The notes under the pieces are model-generated. The model was not told the DNA's origin. It worked only from the letters and a program-made list of their open reading frames with translations, and did not search any database. This document shows, piece after piece, positions 1 through 64,000 of a stretch of DNA of 64,000 nt. The stretch is taken from assembly GCA_964016885.1 (NCBI GenBank), contig OZ024742.1:209498001-209562000 (forward strand), read 5' to 3'. A program made the position numbers and the translations under genes. Source of the DNA: Eledone cirrhosa. Its lineage: Eukaryota. How positions within the stretch are numbered: the first letter of the stretch is position 1; every line of letters begins with the position of its first letter.

Positions 1-324
1 TCTCGGACATGCCCGGCTGACGGCACCTCCATGCCTGTAGAGTTTATCCCGAACTGGCAAGGCTCCTCGGTAGCACTGCCAGGCCAGAGATTTCTGGAAG
101 TTGTCCATAGGCCCTGGCCCGAAAGTTCTTCCGAAGAGATTGGCTAGTTGATTTTCGTCGACGCCTAGAGTTTCCCCAAGTACGTCATCGCTCTTCCCCT
201 CCACTAATCCTCTATAGAACGCCGAGGTGGAGTTTCCACCGATCACATTGCCCGATTGGTCGAGGGCTGTGAGCGCCTGAAGACATTCCAGTCTCCAGGC
301 GCTCCCTCTCGGTCTTCGCTTGAC

Positions 325-3012
325 CTAGGACTGCAGCTCCGTCAAGGAAACGAGCTGGGGAAACACGCGCCTAGCAAACGGCGACCACACCTGATCACCG
401 TCGAGGAAGAGGTGGAGATGTCGTAGCCTGAGCGCGTGCCTGCGCATCATCAGCCACGGCATGCCCAGCCCTCCACGTAGCGGGTGTTGACAACAGATGG
501 ACCGCCTGACCATCGGAGCGCGTCCCTTCCACAAAAAGCGAAAGAGCAAACGCTCCAGCGCAGTCAGGCGAGGCTTAGGACAAGGTACGACGGTCAGACG
601 GTAGCAGATGACGGACGCGATGTACGCGTTAGCCACCTCCGCTCGACCTTTCAGGGATAGCTTCCTCTCCGCCCATTTCTGGGTGAGAGAAGCCACCCTG
701 CTCGTCACCTCGTCCCAGTTTTTGTCCGTCTGGAGGTCCGGACCGAACCAGACCCCTAGCAATTTAACCGGTCCGTCCGTCCAGCGTCCGACGACGCTGT
801 TGGACGGCATGGACCTGCCTCTCCAGGTGCCGAGCTGCAGGCCCACTGACTTTTCCTGGTTGATCATTGCTCCTGTCACCGCTTCGTATTCTCTTAGTGT
901 AGTGCCGATCGCCTCGATGTGTTTGGCGCTCGACACCACTACGGTGACATCGTCCGCATATGCTGACACTGATCTTCCGCATCCTAGTTCGCGCGGGACT
1001 CCCCTCAACGTCTCCAGTTTGTGCAGTAATGGCTCGAGAGTCAATACGTAAAAGAGGGACGAGAGGGGACATCCTTGGCGGACCGAGCGCATGATGTTGA
1101 ACGGTTCCGACAGGTGACCGTTCACTCTCACCACAGAGCAGATGTCGCTGTGCATGGCAGCGATCCAGCCTCTGAAGACGGGCCCAAAGCCAGCCGCCCT
1201 CAGGACTGCCGCTAGGTAACGATGGTCGACCCTATCGAAAGCTTTCGACTGATCTAAATTGATCAAGGACCCACCCGTGCCAGGTTCCCTAGCTACCCTC
1301 TCTACGATGTATCGCATGAGGTGGGGGTTGTCGTGGATGGATCTGTCGGGAATGGCGCATGTCTGCGCCTCTCCCACCAGACCACCAACGACAAGCGCCA
1401 ACCTCTTTGCTAGCACCTTGGCCAAAATCTTAAACTCTGTGTTTAGCAGAGTTATGGGCCGGAAATTGTCTATGTTATCCCCCTTGTTCGGATCCTTTCT
1501 CAGCAGTGCCACCGCTCCTCGGCTCACAGAACTGGGAGTTCTCCCGTTCTGTTGCCAGTTGCAGTAGACGTCCGCCAAGAGGCCTCCGAACAAGTCTGGC
1601 ATCTGTACGTAAAGTTCATAGGGCAGACCATCCAAACCAGGCGATTTACCCCTTGTGCAGCCAGTCATTGCCTCCCTTACTTCAGCGGCTGTTATCGGCT
1701 TTTCGCAACACTTCGCCTCAGTGGCCGAGAGCCGCGGCAGTCCGTCGAGGTAGACACTAAAGTCCATCCCTCTACCCGGCCCACCGCTGCCCCCGAACAG
1801 CTGAGCGAAGTGTCGCTGAAAAGCTTCACACATTTTCCCGGGATCGAGTAGCATGCGCCCGTCGTGGTCCACCAAAGACCGGATCGTGGCTTTGTTGCCA
1901 CGACGCGCCTCCGCCACTCGGGCCCATTGAACGGCTTTCGTCCCCTCGTGTCTGAGAGCACGCACCCTTGCTCTGACAACGCAGCCTTCGTGCTTTGCAT
2001 TGAAGAATTGGTCAAGGGCCAATTTCGCCGCAAGCACGTCGGTCGCAATGCCTTTGCTAAGCGCCTCGTCTAATTTTCTAATTAGTTCTCCCTCTGCTCT
2101 ATTTTTCTCTATTGCTAAAGCCTTACTAAACCTAATCGATTCTATTCTAATCGCTCTTTTCAGAGCAAACCACCACTTGTTGTTGACGATGGCCCCCGTC
2201 AAAGCCCGCTTAACTAGTTCGCTAATCCGGTCTCTGTAGGCCTTGCGCGCTGGTAAGGACGCGTTTAGCTTCCAGTAGCCGGGTCCTCGTCTATGAAGCC
2301 TATCTAAGTCAAGCACACAGATCACGAATTTGTGGTCCGTGTAGCTGACTATCTTGAATTGTGGACAGCCTATGCTAGACCTATCTATTTCCCTACAAAA
2401 TACTCTATCTAGATATGATCTGGATGACCCTATGCGGTTTGTCCAAGTCCACATTGGCACATTCGGGAAATCCAATCGGTACCTGTCAGACAGTTCAAAA
2501 CGCCTGAGCAGGTTGGTGAGGCTCTTGCACCCTCCACCCCTATCCGCTAATCCCACACAGTCCCAGCGTGCATCTAAGATCCCGTTCCAGTCGCCCACTA
2601 ACACTAAAGAGCGGGACGTTCCAAGAAAGGTCTCCAGACGCCGGAAGAAATCAGGCCGCCCTGCTCCTGTCGGGGCATAGACGGCCACTAGCCTGAAAGC
2701 TTGCCCGTCTCCGCTGGTCACGTCCAGCACCACCAGCTTACCCTCTGGGTCCAGGAAGATGGCCCGTATGGCGAGATCCAAACCTCTCCGAAAAAGCACA
2801 GCAACTCCTCCACCCGATCCAGGACGGCTGGGAGATGCGTACACATCGTAGCCGCCGAACATCGGTGCGAAGGCCCGTGCTTCGGAGATTCTGGTCTCGC
2901 TGATGGCCACTACATCTATGTTTAGTGACCTGAGGTCGTTGAGCAGGTGACCCTGCTTCCATGACGACCCCAAGCCACGCGCATTTATGCTGCCTATTCT
3001 GAGTGAGGTCAT
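325..3012 (-). pseudogene. Tx1 ORF2 (AP endonuclease + reverse transcriptase), truncated by a premature TAG
   Basis: APE motifs SINARGL, ISETR, VYAP, GDWN, YLDR, TDH; RT motifs SPGLDG, FRPITLLN, DQSKAFD, VRQGCPLS, YADD. TGG->TAG at 325-327 relative to the 1139-aa copy; homology continues to position 1. Confidence 0.93.
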
Positions 3013-3047
3013 GTTTAAAATAGAGTGGAAAAGATGGGAAAGACCAC

Positions 3048-5060
3048 TTACCGTACTTTTGGTAGAGGAGGGATGGTTTTTACATCCCTTTTCACTTGAT
3101 TGTCTGGTGAAGGGACCGTTGAATCGTCCCTTCGGCTGGTCGTCGGTTCTTCTAAGAGAATGTCTGAATATACTCTTCGATTGATGGTTCCTCCTAGGTC
3201 CCTGAAATCACCAACTGCGTTGGGGAATTTCGTTTTAATGTTTGTGTATTGTTTCTGTGCTATTTTTAGCAGTCTTATGTTAGTTGGCGTTTTGATTGGT
3301 GCTGGTATTATGTAGTCCTGTTGTTAAATGTCTGTGTGTTCAATTATGTAAGTCATTAGTTTCTTGTTGTGTGTATTTATTGCCGTGCATTTGTTTTTCT
3401 GGGGGTGGGGTGTGGTTCTGCTATTTTCTTGTCGTTGTTGCTGGGTGTGTGTGTTTTGTTGTTGTGTTTGCGATGTTGGTGCTTGTGGTGGTGGTGTTGA
3501 AGGTGTTGTTGGCGGTGGGGTTGTCGCCGGTGGTGATGGTGGTGCTAGTGTGGGTGGTGATGGTGTTGGTGGTGTTGCTGCTGTGGGTCTCTTTGCAGTA
3601 GACTTTACCCTTTTCTCATTTCTTTCCTCCCTTTTCAAAGGCGACGATGCGCTGCTTCTGCGTTTGTGCCTTCTTACGACCTTTTGCCATCCCTCTCCCA
3701 CCTCACACTCCATGTCTGATTCTGTGAGGTCGGGGAGGGGTACCAGCTCCACTCTTTCACTTGTTGTTGTTGGTGATGTTTGCACTGGAGTCTCTGTTAC
3801 AGCTGCATTTGGTATTGCTGTTGTTGTTGTTAATATTTCCACTGCTGCTGCTGTTTTTGATTTCCGTGGCGTAGGTATGGGTGCCACGGACCTATCGTTC
3901 CTGGTTGCCGCTTGTCCTGTTGCTGGTAGCCGTGGAGCCGGATTCGGAAGGAGGGTTTTTTTTTCCTTTCTCAGGGTCTTCTCGTTGCAGAAGGCCCTGA
4001 GGTGAGTCTTCGATCCACAGCGAAAGCATTTCGGGCGTTTGCCCTCAACACTTATGGGCAGTTGAGTGCCGTTATCGAAGTCTATCACATCCGGGATAGC
4101 TTCGATGCACACCTGGTTGGTTTGGATTAGCATCTCAATGGAGGTGCCTACCCAATCTTCTCTTACTTTTTTCTGTACTTGCAGTACAGTTGTTTTGTCC
4201 TCGATTCCGACGAGGACAGACGCGGCCAGCCAAGAAGGGGCCATTCCGGGGGGGGGGGGGGGGACTTGGGTCAGTTTGACCCTCACAATTTTTTGCCCGC
4301 AGTAGGAGGGCACCAACACCATTTCCTCGCTCCTTAGGGTCACTACTGATTGGGCCTTTGCCTCCTGGGGTGTGGCAAAAAGTACGTCTACAGTGGCATA
4401 TTTTTTGCCTCGGGTGATGTGCGTTTTCCGCTGCCACACAGACCCCAAGGCTTTTTGTATCTGAGCCTCTGTGGCTCTTTCCACCCTACGGGATTTTGTA
4501 CTTACTGTACGGTACGTGACCGTACAGTGCTGTTGGGTTTCGAAAAATGTTTCCGCTGCCTTGCAGATTGCTCGGTGTCCATTCTTTGTCACCATCTTCT
4601 TCGCTTCCACTAATTCCTCATTTGTTATGAGGATTGTTTCCAAGTTTTTCGCAATGCCTGCAAATGAGATTGGTTTTTCTTTGCTGCTATTGTTGTTGTT
4701 TTCGTCAGAGCTGCTGGTACTTTTGTTGTTGCTGCAGGTACTACGACTACTGCCTCCGCCGCTGTTGCTGTTGTTATTACGGCTGCTACTGCTATTATTC
4801 CTGACGTCAGACGAATGAACTGGGTTTTCGTATTTCCCGCACACCTGTTTCGTCGCTGTCGTCGTCGTCGTGGAGAAACCTTGCACGCTTTGCACGAGAC
4901 TTTTCTTTTCTTTCGTCACTTGTGAAAGAGAAGGGAGGGAGAGAGACACATTTAAAGAAGGGAGGGAGAGAGACAATCTTCTCTCTGCTGTAGTGATGAT
5001 TGAGGAAGAAGAAGACGGAATGAGTGGGAGTGACGTATGAAATTTCTTTTTCGTAGCCAT
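3048..5060 (-). pseudogene. Tx1 ORF1 (gag-like, CCHC zinc knuckle) with premature stop at 3324
   Basis: CFRCGSKTHLRAFC knuckle. TCA->TAA at 3324-3326 versus copy 2, an in-frame loss of ~33 aa in the Ser/Asn tract, and an expanded poly-G (extra Pro) near 4250. Confidence 0.88.
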
Positions 5061-5274
5061 GTTGTTTTTTGTTTAAAATGAATATTGGGTACAAAACCCC
5101 AATAACTGGTTATTTAACCCCGAAGGGCCAAATAACGGACAGAAAGACCCCTCTCACGAGGAGGAGGGTGTCTTTATCAACAATTTGGTTCAAGTTTTAA
5201 ACAATTTATAATTGTTTTAACGGTTAAAAATTACTATACCTTACAGAGCCGAGCCTCCGTCAACCATGGCATTC

Positions 5275-5316
<42 letters not shown>

Positions 5317-5535
5317 CAAAAAACAAAAATCAAAATCAAAGCAGCACAACAAAAAAAAAACGTAAAGAAAATAAGAATGAAGAGAGAAACAAACGGACGG
5401 ACAGAGAAAGGAAGGGAAAAACTAAGTCAGACATTCGAACACTACATTACAATGAAACTTATGCTTATTCATTTTTGGAGTTTTTTCTGCCTGTTTGTTT
5501 GTTTGTTTATTTGTGTTCGTATACAGCGTGATAAT

Positions 5536-8500
5536 GCCACACAAGAGCCACGTGGAGTGACGCAACCACCGGAGGCGGTGAATCCACCGGTGGTTATGTA
5601 ACCATACATTCGCCAATCCTCGATAAGAGTGTTTAAATGTCGAACCTAAACAGTTCGAATAACGGTGAAATGGAGACTAGAACGTCATGTGACAGACTCT
5701 CACCCAACAGGTGCTCCCTGGCTCAGCAGCAGGGACCTGGCTGTTAACCAAATACTGCTGGTGTCGGAGGAAGAAGAAGAAGGAAAGGGACCAGAACCAA
5801 CTGGACGAAAGAATTGAATAGAACTGTTATGCAATGTTACCTGAAAAGTAACCCCAAGGAGAGGGGCTATAGGAAACGGATGCATAACATCTGGAACGAG
5901 ATTGGTCTATTTAAATTAGATGAACAAAAATTGGCCGGGCAGGCTCGGGTAATAAGAACTAATGGGTGGATAAGCGAGCTGGAACTGGAGGAACTGAGCA
6001 GAGAGATTAGCTTGGAGGTGGAGAGTGGAGTATGCCAGGCAAACGAGCCAGTGGGAAATGAAGGTGAAGAGGTCGATAGAACGGAGGAACCACCCGAAGC
6101 AGTCAATGATCTGAATACTGAGATAAATAATTCCTGGAACAGAGATACGGCCACTGAGGAGATGAATGCTGACGGGCTAGGACAAGATTTGGTTGATATC
6201 CTAAATTTAGTGGTAGATGAATTGAACAATGATAGTGGGAGACCTATGAACCTAAGATTTGTAGACAGGAAAAAGTTAAAAGAAACAACAGCTAAGGTAA
6301 ACAAAGTCATCCCATACATTGAGGCGAGGAGCCTTCACCAGTGCAACAATATCATCAAAGCAACAGCAAATACGGTGAGGAAACTACTTGGTATAAAAGC
6401 GAGAGGAAACAACAGACAAGAAAGAGCAGAGCCTTGGTGGAAGAAACGACTGAGTGGTCAAATCAGGGAAATGAGAAATGACATTGGAAAGCTTGAGTCC
6501 CTACTGAATGGGACACTAAAAAACATAGACACTAAAAATAGACTGGAAATAAAGTACAAAACTAGGAGGAAAAAGCTAAATATTATCATAGAGGAACTGA
6601 AGCAACGCATTGTAGCAAAGAGTGCAAAAATCAGGCGATACGAGAACAGAGTCAGTCAGTATAAACAGAACCGCATGTTCAACAACAACCAGAAGATGCT
6701 GTTTGGACAGCTTGAAGAGAAAGAAAGAGGCAACGACTTGATCCCTGAGGCGGAACAAACTAAAACATTCTGGAGAGGAATATGGGAGCAGGATGTTAGA
6801 CATAATGACCAGGCAGTGTGGATTGAGACAGTACAGAAGGAGATCAGTGAACAGGCACACCAACAAACTGATTTGAGTATCACAGTTGAAACTCTTAAGG
6901 GGCAGGCCAAAAAACTAACCAACTGGAAATCACCAGGCTCAGATGGTGCGCAGGGGTATTGGATTAAAAATATAACATCCCTCCACCCGAAACTGACAAC
7001 CATGTTCAATGAATGCTTGATGTCAGGTGAGGTACCAGAGTGGTTGACAAAAGGTACCACAGTTCTGATAATGAAAGACCGAATCAAGGATAATGATGTT
7101 ACCAACTATAGACCTATCACATGTCTGTCCGTAATGTGGAAACTGTTGACGAGCATTATGTCTGAGGAAATCTACCATCACCTCCACACAAACGACTTGT
7201 TACCGGACGAACAGAAAGTATGCCGAAAGAAGTCACGTGGTACAAAGGACCAGTTACTTATTGATAAGATGGTAATGGGGAATTGCAAGAGGAGACACAC
7301 TGATCTTGCCATGGGATGGATAGACTACAAAAAGGCATTTGACATGGTGCCTCATTCTTGGATCACCAAAAGCCTGGAGATCTTCAAGGTGGCAGATAAC
7401 ATCAGACAGTTGTTGGGCAAAAGTATGAGGTCCTGGGAAACAGAGTTGACATCAACTGGAGAATCCTTGGGAAGCGTGAAGATCAAGAGAGGTATCTTCC
7501 AGGGAGATAGCCTGTCCCCTCTGTTGTTTGTCCTTGCCCTGATGCCCCTGACCAGTGTACTGCGAAAAGTGAGAGCAGGATACAGGTTGGGAAAGGGAGG
7601 GCTTACCATCAATCACCTCCTCTTCATGTACAATCTTAAGCTCTTCGGGAAGAGTGAGAAGGAGTTGGGTGTGCTTGTTGACACTGTCCGTATTTTCAGC
7701 AGTGATATATGAATGCAATTTGGTATTAGTAAGTGTCGAGTCATTGTGATGAGGAGGGATAGGTTGAGCAGAAGTAACGGAATCCAGATACCAACAGGTG
7801 AGATGATAAAGGAAATTGACTCTGAGGAAGGATACAAGTATTTGAGCGTTCTGGAGGCTGATGGCATAAAGAACAAAAAAATGAAGGAATTGTTCAGAAC
7901 AGAATACATTCGGAGAGTAAGGAGCGTATTGAAGTCACATCTGAACAGCAGAAATGCCATAAGCGCAGTAAATTCCCGAGCTGTGTCTATTATTAGGTAC
8001 AGTGCGGGAATTCTGAGATGGAATGTTGCTGAACAAAAAGAAATGGATAGGAAGACTAGGAAGCTATTGACTATCTACAACATGTTCCACAAGAGGATTG
8101 ATGTCGATAGACTCTACTTAAGGAGATCTGAGCGTGGAAGAGGTCTTATCAGCATAGAGGATTGTGTTCAGATGGAGAAAAACAACCTACACAAATACGT
8201 GACTGATAGTAAGGAGCCAATGCTCAGAACTGTACTGAAGGAGGGGACAATAGGCCAGGGGATGTCCAAGGAGGAAATAACATCAAGGAGAAAGAGCAGC
8301 CTTCAGGAAAAATCCCTTCATAGTACCTTCTTTGAGAAAACTGAATTTAGAGATCCACAGACATGGAAATAGTTGAAAAGAGAAGACCTTAAAAAGGCTA
8401 CAGAAGGAATGTTAATGGCTGGCAGGTGCAGGCCCTCAAAACGAAGGAGGAGGCTAGCCCACTGTGCAGGATCTGTGGAGAGAGAGAGGAGACTGTGTCT

Positions 8501-9110
8501 CACATTGTATCCGAGTGTAAACACCTAGCCCAGACCCACTATAAAGGCTGGAGACATGATGTGATGGGCAGGGTGATCCACTGGCACCTGTGCAAAGTAA
8601 ACAATTTACCACATTCTGCGAAGTGGTATGAGCATAAGCCAGAGGCGGTGATAGAGAACGATCAGGTGAAGGTGCTGTGGGATTTTAGGATACAGACGGA
8701 CGAGAAACTGGAACACAATAGACCTGAGCTGGTGGTTGTGGACAAAGAAAAAAGATCGTGCCTGATTGTGGATGTGGCCTGCCCATTCGACACGAGAGTG
8801 CAAGAGAAGGAGAGGGAGAAAATTAACCGATACCAGGCCTTAAAGTGGGAGGTAAAAAGGATTTGGAACTGCCATGAAGTCAAAGTGATCCCGATTGTCA
8901 TAGGCGCACTAGGGACTATCTCCAAAAGTTTCCAGGGATGGTTAAAGAAAATCGGCCCCTTCACGCTTTTTGGAACGCTTCAAAAGGCATGCTTGCTGGG
9001 AACAGCAAGAACCCTCCGATATGTCCTGAATATCTGAGGCTGCAGGTAGTGGCTTAATATTCATTCCAACAAACTTTCCAGTAACTAACATCAATGACTG
9101 AGACTCAAGG
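5536..9110 (+). mobile_element. R4/Dong-clade (REL endonuclease) non-LTR retrotransposon, family Dong-A, near full length, inactivated
   Basis: Single-ORF architecture: N-terminal WTKELNRTVMQCY...YRKRM..IW, RT (NYRPITCL, WIDYKKAFD, GIFQGDSLSP), CCHC CRICGEREETVSHIVSEC, RHD, and REL RP(E)LVVVD..IVDVACP. Short 3'UTR followed by an (AAT)n tail. The 5' boundary is approximate. Confidence 0.92.
5670..9037 (+). pseudogene. Dong-A RT-REL polyprotein, disrupted
   Basis: ATG at 5670 is in frame with ORF 5814. Stops at ~5745, 7710 and 8370, and a deletion near 8450. The catalytic FMDD reads FMYN. Confidence 0.88.
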
Positions 9111-9119
9111 AGTAATAAC

Positions 9120-9176
<57 letters not shown>

Positions 9177-9177
<1 letters not shown>

Positions 9178-10203
9178 CTTTCTTTAGTAACCACAAGGGT
9201 TTACACAAAGTAAGACATTAAGGGCAATACAGGACAATACAGGACAATACAGGACGGTACAAATGGGCATTTCTGCGTGTAAAAAAATAAAGACAGAGGA
9301 TGTAATAAAAAAGAAACAATGAAACATTCCCCAATAGGGGCGAGACTTCCGAGGGACATTCGTGTAGAAAGCCCATTAAGAAAGCCACGGTGACCCTGAC
9401 CACCAGGGCAAGTGACCTCTCCCAGTTTTCCACCTTTAATTTACAGGCACATTCACGCGGGCCACTCTTGCCTCTCTCACCCATCTTTCAACAAAATGCT
9501 GGGAAGAGAGCACTTCCCTCTCTACCCTGATTTTCCTTTTCAAATTAAATTTGAAAAAGTTAATCAGGGCATCACCGAAGAGGTAAGTGCTCATCTTCAG
9601 CCCTTTCAGACGCGTCCACCATACTATCTCTTTCGCCATGGCCACCAGAGGGATAAAAATTGCCTGCCCTTCCCGGCTAAAGGAAGAGGGCGGGACATTC
9701 CTCACGATGGACTCAGCTGATAGCTGGATCCGTCCTACATGTGACAGCAGGTGTTCGACATAAACCCACAAGTAGCAATGCTCGGACACTGGACGAGGTC
9801 GTGCAGGACGGTTTCGTCGCCCTGTGGGCATCTCGGACATGCTCGGCTGACGGCACCTCCATGCCTGTAGAGTTTGTCCCGAACTGGCAAAGCTCCTCAG
9901 TAGCACTGCCAGGCAAGGATTTATGGAAGTTGTCCATAGGCCTCGCCCCGAAAGTTCTTCAGAAGAGATTGGCTAGTTGATTTTCGTCGACGCCTAGAGT
10001 TTCCCCAAGTACGTCGTCGCTCTTTCCCTCCACTAATCCTCTATAGAACGCCATGGTGGAGTTTCCACCGATCACATTGCCCGACTGGTCGAGGGCTGTG
10101 AGCGTCTGAAGACATTCCAGTCTCCAAGCGCTCCCTCTCGGTCTTCGCTTGACCCAAGACTGCAGCACCGTCAATGAGACGAGCTGGGGAAATACGTGTC
10201 TAC
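9177..10203 (-). mobile_element. 5'-truncated Tx1 copy (3' ~1 kb: ORF2 C-terminus + 3'UTR)
   Basis: Homologous to 13424-14465; flanked by (AAT)n on both sides. Confidence 0.93.
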
Positions 10204-10280
<77 letters not shown>

Positions 10281-10301
10281 AAGAAGAAGAAGAAGAAGAA
10301 G

Positions 10302-10697
10302 ACAGTAGACCTGACCTGGTGGTTTTGGACAAGGAAAAAAGATCGTGCCTGATTGTGGATGTAGCCTGCCCATTTGACACGAGAGTGCAAGAGAAGGAGG
10401 GGAGAAAATTAACCGATACCAGGACTTTAAGTGGGAGGTAAAAAGGATTTGGAATTGCCATGAAGTCAAAGTGGTCCCGATTGTCATAGGCGCACTAGGT
10501 ACTATCTCAAAAAGTTTCCAGGGATGGTTAAAGAAAATTGGCCCCGCCACGCTTTTTGGAGCGCTTCAAAAGGCATGCTTGCTGGGAACAGCAAGAACCC
10601 TCCGATACGTCCTGAATATCTGAGGCTGCAGGTAGTGGCTTGATATTCATTTAAACAAACTTTCCAGTTAACTAACATCAATGACTGAGACTCAAAG
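10302..10697 (+). mobile_element. Dong-A 3' fragment (REL C-terminus + 3'UTR)
   Basis: Matches 8715-9110; preceded by (AAT)n(AAG)n and followed by (AAT)n. Confidence 0.9.
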
Positions 10698-10770
10698 AAC
10701 AATAATGATAATAATAATAATAATAAGAAGAAGAAGAAGAAGAAGAAGTAGAAGTAGAAGTAGAAGAAGA

Positions 10771-11094
10771 TTGTATCTATAAAAACATTTGAAAAATTGA
10801 GCAAGTATAAGGACCTGGAGATAGAAATTGGAATGATGTGGAAATTGAGAACTAAAACAATACCAGTGGTTGTAGGCGCTCTAGGAGAAATACAAAAGAT
10901 AGTACTAATGGGAACTGCCCATATGCTAAGGAAGATTCTGTTAATATAAGTACATCACAAGTCTAAACACCTAAAGATGCATGTGTGAGTATGTATGTTC
11001 TTTCTTGAACATGGCGGACCTTGTTGTCTCTTGAGGTCACTGGTTGTGACTTGGTGATAACTCGTATGAACATAAAGGCAAGATAAATGCAGCT

Positions 11095-11095
<1 letters not shown>
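10771..11095 (+). mobile_element. Dong-B 3' fragment with internal deletion
   Basis: Matches 27585-27961 minus ~60 bp; (AAT)n tail. Confidence 0.88.
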
Positions 11096-11138
<43 letters not shown>

Positions 11139-11831
11139 TGAAGTGACCGAAACACCATATTTACAAGGAGGAGGCTAGCCCACTGTGCAGGATCTGTGGA
11201 GATAGAGAGGAGACTGTGGCTCACATTGTATCCGAGTGTTAACACCTAACCCAGACTCACTATAAAGGCTGGAGACATGATGTGATGGGCAGGGTGATCT
11301 ACTGGCACCTATGCAAAGTAAGCAATTTACCACATTCTGAGAAGTGGTATGGGCATAAGCCAGAGGCGGTGATAGAAAACGATCTTTTGAAGCTGCTGTG
11401 GGATTTTAGGATACAGACGGACAAGAAACTGGAACACAATGAACCTGACCTGGTGGTTTGGGACAAGGAAAAAAGATCTTGCCTGATTGTGGATGTGGCC
11501 TGCCCATTCGACACGAGAGTGCAAGAGAAGGAGAGGGAGAAAATTAATCGATACCATGACTTAAAGTGGGAGGTAAAAAGGATTTGGAACTGCCATGAGG
11601 TCAAAGTGGTCCTGGTTGTCATAGGCGCACTAGGTACTATCTCAAGGAGGTTCCAGGGTTGGTTAAAGAAAATTGGCCCCGCCCCGCTTTTTGAAACACT
11701 TCAAAAGGCATGCTTGCTGGGAACAGCAAGAACCCTCCGATACGTCCTGAATATCTGAGGCTGCAGGTAGTGGCTTGATATTCATTTAAACAAACTTTCC
11801 AGTTAACTAACATCGATGACTGAGACTCAAA

Positions 11832-11832
<1 letters not shown>
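11139..11832 (+). mobile_element. Dong-A 3' fragment (CCHC + REL)
   Basis: ORF 11282-11758 is homologous to 8426-9037; (AAT)n tail at 11833-11892. Confidence 0.92.
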
Positions 11833-11892
<60 letters not shown>

Positions 11893-11894
<2 letters not shown>

Positions 11895-12908
11895 TTTCTT
11901 TATTAACCACAAGGGTTTACATAAAGTAGACATTAAGGACAGTGCAGGACAATGCAGGACGGTACAAATGGGCATTTCTGCGTGTAAAAAAATAAAGACA
12001 GAGGATGTAATAAAAAAGAAACAATGAAACATTCCCCAATAGGGGCGAGACTTCCGAGGGACATTCGTGTAGAAAGCCCATTAAGAAAGCCACGGTGACC
12101 CTGACCACCAGGGCAAGTGACCTCTCCCAGTTTTCCACCTTTAATTTACAGGCACATTCACGCGGGCCACTCTTGCCTCTCTCACCCATCTTTCAACAAA
12201 ATGCTGGGAAGAGAGCACTTCCCTCTCTACCCTGATTTTCCTTTTCAAATTAAATTTGAAAAAGTTAATCAGGGCATCACCGAAGAGGTAAGTGCTCATC
12301 TTCAGCCCTTTCAGACGCGTCCACCATACTATCTCTTTCGCCATGGCCACCAGAGGGATAAAAATTGCCTGCCCTTCCCGGCTAAAGGAAGAGGGCGGGA
12401 CATTCCTCACGATGGACTCAGCTGATAGCTGGATCCGTCCTACATGTGACAGCAGGTGTTCGACATAAACCCACAAGTAGCAATGCTCGGACACTGGACG
12501 AGGTCGTGCAGGACGGTTTCGTCGCCCTGTGGGCATCTCGGACATGCTCGGCTGACGGCACCTCCATGCCTGTAGAGTTTGTCCCGAACTGGCAAAGCTC
12601 CTCAGTAGCACTGCCAGGCAAGGATTTATGGAAGTTGTCCATAGGCCTCGCCCCGAAAGTTCTTCAGAAGAGATTGGCTAGTTGATTTTCGTCGACGCCT
12701 AGAGTTTCCCCAAGTACGTCGTCGCTCTTTCCCTCCACTAATCCTCTATAGAACGCCATGGTGGAGTTTCCACCGATCACATTGCCCGACTGGTCGAGGG
12801 CTGTGAGCGTCTGAAGACATTCCAGTCTCCAAGCGCTCCCTCTCGGTCTTCGCTTGACCCAAGACTGCAGCACCGTCAATGAGACGAGCTGGGGAAATAC
12901 GTGTCTAC
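11893..12908 (-). mobile_element. 5'-truncated Tx1 copy (duplicate of 9177-10203 with a chimeric 3' end)
   Basis: Identical truncation point and body to 9255-10203; the first ~70 bp instead match the 3' end at 13424. Confidence 0.92.
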
Positions 12909-12985
<77 letters not shown>

Positions 12986-13000
12986 AAGAAGAAGAAGAAG

Positions 13001-13397
13001 ACAGTAGACCTGACCTGGTGGTTTTGGACAAGGAAAAAAGATCGTGCCTGATTGTGGATGTAGCCTGCCCATTTGACACGAGAGTGCAAGAGAAGGAGGG
13101 GAGAAAATTAACCGATACCAGGACTTTAAGTGGGAGGTAAAAAGGATTTGGAATTGCCATGAAGTCAAAGTGGTCCCGATTGTCATAGGCGCACTAGGTA
13201 CTATCTCAAAAAGTTTCCAGGGATGGTTAAAGAAAATTGGCCCCGCCACGCTTTTTGGAGCGCTTCAAAAGGCATGCTTGCTGGGAACAGCAAGAACCCT
13301 CCGATACGTCCTGAATATCTGAGGCTGCAGGTAGTGGCTTGATATTCATTTAAACAAACTTTCCAGTTAACTAACATCAATGACTGAGACTCAAAGA
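13001..13397 (+). mobile_element. Dong-A 3' fragment (duplicate of 10302-10697)
   Basis: Same sequence at offset 2699. Confidence 0.9.
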
Positions 13398-13686
13398 ACA
13401 ATAATGATAATAATAATAATAATGATTTCTTTATTAACCACAAGGGTTTACATAAAGTAGACATTAAGGACAGTGCAGGACAATGCAGGACGGTACAAAT
13501 GGGCATTTCTGCGTGTAAAAAAAACAAAAATAGAGGATGTAACAAAAATAACAATGAAAATAACAATGAAAAATTCCCCAATAGGGGGGAGACTTCGGAG
13601 GGACATTTGTGGAGAAAGCCCAGTAAAAAGCCACAATGACCCTGACCACCAAGGCAAGTGCCCTCTCCCAGTTTTCCACCTTTAGT

Positions 13687-16600
13687 TTACAGATATATAC
13701 TCAGAGTCGGCCCATTCACTCGGGCCATTCTTGCTTCTCTCACCCATCTTTCAACAAAATGCTGGGAAGAGAGCACTTCCTTCTCTACTCTGATTTTCCT
13801 TTTCAAATGAAATTTGAAAAAGTCAATCAGAGCATCACCGAAGAGGTAAGTGCTCGTCTTCAGCCCTTTCAAACGTGTCCACCATACTATCTCTTTCGCC
13901 ATGGCCACCAGACAGATAAAAACTGCCTGCCCTTCCCGGCTAAAGGAGGAGGGCGGGGCAATCCTCACGATAGACTCAGATGATAGCTGGATCCGTCCTA
14001 AACGCGACAGCAGGTGTTCGACATAAACCCACAAGTCAGCAATTTTCGGACACTGGACGAGTGCGTGCAGGACGGTTTCGTCGCCCTGCGCGCATCTCGG
14101 ACATGCCCGGCTGACGGCACCTCCATGCCTGTAGAGTTTATCCCGAACTGGCAAGGCTCCTCGGTAGCACTGCCAGGCCAGAGATTTCTGGAAGTTGTCC
14201 ATAGGCCCTGGCCCGAAGGTTCTTCCGAAGAGATTGGCTAGTTGATTTTCGTCGACGCCTAGAGTTTCCCCAAGTACGTCGTCGCTCTTCCCCTCCACTA
14301 ATCCTCTATAGAACGCCGAGGTGGAGTTTCCACCGATCACATTGCCCGATTGGTCGAGGGCTGTGAGCGCCTGAAGACATTCCAGTCTCCAGGCGCTCCC
14401 TCTCGGTCTTCGCTTGACCCAGGACTGCAGCTCCGTCAAGGAAACGAGCTGGGGAAAAACGCGTCTAGCAAACGGCGACCACACCTGATCACCGTCGAGG
14501 AAGAGGTGGAGATGTCGTAGCCTGAGCGCGTGCCTGCGCATCATCAGCCACGGCATGCCCAGCCCTCCACGTAGCGGGTGTTGACAACAGATGGACCGCC
14601 TGACCATCGGAGCACGTCCCTTCCACAAAAAGCGAAAGAGCAAACGCTCCAGCGCAGTCAGGCGAGGCTTAGGACAAGGTACGACGGTTAGGCGGTAGCA
14701 GATGACAGACGCGATGTACGCGTTAGCCACCTCCGCTCGACCTTTCAGGGATAGCTTCCTCTCCGCCCATTTCTGGGTGAGAGAAGCCACCCTGCTCGTC
14801 ACCTCGTCCCAGTTTTTGTCCGTCTGGAGGTCCGGACCGAACCAGACCCCTAGCAATTTAACCGGTCCGTCCGTCCAGCGCCCGACGACGCTGTTGGACG
14901 GCATGGACCTGCCTCTCCAGGTGCCGAGCTGCAGGCCCACTGACTTTTCCTGGTTGATCATTGCTCCTGTCACCGCTTCGTATTCTCTTAGTGTAGTGCC
15001 GATCGCCTCGATGTGTTTGGCGTTCGACACCACTACGGTGACATCGTCCGCATATGCTGACACGGATCTTCCGCATCCTAGTTCGCGCGGGACTCCCCTC
15101 AACGTCTCCAGTTTGTGCAGTAATGGCTCGAGAGTCAATACGTACAAGAGGGACGAGAGGGGACATCCTTGGCGGACCGAGCGCATGATGTTGAACGGTT
15201 CCGACAGGTGACCGTTCACTCTCACCACAGAGCAGATGTCGCTGTGCATGGCAGCGATCCAGCCTCTGAAGACGGGCCCAAAGCCAGCCGCCCTCAGGAC
15301 TGCCGCTAGGTAACGATGGTCGACCCTATCGAAAGCTTTCGACTGATCTAAATTGATCAAGGACCCACCCGTGCCAGGTTCCCTAGCTACCCTCTCTACG
15401 ATGTATCGCATGAGGTGGAGGTTGTCGTGGATGGATCTGTCGGGAATGGCGCATGTCTGCGCCTCTCCCACCAGACCACCAACGACAAGCGCCAACCTCT
15501 TTGCTAGCACCTTGGCCAAAATCTTAAACTCTGTGTTTAGCAGAGTTATGGGCCGGAAATTGTCTATGTTATCCCCCTTGTTCGGATCCTTTCTCAGCAG
15601 TGCCACCGCTCCTCGGCTCACAGAACTGGGAATTCTCCCGTTCTGTTGCCAGTTGCAGTAGACGTCCGCCAAGAGGCCTCCGAACAAGTCTGGCATCTGT
15701 ACGTAAAGTTCATAGGGCAGACCATCCAAACCAGGCGATTTACCCCTTGTGCAGCCAGTCATTGCCTCCCTTACTTCAGCGGCTGTTATCGGCTTTTCGC
15801 AACACTTCGCCTCAGTGGCCGAGAGCCGCGGCAGTCCGTCGAGGTAGACACTAAAGTCCATCCCTCTACCCGGCCCCCCGCTGCCCCCGAACAGCTGAGC
15901 GAAGTGTCGCTGAAAAGCTTCACACATTTGCCCGGGATCGAGTAGCATGCGCCCGTCGTGGTCCACCAAAGACCGGATCGTGGCTTTGTTGCCACGACGC
16001 GCCTCCGCCACTCGGGCCCATTGAACGGCTTTCGTCCCCTCGTGTCTGAGAGCACGCACCCTAGCTCTGACAACGCAGCCTTCGTGCTTTGCATTGAAGA
16101 ATTGGTCAAGGGCCAATTTCGCCGCAAGCACGTCGGTCGCAATGCCTTTGCTAAGCGCCTCGTCTAATTTTCTAACTAGTTCTCCCTCTGCTCTATTTTT
16201 CTCTATTGCTAAAGCCTTACTAAACCTAATCGATTCTATTCTAATCGCTCTTTTCAGAGCAAACCACCACTTGTTGTTGACGATGGCCCCCGTCAACGCC
16301 CGCTTAACTAGTTCGCTAATCCGGTCTCTGTAGGCCTTGCGCGCTGGTAAGGACGCGTTTAGCTTCCAGTAGCCGGGTCCTCGTCTATGAAGCCTATCTA
16401 AGTCAAGCACACAGATCACGAATTTGTGGTCCGTGTAGCTGACTATCTTGAATTGTGGACAGCCTATGCTAGACCTATCTATTTCCCTACAAAATACTCT
16501 ATCTAGATATGATCTGGATGACCCTATGCGGTTTGTCCAAGTCCACATTGGCACATTCGGGAAATCCAATCGGTACCTGTCAGACAGTTCAAAACGCCTG

Positions 16601-17106
16601 AGCAGGTTGGTGAGGCTCTTGCACCCTCCACCCCTATCCGCTAATCCCACACAGTCCCAGCGTGCATCTAAGATCCCGTTCCAGTCGCCCACTAACACTA
16701 AAGAGCGCGACGTTCCAAGAAAGGTCTCCAGACGCCGGAAGAAATCAGGCCGCCCTGCTCCTGTCGGGGCATAGACGGCCACTAGCCTGAAAGCTTGCCC
16801 GTCTCCGCTGGTCACGTCCAGCACCACCAGCTTACCCTCTGGGTCCAGGAAGATGGCCCGTATGGCGAGATCCAAACCTCTCCGAAAAAGCACAGCAACT
16901 CCTCCACCCGATCCAGGACGGCTGGGAGATGCGTACACATCGTAGCCGCCGAAGATCGGTGCGAAGGCCCGTGCTTCGGAGATTCTGGTCTCGCTGATGG
17001 CCACTACATCTATGTTTAGTGACCTGAGGTCGTTGAGCAGGTGACCCTGCTTCCATGACGACCCCAAGCCACGCGCATTTATGCTGCCTATTCTGAGTGA
17101 GGTCAT
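13687..17106 (-). CDS. Tx1 ORF2p: APE endonuclease, reverse transcriptase, C-terminal CCHC (1139 aa)
   Basis: Uninterrupted ORF with all APE and RT motifs including YADD, and a C-terminal CPRCAQGDETVLHALVQC. Confidence 0.96.
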   Translation of the reverse strand: MTSLRIGSINARGLGSSWKQGHLLNDLRSLNIDVVAISETRISEARAFAPIFGGYDVYASPSRPGSGGGVAVLFRRGLDLAIRAIFLDPEGKLVVLDVTSGDGQAFRLVAVYAPTGAGRPDFFRRLETFLGTSRSLVLVGDWNGILDARWDCVGLADRGGGCKSLTNLLRRFELSDRYRLDFPNVPMWTWTNRIGSSRSYLDRVFCREIDRSSIGCPQFKIVSYTDHKFVICVLDLDRLHRRGPGYWKLNASLPARKAYRDRISELVKRALTGAIVNNKWWFALKRAIRIESIRFSKALAIEKNRAEGELVRKLDEALSKGIATDVLAAKLALDQFFNAKHEGCVVRARVRALRHEGTKAVQWARVAEARRGNKATIRSLVDHDGRMLLDPGQMCEAFQRHFAQLFGGSGGPGRGMDFSVYLDGLPRLSATEAKCCEKPITAAEVREAMTGCTRGKSPGLDGLPYELYVQMPDLFGGLLADVYCNWQQNGRIPSSVSRGAVALLRKDPNKGDNIDNFRPITLLNTEFKILAKVLAKRLALVVGGLVGEAQTCAIPDRSIHDNLHLMRYIVERVAREPGTGGSLINLDQSKAFDRVDHRYLAAVLRAAGFGPVFRGWIAAMHSDICSVVRVNGHLSEPFNIMRSVRQGCPLSSLLYVLTLEPLLHKLETLRGVPRELGCGRSVSAYADDVTVVVSNAKHIEAIGTTLREYEAVTGAMINQEKSVGLQLGTWRGRSMPSNSVVGRWTDGPVKLLGVWFGPDLQTDKNWDEVTSRVASLTQKWAERKLSLKGRAEVANAYIASVICYRLTVVPCPKPRLTALERLLFRFLWKGRAPMVRRSICCQHPLRGGLGMPWLMMRRHALRLRHLHLFLDGDQVWSPFARRVFPQLVSLTELQSWVKRRPRGSAWRLECLQALTALDQSGNVIGGNSTSAFYRGLVEGKSDDVLGETLGVDENQLANLFGRTFGPGPMDNFQKSLAWQCYRGALPVRDKLYRHGGAVSRACPRCAQGDETVLHALVQCPKIADLWVYVEHLLSRLGRIQLSSESIVRIAPPSSFSREGQAVFICLVAMAKEIVWWTRLKGLKTSTYLFGDALIDFFKFHLKRKIRVEKEVLSSQHFVERWVREARMARVNGPTLSIYL

Positions 17107-17141
17107 GTTTAAAATAGAGTGGAAAAGATGGGAAAGACCAC

Positions 17142-19241
17142 TTACCGTATTTTTGGTAGAGGAGGGATGGTTTTTACATCCCTTTTCACTTGATCGTCTG
17201 GTGAAGGGACCGTTGAATCGTCCCTTCGGCTGGTCGTCGGCTCTTCTAAGAGAATGTCTGAATATACTCTTCGATTAATGGTTCCTCCTAGGTCCCTGAA
17301 ATCACCAACTGCGTTGGGGAATTTCGTTTTAATGTTTGTGTATTGTTTCTGTGCTATTTTTAGCAGTCTTATGTTAGTTGGCGTTTTGATTGGTGCTGGT
17401 ATTATGTAGTCCTGTTGTGAAATGTCTGTGTGTTCAATTATGTAAGTCATTAGTTTCTTGTTGTGTGTGTTTATTGCCGTGCATTTGTTTTTCTGGGGGT
17501 GGGGTGTGGTTCTGCTATTTTCTTGTCGTTGTTGCTGGGTGTGTGTGTTTTGTTGTTGTGTTTGCGATGTTGGTGCTTGTGGTGGTGGTGTTGAAGGTGT
17601 TGTTGGCGGTGGGGTTGTCGCCGGTGGTGATGGTGGTGCTGGTGTGGGTGGTGATGGTGTTGGTGGTGTTGCTGCTGTGGGTCTCTTTGCAGTAGACTTT
17701 ACCCTTTTCTCATTTCTTTCCTCCCTTTTCAAAGGCGACGATGCGCTGCTTCTGCGTTTGTGCCTTCTTGAGACCTTTTGCCATCCCTCTCCCACCTCAC
17801 ACTCCATGTCTGATTCTGTAAGGTCGGGGAGGGGTACCAGCTCCACTCTTTCACTTGTTGTTGTTGGTGATGTTTGCACTGGAGTCTCTGTTGCAGCTGC
17901 ATTTGGTATTGCTGTTGTTGTTGTTAATATTTCCACTGCTGCTGCTGTCTTTGATTTCCGTGGAGTGGGTATGGGTGTCACGGACCTATCGTTCCTGGTT
18001 GCCGCTTGTCCTGTTGCTGGTAGCCGTGGAACCGGATTCGGGAGGAGGGGGGTTTTCTCCTTTCTCAGGGTCTTCTCGTTGCAGAAGGCCCTGAGGTGAG
18101 TCTTCGATCCACAGCGAAAGCATTTCGGGCGTTTGCCCTCAACACTTATGGGCAGTTGAGTGCCGTTATCGAAGTCTATCACATCCGGGATAGCTTCGAT
18201 GCACTCCTGGTTGGTTTGGATTAGCATCTCAATGGAGGAGCCGACCCAATCTTCTCTTACTTTTTTCTGTACTTGCAGTACAGTTGTTTTGTCCTCGATT
18301 CCGACGAGGACAGACGCGGCCAGCCAAGAAGGGGTCATTCCGGGGGGGACGTGGGTCAGTTTGACCCTCACAATTTTTTGCCCGCAGTAGGAGGGCACCA
18401 ACACCATTTCCTCGCTCCTTAGGGTCACTACTGATTGGGCCTTTGCCTCCTGGGGTGTGGCAAAAAGTACGTCTACGGTGGCGTATTTTTTGCCTCGGGT
18501 GATGTGCGTTTTCCTCTGCCACACAGACCCCAAGGCTTTTTGTATTTGGGCCTCTGTGGCTCTTTCCACCCTACGGGATTTTGTACTTACTGTACGGTAC
18601 GTGACCGTACAGTGCTCTTGGGTTTCGAAAAAATTTTTCGCTGCCTTGCAGATTGCTCGGTGTCCGTTCTTTGTCACCATCTTCTTCGCTTCCTCTAATT
18701 CCTCATTTGTTATGAGGATTGTTTCCAGGTTTTTCGCAATACCTGCAAATGAGATTGGTTTTTCTCTGCTGTTGTTGTTGTCGTCAGAGCTGCTGGTACT
18801 TTTGTTGTTGCTGCAGGTACTACGACTACTGCCTCCGCCGCTGTTGCTGTGGTTGTTGTTGGTGTTGCTGCTGCTAATGCTGTTGTTGTTTATGCTGCTG
18901 GTGATGCTGTTGCGGCTGCTACTGTTGTTTTCATTGTCACTGTTGCTGTTGTTATTACGGCTGCTACTGCTATTATTCCTGACGTCAGACGAATGAACTG
19001 GGTTTTCGTATTTCCCGCACACCTGTTTCGTCGCTGTCGTCGTCGTCGTGGAGAAACCTTGCACGCTTTGCACGAGACTTTTCTTTTCTTTCGTCGCTTG
19101 CGAAAGAGAAGGTAGGGAGAGAGACACATTTAAAGAAGGGAGGGAGAGAGACAATCTTCTCTCTCCTGTAGTGATGATTGAGGAAGAAGAAGACGGAATG
19201 AGTGGGAGTGACGTATGAAATTTTTTTTTTTTGGTAGCCAT
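17142..19241 (-). CDS. Tx1 ORF1p (nucleic-acid chaperone, CCHC knuckle), ~699 aa
   Basis: ATG at 19241 (MATKKK, same start as copy 1); CFRCGSKTHLRAFC; Ser/Asn and Pro/Thr low-complexity tracts; stop 35 nt before the ORF2 ATG. Confidence 0.9.
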   Translation of the reverse strand: MATKKKKFHTSLPLIPSSSSSIITTGERRLSLSLPSLNVSLSLPSLSQATKEKKSLVQSVQGFSTTTTTATKQVCGKYENPVHSSDVRNNSSSSRNNNSNSDNENNSSSRNSITSSINNNSISSSNTNNNHSNSGGGSSRSTCSNNKSTSSSDDNNNSREKPISFAGIAKNLETILITNEELEEAKKMVTKNGHRAICKAAKNFFETQEHCTVTYRTVSTKSRRVERATEAQIQKALGSVWQRKTHITRGKKYATVDVLFATPQEAKAQSVVTLRSEEMVLVPSYCGQKIVRVKLTHVPPGMTPSWLAASVLVGIEDKTTVLQVQKKVREDWVGSSIEMLIQTNQECIEAIPDVIDFDNGTQLPISVEGKRPKCFRCGSKTHLRAFCNEKTLRKEKTPLLPNPVPRLPATGQAATRNDRSVTPIPTPRKSKTAAAVEILTTTTAIPNAAATETPVQTSPTTTSERVELVPLPDLTESDMECEVGEGWQKVSRRHKRRSSASSPLKREERNEKRVKSTAKRPTAATPPTPSPPTPAPPSPPATTPPPTTPSTPPPQAPTSQTQQQNTHTQQQRQENSRTTPHPQKNKCTAINTHNKKLMTYIIEHTDISQQDYIIPAPIKTPTNIRLLKIAQKQYTNIKTKFPNAVGDFRDLGGTINRRVYSDILLEEPTTSRRDDSTVPSPDDQVKRDVKTIPPLPKIR

Positions 19242-19515
19242 GTTTTTTTGTTTAAAATGAAATTTTGGGTACAAAACCCCAATAACTGGCTATTTAACCC
19301 CGAAGGGCCAAATAACGGACAGAAAGACCCCTCTCACGAGGAGGAGGGTGTCTTTATCAACAATTTGGTTCAAGTTTTAAACAATTTACAATTGTTTTAA
19401 CGGTTAAAAATTACTATACCTTACAGAGCCGAGCCTCCGTCAACCATGGCATTCAATAATAATAATAATAAGAAGAAGAAGAAGAAGAAGAAGTAGAAGT
19501 AGAAGTAGAAGAAGA

Positions 19516-19839
19516 TTGTATCTATAAAAACATTTGAAAAATTGAGCAAGTATAAGGACCTGGAGATAGAAATTGGAATGATGTGGAAATTGAGAACTAA
19601 AACAATACCAGTGGTTGTAGGCGCTCTAGGAGAAATACAAAAGATAGTACTAATGGGAACTGCCCATATGCTAAGGAAGATTCTGTTAATATAAGTACAT
19701 CACAAGTCTAAACACCTAAAGATGCATGTGTGAGTATGTATGTTCTTTCTTGAACATGGCGGACCTTGTTGTCTCTTGAGGTCACTGGTTGTGACTTGGT
19801 GATAACTCGTATGAACATAAAGGCAAGATAAATGCAGCT

Positions 19840-19840
<1 letters not shown>
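19516..19840 (+). mobile_element. Dong-B 3' fragment (duplicate of 10771-11095)
   Basis: Same sequence at offset 8745. Confidence 0.88.
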
Positions 19841-19883
<43 letters not shown>

Positions 19884-20576
19884 TGAAGTGACCGAAACAC
19901 CATATTTACAAGGAGGAGGCTAGCCCACTGTGCAGGATCTGTGGAGATAGAGAGGAGACTGTGGCTCACATTGTATCCGAGTGTTAACACCTAACCCAGA
20001 CTCACTATAAAGGCTGGAGACATGATGTGATGGGCAGGGTGATCTACTGGCACCTATGCAAAGTAAGCAATTTACCACATTCTGAGAAGTGGTATGGGCA
20101 TAAGCCAGAGGCGGTGATAGAAAACGATCTTTTGAAGCTGCTGTGGGATTTTAGGATACAGACGGACAAGAAACTGGAACACAATGAACCTGACCTGGTG
20201 GTTTGGGACAAGGAAAAAAGATCTTGCCTGATTGTGGATGTGGCCTGCCCATTCGACACGAGAGTGCAAGAGAAGGAGAGGGAGAAAATTAATCGATACC
20301 ATGACTTAAAGTGGGAGGTAAAAAGGATTTGGAACTGCCATGAGGTCAAAGTGGTCCTGGTTGTCATAGGCGCACTAGGTACTATCTCAAGGAGGTTCCA
20401 GGGTTGGTTAAAGAAAATTGGCCCCGCCCCGCTTTTTGAAACACTTCAAAAGGCATGCTTGCTGGGAACAGCAAGAACCCTCCGATACGTCCTGAATATC
20501 TGAGGCTGCAGGTAGTGGCTTGATATTCATTTAAACAAACTTTCCAGTTAACTAACATCGATGACTGAGACTCAAA

Positions 20577-20577
<1 letters not shown>
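19884..20577 (+). mobile_element. Dong-A 3' fragment (duplicate of 11139-11832)
   Basis: Identical 158-aa ORF at 20027-20503; (AAT)n tail. Confidence 0.92.
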
Positions 20578-20644
<67 letters not shown>

Positions 20645-20886
20645 TTTTCTTTATTAACCACAAGGGTTCACATAAAGTAGACATTAAGGACAGTACAGGA
20701 CAATACAGGACGGTACAAATGGGCATTTCTGCGTGTAAAAAAACAGAGGTTGAAATAAAATAACAAAGAAAAATTCCCCAATAGGGGGGAGACTTCCAAG
20801 GGACATTTGTGGAGAAAGCCCATTAAAAAACCACAGTGGCCCTGACCACCAGGGCAAGTGCTCTCTCCCAGTTTTCCACCTTTGAT

Positions 20887-23800
20887 TTACAGACACATAC
20901 TCAGAGAAGGCCCATTCATTCGGGCCATACTTGCTTCTCTCACCCATATTTCAACAAAATGCTGGGAAGAGAGCACTTCCCTCTCTACCCTGATTTTCCT
21001 TTTCAAATGAAATTTGAAAAAGTTAATCAGGGCATCACCGAAGAGGTAAGTGCTCGTCTTCAGCCCTTTCAAACGTGTCCACCATACTATCTCTTTCGCC
21101 ATGGCCACCAGACAGATAAAAACTGCCTGCCCTTCCAGGCTAAAGGAAGGGGGCGGGGCAATCCTCACGATGGACTCAGCTGATAGCTGGATCCGTCCTA
21201 CACGTGACAGCAGGTGTTCGACATAATCCCACAAGTCAGCAATGCTCGGACACTGGACGAGTGCGTGCAGGACGGTTTCGTCGCCCTGCGCGCATCTCGG
21301 ACATGCCCGGCTGACGGCACCTCCATGCCTGTAGAGTTTATCCCGAACTGGCAAAGCTCCTCGGTAGCACTGCCAGGCCAGGGATTTCTGGAAGTTGTCC
21401 ATAGGCCCCGGCCCGAAAGTCCTTCCGAAGAGATTGGCTAGTTGATTTTCGTCGACGCCTAGAGTTTCTCCAAGTACGTCGTCACTCTTCCCCTCCACCA
21501 ATCCCCTATAGAACGCCAAGGTGGAGTTTCCACCGATCACATTGCCCGATTGGTCGAGGGCTGTGAGCGCCTGAAGACATTCCAGTCTCCAAGCGCTCCC
21601 TCTCGGTCTTCGCTTGACCCAGGACTGCAGCTCCGTCAAGGAGACGAGCTGGGGAAAAACGTGTCTTGCAAACGGCGACCACACCTGATCACCGTCGAGG
21701 AAGAGGTGGAGATGTCGTAGCCTGAGCGCGTGTCTGCGCATCATCAGCCACGGCATGCCCAGCCCTCCACGTAGCGGGTGTTGACAGCAGATGGACCGCC
21801 TGACCATCGGAGCGCGTCCCTTCCACAAGAAGCGAAAGAGCAAACGCTCCAGCGCAGTCAGGCGGGGCTTAGGACAAGGTACGACGGTCAGGCGGTAGTA
21901 GATGACGGATGCGATGTACGCATTCGCCACCTCCGCTCGACCTTTCAGGGATAGCTTCCTCTCGGCCCATTTCTGGGTGAGAGAAGCCACCCTGCTCGTC
22001 ACCTCGTCCCAGTTTTTGTCCGTCTGGAGGTCTGGACCGAACCAGACCCCTAGCAATTTAACCGGTCCGTCCGTCCAGCGCCCGACGACGCTGTTGGACG
22101 GCATGGACCTGCCTCTCCAGGTGCCGAGCTGCAGGCCCACTGACTTTTCCTGGTTGATCATTGCTCCTGTCACCGCTTCGTATTCTCTTAGTGTAGTGCC
22201 GATCGCCTCGATGTGTTTGGCGTTCGACACCACTACGGTGACATCGTCCGCATATGCTGACACGGATCTTCCGCATCCTAGTTCGCGCGGGACCTCCCTC
22301 AACGTCTCCAGTTTGTGCAGTAATGGCTCGATAGTCAATACGTACAATAGGGACGAGAGGGGACATCCTTGGCGGACCGAGCGCATGATGTTGAACGGTT
22401 CCGAAAGGTGACCGTTCACTCTCACTACAGAGCAGATGTCGCTGTGCATGGCAGCGATCCAGCCTCTGAAGACGGGCCCAAAGCCAGCCGCCCTCAGGAC
22501 TGCCGCTAGGTAACGATGGTCGACCCTATCGAAGGCTTTCGACTGATCTAAATTGATCAAAGACCCACCCGTGCCAGGTTCCCTAGCTACCCTCTCTACG
22601 ATGTATCGCATGAGGTGGAGGTTGTCGTGGATGGATCTGTCGGGAATGGCGCATGTCTGTGCCTCTCCCACCAGACCACCAACGACAAGCGCCAACCTCT
22701 TTGCTAGCACCTTGGCCAAAATCTTGAACTCTGTGTTTAGCAGAGTTATGGGCCTAAAATTATCTATGTTATCCCCCTTGTTCGGATCCTTTCTCAGCAG
22801 CGCCACCGCTGCTCGGCTCACAGAGCTGGGAATTCTCCCGTTCTGTTGCCAGTTGCAGTAGACGTCCGCCAAGAGGCCTCCGAACAAGTTTGGCATTTGT
22901 ACGTAAAGTTCATAGGGCAGACCATCCAAACCAGGCGATTTACCCCTTGTGCAACTAGTCATTGCATCCCGTACTTCAGCGGTTGTTATCGGCTTTTCGC
23001 AACACTCCGCCTCAGTGGCCGAAAGCCGCGGCAGTCCGTCGAGGTAGACACTAAAGTCTATCCCTCGATCCGGTCCGCCACTGCCCCCGAACAGTTGAGC
23101 GAAGTGTCGCTGAAAAGCTTCACACATTTGCCCGGGATCGAGTAGCATGCGCCCGTCGTGGTCCACCAAAGACAGGATCGTGGCTTTGTTGCCACGACGC
23201 GCCTCCGCCACTCGGGCCCATTGAACGGCTTTCGTCCCCTCGTGTCTGAGAGCACGCACCCTAGCTCTGACAACGCAGCCTTCGTGCTTTGCATTGAAGA
23301 ATTGGTCAAGGGCCAATTTCGCCGCAAGTACGTCGGTCGCGATGCCTTTGCTAAGCGCCTCATCTAATTTTCTAACTAATTCTCCCTCTGCTCTATTTTT
23401 CTCTATTGCTAAAGTCTTACTAAACCTAATGGACTCTATTCTAATTGCTCTTTTCAGAGCAAACCACCACTTGTTGTTGACGATGGCCCCCGTCAACGCC
23501 CGCCTAACTAGTTCGCTAATCCGGTCTCTGTAGGCCTTGCGCGCTGGTAAGGACGCGTTTAGCTTCCAGTAGCCGGGTCCTCGTCTATGAAGCTTATCTA
23601 AGTCAAGCACACAGATCACGAATTTGTGGTCCGTGTAGCTGACTATCTTGAATTGTGGACAGCCTATGCTAGACCTATCCATTTCCCTACAAAATACTCT
23701 ATCTAGATATGATCTGGATGACCCTATGCGATTTGTCCAAGTCCACATTGGTACATTCGGGAAATCCATTCGGTACCTGTCAGACAGTTCAAAACGTCTG

Positions 23801-24306
23801 AGCAGGTTGGTGAGACTCTTGCACCCTCCTTCCCTATCCACTAATCCCACACAATCCCAGCGTGCATCTAAGATCCCGTTCCAGTCGCCCACTAACACTA
23901 AAGAGCGGGACGTTCCAAGAAAGGTCTCCAGACGCCGGAAGAAATCAGGCCGCCCTGCTCCTGTCGGGGCATAGACGGCCACTAACCTGAAAGCTTGCCC
24001 GTCTCCGCTGGTCACGTCCAGCACCACCAACTTACCTTCTGGTTCCAGGAAGATGGCCCGTATGGCAAGATCCAAACCTCTCCGAAAAAGCACAGCAACT
24101 CCTCCCCCCGATCCCGGACGGCTGGGAGATGCGTACACATCGTAGCCGCCGAAGATCGGTGCGAAAGCCTGTGCTTCGGAGATTCTGGTCTCGCTGATGG
24201 CCACTACATCTATGTTTAGTGACCTGAGGTCGTTGAGCAGGTGGCCCTGCTTCCATGACGACCCCAAGCTACGCGCATTTATGCTGCCTATTCTGAGTGA
24301 GGTCAT
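20887..24306 (-). CDS. Tx1 ORF2p, subfamily B (1139 aa)
   Basis: Uninterrupted and collinear with 13687-17106, with about 35-40 substitutions counted by eye. Confidence 0.95.
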   Translation of the reverse strand: MTSLRIGSINARSLGSSWKQGHLLNDLRSLNIDVVAISETRISEAQAFAPIFGGYDVYASPSRPGSGGGVAVLFRRGLDLAIRAIFLEPEGKLVVLDVTSGDGQAFRLVAVYAPTGAGRPDFFRRLETFLGTSRSLVLVGDWNGILDARWDCVGLVDREGGCKSLTNLLRRFELSDRYRMDFPNVPMWTWTNRIGSSRSYLDRVFCREMDRSSIGCPQFKIVSYTDHKFVICVLDLDKLHRRGPGYWKLNASLPARKAYRDRISELVRRALTGAIVNNKWWFALKRAIRIESIRFSKTLAIEKNRAEGELVRKLDEALSKGIATDVLAAKLALDQFFNAKHEGCVVRARVRALRHEGTKAVQWARVAEARRGNKATILSLVDHDGRMLLDPGQMCEAFQRHFAQLFGGSGGPDRGIDFSVYLDGLPRLSATEAECCEKPITTAEVRDAMTSCTRGKSPGLDGLPYELYVQMPNLFGGLLADVYCNWQQNGRIPSSVSRAAVALLRKDPNKGDNIDNFRPITLLNTEFKILAKVLAKRLALVVGGLVGEAQTCAIPDRSIHDNLHLMRYIVERVAREPGTGGSLINLDQSKAFDRVDHRYLAAVLRAAGFGPVFRGWIAAMHSDICSVVRVNGHLSEPFNIMRSVRQGCPLSSLLYVLTIEPLLHKLETLREVPRELGCGRSVSAYADDVTVVVSNAKHIEAIGTTLREYEAVTGAMINQEKSVGLQLGTWRGRSMPSNSVVGRWTDGPVKLLGVWFGPDLQTDKNWDEVTSRVASLTQKWAERKLSLKGRAEVANAYIASVIYYRLTVVPCPKPRLTALERLLFRFLWKGRAPMVRRSICCQHPLRGGLGMPWLMMRRHALRLRHLHLFLDGDQVWSPFARHVFPQLVSLTELQSWVKRRPRGSAWRLECLQALTALDQSGNVIGGNSTLAFYRGLVEGKSDDVLGETLGVDENQLANLFGRTFGPGPMDNFQKSLAWQCYRGALPVRDKLYRHGGAVSRACPRCAQGDETVLHALVQCPSIADLWDYVEHLLSRVGRIQLSAESIVRIAPPPSFSLEGQAVFICLVAMAKEIVWWTRLKGLKTSTYLFGDALINFFKFHLKRKIRVEREVLSSQHFVEIWVREASMARMNGPSLSMCL

Positions 24307-24339
24307 GTTGAAAAGGAGTGGAAAAGATGGGAAAGACCA

Positions 24340-26324
24340 CTTACCTTACTTCTCGTAGGGGAAGGACGGTTTTTCCATCCTTTTCACTGCTTGTGGCCTC
24401 CTCAGGAAGTATGTCCTTATAAATCCTCCTGGAGAGTGCTTATCAGAAGTCTCCGATGTCTTTGGGGAATTTTTGTTTTAGTGTCATGTACGTTTTCTGT
24501 GTGATGCGAGTGATTTGTATGTGTGGAGGTGGTGTGAATTTTGGGGTTGTTGTGTAGTCTTTTTCTGTGATGCTGGTGTTGTGTTTGATGTAGTGTAATA
24601 ATTGCTTGTTGTTCAAATTTAATGCTGTGTAGTGTGTATCGTTTTGGTTGTTTTGCTTTGTTTGCGTTTGTTGTGGGTTTGTTTCTGTTTCGCATTTTGG
24701 TGACTTTTGTGGTGTAGGTGATGGTGGTGTTGGAGTTAATGATGGTGATGGTGTTGGTGTTTGGGTTGATGGGGTTGGTGATGCTGGTGTGGATGGTGGC
24801 ATATCTGTCCTAACTTTTTTGTTTCTTAGTTTATTTGTTTCCCTCTGTATTTTGTTTTTGGAGGGGGAAGGAAGAGAATTTTTTCTTTTTTGGTTTCTTT
24901 TTTTTTTTCCGGATATCGTTTCCCACTCCTCGTCGTCACAATCTGTCTCCAGTTGTGATAGGCCGGGGAGTGGAAAATCCTCCACAGCCGTTAGTTTTGG
25001 TTGTAGTGTGGTGGATGGTGTAGGCGCTGGTGCTAGTTCTGAAGCGTTGGGTGGTGGTGGTGTTGGTTTTGCTGGTGGTGGTAGTGGTGTTGGTTTTGCT
25101 ACTGTTGCTGGGGTTGTTGCTGTTATAGTTGCTTCTGTTGTTGCTGCTACAGTTGTTGCTGCCATCTCTGCTACTGGTGGTGTTGATGGTTGTGTCACTG
25201 GGGTGGGTAGGAGAGGTGGCCTCAACCTTTTAGCCTGAGGGCAGAAAGCCCTTAGGTGGGTTCCTTCACCACAAACGACACACCTAGGTCTTCTGCCCTC
25301 GACAATTACCGTGAGGTGGCTGCCGTCAGTGAGGTCTATTACCTCTGGGATCTCCTCAATGCTTTTTTGGTCCGCTTGGATCAGGAGCTCCATCCCAGAT
25401 CCGGACCAGTTTTCCTGCTTTTCTTTTGCTACTGCTATTATTTTCGTGTTGGCTTCGATGCCGGCGAGGACGGCCGCTATTAGCCAGGGAATTTCGATGG
25501 CCGGTGGAACGTGGGTCACCCTGATCTTTACGAGTCTCTGGCCACAATAGCTTGGGACGAGTGTGAGGTCGTCACTTTTTAATGGGGCCATGGAGTGTTC
25601 TCTAGCCTCCTCTGGTGTTTCAAAGAACACATCCACGGTTCCATACTTTTGCCCACGTCTGATGTGGGTTTTTCTTGCCCACACATGTCCCAAAGCTTTT
25701 TGGATTTGGGACTCGGATGCCCGTTCCACTCGGCGCGATTTTACATTTATTGTTCTATACGACACGGTGCATAGGCGCCGATGCTCCATTTTATTAGGTG
25801 GGGGGTGAGGCTGACCCTGTACCCATCTTTCTTTACCATTTGTTTGGCATTTTCTAAATCTTCTTGAGTTACGGTAAATGCTTCGAATTGTTTTGCTACT
25901 CTGGCGAAACTGAGGGGGGGGTTATAATGTCATTGTTGTTGTTGTTGCTATCGTTAATATTAATTTTAGTTTCAGTTGTGGTGGTGGTGACGTCAGTCGT
26001 CTTTGGTGGGGAAGAGTCCATTTTGCTTGATTTCATTTCGACGTCACGAGTTAATTTATTTTTTTCTTCTTTTGTTTCTGTTGTCGCGGTGGTGGTGGTG
26101 GTGGTGGTTGTCGCGGTGGTGGTGGTGGTGGAGGCTTTAACACCTGCAGTCATTGGTAATGGCGGGAAATGAATGTCTGCCTGAGACAAATTTAAAATAT
26201 TGCTACTGCTTATATTTTTTTTTGTGTTGGCAAACGTAGTAACATTTACAATGGTGGTGTCGGTGTGAGGTGTTATTTTGTGAGGAAGGCTTTCAGCTGC
26301 TTCGTGCAGAGGTGAAGTAGCCAT
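24340..26324 (-). pseudogene. Tx1 subfamily B ORF1, split by frameshifts/stops
   Basis: Pieces 25896-26324 and 24443-25789; CVVCGEGTHLRAFC knuckle; frame breaks at G runs (~25800, ~25915) and TGA TAA near 24443. Confidence 0.82.
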
Positions 26325-26533
26325 TTTTTTTCAAAGAAATTTTTTGATAATAATAAAAGTTAAAATTTTGGGCACAACGCCCCAATCTTTTTAGGTGTCC
26401 TTTTCGGAAAACAATGTATGTGTGCTTATAAACAGTTAACAATAAAATTTTCCATAAATGGCAATTTTTAAACAAACGGAAATAACAAACCTTTGCGGAG
26501 CTCACGATAATACGATTTCCTACGTAGGTCGCC

Positions 26534-26587
<54 letters not shown>

Positions 26588-26590
<3 letters not shown>

Positions 26591-27961
26591 TGAATGCAAG
26601 GAATAGGATCGATGCCATAAACACGCTTGCCATACCAGTAGTAACCTACAGTTACAATGTCATCAACTGGTCAAGCACAGAGATCCGTAGGCTCGATACA
26701 AAAATCCGAAAATTCTTAACCATGCACAGAATGCATCACCCTAAGGCAGACATAGATAGAATATATCTCCCTAGGAAAGAAGGAGGACGTGGGTTAATCC
26801 AGTTAGACATTGCGTTGAAAACTGCAACAATTGGATTATCCACATATCTAAGGGAATCACATGATTGGATGATCAAACTCGTTTTGAAACACGAAAGCAC
26901 CAAAAGATCATATTCCATTACAAAAGATGCACAAAGATACAGTAATGGACTACAAATTTCAGAAGTCCCATTTACTGCTGAAATGGAAAACACAGAAAAA
27001 GCAAAGCAGGTAAAAGTAACTGCAAAGAAAGAACTGCTACAGAAACTGGCTAAGAAATGGCAAGAAAAGCCTCTGTATGGAAAATACCCAGAGCGAGCTA
27101 ACAATCCTGATGTTGACAAAACTTTAACCCATCAGTGGTTGGCATCCTCTGGACTGAAATCGGAGACTGAAGGACTGATTATATCCGCACAAGATCAGTG
27201 TCTGCCAACAAAAAATTACCAAGCCAACATAATAAAAAATGGGTGCAGCCCATTATGCCGTGTATGCAAAAAACAACCAGAGACCATTGACCATATAATT
27301 TCAATGTGCAGTCCTATAGCTCCAACCGAATACCTAAACAGGCATGACAGAGCTGCACAATACATACATTGGATAATGTGCAAGCATTTTGACCTGCCCC
27401 ATCAAAAGAATTGGTGGGAGCATCAACCACCTCCCATACTTGAAAAAGATCACATCTCAATCTTGTGGAACTTTAGCATCCAAACAGACCGAAAAATAGA
27501 TGCAAATAGACCTGATATAATATTGAAGGACTTTCAAAGGAGGGTATGCCTGCTAATTGATATGTCTGTTCCAATAGACAAGAATGTATCTATAAAAACA
27601 TTTGAAAAATTGAGCAAGTATAAGGACCTGGAGATAGAAATTGGAAAAATGTGGAAATTGAGAACTAAAACAATACCAGTGGTTGTAGGCGCTCTGGGAA
27701 TGATACCTAAGGGGTCTAACGACTACTTATCGCAAATCCCAGGAAACCCGCGTATAGGAGAAATACAAAAGATAGTACTAATGGGAACTGCCCATATACT
27801 AAGGAAGATCCTGTCAATATAAGTACATCACAAGTCTAAACACTAAGGATGCATGTGTGAATATGTGTGTTCTTTCTTGAACATGGCGGACCTTGTTGTC
27901 TCTTGAGGTCACTGGTTGTGACTTGGTGATAACTCGTATAAACATAAAGCAAGATAAATGC
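26588..27961 (+). mobile_element. R4/Dong-clade family Dong-B, 5'-truncated, open 410-aa C-terminal ORF (26590-27822)
   Basis: RIYLPRKEGGRGL, ETEGLIISAQDQ, CRVCKKQPETIDHIISMC, RHD, REL RPDIILKD..LIDMSVP..K..KY; (AAT)n tail. Confidence 0.93.
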
Positions 27962-27962
27962 A

Positions 27963-27992
<30 letters not shown>

Positions 27993-27993
<1 letters not shown>

Positions 27994-28308
27994 GTGGAAA
28001 TTGAGAACTAAAACAATACCAGTGGTTGTAGGCGCTCTGGGAATGATACCTAAGGGGTCTAATGATTACATATCGCAAATCCCAGGAAACCCGCGTATAG
28101 GAGAAATACAAAAGATAGTACTAATGGGAACTGCCCATATACTAAGGAAGATTCTGTCAATATAAGTACATCACGAGTCTAAACACTAAAGATGCACGTG
28201 TGAATATGTATGTTCTTTCTTGAACATGGCGGACCTTGTTGTCTCTTGAGGTCACTGGTTGTGACTTGGTGATAACTCGTATGAACATAAAGCAAGATAA
28301 ATGCAACT

Positions 28309-28309
<1 letters not shown>
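27993..28309 (+). mobile_element. Dong-B 3' fragment
   Basis: Repeats 27651-27961; followed by (AAT)20 to 28370. Confidence 0.9.
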
Positions 28310-28372
<63 letters not shown>

Positions 28373-28681
28373 ATTTGTTCGCTCTACATGGCTGAATAGA
28401 ATATATGCAATTTATTATTAATATTCGAAAGACTCAGATTACATTCATTGTATTCAGTCATGTAGAGTGAAAAAAATTTTTTTTTTTAATATTTGGATGT
28501 GGCAAAGCCGGCCATTTATCGCTCATATACAGGAAACTGACTGCCCTATCTGCTGATATGCAAATCTGCTGATCAGTGGATCTGCTAATATGCAGATATG
28601 ACTAATCGGCTAGTCTGCTAATATGCAAATCAGGCCTATCAGTCACTGTATATTTTAGATAGCTCTGACAGTTGGCGGGTG

Positions 28682-28741
28682 AACAGTGAGCTGTACTGAT
28701 GAAGGGTGATGCCCAGATACATTAGTGTCTGCAGTTCTGTT
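28682..28741 (+). ncRNA. Degenerate type I hammerhead ribozyme motif
   Basis: Stem I GAGCTGTA/TGCAGTTC, core CTGATGA, stem II GGGT/GCCC, GA(T)A instead of GAAA, short stem III CA-TTAG-TG, GTC cleavage triplet. Confidence 0.6.
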
Positions 28742-31410
28742 TACATGCCAACATAAGAGCAAGAATGAAGGGTTCACTCTACTGACATGGCTTTAAAAAT
28801 GAGGCTAGTTTGCATAATTACAAACGAATCAAATGTTATTATTAATAGTCTAAAAACTCAGATTACACACACATATATATATATATATGCCTTTAACCTT
28901 ATTAATATATCCCTACATATATATATATATCTTCATCGAACTATCTTTTCTGTATTCCTAAATTTACCCATAAAATGTAATCAGTTAAGCAGTTCATTAA
29001 TCTTTATCATAATATACTCTGGATTTAAGCTGTTAGGAACTTCAATTTCTATTGTCCGCTGCTTAATCCTTTATCAATTCTACTTCTTGAGATGAACAAG
29101 GTTTCATTTCGAACTTGCAGCACAACATTATTAAGTGTTGCCGTAAACGGGATTACAAACCTCTGGCATAAATCAAGATGGCAGGCATTTGAATGTACCA
29201 CAAAAAATCTAAATAGTGACAGAACAAAAAGTTGTGTGAGAAAATCGACCTAAACTACATAAGGATTTGGGTTATTTTACCAGAAACCTTGAAATTTCAA
29301 AACAGAATTATTCGCAAGGACATCAACAAAGATTATCTCGTGAATCTCAAAACCGTTCATCAAATTCAGATAAAAGTAAAGATGAACAAATATAGATGTT
29401 TTTAAAAAGATGCTCGAGAATTAGAATCGTTTTATAATTAATTCGAAACCAATATCAATTATTTTGATTGATCTTTTATATGTAGAAATTATAATTAAGA
29501 AATACCGATAATCAGCGTAATGAGGATTAAGTAACCAGGATTGTAGTTTTATTTAATGATCATTTGAAATTTCAACTATCACAAAGGAAATAAATTCGTA
29601 TACAGAGTGTCCAAATGGTTTTGTTCGAGGCAGTTCAGTAGAAATCGTTATTTTATCTGATAGATATTTTATAAAGTTACAAAGATTTGCGTAGACAAAA
29701 AAGGCAGTTCTATCAGAACTGAATGAAACTGTGTCAAACATGATTTCTATTTCTATAATTTTTGTTCACTACAAAGGCCTTTGCTAATAGGTCTGTCTTT
29801 TATATATCTATCTATTTAATATCAGATTTAGAAAAAATATTAGCATGGCCCCAGCCTTTTGGCTGGAACTCGTTATAGAGTAATAGAGTTTACATTTCTG
29901 TGTATAAGCGAAATATCTATATTTATCATTCAAGCCTTCCTTAATGAGAATACGGTATGAAAAGTCGAAGATTTTCTGAAACACAATAGTTAAATTGTAT
30001 AAAATTCTACTTCATGAAATATCGAAACAAACTGCAACATATTCCTATGTTACTAATTCAACTAATATAATTGAAATATAAATCTGGCAAACTTTTTAAA
30101 TTAATCACAATTGTGCAATGTGGATAGTGATTTATTTAATTTTCTGTGAGTCGCGCATTCGCAAAATTAAGGCCGGTAGAAGTGTTTGTTGCAGATGTAG
30201 TAAATGCTGCTGACGTAAGCTAAGATAATGCAGATGTGTGAATAGGAAAGAAAAGTGAGTCATTGAAGTCGTTGGCTGAATATCCGAATTTTCAATTGCA
30301 TCTAGTAGGCAAGCTTGCCTATAGCGATGATTTTGGCTTACTTATATCGTTAGTCGCTACAAAATTAAACTAATATTTTCTTCGCAACACTAAATATTTG
30401 CCAGAATCTGTTGCTTGACTTAAAAGGAATGAAATATAATTTGCTTTATTGACAATTATCGAAAGCGAAGTTTTAGATTCATTTTAAAAAAATTAGAATA
30501 AAACAGTCCCTACATTGACTGCAATATTACAATAATTACAATCAACTAAGTTTACATACGAGCAAACCGAAAAATATTTACTTACCAACTGCAATATATA
30601 TAATAGCGAGAAAGAAAATAATTTAGTTTTAAAATAAACTAGCGCTACCAAATTGATTTTAGCAAAATTTATTAATAGCTCCAAACAAACTACATTTCCA
30701 GTTTATTGCGTGACATATTAAAACTAACGAATTTACGTGGTTATTTCATACTTGAAATTATTAAGATATAAAACTATTTGTGTGGTGAAGTAGTTTTCCA
30801 TGGCGAAATTACCGCTCTTTCGTGGTATTTGTGATCATGAAAAAAGAATAAATGAAGTATTTTGGTAGAATTCATTTTATTCATAATAGGCTCATTAATT
30901 CAGAAAATAACCATTATTAACTAATTATTTTCGCTAAATCTTCCACACAAATAACAGATCATTTAGAATTCTTGAATTTTAGACATAGAATTATGATTTC
31001 ATATATTGATTGATCTTAATAGATTTAAGAAAGAGACATTTCCTATATTCAGCTATATTGGCAGAACAATTAATTTAATTTGTGGAACTTAAAACCGTAA
31101 CTAAGGAAATTCCCCCTCAGAAATAATGTTTAGAAATATGGAAGCACAGCAAATTCAAAATATAACCTATTTATAAAAGTACCGATAAGAAATGTAGAAA
31201 TATTTTATGAAGGAATTCACTCTGAATGTAAACCATAACAGCTATAGTTAAAGAGATACGAAAATACATATACGGAAATTCCGGTTTGCTAAATGTTTAA
31301 CAACAAAATTCATATCCTTAGAAAATTCATGAAGTCAAAAGCGCCAGATTCAAATTATAAAATGTTTTTTATATATGTTTCATCCAAGTAATAAACAGTA
31401 ATAAAAGTGA

Positions 31411-31560
31411 AGGCGCATGGCTTAGTGGTTAGAGCATTGGGCTTGCAATCGAAAGGTTGTGAGTTCGATTCTCAGACCAGGTGATGTGTTGTGTCCTTGA
31501 GCAAGACACTTTATTTCACGTTGCTCCAGTTTTACTCAGCTGTAGAAATGAGTTGCGATC
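31411..31560 (+). mobile_element. tRNA-derived SINE (A box TGGCTTAGTGG, B box GTTCGATTC, TGTCCTTGAGCAAG central motif)
   Basis: Pol III boxes plus a CORE/Meta-like motif; related copies at 36225-36335 (-) and 59504-59640 (+). Confidence 0.8.
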
Positions 31561-32125
31561 CTGCTAAATCAATGGGTGACAGTAGTTTTAGCTGCACGCA
31601 TCGAAATACTAGTGTAGTGGTTCTGAGAACAATGCGGCTTTGCAGAGGATCAATGCAAATTGACAATGGAAAGGCGCTCCCGCTCGAGTTAGAAGGGGTC
31701 ACAGCGTCTAGACGCTGTCCAGTGGAATAAAAGGCGACAGAGAAATCATTAATATCTAGAAATTAATCTAAAAGTACACATCAAATTTTGTGTGACGTGT
31801 GGTGTCTCTTATAAAACGACAGTCATGAATGAAGCAAAGAAAAAAGTAAAAAGAAAGGAAGAAAAACAGCAAGAAGAAGTAAGTAAGATATCATGTTTAA
31901 ATTGTGTAAGCCAATACAATAAATGCCGGGAGAAGAGATAACTCGTTCGTCACATTAGTATTATGTATGTATATATATCCCCATGACCTCCCAGGAATAA
32001 TTGAACGAAGAACTTATATACATATATATATATATATAAACATATCATATATTGAGTTAGAAACTCAAAATAGTCTTTTACAATTAAATAGCTCAAGGAA
32101 GGGAATCTTTCCGAGCCATGTAATA

Positions 32126-32543
32126 CAATGGAATATATGAGAGGGATGAACACCGATACAAGTATACGTGTGTTAGGATGCTATTTTTAACGGCATGAGT
32201 ATGAGACTCGTTAGGCGCTGTAACATGTGCTTTTACCAACATAGTTCAGTCTTCTTAAATCTTTTTGAAGTAAAAGGTACGAATTTCCTGGATACCCGCA
32301 GAAGAGCACAGGAATGGTGGCCGTCACTTAATAGTTGTTGCGAAACAGATTTAGATCTGTCCGGGTATCAAACCGCGATTGCCCAATATAGGTTTGTTAT
32401 TTTTATTAATTTATTACTTTAAATCGAGACAGGCAAACCATATTATTTTAAATTAGTATTTTTCAACCGAGTTAACTTGGTCATTTGCAATTCGAACACA
32501 TGTATACTTGTATTGGTGTTCATACCTCTCATATATTCAATTG
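32126..32543. mobile_element. MITE with ~50-bp terminal inverted repeats and TA flanks (Tc1/mariner-type)
   Basis: 32124-32174 is the near-exact reverse complement of 32495-32545; TA on both sides; non-coding interior. Confidence 0.8.
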
Positions 32544-33867
32544 TATATATAAACATAGAAATATTTTCATATTCTTACAACATGGCCAAAATGTTTCAGC
32601 AATGCATTCATTCACTAAGTGTTAACAAGATGTGCGTCACTAAGCGTTCCCTTTTATGAAGCTTACTGAACACATACTTTGCTAACATTAAGCAAACAAG
32701 CGCTTCATCAAATATTTCGGCAATATTGTAAGAATATGAAAAAAACATATCTTTTTTAAAACTCTATTATAAATTTGAGTTCTCTCTATTTTGTAGCCTA
32801 ATACGTTAACCTGATCAGAACCTAATATGTGTGTATGTGTGTGTGTGTGAGGGAGGGAGAGTGGAGAGAGAGTAAGTGACAGAATGAGAGAGTACCCGCA
32901 TGCGTGCACTTGTGTATATGTGTGCGTGCAGATGCGTATAATATATATCATTTAAATGTCTCGATGAAGCATTATAAAAGCAATTTATAATATTCCAACT
33001 AATTTTTACGAACAATATAATATATATGGAATTTTAAAATAATTTTTTAGTAACTTGTAACTCATCATGTTCTTTATTGCGCTGCTTGCCGAAGTCCTCG
33101 TATTCTTTTGTAGTCTCTCCTGCGCTATTAATTTTTGTTACAAGTAGGCACCATTTGATATAAACCATAATGGCAAGAAATTATATTAAGTATAACTTTC
33201 ATTGCATATTAACTACATTAGTTGCTATTAATTCTTACCGGTTTACAAAAATAGCTTTCTCTTTTTGTCACCATTTTGTATGAATAACCAATATGTAGAA
33301 AGCTTTTCTATAACATTAATGAGCAAATGAAAGCCGAGTCGCTCAAAGCAGACAACCGAATTATATGTGAAATAAGTGTTGTTGCCAATTATTACTTGGA
33401 ATAACATATCTTATGATTCCAAGCACGAAATTTCCAGCAGACAGATAAATGCTACCACAAATTTATTTGTTTATCAGATTGTTCATTTATTTAATATTCC
33501 ATCTGCATTAGAAACCTCTTTTCAAATAGGCTTTACCTTTGACAATAAAAAGAAAATTAAAAGTAAAATAAAAAATTTCTAATTTCACCTAGCTGGGAAA
33601 CTATCCAGCATTTTAAACTTTGAAAATGATTTACATATCACCCTTCCCATAATATTCCGTATTTTCGCCCCTTACTGTTTTCACAACATATGTATGCATT
33701 TAAAGGCCTGATTTATTACGGGTTTTTAAAAGAGGCATTTTTGTTTGAAAGAATGAAAATTTATACTCAACACATATGTATCGATTTAGACAAAGAGGAA
33801 AAGAACTTGCATACATGCAAGAACTCGCAAACACACATATTGAAGGCACACACATAAACGAATGTAT

Positions 33868-33870
33868 ACG

Positions 33871-33901
<31 letters not shown>

Positions 33902-33928
33902 GCACACACACACACACACACACACACG

Positions 33929-34004
<76 letters not shown>

Positions 34005-34020
34005 ACACACACACACACAC
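33868..34020. repeat. (CA)n microsatellite
   Basis: Direct inspection. Confidence 0.98.
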
Positions 34021-34029
34021 ATTTTACTC

Positions 34030-35770
34030 TGCTTGAAGGAGCATTTTCAATCTATCTTGAACAATGCATCCATCATCAACGAAGATGTTATAGCTTCTAT
34101 CCCCCAACGCCCTGAGATACCACAACTGAAGCTTGGGCCCTCTCTTGACGAAGTGAGAAACTCCATTAGCCAGATATCATCTGGTAAGGCACCAGGCAAA
34201 GATGGTATTCCTCCAGAGATCTATGCTGGTGAAAAGCTGGTCAAAAAGTTCTATGATCTTTTTGGCGTTATTTGGATTAAAGGCTCTGTGCTTCAGGATT
34301 TCAAGGATGCATCCATTCAACACCTTTTCAAAAACAAAGGCATGAGAGTTGTTTGTGACAACTGGTGGGGCATATCATTGCTTAACATTGCTGGTAAAAT
34401 CCTCGCACGACTTATTCTGAATAGAATCATTGAGCATGTTGTCAATGACATCTACCCAGAATCACAGTGTGGTGTTGGGTCTGGTAGGGGTACAATTGAG
34501 ATGATCTTTGCTCTGCGTCAGGTTGTCGAAAAAGTTCGCGAGAAAAACCAAGAACTCTACATAGTTTTTGTAGACCTTATCAAGGCTTTCAGTACAGTCA
34601 ATAAAACAGCTCTCTGTGATGTTCTTAAGAAACTTGATATACCTGACGAAATGCTCAACATCATCATTTCTTTCCACCAGGGGTTGAAAGCTGCGGTTCA
34701 ATCCGACGGAGGGATCTCAGATTCTTTCGATGTCACCAATGGTACAAAGCAAGGTTGTGTGATGGCCCCTGTGCTATTTGGCCTTTTCTTTTCTGTCATG
34801 CTTAAATATGCTTTCAACAACTGTGATAAAGGTGTAAACTTTCAACCTCGCCCAACAGGAGGTCTTTCAACCAGCGTTTCAAAGCAAAAACATTCCTCCG
34901 AACTGATATCTCGCAACTTCATTCGAAGATGCTCCGAATTTGGCCAATTGTTTTTCTGTTGCATGCAAAGCCTTCGGCTTAACTATCAGCATTAAGAAAC
35001 TGAGGTCGTATATCAACCTCTTCCTTCTCAGAAAACCTTCACCAGTTCATGGAATTCCACCTAACAGAATCATGGTAGAAGACAAGCAACTCAAGTATGT
35101 TAAAATTTCACATTATTAGCAAGCAAGGTGAACCGCAGTGCTTCCCCTGATGACGAAGTTACCAACCGCATCTCCAAAGCTTCCGCTGTAAACTCAATCA
35201 TCGTCTGTGGAATGAAAAGGGTGTAAAACTAAAACCGAAAGTGCAAGTGTATAAGGCAGTTCTCACCACTTTGCTTTTTGGATCAGAATCCTGGACACCG
35301 TACCGGTCACACATAAAAAAGGGATGTTTGAGGTCCATCTGTGGTCATGTGCGAGAAGATAACATCTCCAACGCCGACATCCTAACCAAATGCAACATTG
35401 GGGGAATTTAAACTTTCCTCAGCTTCGTTGGGCTGACCATGTCATCCGCATGAGTGACGACAGAATTCCAAAAGTCCTCATGCCTGGTCAGCTTAGCAGC
35501 GGCAACAGATATGTTGGTAGGCCATGGCTACGATATAAGGATAAGTTGAAATCAAATCTCACGCCTCTTGCAATCCCTTTCCGTGATTGCCATCAAATTG
35601 CTGCTGACTGAAAAGACTCGAGAGAAAGATGCCATAGTGCTATCAAGAGCTTTGAATGCAGTCGCATAGAGAAATTGCGTGTTGACCAAACAGGGACGAA
35701 GCAACGGGCCTTGATACCTGAAAGACTCTCCATAAACTCTAGCTCTTGCGACCTATGTGGCTTAGGATGG
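34030..35770 (+). mobile_element. Degenerate RTE-clade LINE fragment (RT)
   Basis: GKAPGKDGIPPE, CDN..GISLLNIAGKILAR, PESQCG..GRGT, FVDL.KAF, GTKQGCVMAP, and downstream QLRWADHVIRMSDDRIPK; frameshifted. Confidence 0.88.
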
Positions 35771-35815
35771 AAATGTCCATATACTGTACTGTTTGTGTTG
35801 TTATTTCTGTTTACC

Positions 35816-35945
<130 letters not shown>

Positions 35946-36224
35946 CATGAGAATAATGAATACTGCGCGGTTGCACATGGGTTACATATGATAAAAATAG
36001 TCCTTCATCAGTGATTTTTCAACCTTCATTGGTATTTCATCGCTTTAAAAATCATATACCTCCAGTTGGTGCGAGCAATAGCTAAATAAAGCTATTGGGA
36101 CAAGTAAATCGCGTAAAGCGAGAGAGACATCGACAATCGATCAACTTTCATCAAATCGAATCGGACCGAGGAAACAATATTTATAATATTGCTAATACTC
36201 TCTATCGGTCACAACTACGGGTAT

Positions 36225-36335
36225 CAGGGACAACGTGAAATAAAGTGACTTACCCAAGTACACAACGCATCGCCCGGCCCGGGAATCGAACTCACAACCT
36301 CATGATTGCGAATCCAATTCTCTAATCACTTATTC
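36225..36335 (-). mobile_element. tRNA-derived SINE copy
   Basis: Reverse complement contains GGTTGTGAGTTCGATTCCC...TGTGTACTTGGGTAAGTCACTTTATTTCACGTTG, as in 31411. Confidence 0.75.
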
Positions 36336-36374
36336 TCCAGCCTTCGCATATATAAATATATATATATATACACA

Positions 36375-37700
<1,326 letters not shown>

Positions 37701-37861
37701 ATAACACTTTCCTGTATTACAGCCCCACATTATACCCTAACGGATAGTACGAACAATACGCGGATAATTTACGTCTTGATGTGGTGGGTAAGTATATTTT
37801 ATGTTGCGGTGTGTATTTATATAGATACTATTATATGTGTGTGTGTTTATGTATGTGTATG

Positions 37862-37892
<31 letters not shown>

Positions 37893-37897
37893 ATATA

Positions 37898-37976
<79 letters not shown>

Positions 37977-38106
37977 ATGTATGTGTGTGTGGTTGTGTAT
38001 GACTTGGTGTAAGTATGTATATGTGTACATAGGGTTTTGGTATATGTACGTTTGTTGAACATATGTGTATTTATGTGTGTGTGTGTTTATATATGTATCT
38101 ATCTAT

Positions 38107-38371
38107 CTAAGGCGGGTAAAATTCCCGAGATCCATGGACGAGTTCTCTCCAGCGGTCTCTGTCCCTCATTATCGCTGCCATATCCTGCATCTCCAACAGA
38201 CCAGTGTCTGTCCTTAGGGAATCAACATATGTTAACCTTGGTCTTCCTCTTCTAGTGTGTCCATGTAGGGGCTCCCTAAGGAGCACTGAGTGCAATGTCA
38301 ACTCTGGATGTCGGTGAGCATGTCCAGCCAACCTCAATCTCCTCTGTGTCACTTTTGAGCTGACTTTTGGG
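38107..38371 (-). mobile_element. 3' fragment of an RTE-like LINE
   Basis: RRLRLAGH..RH..L..EP.HG..RRGRPRLTYVD, WRELV; ends in a TAGA repeat. Confidence 0.7.
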
Positions 38372-39287
38372 ATATATATATGTATATATAATTATATGTA
38401 TACATACTTATGTATATGTGTATTTGCTGCATACGTTCGTATGTGCGCGAGTATATGTGTCATGCATGTATATGTACGTACAGCGTGCATTTTCGCGTAT
38501 GCACGTGTACTCATATGTACGTATATAGATGTGTGTATGTATATATATATAATCTTTAAAATTATTACTTTTATGATTTTAATAACGTCTGTGATTTTCA
38601 ACATATTTATTTACATTATTCTTAACTCCTAACCTGAAAATCTTTTGGTTCCCTAAATGGAATATCTTAACTACAATAAAGAAAGGAGTGCGGGACTGCA
38701 TCCAGAATAGAATTTCTTCATCCAGTTTGTAAAATAAGTTGGATTACTTTGAATAAATAATGAATGAATGTTACATAATTTATCTACTAAATTTCGTAAC
38801 ACATGATTAAACATATATTAAAAATATTATTGCATAGTTCAAGATTCACTTCTTTTAAAAGATTCAAAGTTCAATACTTCCGGTATATCTATACTATATA
38901 TATCGAGAGAGAGGGAGTGAAAGGGAAAGATGAAGTAATTTGAATTTTTTTCAACACTCTAATGTGTACGTGCGTGTGTGTATGTTGTTGTTTGATTTTA
39001 TAAAATTGCTAGAGCGAGAAAGAGAAAGAGATTGTACGTGTGAGTATATAAAGAGAGAGATACATATAGAGAGACTGTGACAGCTATACGCGTTTTGCTG
39101 CTACCACTGTTGTCATGACTACCCCATACTACTCTCTCTATATATATCTGGTATATGAAATAGCAGACGACCATACATCGTTCTTTCATAACGTTTATAA
39201 TATTCCGGCTGTCATTTATTTCAAGCATACATTTATTTCAAAGATTTCTTTTCTTCGTGTGTCAGCTATATATATATGTGCGTGTAT

Positions 39288-40340
39288 GGGGGGGGGGGGG
39301 GGGCAAATGGGCTGCAAAATGGGGGGCAGTGGGGATAAGCTCCCGCTTCCTACAAAATGCCCCATAAGGCGCGCGTCTCAAATAGCCTCTGACAACCTAG
39401 TCCAACTCCTGGTCTTCTCGTTTAACTTAGTCTCTAAGCCCGGAGTTCCTGTTTCAAACCGACAGGAGAAGGGGCGAAAGGTGGGTCACTGGCGCCTCAC
39501 AATAACCAGTTGCTTCGGGCAACTGGTTCGCGCTGGAAGCTGTCGACAATTTACCTACCTCGGGTCCACCATCTCAGGCTCACTCACCCTAGAAGCGGAG
39601 GTGAACAGCAGGATCGCCAAGGCTGCAGCAGCTATGGTCAAGCTGAGTCAGAGAGTCTGGAACAACCCCTGCCTCACGGAGAAGACCAAGCTACGCGTCT
39701 ACCAGGCCTGTGTGCTCAGCACTCTACTCTACATCAGTGAGGCTAGGTGGACCACCCAATCAGGAGATGAAACTCGACAACTTCCACCTGAGATGAGTGC
39801 AACGCATTCTTCCCATACGCTCGCAGGACAGGATTCCCAACATAGAGGTCCTGAAGCGTGTCCGAATGAGCAGCATGTTCGCCATCCTCAGAGAAAGACG
39901 CCTGCACTGGCTCGGCCATGTCAGACGAATGGATCCTGGCCGTATTCCCAAGGACCTCCTGTACGGCGAACTGGCAGAGGGGGCGCGACCGGCCGGACGC
40001 CCGCGACTCCGCTTCAGGGACGTTTGCAAGGACCTAAAGCTGTGCGTCATCAAAGTTGCCTCGTGGGAGACCCTCGCTGAGGACCGCCCATCCTGGCGTT
40101 CCACTGAGAGGAAAGATGTACGGGCAGCCGAAAATGCGAAAAATGTGGCTCTTGGTGACAGGAGGTCCAGGGGGATCGACAAGGAATCCAAGCCTCAGCA
40201 ACCAACAGCATATATTTGCACTAAGTGCACCAGGGACTGCCACTCACGGATTGGGTTGTTCAGCCACTCACGTAAGTGCAACCGCTGAGACCCACGAGGA
40301 GCTACTCCATCGCCTTGCGAAGACAGACGGATGCCGAAGA
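39288..40340 (+). mobile_element. Bipartite (internally deleted) RTE derivative: 5'UTR fused to ORF C-terminus
   Basis: GC-rich structured 5' segment, then FTYLGS..RIAKA, TKLRVYQACVLSTLLY, RRLHWLGHV.RM..GRIPKDLLYGEL, CTKCTRDCHSRIGLFSH, and 3'UTR ...GACAGACGGATGCC. Confidence 0.85.
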
Positions 40341-40449
40341 TATATATATATATATTTTTTTTTGTTTTGTTTTAACATATATTTATTTCTAAGATGTCAC
40401 CGTCGAGATAACATATATTTATACATACATGACAGAAAGTGAACATGGG

Positions 40450-43400
40450 ACGCAGAAAACATTTCTCAACAAAATCCCAACGCATGGCAGCAGACGCACA
40501 ACAACAACAAAGATAGATGAGGGCAAATCAATCAAACAATATTCGCTCTACAATATCCCAACAAATTTCTACAAATGTAATTCAGTTAGCACACCAACAA
40601 CAACTTGCAACAAATACACCAAACGTTGAGAGAGGAAGGAACAGGTCAATTGAAGGTCTGGCAAAGAATCCTACAGATGAACCTTTCCAAGAGCAAACTG
40701 TTCTTTCCATAATGCCACAACATAATGCAGGAAGTCTCTTTGCCTCTGTTTGTCCGCACTGCAAAGCTTATCGCTGGCCACATGAACCCAAATCTCTGTG
40801 CTGCTTCCAGGGAAAATTGAAACTCCCTCAACTTCCTCCTCCTCCACCAAATATACTGAAATATTTCGATATCACCCAAGCAGGAAATTCTTTTCTCCAT
40901 AAGATACGTGCATATAACAATGTGCCTGCCTTAGCTTCAATTGGTTGCAAAGAGATTAAAGCACCAGGATTTAGTCCCACATTTAAGATCCAAGGTAAGA
41001 TTTGTCATGTTATTCGATCACTACCAAGTGATGCTTCACCCAAGTTTGCCCAGCTTTAATTCTATGATACAGATCATGAGCTTCAGAATCGCTTGCATCA
41101 TGCTAATTTAGATGCTGCTGTCCTGCAGGACCTGCAAGAAGACTTGCACTACTGCAACACCTATATAAGAAGCTTAAAGGCAGTCATTGAAATGTCAGTC
41201 TCTGAGAATGTGAATATTGTCCTACATGCTGACAAAGTAAACCCACTAATTTTCATTGTCGCACATATAACCTTCCCATGGCATCTGAGATTGCTGTTAT
41301 TCAACCTGATACAGCATTAGGTCTATTGGATGTTATCATTCATAAAAGTGATGGTGCTCTTCAGAGGATTCATCTGTTGCACCGTTGTTATTATCCTCTG
41401 CATTATGTGCTACTGTTTCCTTGGTGGAATGATGGGTTTAAGGTTGGTTTGAAAAGGATTGACAACCACACACTCACACCCACTGATTTCTATTGTTATC
41501 GGTTTCAGGTTAGGCAAGGTGACTGTAACATTATTATGAAGAGCAGGCGGCTGATGCAGCAATATGCTGTAGATGCCCAGGCAAAAATAGAACATTGTCG
41601 CCTGAAATGAGCCCGCAACAATCAAACCATGTTACTAGCTGAAAAGTATGAGGGTTTGTATGATGATGTGGTTGAAGGAGATTCAGTAAATGCAGGCTGG
41701 AGAATTGTTCTTCTTCCTTCAATCTATTGTTCCCCTCGCTTCTACAGTGAGTGCTTTCAGAATTCGATGACTGAGGTTCGACACATGGGAAAGCCATCTT
41801 TTTTTCATCACAGTAACAACTAACCCTAACTGGGATGAAATATAAAATAGTTTGCACCCTGGTGAAGAACCTAGAGACCGTTCTGATATTTGTGCAAGAG
41901 TCTTCAAGATCAAGTATGACAGCCTCATGGATGACATACTGAAAAAAATGTCCTAGGAAAAGTTGTGGCTCATTCTGCTACAATAGAGTGGCAGCAACAA
42001 GGTCTCACTCATGCTTATATTCTGCTGATAATGGCTGAAGATAGCAAGATAGCCCAAAACTGCTGATGCCGTTGATCAGGTAGTGTACTGTGAGATTCCT
42101 GATAAAGAGACCAATCCAATTCTGCATAAGATCATCATTTGTGGCCCATGTGGACAAGCTAATATGATGTACTCATGTATGGAAGGACTAGGACAACAAC
42201 GCCATTGCTCAAAAGATTATCCCAAAGCATTCAGACAAACCACATTTGTTGCCGAAAATTCTTTTCCCGAGAATAGAAGAAGGGATAGACAGCATGGTGG
42301 TCACACCCATATAATAGGTTGCCACATCAATTGTGAGGTTGTCCACGGTGTTAAGGTTGTTAAGTACTTACATAAGTACATCACAAAAGGATGAGACAAG
42401 GTCACATTCACTATTAATTATGATCAAGGAAATTGTGTCTATGCCTAAAATGAAATTGAGACCTATATCAATGCACGCTACATGTCAGCCAGTGAAGCAT
42501 TCTGGAGAATCTATAACTTTCCATTCCATCATCGAAAACCGCCAGTTGAAAAGTAGCCTTGCCAGTTACCTGGGAAACAAATGGTCATGTATGATCGAGG
42601 GCAGGAAGAAAGTGTTGTTTCTATGGGACAGCCAATGACTAAGTTGACGGGATATTTTCAACTGAATATTAGAGACCCACTGACACAAAACATATTGTAT
42701 ATTCCTAAATATTTCACTTGGACAAACAAAACGTGGCAAAGAAGAAAAAAGGGACATCTGGATGGAGATCAACAAGTTATGATGTATTCCAACAGTATCT
42801 CTAAGTAGACATCAATCTGAATTATATTATCTCAGGATGATCCTACATCACAAGGCTGGGTCAACTTCATACAAAGATTTGAGGACAATTGAATGAGTTG
42901 AATTTCCAACATTCTAAGAAGCATGCAGGAAACTTGGTATGTTGGATGAAGATGGAGAAAAAGACAAAGCTATGGAAGAGGCCTCATCCATTACGCTTGG
43001 TCCTCAGCTACGAGAGACCTTCTACATCATTTTATTGTACTGCATGCCAAATTACCCTCTGCAGTTCTAGGAGAAATGGAAGATGTCTTGCAGAGGATAT
43101 CATGTATGAACGTCATGAGAAAGTCATGTCCATGCAAACTGTGCAGATTGTTCTACAGAAGATCCAACAAAGACTTCAACATGATGGCTTGGACATTCAT
43201 GCTAAATATGGACTTCCTCGGGCAGACCCAACCATCGTTGCCATACCAGAAATCAACAGGGTTCTTATGGCAGAAACTGATTTCAGTACACACCAACTGC
43301 AAGCAAACATAAATCAACTTCTGCCAACATTGAATCCTGAGCAACTGGTTATGTTTCACAAAGTAATCACCTCTGTAATGAAAATGAAGACAGAATTTTC

Positions 43401-44708
43401 TGCTTAAATGCAAGAGCAGGCACAGGAAAGACCTATGTCATAAACATTCTACTGGATTACCTCCGATCTGAAAAATCATTGCACGTGCCACTGCCATATC
43501 TGGAATAGCAGCCACTTTGATTCCTCAAAGGTAGAACTCTTCATTCCAAGTGCAAGATTCCTCTCAATGTGACTGCTGAATCAACTTGCTTCTTCACAAA
43601 GAGGGATGCCACAGGTAAACTTATGCAGCAAGCTGACCACCTGCCAATCAATGATGAGATATGTATGGGACATAAGCATATCTTTGAATGCCTTGACAGG
43701 AGCTTTAAGGATGTTCGAGATTGCAAAAAGCCATTTGGTGGTCTAACAGTATTACTATCTGGTGACTGGAAGCAAATTCTTCCAGTTGTACGTCACGGTG
43801 CTAGACCACAAATAGTTGAGGCAACCATCAAGAGATCCTATCTCTGGGACTATGTGGAAACCATGGAGATGGCAACCAATCAACGGTTAATTAATGCAGA
43901 GGCTTCTGATGAAAGACAGTTTGCAAACTACCTTCTTGATGTGGGAAATGCTAACATTCCAACGGTTCCAACTGTAGGTGCATTCCCAATTCTTCTGCCA
44001 AATGAACTTTGTCTGGAATATGGTAATGTGCCTGGACTGTGTGATTTTGTGTATACAAATCTTCCAGGAAACTACACAATATGGCTTGCAAATAGAGCCA
44101 TTATCACTCCAACAAATGATGCAGCTAGATTGGTGAATGAGTTCATGGTCAACGAGTTCCCTGGTCATGAAATAATCTACAGAAGCTATGCTACAGTAGA
44201 TAAACAACTGCAATATCCAATTGAGTTCATCAACAAACTTACCTCATCAGGCTTCCCAACACACATACTTAAACTGAAGAAAGGCAGTTGCATCATGCTT
44301 CTGAGAAATCTGGCTCCTCTAAACGGGCATTGCAATGGTACACGCTACATCATCATCAGTTTACATAATCATGTAATTGAAGCTGAAGTGGCATTGGGTC
44401 CCAATGCTGGGTCCCAATGCTGGGTCCCAATGCTAATCCCAAGGATACCACATGTTTCTCAAGAGCTTGAGTTCCCTTTCACGTTTACTCGCAAGCAATT
44501 TCCTGTCAAACTAGCCTTTGCCCTTACATACAACAAGGCACAAGGGCAGACATTTGAAAAGATAGGTGTATATCTACCAACACAATTCTTCTCACATGGT
44601 CAGATGTATGTTGCATTATCACGAGGTATAAAAAAAAAATATATAAAAATATTAAATGAAAGGGGTATGTTTGCTGACAACTGTGTCTACAAAGAAATTC
44701 TACAGTGA
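40450..44708 (+). mobile_element. Degenerate autonomous Helitron (Rep-HUH + Pif1 helicase pseudogene)
   Basis: CPHCKA..EPKSLCC.QGK, FKIQG, YVLLFP, FFITVTTNPNW, IEWQ..GLTHA, VKYLHKYITKG, GTGKT, PFGG..LLSGDWKQILPVV, MLLRNL, CNGTR, QFPVKLAFA, KAQGQT, HGQMYVALSR; many stops and frameshifts. The 5' boundary is approximate. Confidence 0.93.
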
Positions 44709-45138
44709 TGTGAAACAACTATCACTCGCTCTTAGTTGAAATACATTTCAGTTTCTTTTTAATTGCTAGAAAAGGGACACTATATAAACGGAAGAAGTCT
44801 ATATGTGAATACAGTAAAACAACAATATAGCGAAAGTTAACTCTTCATATTGGTAAATGAATGTAATTCATTCATACCAGCAGCATCTATTTTTCAAATT
44901 CACTGCTTGAAGCTTCCCATCGACATTCTCAAGTGAAGACTCATGAACATTTTCCGTCAACGGTTTCATTGCTTTTCCATCTCAATTATCGCCTTTTTTT
45001 AATGTATCATGGATTACTTTACTGATTACAGAAGTAAGTGTAACACAGTCTTTGTTCAGTTTATGTGCATATTGTCAATTTACGTATCATATCTATGTGC
45101 ATATATATTTGCGTATATCAATATGCACACTATATATA

Positions 45139-45167
45139 CTAGCAGAAAACCACCCGAAGAGCGGTTC
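45139..45167 (-). mobile_element. Helitron-type 3' terminus (hairpin + CTAG) of a minus-strand element
   Basis: Minus strand reads AACCGCTC-TTC-GGGTGGTT-TTCTG-CTAG|T. Confidence 0.5.
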
Positions 45168-46189
45168 TTCAGCTACTTAGTCTAATGACTCTATTTATAC
45201 CATAAACGTGGTTTTGTCTTTGCGTGTTCTCCCGATCTATATAACGACGTATTATCTTCGCTTTTTTCCGTTCATTCCAGGGAACGTCTTCACGAACCAA
45301 AGTATCGTCTTCCTGCTTTACTGCGATTGTAACGTTTATCGAAATATTTACTTCTATATCCACAGAAGATACCGTTAAGTGTGAAAGCACCGATTCTTTG
45401 CTTAAACTTTAATCTGTTATTTTAATAATTGGTTTTATATATGTTGATATATATATTATCCTTATCGAGCTCTCTTCGGATTTTAGTCTTCACAGAGTTT
45501 TGTAGCTTGCTCAAATCACTGTTTATTAGGAAACACAACTTTAAATCTTCAAGACTGACACAATGCGTATGAAGTATTTTATGTTGCCAAGATAACAAAA
45601 GAATCTTACCATAGCAAATTTAACGATCTGAAATATTTTCAGGTTTAAAAGCCCATTATCAAGGGAGTAACCCTATGAAAGACTTGTGAGTGTGTGTGGG
45701 GGGGGTGCATAACTTCACTGTCTTGGATGCGCTAAAGTATCCAAAGCTGCACACTATTCGGCGAAACTGCAGTCGAAACATAAATGTAAAATTACGTAAC
45801 TTTTTATCTGATTTTTTTCACCCCAATGCATTGATAACTAAAAAGGATAGCTATCCGTGAAAAAAAAACACAGACGATAAGGAAGAAAACGACAAAAAAA
45901 GAAAACAAAAAAAGAGAGACATACCGATAGAGAAAGAGGAAACATGAGGCAGCAGTACATGTAAGTTGTAGAAACCGAGGGGAGAGAGGAGAGAGGGGGA
46001 AGTTAATATTAAGACCGAACATAATTCCTGAACCCGTATTAACAGCACGCGGGAGAGAGAGATAAAAATGTCTGATCGTAGCGAGAACAGGCGTAAAGAG
46101 GAAGAGACGAAGGAAAATGGAAGTGGGTAGGGGAAGTGGTAAGGGAGCAGAGATCGAGGCGGAGAAAGGAGATAGATAGTAAGAGAGAA

Positions 46190-46194
<5 letters not shown>

Positions 46195-46284
<90 letters not shown>
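46195..46284. repeat. (GA)n(GAAA)n microsatellite
   Basis: Direct inspection. Confidence 0.97.
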
Positions 46285-46285
<1 letters not shown>

Positions 46286-46458
46286 AAACGTAAAAGTGAA
46301 AAACACAGGATCATCTCTAAAGATTTTTTTTCTTTAATCCAACAGAATGAATATGTTTATATTTGCTACATTAAGTTAATTAAAAAAATGTCAAATATTA
46401 CTGGTTCCGATTGGTATTATTATTGAGGGTCGGACGCCATGCTTTGCACCTTTATGGT

Positions 46459-46580
46459 CTGAGTTCAAATCCCGCCGAGGTTAACTTTGCCTTTCATCCT
46501 TACGGGGTCGATAAAATAAAGTACCAGTAATGCACTGTGTAATTGCTGACCTTGTGCCAAAAGTAGAAACAATTATTATT
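46459..46580 (+). mobile_element. Short SINE-like repeat (GAGTTCAAATCCCGCCGAGG...CTTTCATCC...GATAAAATAAAGTACCAGT)
   Basis: B-box-like start; near-identical copy at 50182-50292 and reverse copies at ~49020-49100 and ~59340-59420. Confidence 0.75.
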
Positions 46581-47115
46581 CTTATTGAATATTTTTAAAA
46601 TGTGTTCTCACATTGTGTGGGCACTTAGAACATATGTGAATTTTCTCTCAAATTCATTCCTCGTATTTCATTCTTTATGAAGGTGGAGAGGTGGAGATGG
46701 AAGTGGGGTTCAACAACTGAAGATCCAATTGGTTTACTAGAAAATTCTAATGATTTAGATAGAAAGTTCCTTACCTACATAGAACAAAGTTCCCGGTGGC
46801 ATTTTGTTGTTCTACTGTGTGCGTGTGGTTGCGCGTGCGTGTGTGTCTGTGTCTGTGTCTGTGTGTGTGTATTTAGGTGAGGTTTCATTGTATTGTGTTC
46901 AAACTGTTTTTCGGGGCTTGTAGATACAGACAAGAGCAAAGGAATAAAGAAAAATAGATAGAAATATATTTTAAAAAAAGATGATTAAACATTTTATTGA
47001 AAATACAAAGACAAGTATAGAAAAAGAAAGTGGATAATATTAATATATCAAAAATCCTTTGGTAGAAAATAGAGATTTGAAAATGGTTTTTAAAATTTTA
47101 TGTTGTCTTAACTTA

Positions 47116-48322
47116 CGAGTGTCGGCTGAAAATTTCAGAGACTGCCGAAGAGACTCTCATGGAATATAACCAGATGATGTTTATTTCTCAACATAGTCCT
47201 CCATGCAGTCCACACACTTCTTCTATCGGTGTTGCAGTGTTTGGATCCCATTGATGAAGAGGTATTCATCCTGTTTGTCAACAAAGTCAACAACAGCAGA
47301 TATAGTGCACATCATCACTGCGATACTGGTTCCCAGTCAAGTGTATTTTCATGTTGGGAAACAGATAGTTGACAGATGGGCCAAATCAGGATAATAGGGA
47401 AGGTGATCAATCAGTTCAAAGCCTCAGTCACGCACAGCAGCAATTGAAACCAAGGACGTGTGTGCTGGAGCATTGTACTGGTGAAACAAGACCCCCTTCG
47501 TCAATATTCCCGCCTTTCATAACTGCCTCAGCAAGTTGGCATTTTCCATTGATGGTGTGGTCCTTTTGGAAATAGTCAATAACCACAATACTTTTTGCAT
47601 TAAAAAGAATTGAGATGAAACGATCTTGGACTTTTGGGAATAGGTCAGCAGGGGTGTTTCTATTGCGTGGATAGTCTCTCTCTCTAATTCAAAAAGATGA
47701 ACCCAACACTCATCCTGGGTTAGAAAACGTTCAAGGAAACCAGCTGAATCTGCCTCAAACAATGTCAGTTGTTGCTTTGATGTGATCAGTCTGGTGCGCT
47801 TTTGCTCATGTGTGAAAGGATGTGGTACCGACCGAGAAGAAAACTTCGTCGTGCTAAGTTCATTATGCAGAATATTCTCAACCTTTCGTTGGATATGCTA
47901 TTAGCATTGGCTATTTGATTTATAGTCAATCGCTTGTCCTCCATCCACAGTGTTTACCTCGGTGGTGACAGTTACAGAACGTCTTCAAGATTCTCCCTTC
48001 TCCTCCTCAATTCAGCTGCCCACTTTTGCATTGTTGATAAAGCTGGAGTGTTATCACCTAATGTAGCAACCATGTCAGCCTGAATATCTTTGGGGACTAA
48101 ATCCTTTTTCTGCAGGTACTTGATGACACAAAAATGCAATTTTTGTCCATTGTCAAGAGAGCCTACTGCTAGTTACATTTGAAGCCTTCTTTGAACAGTC
48201 AGATGTCAGTTTAACTGAACAGAAATAATGCAGTTATTAATACGAAGAGTTGGAATTAATGCATGCAAGAATTTCACATCACTCCTCTATAGTCAGCCTA
48301 TGAACCCTTTAGTCCATCCTCG
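47116..48322 (-). mobile_element. Degenerate mariner-like DNA transposon
   Basis: Imperfect TIRs TA|CGAG...CTGAAAA-TTCA flanked by TA; minus-strand transposase remnants FLTQDECWVH, HQ(Y)NAPAH, PYYPDLA. Confidence 0.85.
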
Positions 48323-49603
48323 TATAGACTTCGTTTTCACGAAACGGTTAAGGCATATGATAGAGAAATTCCGTAAATGAATTGTGCAAGAGAGAGTGGG
48401 GGGAGTGGGGGATAGAGGGAGGGAGAGAGAAGAATGATACATAAGTATATATCGCGATAGAGAAGGAGTGAGTGAGAGAGCAAAGTGGAAGAAATATCGT
48501 ATATGAATGAATTTGAACCTGAGTGATAGAATCTGTTTAAAGTAAAAATTAATCTGCATTAGAATGTCTCGTAGCTTATAATTCTCTTGCTCACGAGAGT
48601 TTTAATAAGGAGATGGCGGGCTTTCCGTCTAGGAAAAGATCGACAAAAAGAGGGAGAGAGAGGGAGAGAAACATGTGTGAGTGATGAATAGATAGACATA
48701 GAGATTGAAATGTTGAAATGGGTGAATAAATGATGAACTGAGTGCTAGAAATTAAATTATTCTAAATCGTCTCTCTAATTTTTCTCACGAAATAATTAAT
48801 CCGGAAATGGGTAGCTATCTTTCAATGAACGGCCAAGATAAAAGAGAGGCAGAATCAATAAAATGAATGACTCTGTAAACAGCGGGTAACAAAGCTTCAA
48901 ATAAAGCAGGTAAGTACGAATAGTATTGAAAATAGTTGGTAACATATGATAAAATAATATGAATGATTTCTGATTTAGGCAGAAGACCAACAATTTGGGA
49001 GGAAAGTCGTTTAAATCAACATTACTTGTACTTTATGTTATCGACCCCCGTAAGGATGAAAGGCAAAGCTAACCCCGGCAAGATTTTAACACAGAACATA
49101 TGCTTCTAAATGGTAAAATAAAATTCATAAAAACAGATTTAAGTTGAATTTTGTGAAGCGAGTCCACATCTTGGTTAACGATTACCTCATGTTTTATATT
49201 TTAACTGTTCTTGTATTTTTATATCTGAAGAACATGGCCGGCATGTTTATGTTCTATAAGCAGCTTGCTTCACAGTGAAATATGTTATTGTGCTCCGATC
49301 CCATTTTATCGAATCTGTCAGTAAGAAAGCATTCACCTCACTAAGATTGGCCCTTGAGAGGTATGCACCCCAACAATTGCAAACCAAGCTCCTTTTGCCC
49401 CAGATTTGACTTGATCTGGTCTTAGTTACGCAGCAGTGGACATTCGTTTTTCTGTAGTCATTTAGAAATCGAATGTAAAGAAGCATTTGAGGAATTCTAT
49501 ATCACGACTGCATCCTTACAACTATATCAGACATTACCGGTACATACATATATATATTATACCAATATGCGCATATACATACATACAAACACACACACAC
49601 ACA

Positions 49604-49671
<68 letters not shown>

Positions 49672-49861
49672 AAGTTATATTTAAAATTGTTGGGTTACAA
49701 CTAGTAAATATTTATAACTGATATAAAAGCACTCGACAAATACTTGGAGTATATTTACAATATTAAATAGACTGCTAGAGTGAACCTCTTCAAATGAAGT
49801 TGATGTTTATTACGGTATGTCGAATATATTTATCTATAAAACTGTTTATATTGTATTTTGT

Positions 49862-49900
49862 CTGATGAAGGCATAGCATATTGTTAATATGATATCCCCG

Positions 49901-49903
<3 letters not shown>
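49862..49903 (+). ncRNA. Partial hammerhead ribozyme core (CTGATGA - long stem II - GAAA) disrupted by (TA)n
   Basis: CTGATGA-AGGCATAGCATATT-GTT-AATATGATATCCCC-GAAA. Confidence 0.5.
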
Positions 49904-49959
<56 letters not shown>

Positions 49960-49991
49960 ATTAAAAATAGAGGTGTGACACACGAGTTGTG

Positions 49992-50513
<522 letters not shown>

Positions 50514-50521
50514 CATACATA

Positions 50522-53500
50522 CTACTAGCAATCCTAGCAGCCAGGTCGAACAGCGCCTTGAAACAATTATGCCTGTAAGAAACTTGACACCACCTGTACC
50601 ATCTAAGTCTACCTCGAATGCTGGGGAAAACACTATCGATAATAATAATAATCGAATAAATGTGACACCACGTGTACCATCCGAGTCTACCTCGACTGTT
50701 GTGGAAAATACTATCGATAATGATAATCAAAAGTATAAACAATTGAAAATTTCCCTCAACGAAATCTTCCAGAGAGAAATTGACTCATGTATAAATATCT
50801 CTCTTGCTGAACGTGTTAAAACGACAATGTTGAATAAAAAACCAAATAATGAAATACTAGGTGTTATTGACGAAATAGGGGATGAATATTTACGACGGAT
50901 AAAAACCCCAACATTTTGGCAAATCAACGACAGTGAAGCATTATCTTGGTGATAGCAGAAATATTAACAAGAACAAAACACCACCAAAAATACCATCATA
51001 TATAACTAAAATAGAAAAACAGATTGCTGACCTACGAAAAAACATAGGATATGTGACAATGCTCCTTGCATGCAAACAAACAAAAAAAACTTCACTCCTC
51101 ACCAACAAAGAGTGAAAAATAAAATAGAGGCGATGTTTGGTAACAGTAGAACCAGAACTCTCCAATATAAGCTGATCACCCTCAAACAAGAATTGAGAGC
51201 TGTTAGCGAAAAACGCCGATACCTGAAGAAGGTAGATGAGAGAAAGGTGCTTAATAAAAGATTCAGACGAAACCAAACATCAGTCTATAGAGATATGAAG
51301 GGCAAAATAATAAGTGTCACTGAGGCCCCATCCCAGAAAAACATAGATTCCTTTTGGAGAAAAATATGGGGTGAAAAGAAGAATTTCAACCAAGATGCAG
51401 TGTGGCTAAGAGAAATCCGAAAGAACTATTGCTCCTACACTACAACAAAAACATACGAAATAAGTGAGGGTACCCTTGAGACTGTGATAGGAAAACTCCA
51501 AGATAAGAAAGCACCAGGAAGAGACATGATTGTCGGCTACTGGTACAAAAAACTGATATTCTATCGGAGGTATCTTACTGACCTATACCAACAAGTTCTT
51601 AAGGGAGATACATTTATACCAGAATGGTTGACATTAGCACACACATTACTGGTCCCCAAGAACAAAGACACCCACTTGGCAAAAAACTACCGACCCATTG
51701 CATGTATAAGATGTATACAGCCTGCCTGAACCTATTCCTCCAATATCACTGTGAAAATAATAACATCATCACAGATGAACAAGCAGCTGGAAAGAAAGGG
51801 GTTTGGGGATGTGCTGAACAACTCCTAATCAACAAAACTGCGATGTCGGAGGTGCGACAACTTAGGAGGAATATGACTGCAGTCTGGCTGGACTACAGGA
51901 AAGCTTTCGATTTTGTTCCCCACTCTTGGATGATAGAGGCCCTCCAACTTGCTAAAGTCCCGGACATTATTGTCACACCCATAGAGAGGCTGTCTTCTTC
52001 TTGGGCTACTATCCTAAAGTTAAAGACAGAGAGGGAGGACTCTATTTTCACTGATAAAATAAAATATTGCAGGGGCATATTTCAGGGGGACAGTCTCTCT
52101 GTGATATTATTTTTTTTGTCATTAAACCCCTTGTCCTTTCTGCTCAAGAAATGTGTGGCTCACAGGAGGACAGAAATACGAACCTAACCCATAATTTCTT
52201 TGTGGACTATCTGAAACTCTATGCCAAGAACATGGATGGGATGAAGAAAAATCTTGACCTGGTTACAACGTTCTCAAAGGATATAGGAATGGAGTTTGGC
52301 CAAGATAAATGCTCATACATGACTGTAAAGCGGGGAAAAACAACAACCCAATCTAGCAACATTGTCATCAATGGCTAACTGTTTCACCGATATCTGATGA
52401 GGACTGCTACAGATACCTGGGGATAGATGAGAACATATCCTATAATGGTATCTGTAATAAAAAACGCGTAACCAGGGAATACTACACCCGATTAAGAAAG
52501 ATCTGGTCATCTGAACTCTGTGCGCAAAACAAAACAGTCGCTCACAATGTGTTTGCTGTGCCTGTCCTAACACCAACGTTTGGAATACTCAATTGGACGA
52601 TAGACGAAATCCGAGCAGTTGATGTAGGAACTCGAAAAATACTGAACAACGCCGGAAACTTCCACATCAACAGTGACATAGACCGCCTTTACTTGAAACG
52701 TAAGGAGGGAGGTAGAGGCCTAACATCAGTCCAGACAACATTTGAATGTCGCATCATATCTCTCCGACAACATCAACGAACCTCGAAGCGTAGGAGCCCG
52801 TTTCTCGAGCAAGTCTATCTGCATGAAACAGATAAGATCATGAGAGTTGGGAAGGAACTCCTTGAGAGATATTCCCTGTGTGATAATCAAAAACTCACAC
52901 CCAGGGATGTCGCTCAGCAGTATCGCAGTGAATCCATGGATGAAAAACTACATGCTTATCAGCAAAAGATCATGCATGGATATGTTGCCAGGAAGCTCCA
53001 GAGTGAGAGTAATATAGATAAGGAAAGTAGTCTATCTTGGACCAACAACCACTATATTGTCCCCCACTTTAAAGGATACGCTTTTACAATCCAGGAACAG
53101 TAGATTAGCACGAAATACCTGATTCACAAAAGAGATAGGGATGCAGGCAAAACAGCTAGATGTGATAACAAGTGCAGACTCTGCAGAACTAACATCGAGG
53201 ATATCACCCATGTCATCAGCAGCTGTCCAAAGATGTCATCGCGGTACTATCTACCTATGAGGCATGATGTAGTGGCGAAAACAATGCAGTTCGTAAAAAA
53301 GATAGCCCCGATAATAAACACATTAAAAGCTACAACAATGTGGAAGGCATCCATGTACATAATATGAAAGAGTACTGGTGGAATGTTACAGTAAAAACCC
53401 CAATAAAATGCAGACATAGCAGACCAGATATTATGATATGGGACAGGGAGAAGAAAACATGCACAGTAGTGGAAATTAGCTGCCCAGCAGATGCCAATAT

Positions 53501-53981
53501 AATATCAAAGATTAGTGAAAAGGAGAATATTTATGCAGAACTGATGAGAAATCTGCAGATACTCCAACCTGATTACACCTTCAGATTTATGCGTGATTTT
53601 GGGGGCACTGGGATATGATAGTAACTGCTTCAATACAAATCTTGAGAAGCTAGGCTTCACAGGAATAGAAAGAACACAACTAGTTAGGAAATTACAAGTA
53701 CAATCCATTAATGGAACAGTAAAAATATGTAAAATATTCCAAATATTTTGCATCTAATAACTGCATATACACATGTACAGATACAAAGCATATACACATG
53801 CACACATACAAATCAAAACATACATATCCACACATACAATAACATCCATATCTACACATGCATACATACATAACTACCTAGTTGCTGTTGTGTAAATTCT
53901 AATGAGAGTGTCTTGTGTCTATGTTAGAAACCGACTCTCTCTCTATTGGTAAAACTTTGTGAAATTATAAAACCAGAAGAA
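50522..53981 (+). mobile_element. Degenerate R4/Dong-clade element, family Dong-C, (CATA)n-flanked
   Basis: KAPGRD.IVGYW, NYRPIAC, EQLLINK, WLDYRKAFD.VPHSW, RGIFQGDSLS, FVDYLKLY, CRLCRTNIEDITHVISSC, RHD, RPDIMIWD..VVEISCP; (CATA)n at 50508-50521 and 53982-54050. Confidence 0.9.
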
Positions 53982-54050
53982 CATACATACATACATACAT
54001 ACATACATACATACATACATACATACATACATACATACATACATACATAC

Positions 54051-57000
54051 GTCCTAATTAACACAATTGTGAGGTCGGAGGTGCGACAATGTAGGAGGAA
54101 TATGGCTATAGTCTGACTGGACTAAAGAAATCATTTGATTCTGTTCCGCAATGTTGGATGATAGAGGCCGTCCGACCTGCTAAAGTGCCAGATATTATTA
54201 TCAGAGCAATAGTTAAAAACAGAGAAGGAAGACTTTATTTTTACTGATAAAATAGAATATCATAGGGGTATATTTCAAGGAGACAGTCTCTCTGTGCTAC
54301 TATTTATACTGTCATTAAATACCTTGTCCATTCTGCTCAAGAAACGAGAAGGATACATCATTGGCTCAACGAAGGACAGAAATACGAACTTAACCCATAA
54401 TTCCTCTGTGGATGACCTGAAACTCTATGCCATGAATATAAACGGAATGAAGAAAAATCTTGACCTGGTTACAACATACTCAAAGAATATAGAAATGGAG
54501 TTTGGCCATGACAAATGCTCATACATGACTGTAAAGCGGAAAAAACTACAACCCGATCTAGTAACATTTTTATCAATGGCCTACGTGTTTCACCGATACC
54601 TAACGAGGACTACTACATATATCTGGGGATAGATAAGAATATATCCTATAATGGTATTTGTAATAAGGAACGCGTAACGAGGGAATATTACACCCGATTA
54701 AGAATAATATGGTCATAGTAACTCTCTGCGCGCAATAAAATAATGGCTCACAGTGTGTTTGCTGTGCCTCATCTAACACCACCGTTTGGAATATTAGATT
54801 GGATGATAGACGAAATCCGAGCAATTGATGTTGAAACTCGAAAAATCCTAAACAACACCGGAAACTTCCACATCAATAATTACATCGGCCACCTCTACAT
54901 GAATCGTAAGCAGAGAGGCAGAGGGCTAATACCAGTCCAGACAACATTTGAATGTCGCATCATATCCCTCCGACAATATGTACGAACCTCCAAACGTAGG
55001 AGCCCATCTATTGAGCAAGTCTGTCTGCATGAGACAGATAAGATCACAAGAATTGGGAAGGAACTCCTTGAAAGATATTCTCTGCATGTTAATCAAGCGT
55101 TCACACCCAGGGAAATTGCCCAGTAGTACCGCAGCGAATTCATAGATGAAAAGCTGCATGCTTGTCAGCAAACATCATGCATGGATATGTTGCCAGGAAG
55201 CTCCAGAGTGAGAGTAATAAATATAATCAAAGTAGTATATCTTGGACCAACAACCACTATATTGGCTCCCACTTTGAAGGATACGCTTTTGTAATACAAG
55301 AACAGGAAATCAACACAAAATACCTGATTTACAAAAGAAATAGGGATGCAAGCAGAACACCTGGATGTGACAACGAATGCAGACTCTGCAGAATTAACAT
55401 TGAAGATGTCACCCATGTCATAAGCAGCTGTCCAAAGATGACATCACGGTACTATCTACCTATGAGGCATGATGTAATGGCCCAAACACTGTAGAATGCA
55501 ATCCGTAGAAAAGATAGCTTCGACAATAAACACATTAATAGCTACAGCAATGTGGAAGACACACATATACATAATATGAAAGACTACTGGCAGTATGTTC
55601 CAGTAAAAACCCCAATAACATGCAAGCATAACAGATCAGGTATAATGATATGGGAGAGGAAAAGAAGGCATGCATGGTAGTGGAAGTTAACTGCCGGCCA
55701 GATGCCAATATGATATCAAATATTACCGAAAAGGAGAATATCTATGCAGAACTAATGAGAAATCTACAGATACTCCACCTTGACTATTCCTTCAGATTTA
55801 TACCTGTGATTATTGGGGCACTGGGATATGTCAATAACTGCCTCAATAGAAATCGTGAGAAGCTGGGCTTCACAGAAACAGAAAGAACATGAGTAGTTAG
55901 GAAATTACAAGTATAATCCATTAATGGAACAGTAAAGATATGTAAAACATTCCAAACATTTTGCATCTAATAACTGCATATACACATTCAATTCAATTCA
56001 ATTCAATATATTTGGCAGAAAATAAAAAATAGATGCTTCAGATGCCATGTAAGGAGGGGAGAGGGGCAAAATTTACACAGTCGGAAACACAGTGGTCCAA
56101 CACCGGTCTAATTTCGCCTTGAATTGTTGCGTGGTTGGCGATTTAACTACTTCTTCTGGAAGCCGATTCCAGGGTCCAGAGATGCGGATCGAGAAAGCAG
56201 CTTTCCGTCTATTTAGGCGAAAGCGGCGGTGAAACAGCTTTTTGTCATGTTCACGTAGACCCCCTTCAAGTGCCGGAGTGAATAGGAGATCTTGAGGGAG
56301 ATCGTAATGACCATTGAAGAGATTGTAAGCCAAAATGAGATCGCCTCGTAGCCGTCGACGCTCCAAGGAGAAGAGGTTCAGCTTCTGCAGCCGGCTTTCG
56401 TAGGGCAGCTCATGAAGATCATATACCATTCGAGTCGCTAGTCGTTGAACTCTCTCCAAGTGATGGATATCCCGGATGAGATATGGGTTTGATGCTTGGA
56501 TGCTATATACTAGGTGCGGTCTCACGAGGACGACATAGAAAGTCCTGAAGATTTCTGGAGTGAGTTTGGCAAAGGAGCGTCGAATAAGAAAGAAGAGAGC
56601 TCCTTGCCTTGTTTGCTTGAATGCAATGTTTTGATGGTTTGAAGGACAAGTCGACCAGCAGACCGAGATTTTTAGTCTCCTCAACGAAGGTAAGAGCTGA
56701 GTTATAAGGTGTACCCACTGCACTCTGTCAACACTTATCGACATTGAGGTATAAATCCGAGTCCATGGACCAACTCCAGGCGCGCTGGAGGCTGGATTTG
56801 AAATAGTCGATCTCGCTCCTACGGGCTACCATTTTCACATCATCTGCAAATAGGAGCACGTTTCCACCAATCACGCCCGGCATGTCGTTGATGTATAGAA
56901 GGAAGAGAATCGGGCCCACCACAGAGCCCTGGGGAACGCCACTGCCTACACCCACCCCCGATGACAGACTGCCACTGATCCGAACTCTGCAAGTACGACC

Positions 57001-57427
57001 CTCAAGAAATGATCCAATCCACTTTATAATCGAATCAAGGAGACCGTAGTTGCTGAGTTTATACAGGAGCAGGCGGTGGTTGACAGAGTCCAAGGCTTTG
57101 GCGAAGTCGAGAAAGATAATATCGGCCGCATCTCCATCGTCCACTATCCTCGTCACCTATTCTTCCATCACGAGTAGGTTTGTGAGACAGGGATGTTTCG
57201 GGATGAAACCGTGTTGAGATGGAGAGATGGCAGTACATGTACAGATACAAAGCATATGCACACATATAACTCAAAGCATTCACATCGACACATATATTAA
57301 CATCCTTACCTACACACACAAGCATTCAAACATACATACATATCTACCTAGTTGATGTGTAAATTCCAATGTTAGAAACCGATTCTCTCTCAATTGGTAA
57401 AAATTCATAAAATTATAAAACCAGAGG
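54051..57427 (+). mobile_element. Second, 5'-truncated Dong-C copy, interrupted by a CR1 insertion; (CATA)n tail at 57428-57550
   Basis: Collinear with 51823-53981; the 3'UTR resumes at 57235 after the insertion. Confidence 0.88.
55988..57234 (-). mobile_element. 5'-truncated CR1-clade LINE with (TTGAA)n tail
   Basis: QHGF..CLTNLL, FLDFAKA.DSV.H, SGVPQGSV.GP.LFLLYIND, LFADD, LVRPHL.Y, LERVQR.ATR, ERRRLRGDLI; ACAT repeated at both flanks. Confidence 0.9.
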
Positions 57428-59503
57428 TACATACATACATACGCGCATACATACATACATACATGCATACATACATACATACATACATACATACATACAT
57501 ACATACATACATACATACATACATGCATGCATACATACATACATACATTCATGCATACACCTATATATACATACTATACAGTGACATACTCCCACAACAT
57601 TGTGTATTTTGAGTAAATCTAGATGAAATGTTTTCTGACCACAATGCTACAGGAACATTAAATGCTGACTATGCATTATTCTACCTTCGCTTTTAGTCCC
57701 AGAGTTTAAAGCGTTGTAAAGCAGTTATAAAGTAAACTTTGTTGACCTTTCACAAGACACACATCTGTAATGTGACCATAAAAATTCAAGGCTAACTAAC
57801 CACGTCTTTCAAGTAGAGTCTCTATTTGATCAATCGATCATCTCTTTCCAACGATGTTTATAATTAGTTCATGACAGTACACCAGAGAATGCTCCTAGCA
57901 AGTTGTTGAAGTGTGGACACTTTACTTCTGTCAGGCAGCAAATCTTCGTAACGCAGATGATATCACCTCGAGGTCGATCAATATATTAATTCAAACAAGT
58001 ATCTTTCTTGTGATATACATGATCTATTTATACTCACTGTTGTATCATTAGGGTTTTTAATAAGATATCTTGTTATGTTATCATGTTACATTTGAAGTAA
58101 TGCTACATTTAGAACCTTTGAGCATATCCAAACGTAAGTGGGTTTTGAATTGAATAATCGACTACCGGGCGTTGCTTTCACTGATATATTATTTTATATG
58201 AGGAAAAACTAAATCATGACTTTGATTTGTTATGGTAGAAACGAAACAGCCAGTTTTATGTTATTCGATATATAGGTATTATTGCTGAAGAGGTAACATT
58301 TTTCAACCAGATCATAAGGAATATGTTTGTTTCAACTAGTTCATATTCTCTCTATGTATTTCATCGTCTCACGTTTGGCTTACTTATCTGTCAGAAATAG
58401 ATACAATTATTTTTGGAAATATTACACGCGAAAGACTGCTGGCCTATCATAGAAGATTCTTTTCTTAGAAGATTCTTTTCTTATCCTCTTAGCTTTATCG
58501 AATCTGGAGCTAAGTACAAACAACGTATGTTTCTTTATTTTTCGTGACGATAGTTATCATCTATCACTCATCATTATTGAATATGTCAAACAGGATACTG
58601 TACTTCCTGTCGTCTGATAAATTCTTGCTTTTGTAATGAAATGTATAAGTCAAGCTATGATTTATTAGAAATATAATATTGAATGTCAACCTATTAATAA
58701 TACTCGTAATTTCTAGCAACATTCAAAACAGAATTGTTATTTCGACATACACGGTGATGAAATTTTATCTTACACATTTAATGTTTGAATCAATAGCGTT
58801 AGACATTGTTATATCTGGCGACATTGTATGTTAATATCACATACTTTAGCATGGTTTATTTCGTTTACCTTTTAAAAATTAATCTAGTCATGTTGGGGGT
58901 ATTGAGCTATTGAAATATTTGATTCCAGGTGGAGATAATTCTGGCCTATCACAGTATCCTTTCACTGTAAAGTAAAGTCAGATTCAATCATGAAATTAAC
59001 AATCAACACATGACCATGTTTGCTGAGCATTGTAAAAATGGGAGCATCTCTCTAACTCTAAAAGAGAGACGAAAGCTTGAAGTTTACTCAAGTGTTTTGA
59101 ACCTCAGAAAAGTAGACTGTAAATGACTTACAATGCATGACTGGCTGGCTGGCTGGATGGATGGCCCTGTAACTCCTGGGGGAGTCGTCGGGGAACTGTA
59201 TTGACATACGACGTTTCTAGGGTATTTTATTAGACATGGCGGCGCTCATCTCCTCGCCAGTTAGGAACACAGCCGATTTTTTCCAAAGAAGTATAGAGAA
59301 TGAGAGAATATAAGTGAGAAAGAGATATAGAATCGTCACCAGTACTTGATTGGTACTTTTTTTTATTGACCTCGAATGAATGAGAGTCAAAGTTTACCTC
59401 AGAGAGATTTGAACTCAGGAATAAAGAGAAATATTACCTCGAGTTGTTTCTAAGACAGATTTTAGTCAAGGTTCCCTTCAAATATGTTAGAAAAGCGTAT
59501 TGA

Positions 59504-59640
59504 AGGTGCGATACTTAGTGGTTAGAGAGTTAGATTCGCAATCGTCAGGTTGCGAGTTCAATTCTTCGACCGGGTGATGCATTCTGTCCTTGAGCAAGGC
59601 ACTTTATTTCACGTTGCTCCTTCTGCCAGGAGTTGCGACC
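59504..59640 (+). mobile_element. tRNA-derived SINE copy
   Basis: Homologous to 31411-31560. Confidence 0.75.
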
Positions 59641-60156
59641 GGTAGATAGTATCAGCAATGAAAAGACCAATGGAAACAAAGGTTTACTTGACCCGATTTG
59701 ACGAAGTCCACCCCACTCGGAAAGTGAATGAGGTCTGGGATCTTGTCGATCTATATTAAAAAAAGCCTACCCGTGGGACTAAAGCGCGCTGTTTATTTTC
59801 TCCAAAGTTGTATATAAATCCTTACTTTTTCAATCCATATTACTGGCAAGAGTATATTGAAATCACTTTAATCGGTTATTATAGAATACATATTTTCAAG
59901 ATATAAACTTACTGATTTGAGTTTGTAGGAGAAAACTAAATTCTCTAGAGCGATGTTTATATAATTGTTCTGTCATCTCATATTACATCTTAAACTGATT
60001 CTTTAGATGGCATGAGATCAAATTTTATATATTTTTTTAATGTCCATTTCAATTACAATTAAGTAAATTTTAACGAACATTCCTTTTGACATTTTCTTTT
60101 CAATTATCATTGCTTTTCTAAACTGCAGCGTAGAGTTAAGCATCTGCACACTTAGA

Positions 60157-60237
60157 CAATATAGCATTTAAGACAAGCAAATTCAATATAGCATTTAAGA
60201 CAAGCAAATTCAATATAGCACTTATGACAAGCAGATT
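60157..60237. repeat. 27-bp minisatellite, 3 copies
   Basis: CAATATAGCATTTAAGACAAGCAAATT x2 plus one diverged copy. Confidence 0.9.
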
Positions 60238-60702
60238 CAGAAAGATGTTACAGCAAGCAGACATGGAAATTACATATCTACATATTAAAAATGTGTATAT
60301 CTATATTCTCATTGTTGCAGTCTCGGTTACAAACTCTGTATTTATACAGATATGACTTTATCATACACCTCGGCTGCTAGCGTTCTTTTTAATGCATATC
60401 TTAATAAATTACCAACACGAGCGCTAATTATATGCAAATTAGTATGTCCATTTCGGAATAATAATTAGAGCGAATGGGTATATACACCCATGAAATACAA
60501 TTATATCTTTTGATTGACTGGATTGTATACACCCCTTCCGATGAAGATGCAATTAGATCCGAAAAATTGACTAAATATGTTTATTATTATTTCAATTTAC
60601 AATTCAAATATTCTGGCATGTGTACACATTAAAATAAGTATATGTATATCCACATACCCTGTATTTATACTTATATAACTTTATTATACATATATATATA
60701 TA

Positions 60703-60837
<135 letters not shown>

Positions 60838-62903
60838 TTTGTTGTTGAAAACAAGTTTTCATGTTTAATATCTTTTTATAATCAAATACATCTACAGATC
60901 GTTTGGAACAACAAACTTCATAAGTCCAGGGTGTTGTTATATTTTTACTACCCCCTTTACATATTCTATGGGACTCCTACGGGAATTTGAATATTGAACT
61001 GGACCTAAGACCCACTCATCACACATCACATGTTAATGACGTACATATGTTGCTCATGTGTCCCCTAATAAAAAAAATAAGTATTGCTTCTATGATTTAT
61101 CATCTAAATTTTGATCGGAATCCTGTATAATGTAGATTTATTGGCCACTAATGTTCTATCTATCATTATTTTGTAGTGTATAGTGTAATGCATTGCAATT
61201 GGTCCTTGTAAATTCGTAGTGAGCATCGAGATAGTTTTATAATTATATAGCCAATGTAATAATTTGTTTCATGAAGTTTACAACTTTCATTTTTGCAATC
61301 GAATTTGTAAATTGCATTAGTCATTTATGGTTTGTTGTCGAGTATCCATGCTTGTGATTTGTTGTTAATAAAGAGTAGCTGTTCTTTTTTATTTATAAAC
61401 TTTGCTAGTATAGTATTACTGCTAATTTGTAACACCTCATACACTCAAAACAAATTTGGATGGGAAAAAACGTAATGGAAATACGTCTGTATTATTGAGA
61501 ATCGCGAACAAAAATATGTGATTAATCATGGAGGCAATACGAATGTAACAATTTGGTGCAATTATCAATATATGGTGCCAGCCATACACACGATTGACAA
61601 ATTGCAACATACACACAACATACACACGATTGACAAATTGCGACCAAATACTTCGGTGTGCAAAGACATACACCGAGATTTGAAACCCTTTGTTTAGACT
61701 GTTGTAAGTTTCAGAATCCTATACTATAGTAGTCCCTACAAAATTACACCTCTTCTCCAATGACATATCTCAGAAAAATTATGTAAAATTAATGGCATTA
61801 CTAGACAACAAAGGAAATAGCTTAAAAATCTCAATTCATATCGACTGAACACCTCATTACAATGAGTTTTCTTAAAGAGAGGCAAAGGTTGAATTTGAGT
61901 GCAGAAGAAGGACTTTCAAAATTATTCACAAAACTGATTTAGAGACATTGAACTGAACTCGAGTGGGAAAACCTGGCCATCGAACATCTATCATTGTGCA
62001 ATATAATTTAACTCATATAGGAAATACCCAAGACAATATATGATATTAAAAATAGAATTATTCTACGGACTCATAAAAACAGAGAGGTCATGTGAATTCA
62101 GTATATATAAAAGTCGATTTCTTAATAGAACTTGGAACATGGCAAGAATATAATTTATACAAAAAAAAGAGAGATGGTCGCTATACTTGAGTGGCGAAAA
62201 CAATATGCAAATATCTACAAACACACAAACATCCACACAGACACCCATACATGTGTAATTGTGTAGGAACTCACATACACAAACATACATAATTGTGTAA
62301 GAACTCTGAACTTCACTGACCGCTTCTTATTTGTGCCGTTCGGCGCCGAGACATCTGGTCTCTTCGGTTTCGAACGTCCGTTTTCATCCACAAAATCCGA
62401 ACCAATGCAGACCACCTGTGGAAAGAGATCCATTGTGTAGAGGGACTGATGCAGCAAGTGTCGCTTGCACTACTTTCGCTATTTTGTTCCCGAGGCGCAT
62501 CTGTGATACACCACCTACGCTGGTGTGTAGCGTCAGCCGATCCCTCTCCCTTTTCTCTTATATTCGATATTTAACATTTTTCTCATGTTTTTGTGTGTGT
62601 TTTTGAATAAGCAAACGTTCATGAATTGTTAATTGATGTCTCTAACTTGAAAAAGATATTTCGTGTATGATGTAAGAAACGAAAACTCTGTGGGGATAAA
62701 CGGGATTGTTTCCCAAGAGTTCGAGCGGTTACAGTAGGTCAAATGCAAACAAGTGAGAGTCTGAAATAGTGCGTAAGAAGAAATATCATCATCTACCCAA
62801 TACATATTTATTTTACATTTCTAACGCCGTTGATAAATAACGACTTTGTATCCCTGCAAAATAACGCAAACAAACAAATAAAATATGTCCGTGTGTTGTA
62901 TGT

Positions 62904-62944
<41 letters not shown>

Positions 62945-64000
62945 ATGTATATATATATACACAGTTCAAGAGTAACCAATCTTAAAGAGAGAGATGGAGA
63001 TATGAGAGGAGAGATTGGTGAGTTAGTTAGAAGCCAAAGCGTAAAGGCATGTGCTCAATGTGCAATATGCAGTAGAAAGCAGCTAGGTGGCTGGGTTCAT
63101 GCAGAAGTTAGGTGCGCAGAGCTGGAAATATTCATTAGTTAAGCAAAACAAAACCACAAACTTCACAAGGAAGACATTATTAAAAGATTGTCAACATATT
63201 TTAGTTTGATGTAAGGAATGTAGAGAATAATAATATTAATATTAATAATAATAATGTCCGTTTACAATTGTTTCGCTACTCCATATAATATTTCTGGATC
63301 AGATGATTATATATCATAATTGATCTGGTTCAGTTGAAAATAATTAACATATATAAAAAACAGAGTGGCTCATCGGAACTCAAAGAAATATAAATTAAAA
63401 TAATGTTACATAATATAATGTTCCATATATTGGTTTTTACTATGGTGTCTTGGTTGCATCAGCTGTCAGCCATAATCAAGCAGTATTCATCTGTCGAGGC
63501 TGCATTGTGTGAGATCTGCCTATGGGTAACAAGATGGCTGCCAAAGGGCATATTTACCTTATTAATTAGAGGGTGGTTTCAGGGGAAGTAACTTCTCGAG
63601 AGATTAAAGATTGTGAGTATTTATAGTTAAGTGCTAGTTTTTAAATTTTTTAATTGAGAGACAATGTAGGGGAGGTAACTTATAATTATCGAGTTGTTCA
63701 TAGCAATTTAACTTATTAGCTACAAGTAGAAATGGGGCTACATGACTAAGTTGGGTCAAAAATTCTATTGGCGAATGAATTAGCCCTTCGATGTTGACAG
63801 CTAATGATTACCTCCGTTCTTTCGTTAATCGGTAGAAATCGTGATAGAGTTATGTAATATGCTTCCGTAACACAGAGATCACAAGATTTTCTTCGTCCAT
63901 TGAACGGTTGGGCCCTAGCCACGATATCCCATTTTAGTGAGTGTTGTACGTCCCTAATGCATGCCCATTAAATGGACACTGCCTGACACCCAACATAGTC

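Follow-up and report, generated by a model that had tools for sequence, protein, structure and literature searches.

Why should two retrotransposon lineages with different endonucleases lie in opposite orientations in a single run of (AAT)n tracts? The question is raised by a stretch of 64,000 nt from Eledone cirrhosa (the window), whose positions 1-28370 had been described beforehand as holding five Tx1-like (APE) copies, all on the minus strand, and nine Dong-like (REL) copies, all on the plus strand. Counts and strands both proved right (Table 1). We consider it probable that one clade of the L1 group (Tx1-like, with an APE) and a pair of R4/Dong-like families with a REL insert into (AAT)n in opposite, fixed orientations and likely form nests through duplication of the tract.

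Composition of the nest

All 14 gaps between or after the 14 elements of the window are (AAT)n, the preliminary description having said so of almost every junction, and five of them run on into (AAG)n. Positions 1-28370 contain 14 long tracts on the AAT strand and zero ATT-strand runs of at least three units, a bias that is not due to chance. Upstream, the nest extends ~5.3 kb beyond the window, to near G000:C3:209,492,710, where the element Tx1c opens it; in all it comprises about 33.7 kb and 15 elements. These appear to represent 11 independent insertions and one duplication, four of the window's pieces being the duplicate; the DongB fragment at 27994-28305 is likely an insertion independent of the neighbouring DongB. 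The interval 5311-5535 had been taken for host DNA. Positions 5313-5535 are instead DongA 5'UTR, contiguous with DongA in 40 scored genomic matches and found also within full-length DongA copies. The window part of the nest is therefore without host DNA, and neither the empty site suggested for 5535|28371 nor the growth of the block 5536-28370 from one Dong insertion there can be upheld, because DongA spans 5313-5535.

Table 1. Elements and sites of the nest, with one SINE outside it (window positions unless a contig is given; W1 and W2, the two copies of a duplicated unit)
Feature	Position	Strand	Remarks
Tx1c, sixth Tx1 copy, diverged	about G000:C3:209,492,720-209,497,279		upstream of window
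Tx1a copy 1	1-5274	-	3' ~670 bp of copy falls upstream of window
DongA	5313-9111	+	5'-truncated within own 5'UTR; ORF broken by stops/frameshift
Older Tx1 copy, 5'-truncated	9179-10201	-	start of W1
DongA 3' fragment in W1	10298-10698	+	
Empty (AAT)5 site in W1	10710-10724	+	counterpart of W2 site occupied by Tx1a copy 4
DongB 3' fragment in W1	10767-11091	+	internal deletion
DongA 3' fragment	11136-11833	+	end of W1
Hybrid Tx1 fragment	11895-12906	-	start of W2; 3'-terminal ~60-95 nt of Tx1a type, otherwise identical to 9179-10201
DongA 3' fragment in W2	12997-13397	+	identical to W1 counterpart
Full-length Tx1a	13424-19454	-	open ORF1 (CCHC knuckle) and ORF2 (APE, RT, zinc finger); (AAT)5 at either side, a 15-bp target duplication
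DongB 3' fragment in W2	19512-19836	+	
DongA 3' fragment	19881-20578	+	end of W2
Full-length Tx1b	20644-26533	-	ORF2 about 95% identical to Tx1a; ORF1/5' end differ
DongB, 5'-truncated	26588-27962	+	C-terminal REL domain open
Second DongB 3' fragment	27994-28305	+	9 substitutions vs neighbouring DongB
Terminal (AAT)20 tract	28310-28370	+	unique host sequence then begins
SINE copy, outside nest	46425-46571	+	3' end resembles Tx1 3' end

The ORF2 of the Tx1-like elements carries Pfam Exo_endo_phos (the N-terminal APE), RVT_1 and a C-terminal zf-RVT, and its best match among solved structures is human L1 ORF2p (E 2e-52), far above R2. Both types of ORF1 are separate reading frames with a C-X2-C-X4-H-X4-C knuckle, for which a Pfam search of ORF1 called no knuckle family; a CCHC zinc knuckle in ORF1 is a Tx1 trait. 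Among 44 homologues there were no informative names, and the Tx1 junction pattern had 0 matches in metagenome contigs. The Dong families possess a single ORF with RT, CCHC and PD..D..K endonuclease and no APE (open at 1141 and 1216 aa in loci L207 and L208), and match only R2 proteins among solved structures, reaching across the REL domain. The clade names follow domain layout rather than a tree with named references, and the Tx1 label rests on layout together with target specificity.

Target specificity and polarity across the genome

Is the association with (AAT)n a peculiarity of this locus? Among the best 30 of 40 scored matches in each set, one of them from the window, (AAT)n adjoined Tx1a 3' ends, Tx1a 5' ends and Tx1b 5' ends in 30/30 cases each, which amounts to 90/90 ends in one polarity, where more than 20% of flanks has served as the mark of target preference (PMC4494074). 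The copies searched were those most like the copies of the window, so that young lineages are over-represented. Over all collected loci, at least five AAT units border 82/83 full-length Tx1 5' ends, and the Dong families, with (TAA)n at both junctions, have at least five units at 78/86 DongA and 50/52 DongB tails. Truncated-copy counts, which like those for (ATCT)n cover loci collected via other queries, gave at least three units at 10/11 5'-truncated Tx1 ends and at least five at 38/45 DongA and 24/27 DongB truncated 5' junctions; in unbiased sets such junctions had at least four units in 14/20 DongA cases, a less clean result, and 9/9 for DongB.

In an evenly spaced 990-kb sample, Tx1 and Dong lay in opposing orientations on a single repeat, the arrangement typical of TRAS/SART: 27/63 tracts touched Tx1 or Dong on the AAT strand, against 0/63 on the opposite strand, and other trinucleotide tracts touched these elements in 0/54 (AAC), 0/15 (ACT) and at most 1/41 (ATC) cases. 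The tracts are interstitial (AAT)n on many contigs, not telomeric repeat, and one partner is REL. The expectations that the Tx1-like family is specific for (ATT/AAT)n and that this repeat, read on the opposite strand, also serves the Dong-like families are thus borne out, the former at both ends and with strict polarity genome-wide; the flank and orientation tabulation suggested as a check, carried out over the collected loci and the sample, returned AAT at most junctions with fixed polarity. About half of the sampled long AAT tracts (33/61) already touch a family member, and members at no less than 80% identity make up 4.6% of sampled DNA, figures that bear on the origin of microsatellites in large invertebrate genomes. 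AAT markers in such genomes may be multi-locus or unstable for this reason.

Growth of nests and the alternatives

How might insertion into a repeat build a nest? The empty (AAT)5 in W1 and the (AAT)5-Tx1a-(AAT)5 of W2 form an internal empty/filled pair, that is, a 15-bp target duplication on Tx1 insertion, and insertions consequently regenerate targets, as had been claimed. We envision that each insertion copies part of the AAT tract and leaves two targets open to any family, so that nests would likely build up. Under the model of target-primed reverse transcription, the AAT strand would be nicked and used for priming by Tx1, often at ATAAT|G, and the ATT strand by Dong, so that their opposite orientations would be fixed; nick positions inside the repeat are not exactly readable. 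A Tx1 nick invariably at the right edge of the tract, which would make the left tract the longer one, was considered and discarded (19 vs 13, p=0.38), as was its Dong version (46 vs 32, p=0.14). A crude branching model with a neighbour fraction of 0.5-0.65 leads one to expect about 20-370 nests of at least 12 insertions; further nests lie at C2:91.7M, C2:188.05M and C4:288.5M.

The proposal of growth by feedback holds insofar as the tract is duplicated on insertion, but not as growth by insertion alone, since one 2.7-kb block was duplicated. W2 repeats W1 without substitution, save for the Tx1a-type terminal ~60 nt of its hybrid Tx1 piece, and the duplicate accounts for 4 of the window's 14 pieces. 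This duplication was likely triggered by a new insertion. By this second, inferred route whole blocks would be added when fresh Tx1 cDNA, or a copy that has just inserted, recombines with an adjacent resident Tx1 and thereby duplicates all sequence in between, with Dong fragments as passengers. A pair of Tx1a copies at C4:288.5M shows 4 differing sites across the 3' 3.6 kb but has two private 5' alleles in common, along with an identical 565-bp spacer that includes a Dong fragment. A switch of copy 3 in the array at C2:188M to a resident neighbour before column 4797 is unsupported, because it does not have the neighbours' allele at that column.

The W1/W2 duplication and the C2:188M array, where five Tx1a copies come with one identical variant spacer, could reflect DNA-level unequal exchange between direct repeats, for which R1 arrays provide a precedent (PMC5932611). 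If the duplications alone are considered, such exchange comes close behind cDNA invasion in likelihood, and the hybrid products expected from unequal crossover in a heterozygote are the same. That nests grow chiefly in this way, with insertions merely seeding them, is nevertheless unlikely: 11/15 nest elements are distinct in truncation point or sequence, 30-50 substitutions separate adjacent Tx1a copies at C2:91.7M, and the duplicated units break at the short AAT|G site, with variant units retained, rather than crossing over within long pure tracts.

Does Tx1 depend on, or prefer, the (AAT)n tails of Dong, as the preliminary description held? The lineages alternate in the window, Dong tails constitute 15/61 sampled tracts, and Dong lies opposite 12/29 Tx1b 5' ends, against 13/61 in a background that is small at 61 tracts (p=0.08). 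Tx1a, however, faces Dong at background level, both with its 3' ends (7/29, six by script and one by eye, vs 15/61, Fisher p=1.0) and with its 5' ends (6/29 vs 13/61, p=1.0); of the Dong tails, 13/59 have Tx1 opposite them, vs 8/61 (p=0.23), and 10/29 Tx1a 3' ends face neither Tx1, Dong nor SINE (by script). A special use of Dong tails is thus quite improbable, and the two lineages draw on a common target pool without preference for each other. Tx1 is enriched beside other Tx1 (12/29 vs 6/61, p=0.001; 10/27 with arrays collapsed, p=0.005), for which uniform tract use does not account.

An abundant tRNA-head SINE has a Tx1-like 3' end and the ATTAT site in common with Tx1. The common 3' stretch, about 25 nt, matches Tx1c (2/5000 shuffles) and Tx1a (18/5000); there was no match to DongA (4166/5000) or DongB (1078/5000). 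Target duplications of at least 12 nt flank 31/61 SINE copies, vs 0-2 in 12 shuffled pairings, and nearly all begin ATTAT, at non-repetitive sites, which suggests that the SINE was likely mobilised by the Tx1 machinery at shorter ATTAT sites. As these sites are short and imperfect, either the minimal site of the enzyme is short or a different Tx1 family moved the SINE. One might extend this to the elements themselves: the enzymes would need just a short ATTAT, and long tracts would arise at or after insertion, by tail addition or slippage, or other copies would have been purged. The SINE duplications agree with such a scenario, but 5' ends, including those of truncated copies, also have long tracts, and the W1/W2 pair records a pre-existing (AAT)5 duplicated with zero units added, making it very improbable.

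A mis-join of the assembly across microsatellites, to which the near identity of W1 and W2 and a tested 5.2 kb spanned by no contig or read among those examined might point (contigs X1 and X2 and the 150-nt reads X4 and X5 gather from all copies and span no tract), is hardly credible, since lineage-specific variants separate the copies, W2 shows both a hybrid end and one further insertion bounded by a clean target duplication, and junctions of the same types recur on many contigs, at dozens of loci, as well as in the evenly spaced samples.

Returning to insertion with tract duplication, we tentatively extend it to a broader, less likely picture, in which long (AAT)n would be the self-renewing common target of a guild: an APE clade and two REL families on opposite strands, a Tx1-driven SINE seeding ATTAT sites, and Tx1 cDNA invasion carrying REL passengers. 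(ATCT)n and (ACAT)n would each have a parallel guild, and target-specific retrotransposons, not slippage alone, would shape the microsatellite spectrum.

Relation to known systems

To call the locus an undescribed system, as was first suggested, is too strong. Targets shared between retrotransposon lineages are already known; the pairing of Tx1-like and Dong-like elements on AAT was not found in the literature searched and is new to that extent. TRAS and SART belong to the R1 clade. In Bombyx mori, these two non-LTR families occupy one simple repeat in opposite orientations, as the AAT pair does, with specificity residing mainly in the endonuclease (PMC7265360); both are APE elements of telomeric (TTAGG)n, whereas here APE and REL enzymes would read the same duplex of a dispersed trinucleotide repeat from opposite strands. 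Keno (Tx1 clade, APE) and Utopia (REL) evolved U2 snRNA gene specificity in parallel and so resemble our pair in the convergence of APE and REL lineages on one target, but they use the same 3' flank of a low-copy gene, and opposite polarity or mixed nests are not described in the available portion of that article (PMC4640811).

Microsatellite-specific Tx1 families include Kibi in (TC)n, Koshi in (TTC)n and crocodilian families in (TTCC/TTTC)n, and SINEU has the same target as its partner LINE Tx1-Mar (PMC4494074), a parallel to the target sharing between SINE and LINE seen here. (ATT)n and (ATCT)n are absent from the accessible text of that article, whose Fig. 3 labels and supplements may list more, and the accessible parts of PMC3124438 and PMC4758252 hold no Tx1/Dong target data. 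As far as the literature searched goes, the list of Tx1-like targets gains both repeats, (ATCT)n being occupied by a sister Tx1 clade. Sister APE domains about 60% identical with different repeat targets, together with a young intact copy, offer material for a direct test of an APE specificity switch.

Dong, DongAg and DongBg target TAA repeats (PMC3812793, PMC3774820), and DongA and DongB resemble them in their (TAA)n target and in having one ORF that encodes RT and, at its C-terminus, REL; they differ in forming two families, 35% identical in protein yet with the 5' ~490 bp in common. An HDV-like ribozyme has been reported for B. mori Dong, whereas an Rfam search of five loci gave no ribozyme hit for the 5' ends of Dong or Tx1, only sub-threshold microRNA-type matches; a home-made HDV-like descriptor, lacking positive-control validation, matched 1/23 5' ends.

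In Drosophila R1 tandem arrays and TE dimers, target duplication permits re-insertion at one site, and dimers later expand through unequal exchange (PMC5932611). The AAT nests share this repeated insertion but are of mixed lineage and lie on many dispersed tracts, whereas R1 arrays contain a single family in rDNA. In L1 templated insertions (retrotransposition-mediated duplications), the growing cDNA anneals to homologous DNA close by, with duplication of a segment (bioRxiv 10.1101/2024.08.27.596794), much as in the second route proposed here; those events are somatic and mostly <250 bp, whereas the units in this assembled genome measure 0.05-2.7 kb and carry REL fragments as passengers.

Composition and extent of the nest

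The counts, strands and (AAT)n junctions given in the preliminary description hold: in this 3.0 Gb genome, where the window spans G000:C3:209,498,001-209,562,000, window 1-28370 consists throughout of non-LTR elements, five Tx1-like copies on the minus strand and nine Dong-like copies on the plus strand, and each of its 14 gaps is occupied by (AAT)n, alone or continued by (AAG)n. The stretch at 5311-5535 had been taken for host DNA; window 5313-5535 is instead 5'UTR of DongA (one of two plus-strand families, DongA and DongB), because the 40 scored genomic matches carry it contiguous with DongA and full-length DongA copies contain it, and the proposed empty site 5535|28371 is therefore ruled out. 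Upstream of the window the nest continues for 5.3 kb, comprising what is left of the first Tx1a plus one more Tx1 copy, the sixth and a diverged one, to a left boundary of (AT)n(AAT)3; in total it measures about 33.7 kb and holds 15 elements. Just upstream, at this boundary, lies a near-perfect inverted repeat with ~130-bp arms between (AT)n runs (L091:4200-4700).

The minus-strand ORF2 carries APE, RT and zinc-finger domains, with L1 ORF2p as its nearest solved structure, and ORF1 carries a CCHC knuckle. DongA and DongB (35% protein identity) each have one ORF with RT, CCHC and PD..D..K motifs, and R2 proteins are the only matches of DongB among solved structures; the labels 'Tx1-like' and 'Dong-like' rest on these features rather than on a tree with named references. 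Despite their protein divergence, DongA and DongB have the 5'-terminal ~490 bp in common at 74% identity (full-length 5' ends at L204 and L208), which suggests 5' end exchange or a conserved RNA or promoter element. Tx1a and Tx1b are ~95% alike in ORF2 and largely different in ORF1 and 5'UTR, a pattern of modular 5' replacement. Young Tx1a copies from different contigs are 1-8 substitutions apart over 6 kb.

Features of the window and of the sister Tx1 clade (window positions, or loci elsewhere in the genome)
Feature	Position	Strand	Remarks
Unit W, copy W1	~9179-11833
Unit W, copy W2	~11895-20578
Tx1a	13424-19454	-
Tx1b	20644-26533	-
RT-bearing ORF	33844-34995	+	Pfam RVT_1; outside nest
ORF fragments, likely a Helitron remnant	39070-44708	+	domain match; PIF1-like helicase at 43521-44708
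Inverted repeat arms flanking (AT)n palindrome	49903-50527		SINE fragment inside
Diverged direct repeat	51823-57502		51823-53774 vs 54052-55987, 83%; several ORFs within
Sister (ATCT)n Tx1 clade	L282, L238, L235, L246, L307		chains of its own

Target specificity and the common target pool

Target specificity is genome-wide, holds at both element ends and has a fixed polarity. Tx1a 3' ends, Tx1a 5' ends and Tx1b 5' ends each adjoin (AAT)n in 30/30 cases, and the AAT strand is always the one antisense to the element (best 30 of 40 scored matches per set, one window copy included). Across all collected loci, where many copies were found as neighbours of other elements, at least five AAT units stand at 82/83 full-length Tx1 5' ends, at the tails of 78/86 DongA and 50/52 DongB copies and at 38/45 and 24/27 of their respective truncated 5' junctions, and at least three units at 10/11 truncated Tx1 5' ends; in sets picked by Dong 3' ends alone, at least four units stand at the 5' junctions of 14/20 DongA and 9/9 DongB copies. 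In a background sample of 99 evenly spaced 10-kb stretches, tracts directly touch a family member on the AAT strand in 27/63 cases and on the other strand in 0/63, and other trinucleotide repeats touch one in 0/54 (AAC), 0/15 (ACT), 0-1/41 (ATC) and 0-1/7 (AAG). The (ATT/AAT)n specificity and strict polarity suggested earlier for the Tx1 family are thus borne out by 90/90 ends and by the sample. An old Tx1 copy and an old REL fragment at L274:1330-1800 have a short AAT tract as their junction and are likewise oppositely oriented, and from this junction the Tx1/REL pairing may be old.

A special use of Dong tails by Tx1, as first envisaged, does not emerge: the two lineages draw on a common target pool, with no partnership. 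With the window copy excluded, a Dong tail lies across the tract from 7/29 Tx1a 3' ends (six by script, one by eye), against 15 of the 61 background tracts lying away from the edges of sampled stretches (p=1.0). Dong is likewise the neighbour across the tract of 6/29 Tx1a 5' ends (background 13/61, p=1.0) and of 12/29 Tx1b 5' ends (p=0.08), and Tx1 that of 13/59 Dong tails (background 8/61, p=0.23). Tx1a lies beside Tx1 more commonly than background (12/29 vs 6/61, p=0.001; 13/29 vs 8/61, p=0.003; with arrays counted once, p=0.005 and 0.03).

The first 800 kb of the sample hold 130 matches to a SINE of 183 bp whose tRNA-like head includes a putative box B. Direct repeats of at least 12 nt occur in 31/61 full-length copies, against 0-2 in shuffled pairings, and the median length of those of at least 9 nt (n=36) is 14 nt, with ATTAT at the start of nearly all. 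The final 30 nt of the SINE are similar to Tx1 3' ends (five Tx1 types, 2-181 of 5000 shuffles) and unlike Dong 3' ends (1078 and 4166 of 5000), and the SINE is likely driven by Tx1. Several copies stand in tandem, at L303, L292, L260, L234 and L288 with repeats of the flanking target duplication between them. A sister Tx1 clade with (ATCT)n ends, its APE about 60% identical to that of the ATT clade, separates with tree support of 100/100 (6 rows vs 13; midpoint root only). A diverged REL family with (ACAT)n 3' ends and about 30% protein identity to DongA occurs at L234 and L241, several copies in a row.

Probable growth of nests by insertion and by duplication

That insertion regenerates its target, as originally proposed, is confirmed by the duplicated unit W: copy W1 holds an empty (AAT)5 site, whereas W2 holds the filled site (AAT)5-Tx1a-(AAT)5, a 15-bp target duplication with no tail added. 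Family members at ≥80% identity make up 4.6% of sampled DNA, a Tx1 or Dong member touches 33 of the 61 tracts, and another member lies beyond the tract for 48-70% of element ends (five end-sets). With a neighbour fraction of 0.5-0.65, a simple branching model without tract length, serving as a consistency check only, predicts about 20-370 nests of at least 12 insertions, which would make the window nest a plausible upper tail of nest sizes rather than a special locus. Further nests lie at C2:91.7M, C2:188.05M and C4:288.5M (contig and Mb position).

Nests also contain hybrid duplications. W1 and W2 are free of substitutions over ~2.6 kb and differ only in repeat lengths, in the Tx1a inserted in W2 and in the terminal ~60 nt of a Tx1 fragment, where W2 matches Tx1a and neither W1 nor the neighbouring Tx1b. 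Two Tx1a copies at C4:288.5M have 4 differing sites in the 3' 3.6 kb and two private alleles in common near the 5' end; after each of them comes the same 565-bp spacer with a DongA fragment. At C2:188M, one 54-bp variant spacer follows each of five Tx1a copies; copy 3 is set apart from the rest by 13-14 differing sites, and no positive sign of a switch to a resident copy was found in it. The duplicated units end at AAT|G in 3/3 cases. We envision that a new Tx1 would prime at an AAT|G site and that its cDNA would then invade a neighbouring resident copy and copy through to the nick, as the available part of a study of L1 templated insertions proposes there (bioRxiv 10.1101/2024.08.27.596794). 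Unequal crossover in a heterozygote for the new insertion would yield the same product, and we lean modestly towards cDNA invasion. In the standard target-primed model, the first nick falls in the strand antisense to the element; for the predicted enzymes we infer from this that priming would take place on the AAT strand for Tx1 and on the ATT strand for Dong.

Relation to known systems

As far as the available parts of the respective papers go, TRAS/SART use one repeat in opposite orientations (PMC7265360), Keno/Utopia represent APE/REL convergence upon one site (PMC4640811), Dong is TAA-specific (PMC3812793), TC/TTC-type Tx1 families are on record (PMC4494074), target duplication permits repeated insertion of R1 (PMC5932611), and a 5' ribozyme is described for the Dong of B. 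mori (PMC3774820), the like of which was not detected in the Dong copies here. The Octopus vulgaris repeat annotation, in its available part, reports active Dong-R4 and L1-Tx1 families and holds no target analysis (PMC13282606). An (ATT)n-specific Tx1 or a mixed Tx1/Dong nest was not found in the literature searched on Tx1, Dong, AAT/ATT nests and the SINE; Repbase, Dfam, Kojima and Fujiwara 2004, or PMC4494074 in its figure labels and supplements, may describe one. The system is a new combination of behaviours each already known, and it offers good experimental handles.

What the first reader, a model, noticed from the sequence alone, without database searches (positions are those of the whole stretch)
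13409..19469. Built-in empty versus filled site gives a 15-bp (AAT)5 target duplication and no poly(A) for the intact Tx1
Seen: unit 1 of the duplication reads GAT(AAT)5(AAG)8TAG at 10707-10751. Unit 2 reads GAT(AAT)5-[6031-bp Tx1]-(AAT)5(AAG)8TAG, a net gain of exactly 15 bp. All four visible Tx1 3' ends lack a poly(A) tail; three end AATAAA + 6 nt (one has ACTAAA) directly into ATT repeats. Inference: a target as short as 5 units is sufficient. The insertion post-dates the duplication, so it is very recent and the element is probably active. Priming may use 3' (AUU)n read-through RNA pairing with the nicked (AAT)n strand rather than poly(A).
Basis: partly seen in the sequence, partly recalled or inferred. 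Interest (0 to 1): 0.75.

Follow-up and report, generated by a model that had tools for sequence, protein, structure and literature searches.

The report
AAT-targeting LINE beside a chimeric duplication
A young, intact jumping gene that inserts only into AAT repeats and has no poly(A) tail sits in one copy of a 2.6-kb tandem duplication, and the duplication's joint carries the same element's tail, suggesting that an aborted insertion made the duplication.

Summary
The counts are right: empty site GAT(AAT)5(AAG)8TAG; filled site with a 6031-bp element between two (AAT)5; net gain 15 bp; no poly(A) at 4 of 4 3' ends. The element is an L1-group (Tx1-like) LINE with intact ORF1 and ORF2, nested antisense in the AAT tails of R4/Dong-like elements. 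The nearest named relative is from an octopod.

Three inferences are overstated. 15 bp is TSD plus any RNA-copied repeats, so it is an upper bound. The target is an imperfect 9-unit tract, not a bare five. The insertion need not post-date the duplication.

The two 2.64-kb units differ by 0 substitutions, but the Tx1 3' end joining them (11893) is a chimera. It matches the intact element at 8 of 8 diagnostic sites in its first 62 bp, then the old truncated copy at 77 of 77.

Best reading: a 60-100-nt cDNA primed on an AAT tract invaded the older copy upstream and copied the DNA between. That mechanism is proposed for human L1 in tumours; my searches found no report for Tx1, nor an AAT-targeting Tx1. 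It rests on one locus, with no reads.

The parts
13424..19454 (-). Full-length intact L1-group/Tx1-like LINE (copy F), 6031 bp; starts with G directly after (ATT)5 and ends AATAAA-GAAATC
17142..19241 (-). ORF1, 699 aa, with CCHC knuckle CFRCGSKTHLRAFC at residue 374; core resembles ZCCHC3-type RNA-binding/zf-CCHC clusters by language-model features (scores 0.88-0.93); no Pfam hit at E<=0.001
13687..17106 (-). ORF2, 1139 aa: APE endonuclease (PF03372), RT with YADD (PF00078), C-terminal zf-RVT (PF13966)
13424..13686 (-). 3' UTR, U-rich, with short 10-bp tandem repeats and AATAAA 6 nt from the end; no poly(A); no significant fold of the last 152 nt (z -0.63)
13409..13423 (+). (AAT)5 at the 3' junction (primer side); part of the imperfect tail AAC AAT AAT GAT (AAT)5 of a truncated R4/Dong-like element
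19455..19469 (+). (AAT)5 at the 5' junction, followed by (AAG)8 TAG
10698..10751 (+). Empty site AAC AAT AAT GAT (AAT)5 (AAG)8 TAG in duplication unit 1
9250..11892 (+). Duplication unit 1 (2643 bp; left edge lies within about 9250-9287)
11955..20643 (+). Duplication unit 2, containing copy F; 0 substitutions against unit 1; (AAG)15 vs 17 and (AAT)22 vs 20
11893..11954 (-). Duplication joint: 3'-terminal 62 bp (up to about 100) of F type, attached to (AAT)20 at 11833-11892; inferred new cDNA
11955..11992 (-). Switch window: 30-38 bp identical between F and the old truncated copy; inferred site of strand invasion
9177..10205 (-). Older 5'-truncated copy T1 (about 8% diverged from F, ACTAAA end) between (AAT)19 and (AAT)15(AAG)17; inferred invaded template
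20644..26533 (-). Copy G: open ORF2 96.7% identical to F, but a different 5' half (ORF1 core 55% identical, frame broken); between (AAT)22 and (AAT)19
1..5274 (-). Copy F0, about 98% identical to F with the same 5' end; ORF1 ends early and ORF2 has a premature stop; its 3' end lies outside the window
5311..9119 (+). Broken near-full-length R2-superfamily (R4/Dong-like) element ending in AAT repeats; truncated relatives at about 10302-10700, 11139-11832, 13001-13399 and 19884-20577; a second family at about 10767-11096, 19512-19841 and 26591-28310

Best explanation
A recently active L1-group (Tx1-like) non-LTR retrotransposon targets (AAT)n. Here the repeats are mostly supplied by the 3' tails of R4/Dong-like elements on the opposite strand.

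Shown: domain content, open ORFs, every end in an AAT tract, no poly(A), a 15-bp net gain, a 2.64-kb duplication with no substitutions, and a chimeric joint.

Inferred, insertion of F: the APE endonuclease nicks a T/A step in the AAT strand. The freed (AAT)n 3' end pairs with AUU repeats that read-through leaves just behind the element's 3' end (probably followed by poly(A), which is then not copied). A second nick at most 15 bp away completes the insertion. My estimates: repeat-pairing priming about 0.7; TSD exactly 15 about 0.6.

Inferred, the duplication: a second F-type RNA was primed on the (AAT)n at 11833-11892. After 62-100 nt the cDNA left the RNA and annealed to the homologous 3' end of the older copy T1, 2.7 kb upstream, through 30-38 identical bases. 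It was extended on chromosomal DNA back to the starting tract and rejoined. The duplication is thus an aborted insertion product, in effect a giant target duplication.

Order: F either landed in unit 2 afterwards (about 0.55-0.6), or was already present on the sister or homologous chromatid used as template (about 0.4).
For: The joint at 11893 matches F at 8 of 8 T1/F differences up to 11954, and T1 at 77 of 77 afterwards (Fisher p 2e-11). It matches F at 4 of 4 sites where F and the right-hand neighbour G differ, so it is not a plain G x T1 crossover. The chance of 62 or 93 identical bases to F at the T1-body divergence of 8.3% is 0.005 or 0.0003. The joint begins exactly at the element's 3' terminus on an (AAT)20 tract, as TPRT predicts. 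A crossover between F itself and T1 would put (AAT)5 and the short R4 piece left of the joint; instead the left flank is the other R4 fragment with (AAT)20. The units show 0 substitutions in 2637 aligned bases.

Analogies (passages only). L1 cDNA leaving the RNA and pairing with nearby homologous DNA, SDSA-like, and duplication-type retrotransposon bridges: bioRxiv 10.1101/2024.08.27.596794. L1-bridged tandem duplication via the sister chromatid: PMC7058536. R1Bm needing downstream target sequence, and SART1 AGG annealing: PMC7265360. The I element ends in TAA repeats: PMC3747384. A 16-bp expected TSD for the probably Tx1-mobilised SINEU-3: PMC4494074.
Against: One locus, assembly only, no reads or RNA. 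A DNA-only route (crossover plus gene conversion, or two template switches through the AAT tract and the 30-38-bp block) gives the same sequence. The model needs two F-type events 1.5 kb apart. The published templated L1 insertions are typically under 250 bp and within 15 bp of the site, smaller than here. No significant 3' UTR structure was found, so how the protein fixes the start of reverse transcription is unexplained. Element termini may be more conserved than the body, which weakens the 0.005/0.0003 figures, though not the 8/8 versus 77/77 switch. Microsatellite slippage can change unit counts after insertion.
Confidence: 0.62

Rival explanations
1. DNA-only origin of the duplication: unequal crossover between the 3' ends of G and T1 followed by gene conversion of the joint from F or another F-type copy; or replication-fork template switching from the AAT tract to an F-type end and then to T1. 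F's own insertion is ordinary TPRT.
For: All copies share orientation and 93-95% identity over about 1 kb. F lies 1.5 kb from the joint. G is itself a recombinant, so exchange among copies happens.
Against: It needs two independent steps whose tracts both end in or before the same 30-38-bp window, with no G-type allele left (0 of 4). The 3' ends of G and T1 were not converted.
Confidence: 0.2
2. Assembly artefact: two haplotypes (empty and filled) mis-joined in tandem, or a mis-polished joint. The empty/filled pair would then be an allelic polymorphism and no duplication exists.
For: Nested near-identical repeats; the units are identical except at two microsatellites; no reads were available.
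Against: Zero substitutions in about 2406 unique bases is unlikely for two random haplotypes: P=0.008 at an assumed heterozygosity of 0.2% and 6e-6 at 0.5% (the rates are assumed, not measured). The switch is sharp with no mixed alleles. The window has no Ns. Neighbouring 3' ends keep private alleles.
Confidence: 0.1
3. One reading: an unrelated duplication came first, F then inserted into a bare 5-unit target with an exact 15-bp TSD, and the duplication has nothing to do with the element.
For: The 5/5 symmetry is simplest with TSD 15 and no added units. Both nicks fall on T/A steps.
Against: It leaves the F-type joint unexplained. The tract is imperfect and 9 units long.
Confidence: 0.05
4. 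The duplicated unit was filled and unit 1 later lost F by recombination between the two (AAT)5 copies; or the cDNA switched to a read-through RNA spanning G to T1 rather than to DNA.
For: Both reproduce the sequence. All elements are co-oriented, so a read-through RNA is possible.
Against: Precise excision through 15 bp is expected to be rare (general knowledge). An RNA-templated copy need not land in tandem with its source.
Confidence: 0.03

Closest known systems
Microsatellite-targeting Tx1-clade LINEs Kibi (TC)n and Koshi (TTC)n; crocodilian Tx1 on (TTCC)n/(TTTC)n (PMC4494074, PMC3812793; passages)
   Same: L1-group APE-RT element with two ORFs inserting specifically into a simple repeat
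   Different: The target here is (AAT)n/(ATT)n, which these passages give only for Dong. The host is probably an octopod. Phylogenetic position relative to Kibi/Koshi was not tested. I could not see Fig. 3 or the supplements of PMC4494074, or Repbase, where such a family may already be listed.
Dong/R4 elements targeting (TAA)n (PMC3812793; recently active Dong-R4 and L1-Tx1 families in Octopus vulgaris, PMC13282606; passages)
   Same: Same repeat target; the neighbouring plus-strand elements look like this group (best PDB matches are R2 proteins; PD..D motif)
   Different: The studied element has an N-terminal APE endonuclease, two ORFs and the opposite orientation, so it primes from the other strand of the repeat.
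L1-mediated duplications and SDSA-like templated insertions in human tumours (PMC7058536; bioRxiv 10.1101/2024.08.27.596794; passages)
   Same: A short retroelement 3' end bridges a tandem duplication; the cDNA is proposed to anneal to other genomic DNA
   Different: No poly(A) bridge; the 5' junction uses 30-38 bp of perfect homology inside an older copy of the same family; a non-mammalian Tx1-like element in an assembled genome; size 2.6 kb, between the <250 bp and megabase cases described.
R1Bm, SART1 and the I factor: RNA 3' ends complementary to the target (PMC7265360, PMC3747384; passages; the primary R1Bm paper was not held)
   Same: Target-like sequence at or behind the RNA 3' end is proposed to pair with the nicked strand; SART1 needs only three repeat units
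   Different: Those are R1- and I-clade elements. SART1 copies a poly(A) tail; this family leaves none.

Membership tests
L1 group non-LTR retrotransposon | ORF2 with N-terminal APE endonuclease, RT and C-terminal CCHC, preceded by an ORF1 | tested here: met
   Pfam PF03372, PF00078, PF13966; best PDB match is human L1 ORF2, E 2.7e-52, ahead of R2; two ORFs
Tx1 clade | RT phylogeny groups it with reference Tx1 elements | not testable with these tools
   No named Tx1 reference among the 33 hits or the 120 listed of 1093 hits; the cluster-name look-up could not be made; no tree built
Tx1 clade | Type I ORF1 (RRM and/or zf-CCHC) rather than Transposase_22 (PMC5203782) | tested here: inconclusive
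   CCHC knuckle present; Atlas feature hits to zf-CCHC/ZCCHC3 RNA-binding clusters at 0.88-0.93, a lead only; Pfam finds neither RRM nor Transposase_22
Tx1 clade | Target-sequence preference (common in the clade, not universal) | tested here: met
   9 of 9 visible ends abut (AAT)>=5
Kibi / Koshi families | Insertion into (TC)n or (TTC)n | tested here: not met
   All ends are in AAT/ATT; (AAG)n/(CTT)n lies beyond the 5' AAT tract at F and T1 but touches no element end
Dong/R4 clade (for the studied element) | Single ORF with a C-terminal restriction-like endonuclease | tested here: not met
   Two ORFs and an APE domain
Dong/R4 clade (for the plus-strand neighbours) | R2-superfamily RT, C-terminal PD..D nuclease, TAA-repeat flanks | tested here: inconclusive
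   RT best matches R2 proteins, E 4e-22; PDLVVWD motif; AAT tails; the second family's fragment gave 0 PDB hits; clade not tested by tree
Retrotransposon-mediated tandem duplication | Element 3' terminus primed at the endonuclease target at one breakpoint | tested here: met
   The joint starts at the exact 3' end on (AAT)20
Retrotransposon-mediated tandem duplication | Bridge derived from an active source, distinct from both flanking copies | tested here: met
   F type at 8 of 8 sites versus T1 and 4 of 4 versus G
Retrotransposon-mediated tandem duplication | Proof of passage through RNA (poly(A) tract or non-templated bases at the bridge) | tested here: inconclusive
   No poly(A), but none of the family's ends has one; a DNA donor cannot be excluded
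Retrotransposon-mediated tandem duplication | Read-level support for the junction and the copy gain | not testable with these tools
   No reads available

The most novel reading that the evidence does not exclude
Two cDNAs from the same active AAT-targeting Tx1-like element acted in one germ cell. One inserted in full on one chromatid. The other was primed on the empty sister, switched after under 100 nt onto an old copy on the filled chromatid, and fixed a 2.6-kb duplication that holds the empty and the filled site side by side. Target-specific LINE clusters in microsatellites would then grow not only by insertion but by homology-completed abortive TPRT that also multiplies their own targets and the R4/Dong elements that supply them.
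Probability: 0.2. Interest if true: 0.72.

Novelty: new variant of a known kind. Interest (0 to 1): 0.5.

Why it matters
Insertion mechanics cannot normally be read for elements that target pure microsatellites, because target and tail are the same sequence. This locus bounds the gain at 15 bp and offers an intact, testable element with a simple target, an L1-group enzyme that apparently does not prime on poly(A).

If the joint is real, it is a natural, probably heritable snapshot of cDNA strand invasion producing a segmental duplication, a process described mainly for human L1 in tumours. It also shows two unrelated LINE clades sharing one repeat from opposite strands. The parts are known from other systems; the combination and the target are what is new.

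Tried and rejected
RNA fold of the 3'-terminal 152 nt: not better than shuffles (55 of 200 fold as well, z -0.63).

Relatives with flanking DNA: the bacterial/archaeal genome collection gave 9 pattern matches, 0 confirmed.

Naming of homologues by cluster look-up could not be made. Pfam on ORF1 gave nothing significant. The Atlas held no structure model of ORF1. No structure was predicted and no tree was built, for lack of named Tx1 references.

A simple G x T1 crossover was rejected (0 of 4 G alleles at the joint). An F x T1 crossover was rejected (wrong left flank). The idea that T1's own end is the newcomer was disfavoured: that end is about as far from F (6 substitutions and 2 indels in 73 bp) as the T1 body is.

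Literature: nine searches turned up no AAT/TAA-targeting Tx1 and no Tx1-mediated duplication; one search returned 0 papers. The R1Bm primary paper was not held and the supplements of PMC4494074 could not be read. PMC1950540, PMC9004415, PMC9115989, PMC3649969 and PMC11203168 (passages) added nothing on TSD length or tails of Tx1.

Full report
Observation. The empty site reads GAT(AAT)5(AAG)8TAG at 10707-10751. The filled site has (AAT)5 at 13409-13423, a 6031-bp minus-strand element at 13424-19454, then (AAT)5(AAG)8TAG from 19455. The gain besides the element is 15 bp. The four visible 3' ends (9177, 11893, 13424, 20644) pass from AATAAA (ACTAAA at 9177) plus 6 nt directly into (ATT)n, with no A-tract in 4 of 4. 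All 9 visible element ends abut one of the 14 (AAT)>=5 tracts, which cover 585 of 64000 bp and all lie on the plus strand in the first 28.4 kb. The descriptive part of the finding is confirmed.

The element. Copy F has a 699-aa ORF1 with a CCHC knuckle and a 1139-aa ORF2 with APE endonuclease, RT (YADD) and zf-RVT. The best solved relatives are human L1 ORF2 (E 2.7e-52), ahead of R2. In the RT region the nearest named protein is from Argonauta hians (73% identity), followed by many unnamed proteins at about 50% and turtle- and teleost-named proteins at roughly 37-43% (120 of 1093 hits listed, from 8000 scored candidates). An octopod host is therefore an inference. The O. vulgaris annotation lists recently active Dong-R4 and L1-Tx1 families (PMC13282606, passages). 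The ORF1 core resembles zf-CCHC/ZCCHC3 RNA-binding clusters by features only. That fits the Type I ORF1 associated with Tx1 (PMC5203782, passages), but clade membership was not tested by tree. F is the only copy with both ORFs open. F0 (1-5274, about 98% identical) has an early ORF1 end and an ORF2 stop. G (20644-26533) has an open ORF2 but a different, broken 5' half. T1 (9177-10205) is a 1-kb older fragment.

The setting. The plus-strand pieces between the copies are 3' parts of R2-superfamily elements (best PDB match R2; PD..D motif) that end in AAT repeats. They resemble the TAA-targeting Dong elements (PMC3812793, passages). Every visible Tx1-like 3' end sits in such a tail. F's target is the imperfect tail AAC AAT AAT GAT (AAT)5 followed by (AAG)8, so 'five units suffice' is not shown. 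It is not implausible either: SART1 needs three telomeric units (PMC7265360, passages).

The TSD. Target and possible tail are the same repeat, so 15 bp is the sum of TSD and any units copied from either RNA end. Eleven simple combinations, with TSDs from 0 to 15, fit. Fifteen needs no added units, puts both nicks on T/A steps at the tract borders, and is close to the 16-bp TSD expected for SINEU-3, which is probably mobilised by a Tx1 group (PMC4494074, passages). I put it at about 0.6. At the joint described below, the primer side has 20 units against 22 in the copy next to G. That suggests nicking inside a tract, or later slippage.

The tail. With AATAAA 6 nt upstream of the first ATT, cleavage 10-30 nt downstream (recalled rule) falls in AUU units 2-8. 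The RNA would carry a few AUU units and then probably poly(A). Pairing of the nicked (AAT)n end with those units would start reverse transcription inside the RNA and leave poly(A) uncopied. Analogues are R1Bm, which needs downstream target sequence, and SART1 AGG annealing, and the TAA-ending I element (PMC3747384, passages). This is inference. The 3' UTR shows no significant fold.

The duplication. Unit 1 (9250-11892) and unit 2 (11955-20643 without the insert) align over 2637 bases with 0 substitutions and two 6-bp microsatellite differences. Outside these limits identity falls to 93-95%. The 95% upper bound on divergence is about 0.12%, so F is young on any ordering. The joint is the Tx1 3' end at 11893. 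Of 85 differences between T1 and F along this fragment, it follows F at the first 8 of 8 (11894-11954) and T1 at the remaining 77 of 77 (p 2e-11). It follows F at 4 of 4 sites that separate F from G, the copy at the right border. The switch lies in 30-38 bp shared by F and T1. A crossover of G with T1 would leave G alleles; a crossover of F with T1 would leave a different left flank. The simplest account is one aborted TPRT: an F-type RNA primed on the (AAT)n tail, 62-100 nt of cDNA, invasion of T1 2.7 kb upstream, DNA synthesis back to the starting tract, and rejoining. Such cDNA switching to nearby homologous DNA and L1-bridged tandem duplications are proposed for human tumours (bioRxiv 10.1101/2024.08.27.596794; PMC7058536; passages), although the templated insertions there are usually under 250 bp.

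The order. If it was a sister or homologue that already carried F, the same sequence results and F came first or in the same cell. Zero substitutions argue against a random homologue under assumed heterozygosities of 0.2-1%, which leaves 'later' (about 0.55-0.6) or 'same cell or recent haplotype' (about 0.4).

Against my reading. This is one locus in an assembly without reads. Crossover plus gene conversion, or fork template switching, gives the same letters (0.2). A mis-join cannot be excluded (0.1).

Novelty. Microsatellite-targeting Tx1 families are known for TC, TTC, TTCC and TTTC. Tail-less, target-pairing priming is known in other clades, and retrotransposon-mediated duplication is known for L1. 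Nine searches showed no AAT-targeting Tx1 and no Tx1-made duplication. However, Repbase, subscription papers, and Fig. 3 and the supplements of PMC4494074 were out of reach and may list such a family. All papers were seen as selected passages or search listings, none whole. Verdict: real feature, new variant of a known kind, interest 0.5.

Noticed in passing
window 17093-17145, minus strand (also F0 near 3000-3050 and G near 24290-24345): GTAAGT overlapping the ORF1 stop, a pyrimidine tract and CTCAG in ORF2 codon 5 define a 53-nt candidate intron (phase 2/2) whose removal would join ORF1 and ORF2 in frame. It may be chance: GTAAGT occurs twice in F, and no fused protein stood out.
   Followed up: partly
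window 20644-26533 (switch near 24388): Copy G is a recombinant: ORF2 is 96.7% identical to F, while the ORF1 core is 55% identical and the 5' UTR did not align. This looks like a 5'-half swap between subfamilies.
   Followed up: partly
window 10251-10301, 10725-10770, 12956-13000, 19470-19515: (AAG)n tracts occur at 5'-truncation points of R4/Dong-like elements, directly after (AAT)n. They may be made during 5' joining. Both F and T1 have their 5' AAT tract followed by (AAG)n.
   Followed up: no
window 27651-28338: 343-bp head-to-tail duplication of the second R4-like family's 3' end, separated by (AAT)10, 96% identical. Copies at 10767-11096 and 19512-19841 carry an internal deletion of roughly 55 bp relative to it.
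   Followed up: no
window 1-28370: All 14 (AAT)>=5 tracts of the window lie in this nested cluster and on one strand. The cluster ends at (AAT)20 at 28311-28370 and runs off the left edge.
   Followed up: yes
window 20966-21061 (and counterparts near 9503-9598, 12208-12303): Imperfect inverted repeat (about 72% over 100 bp) within the 3' part of ORF2; not folded.
   Followed up: no
window 17142-17274: The ORF2 frame is open for 56 codons upstream of its ATG and overlaps the end of ORF1, which leaves frameshifting or reinitiation open.
   Followed up: no
window 43521-44708 and 33844-34995: A PIF1 helicase fragment (Helitron-like, recalled association) and another RT fragment.
   Followed up: no
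window 51823-55987: A second, older tandem duplication of about 2 kb (83% identity) bounded by (ACAT)n, with a weak RT match nearby at 56827-57219.
   Followed up: no
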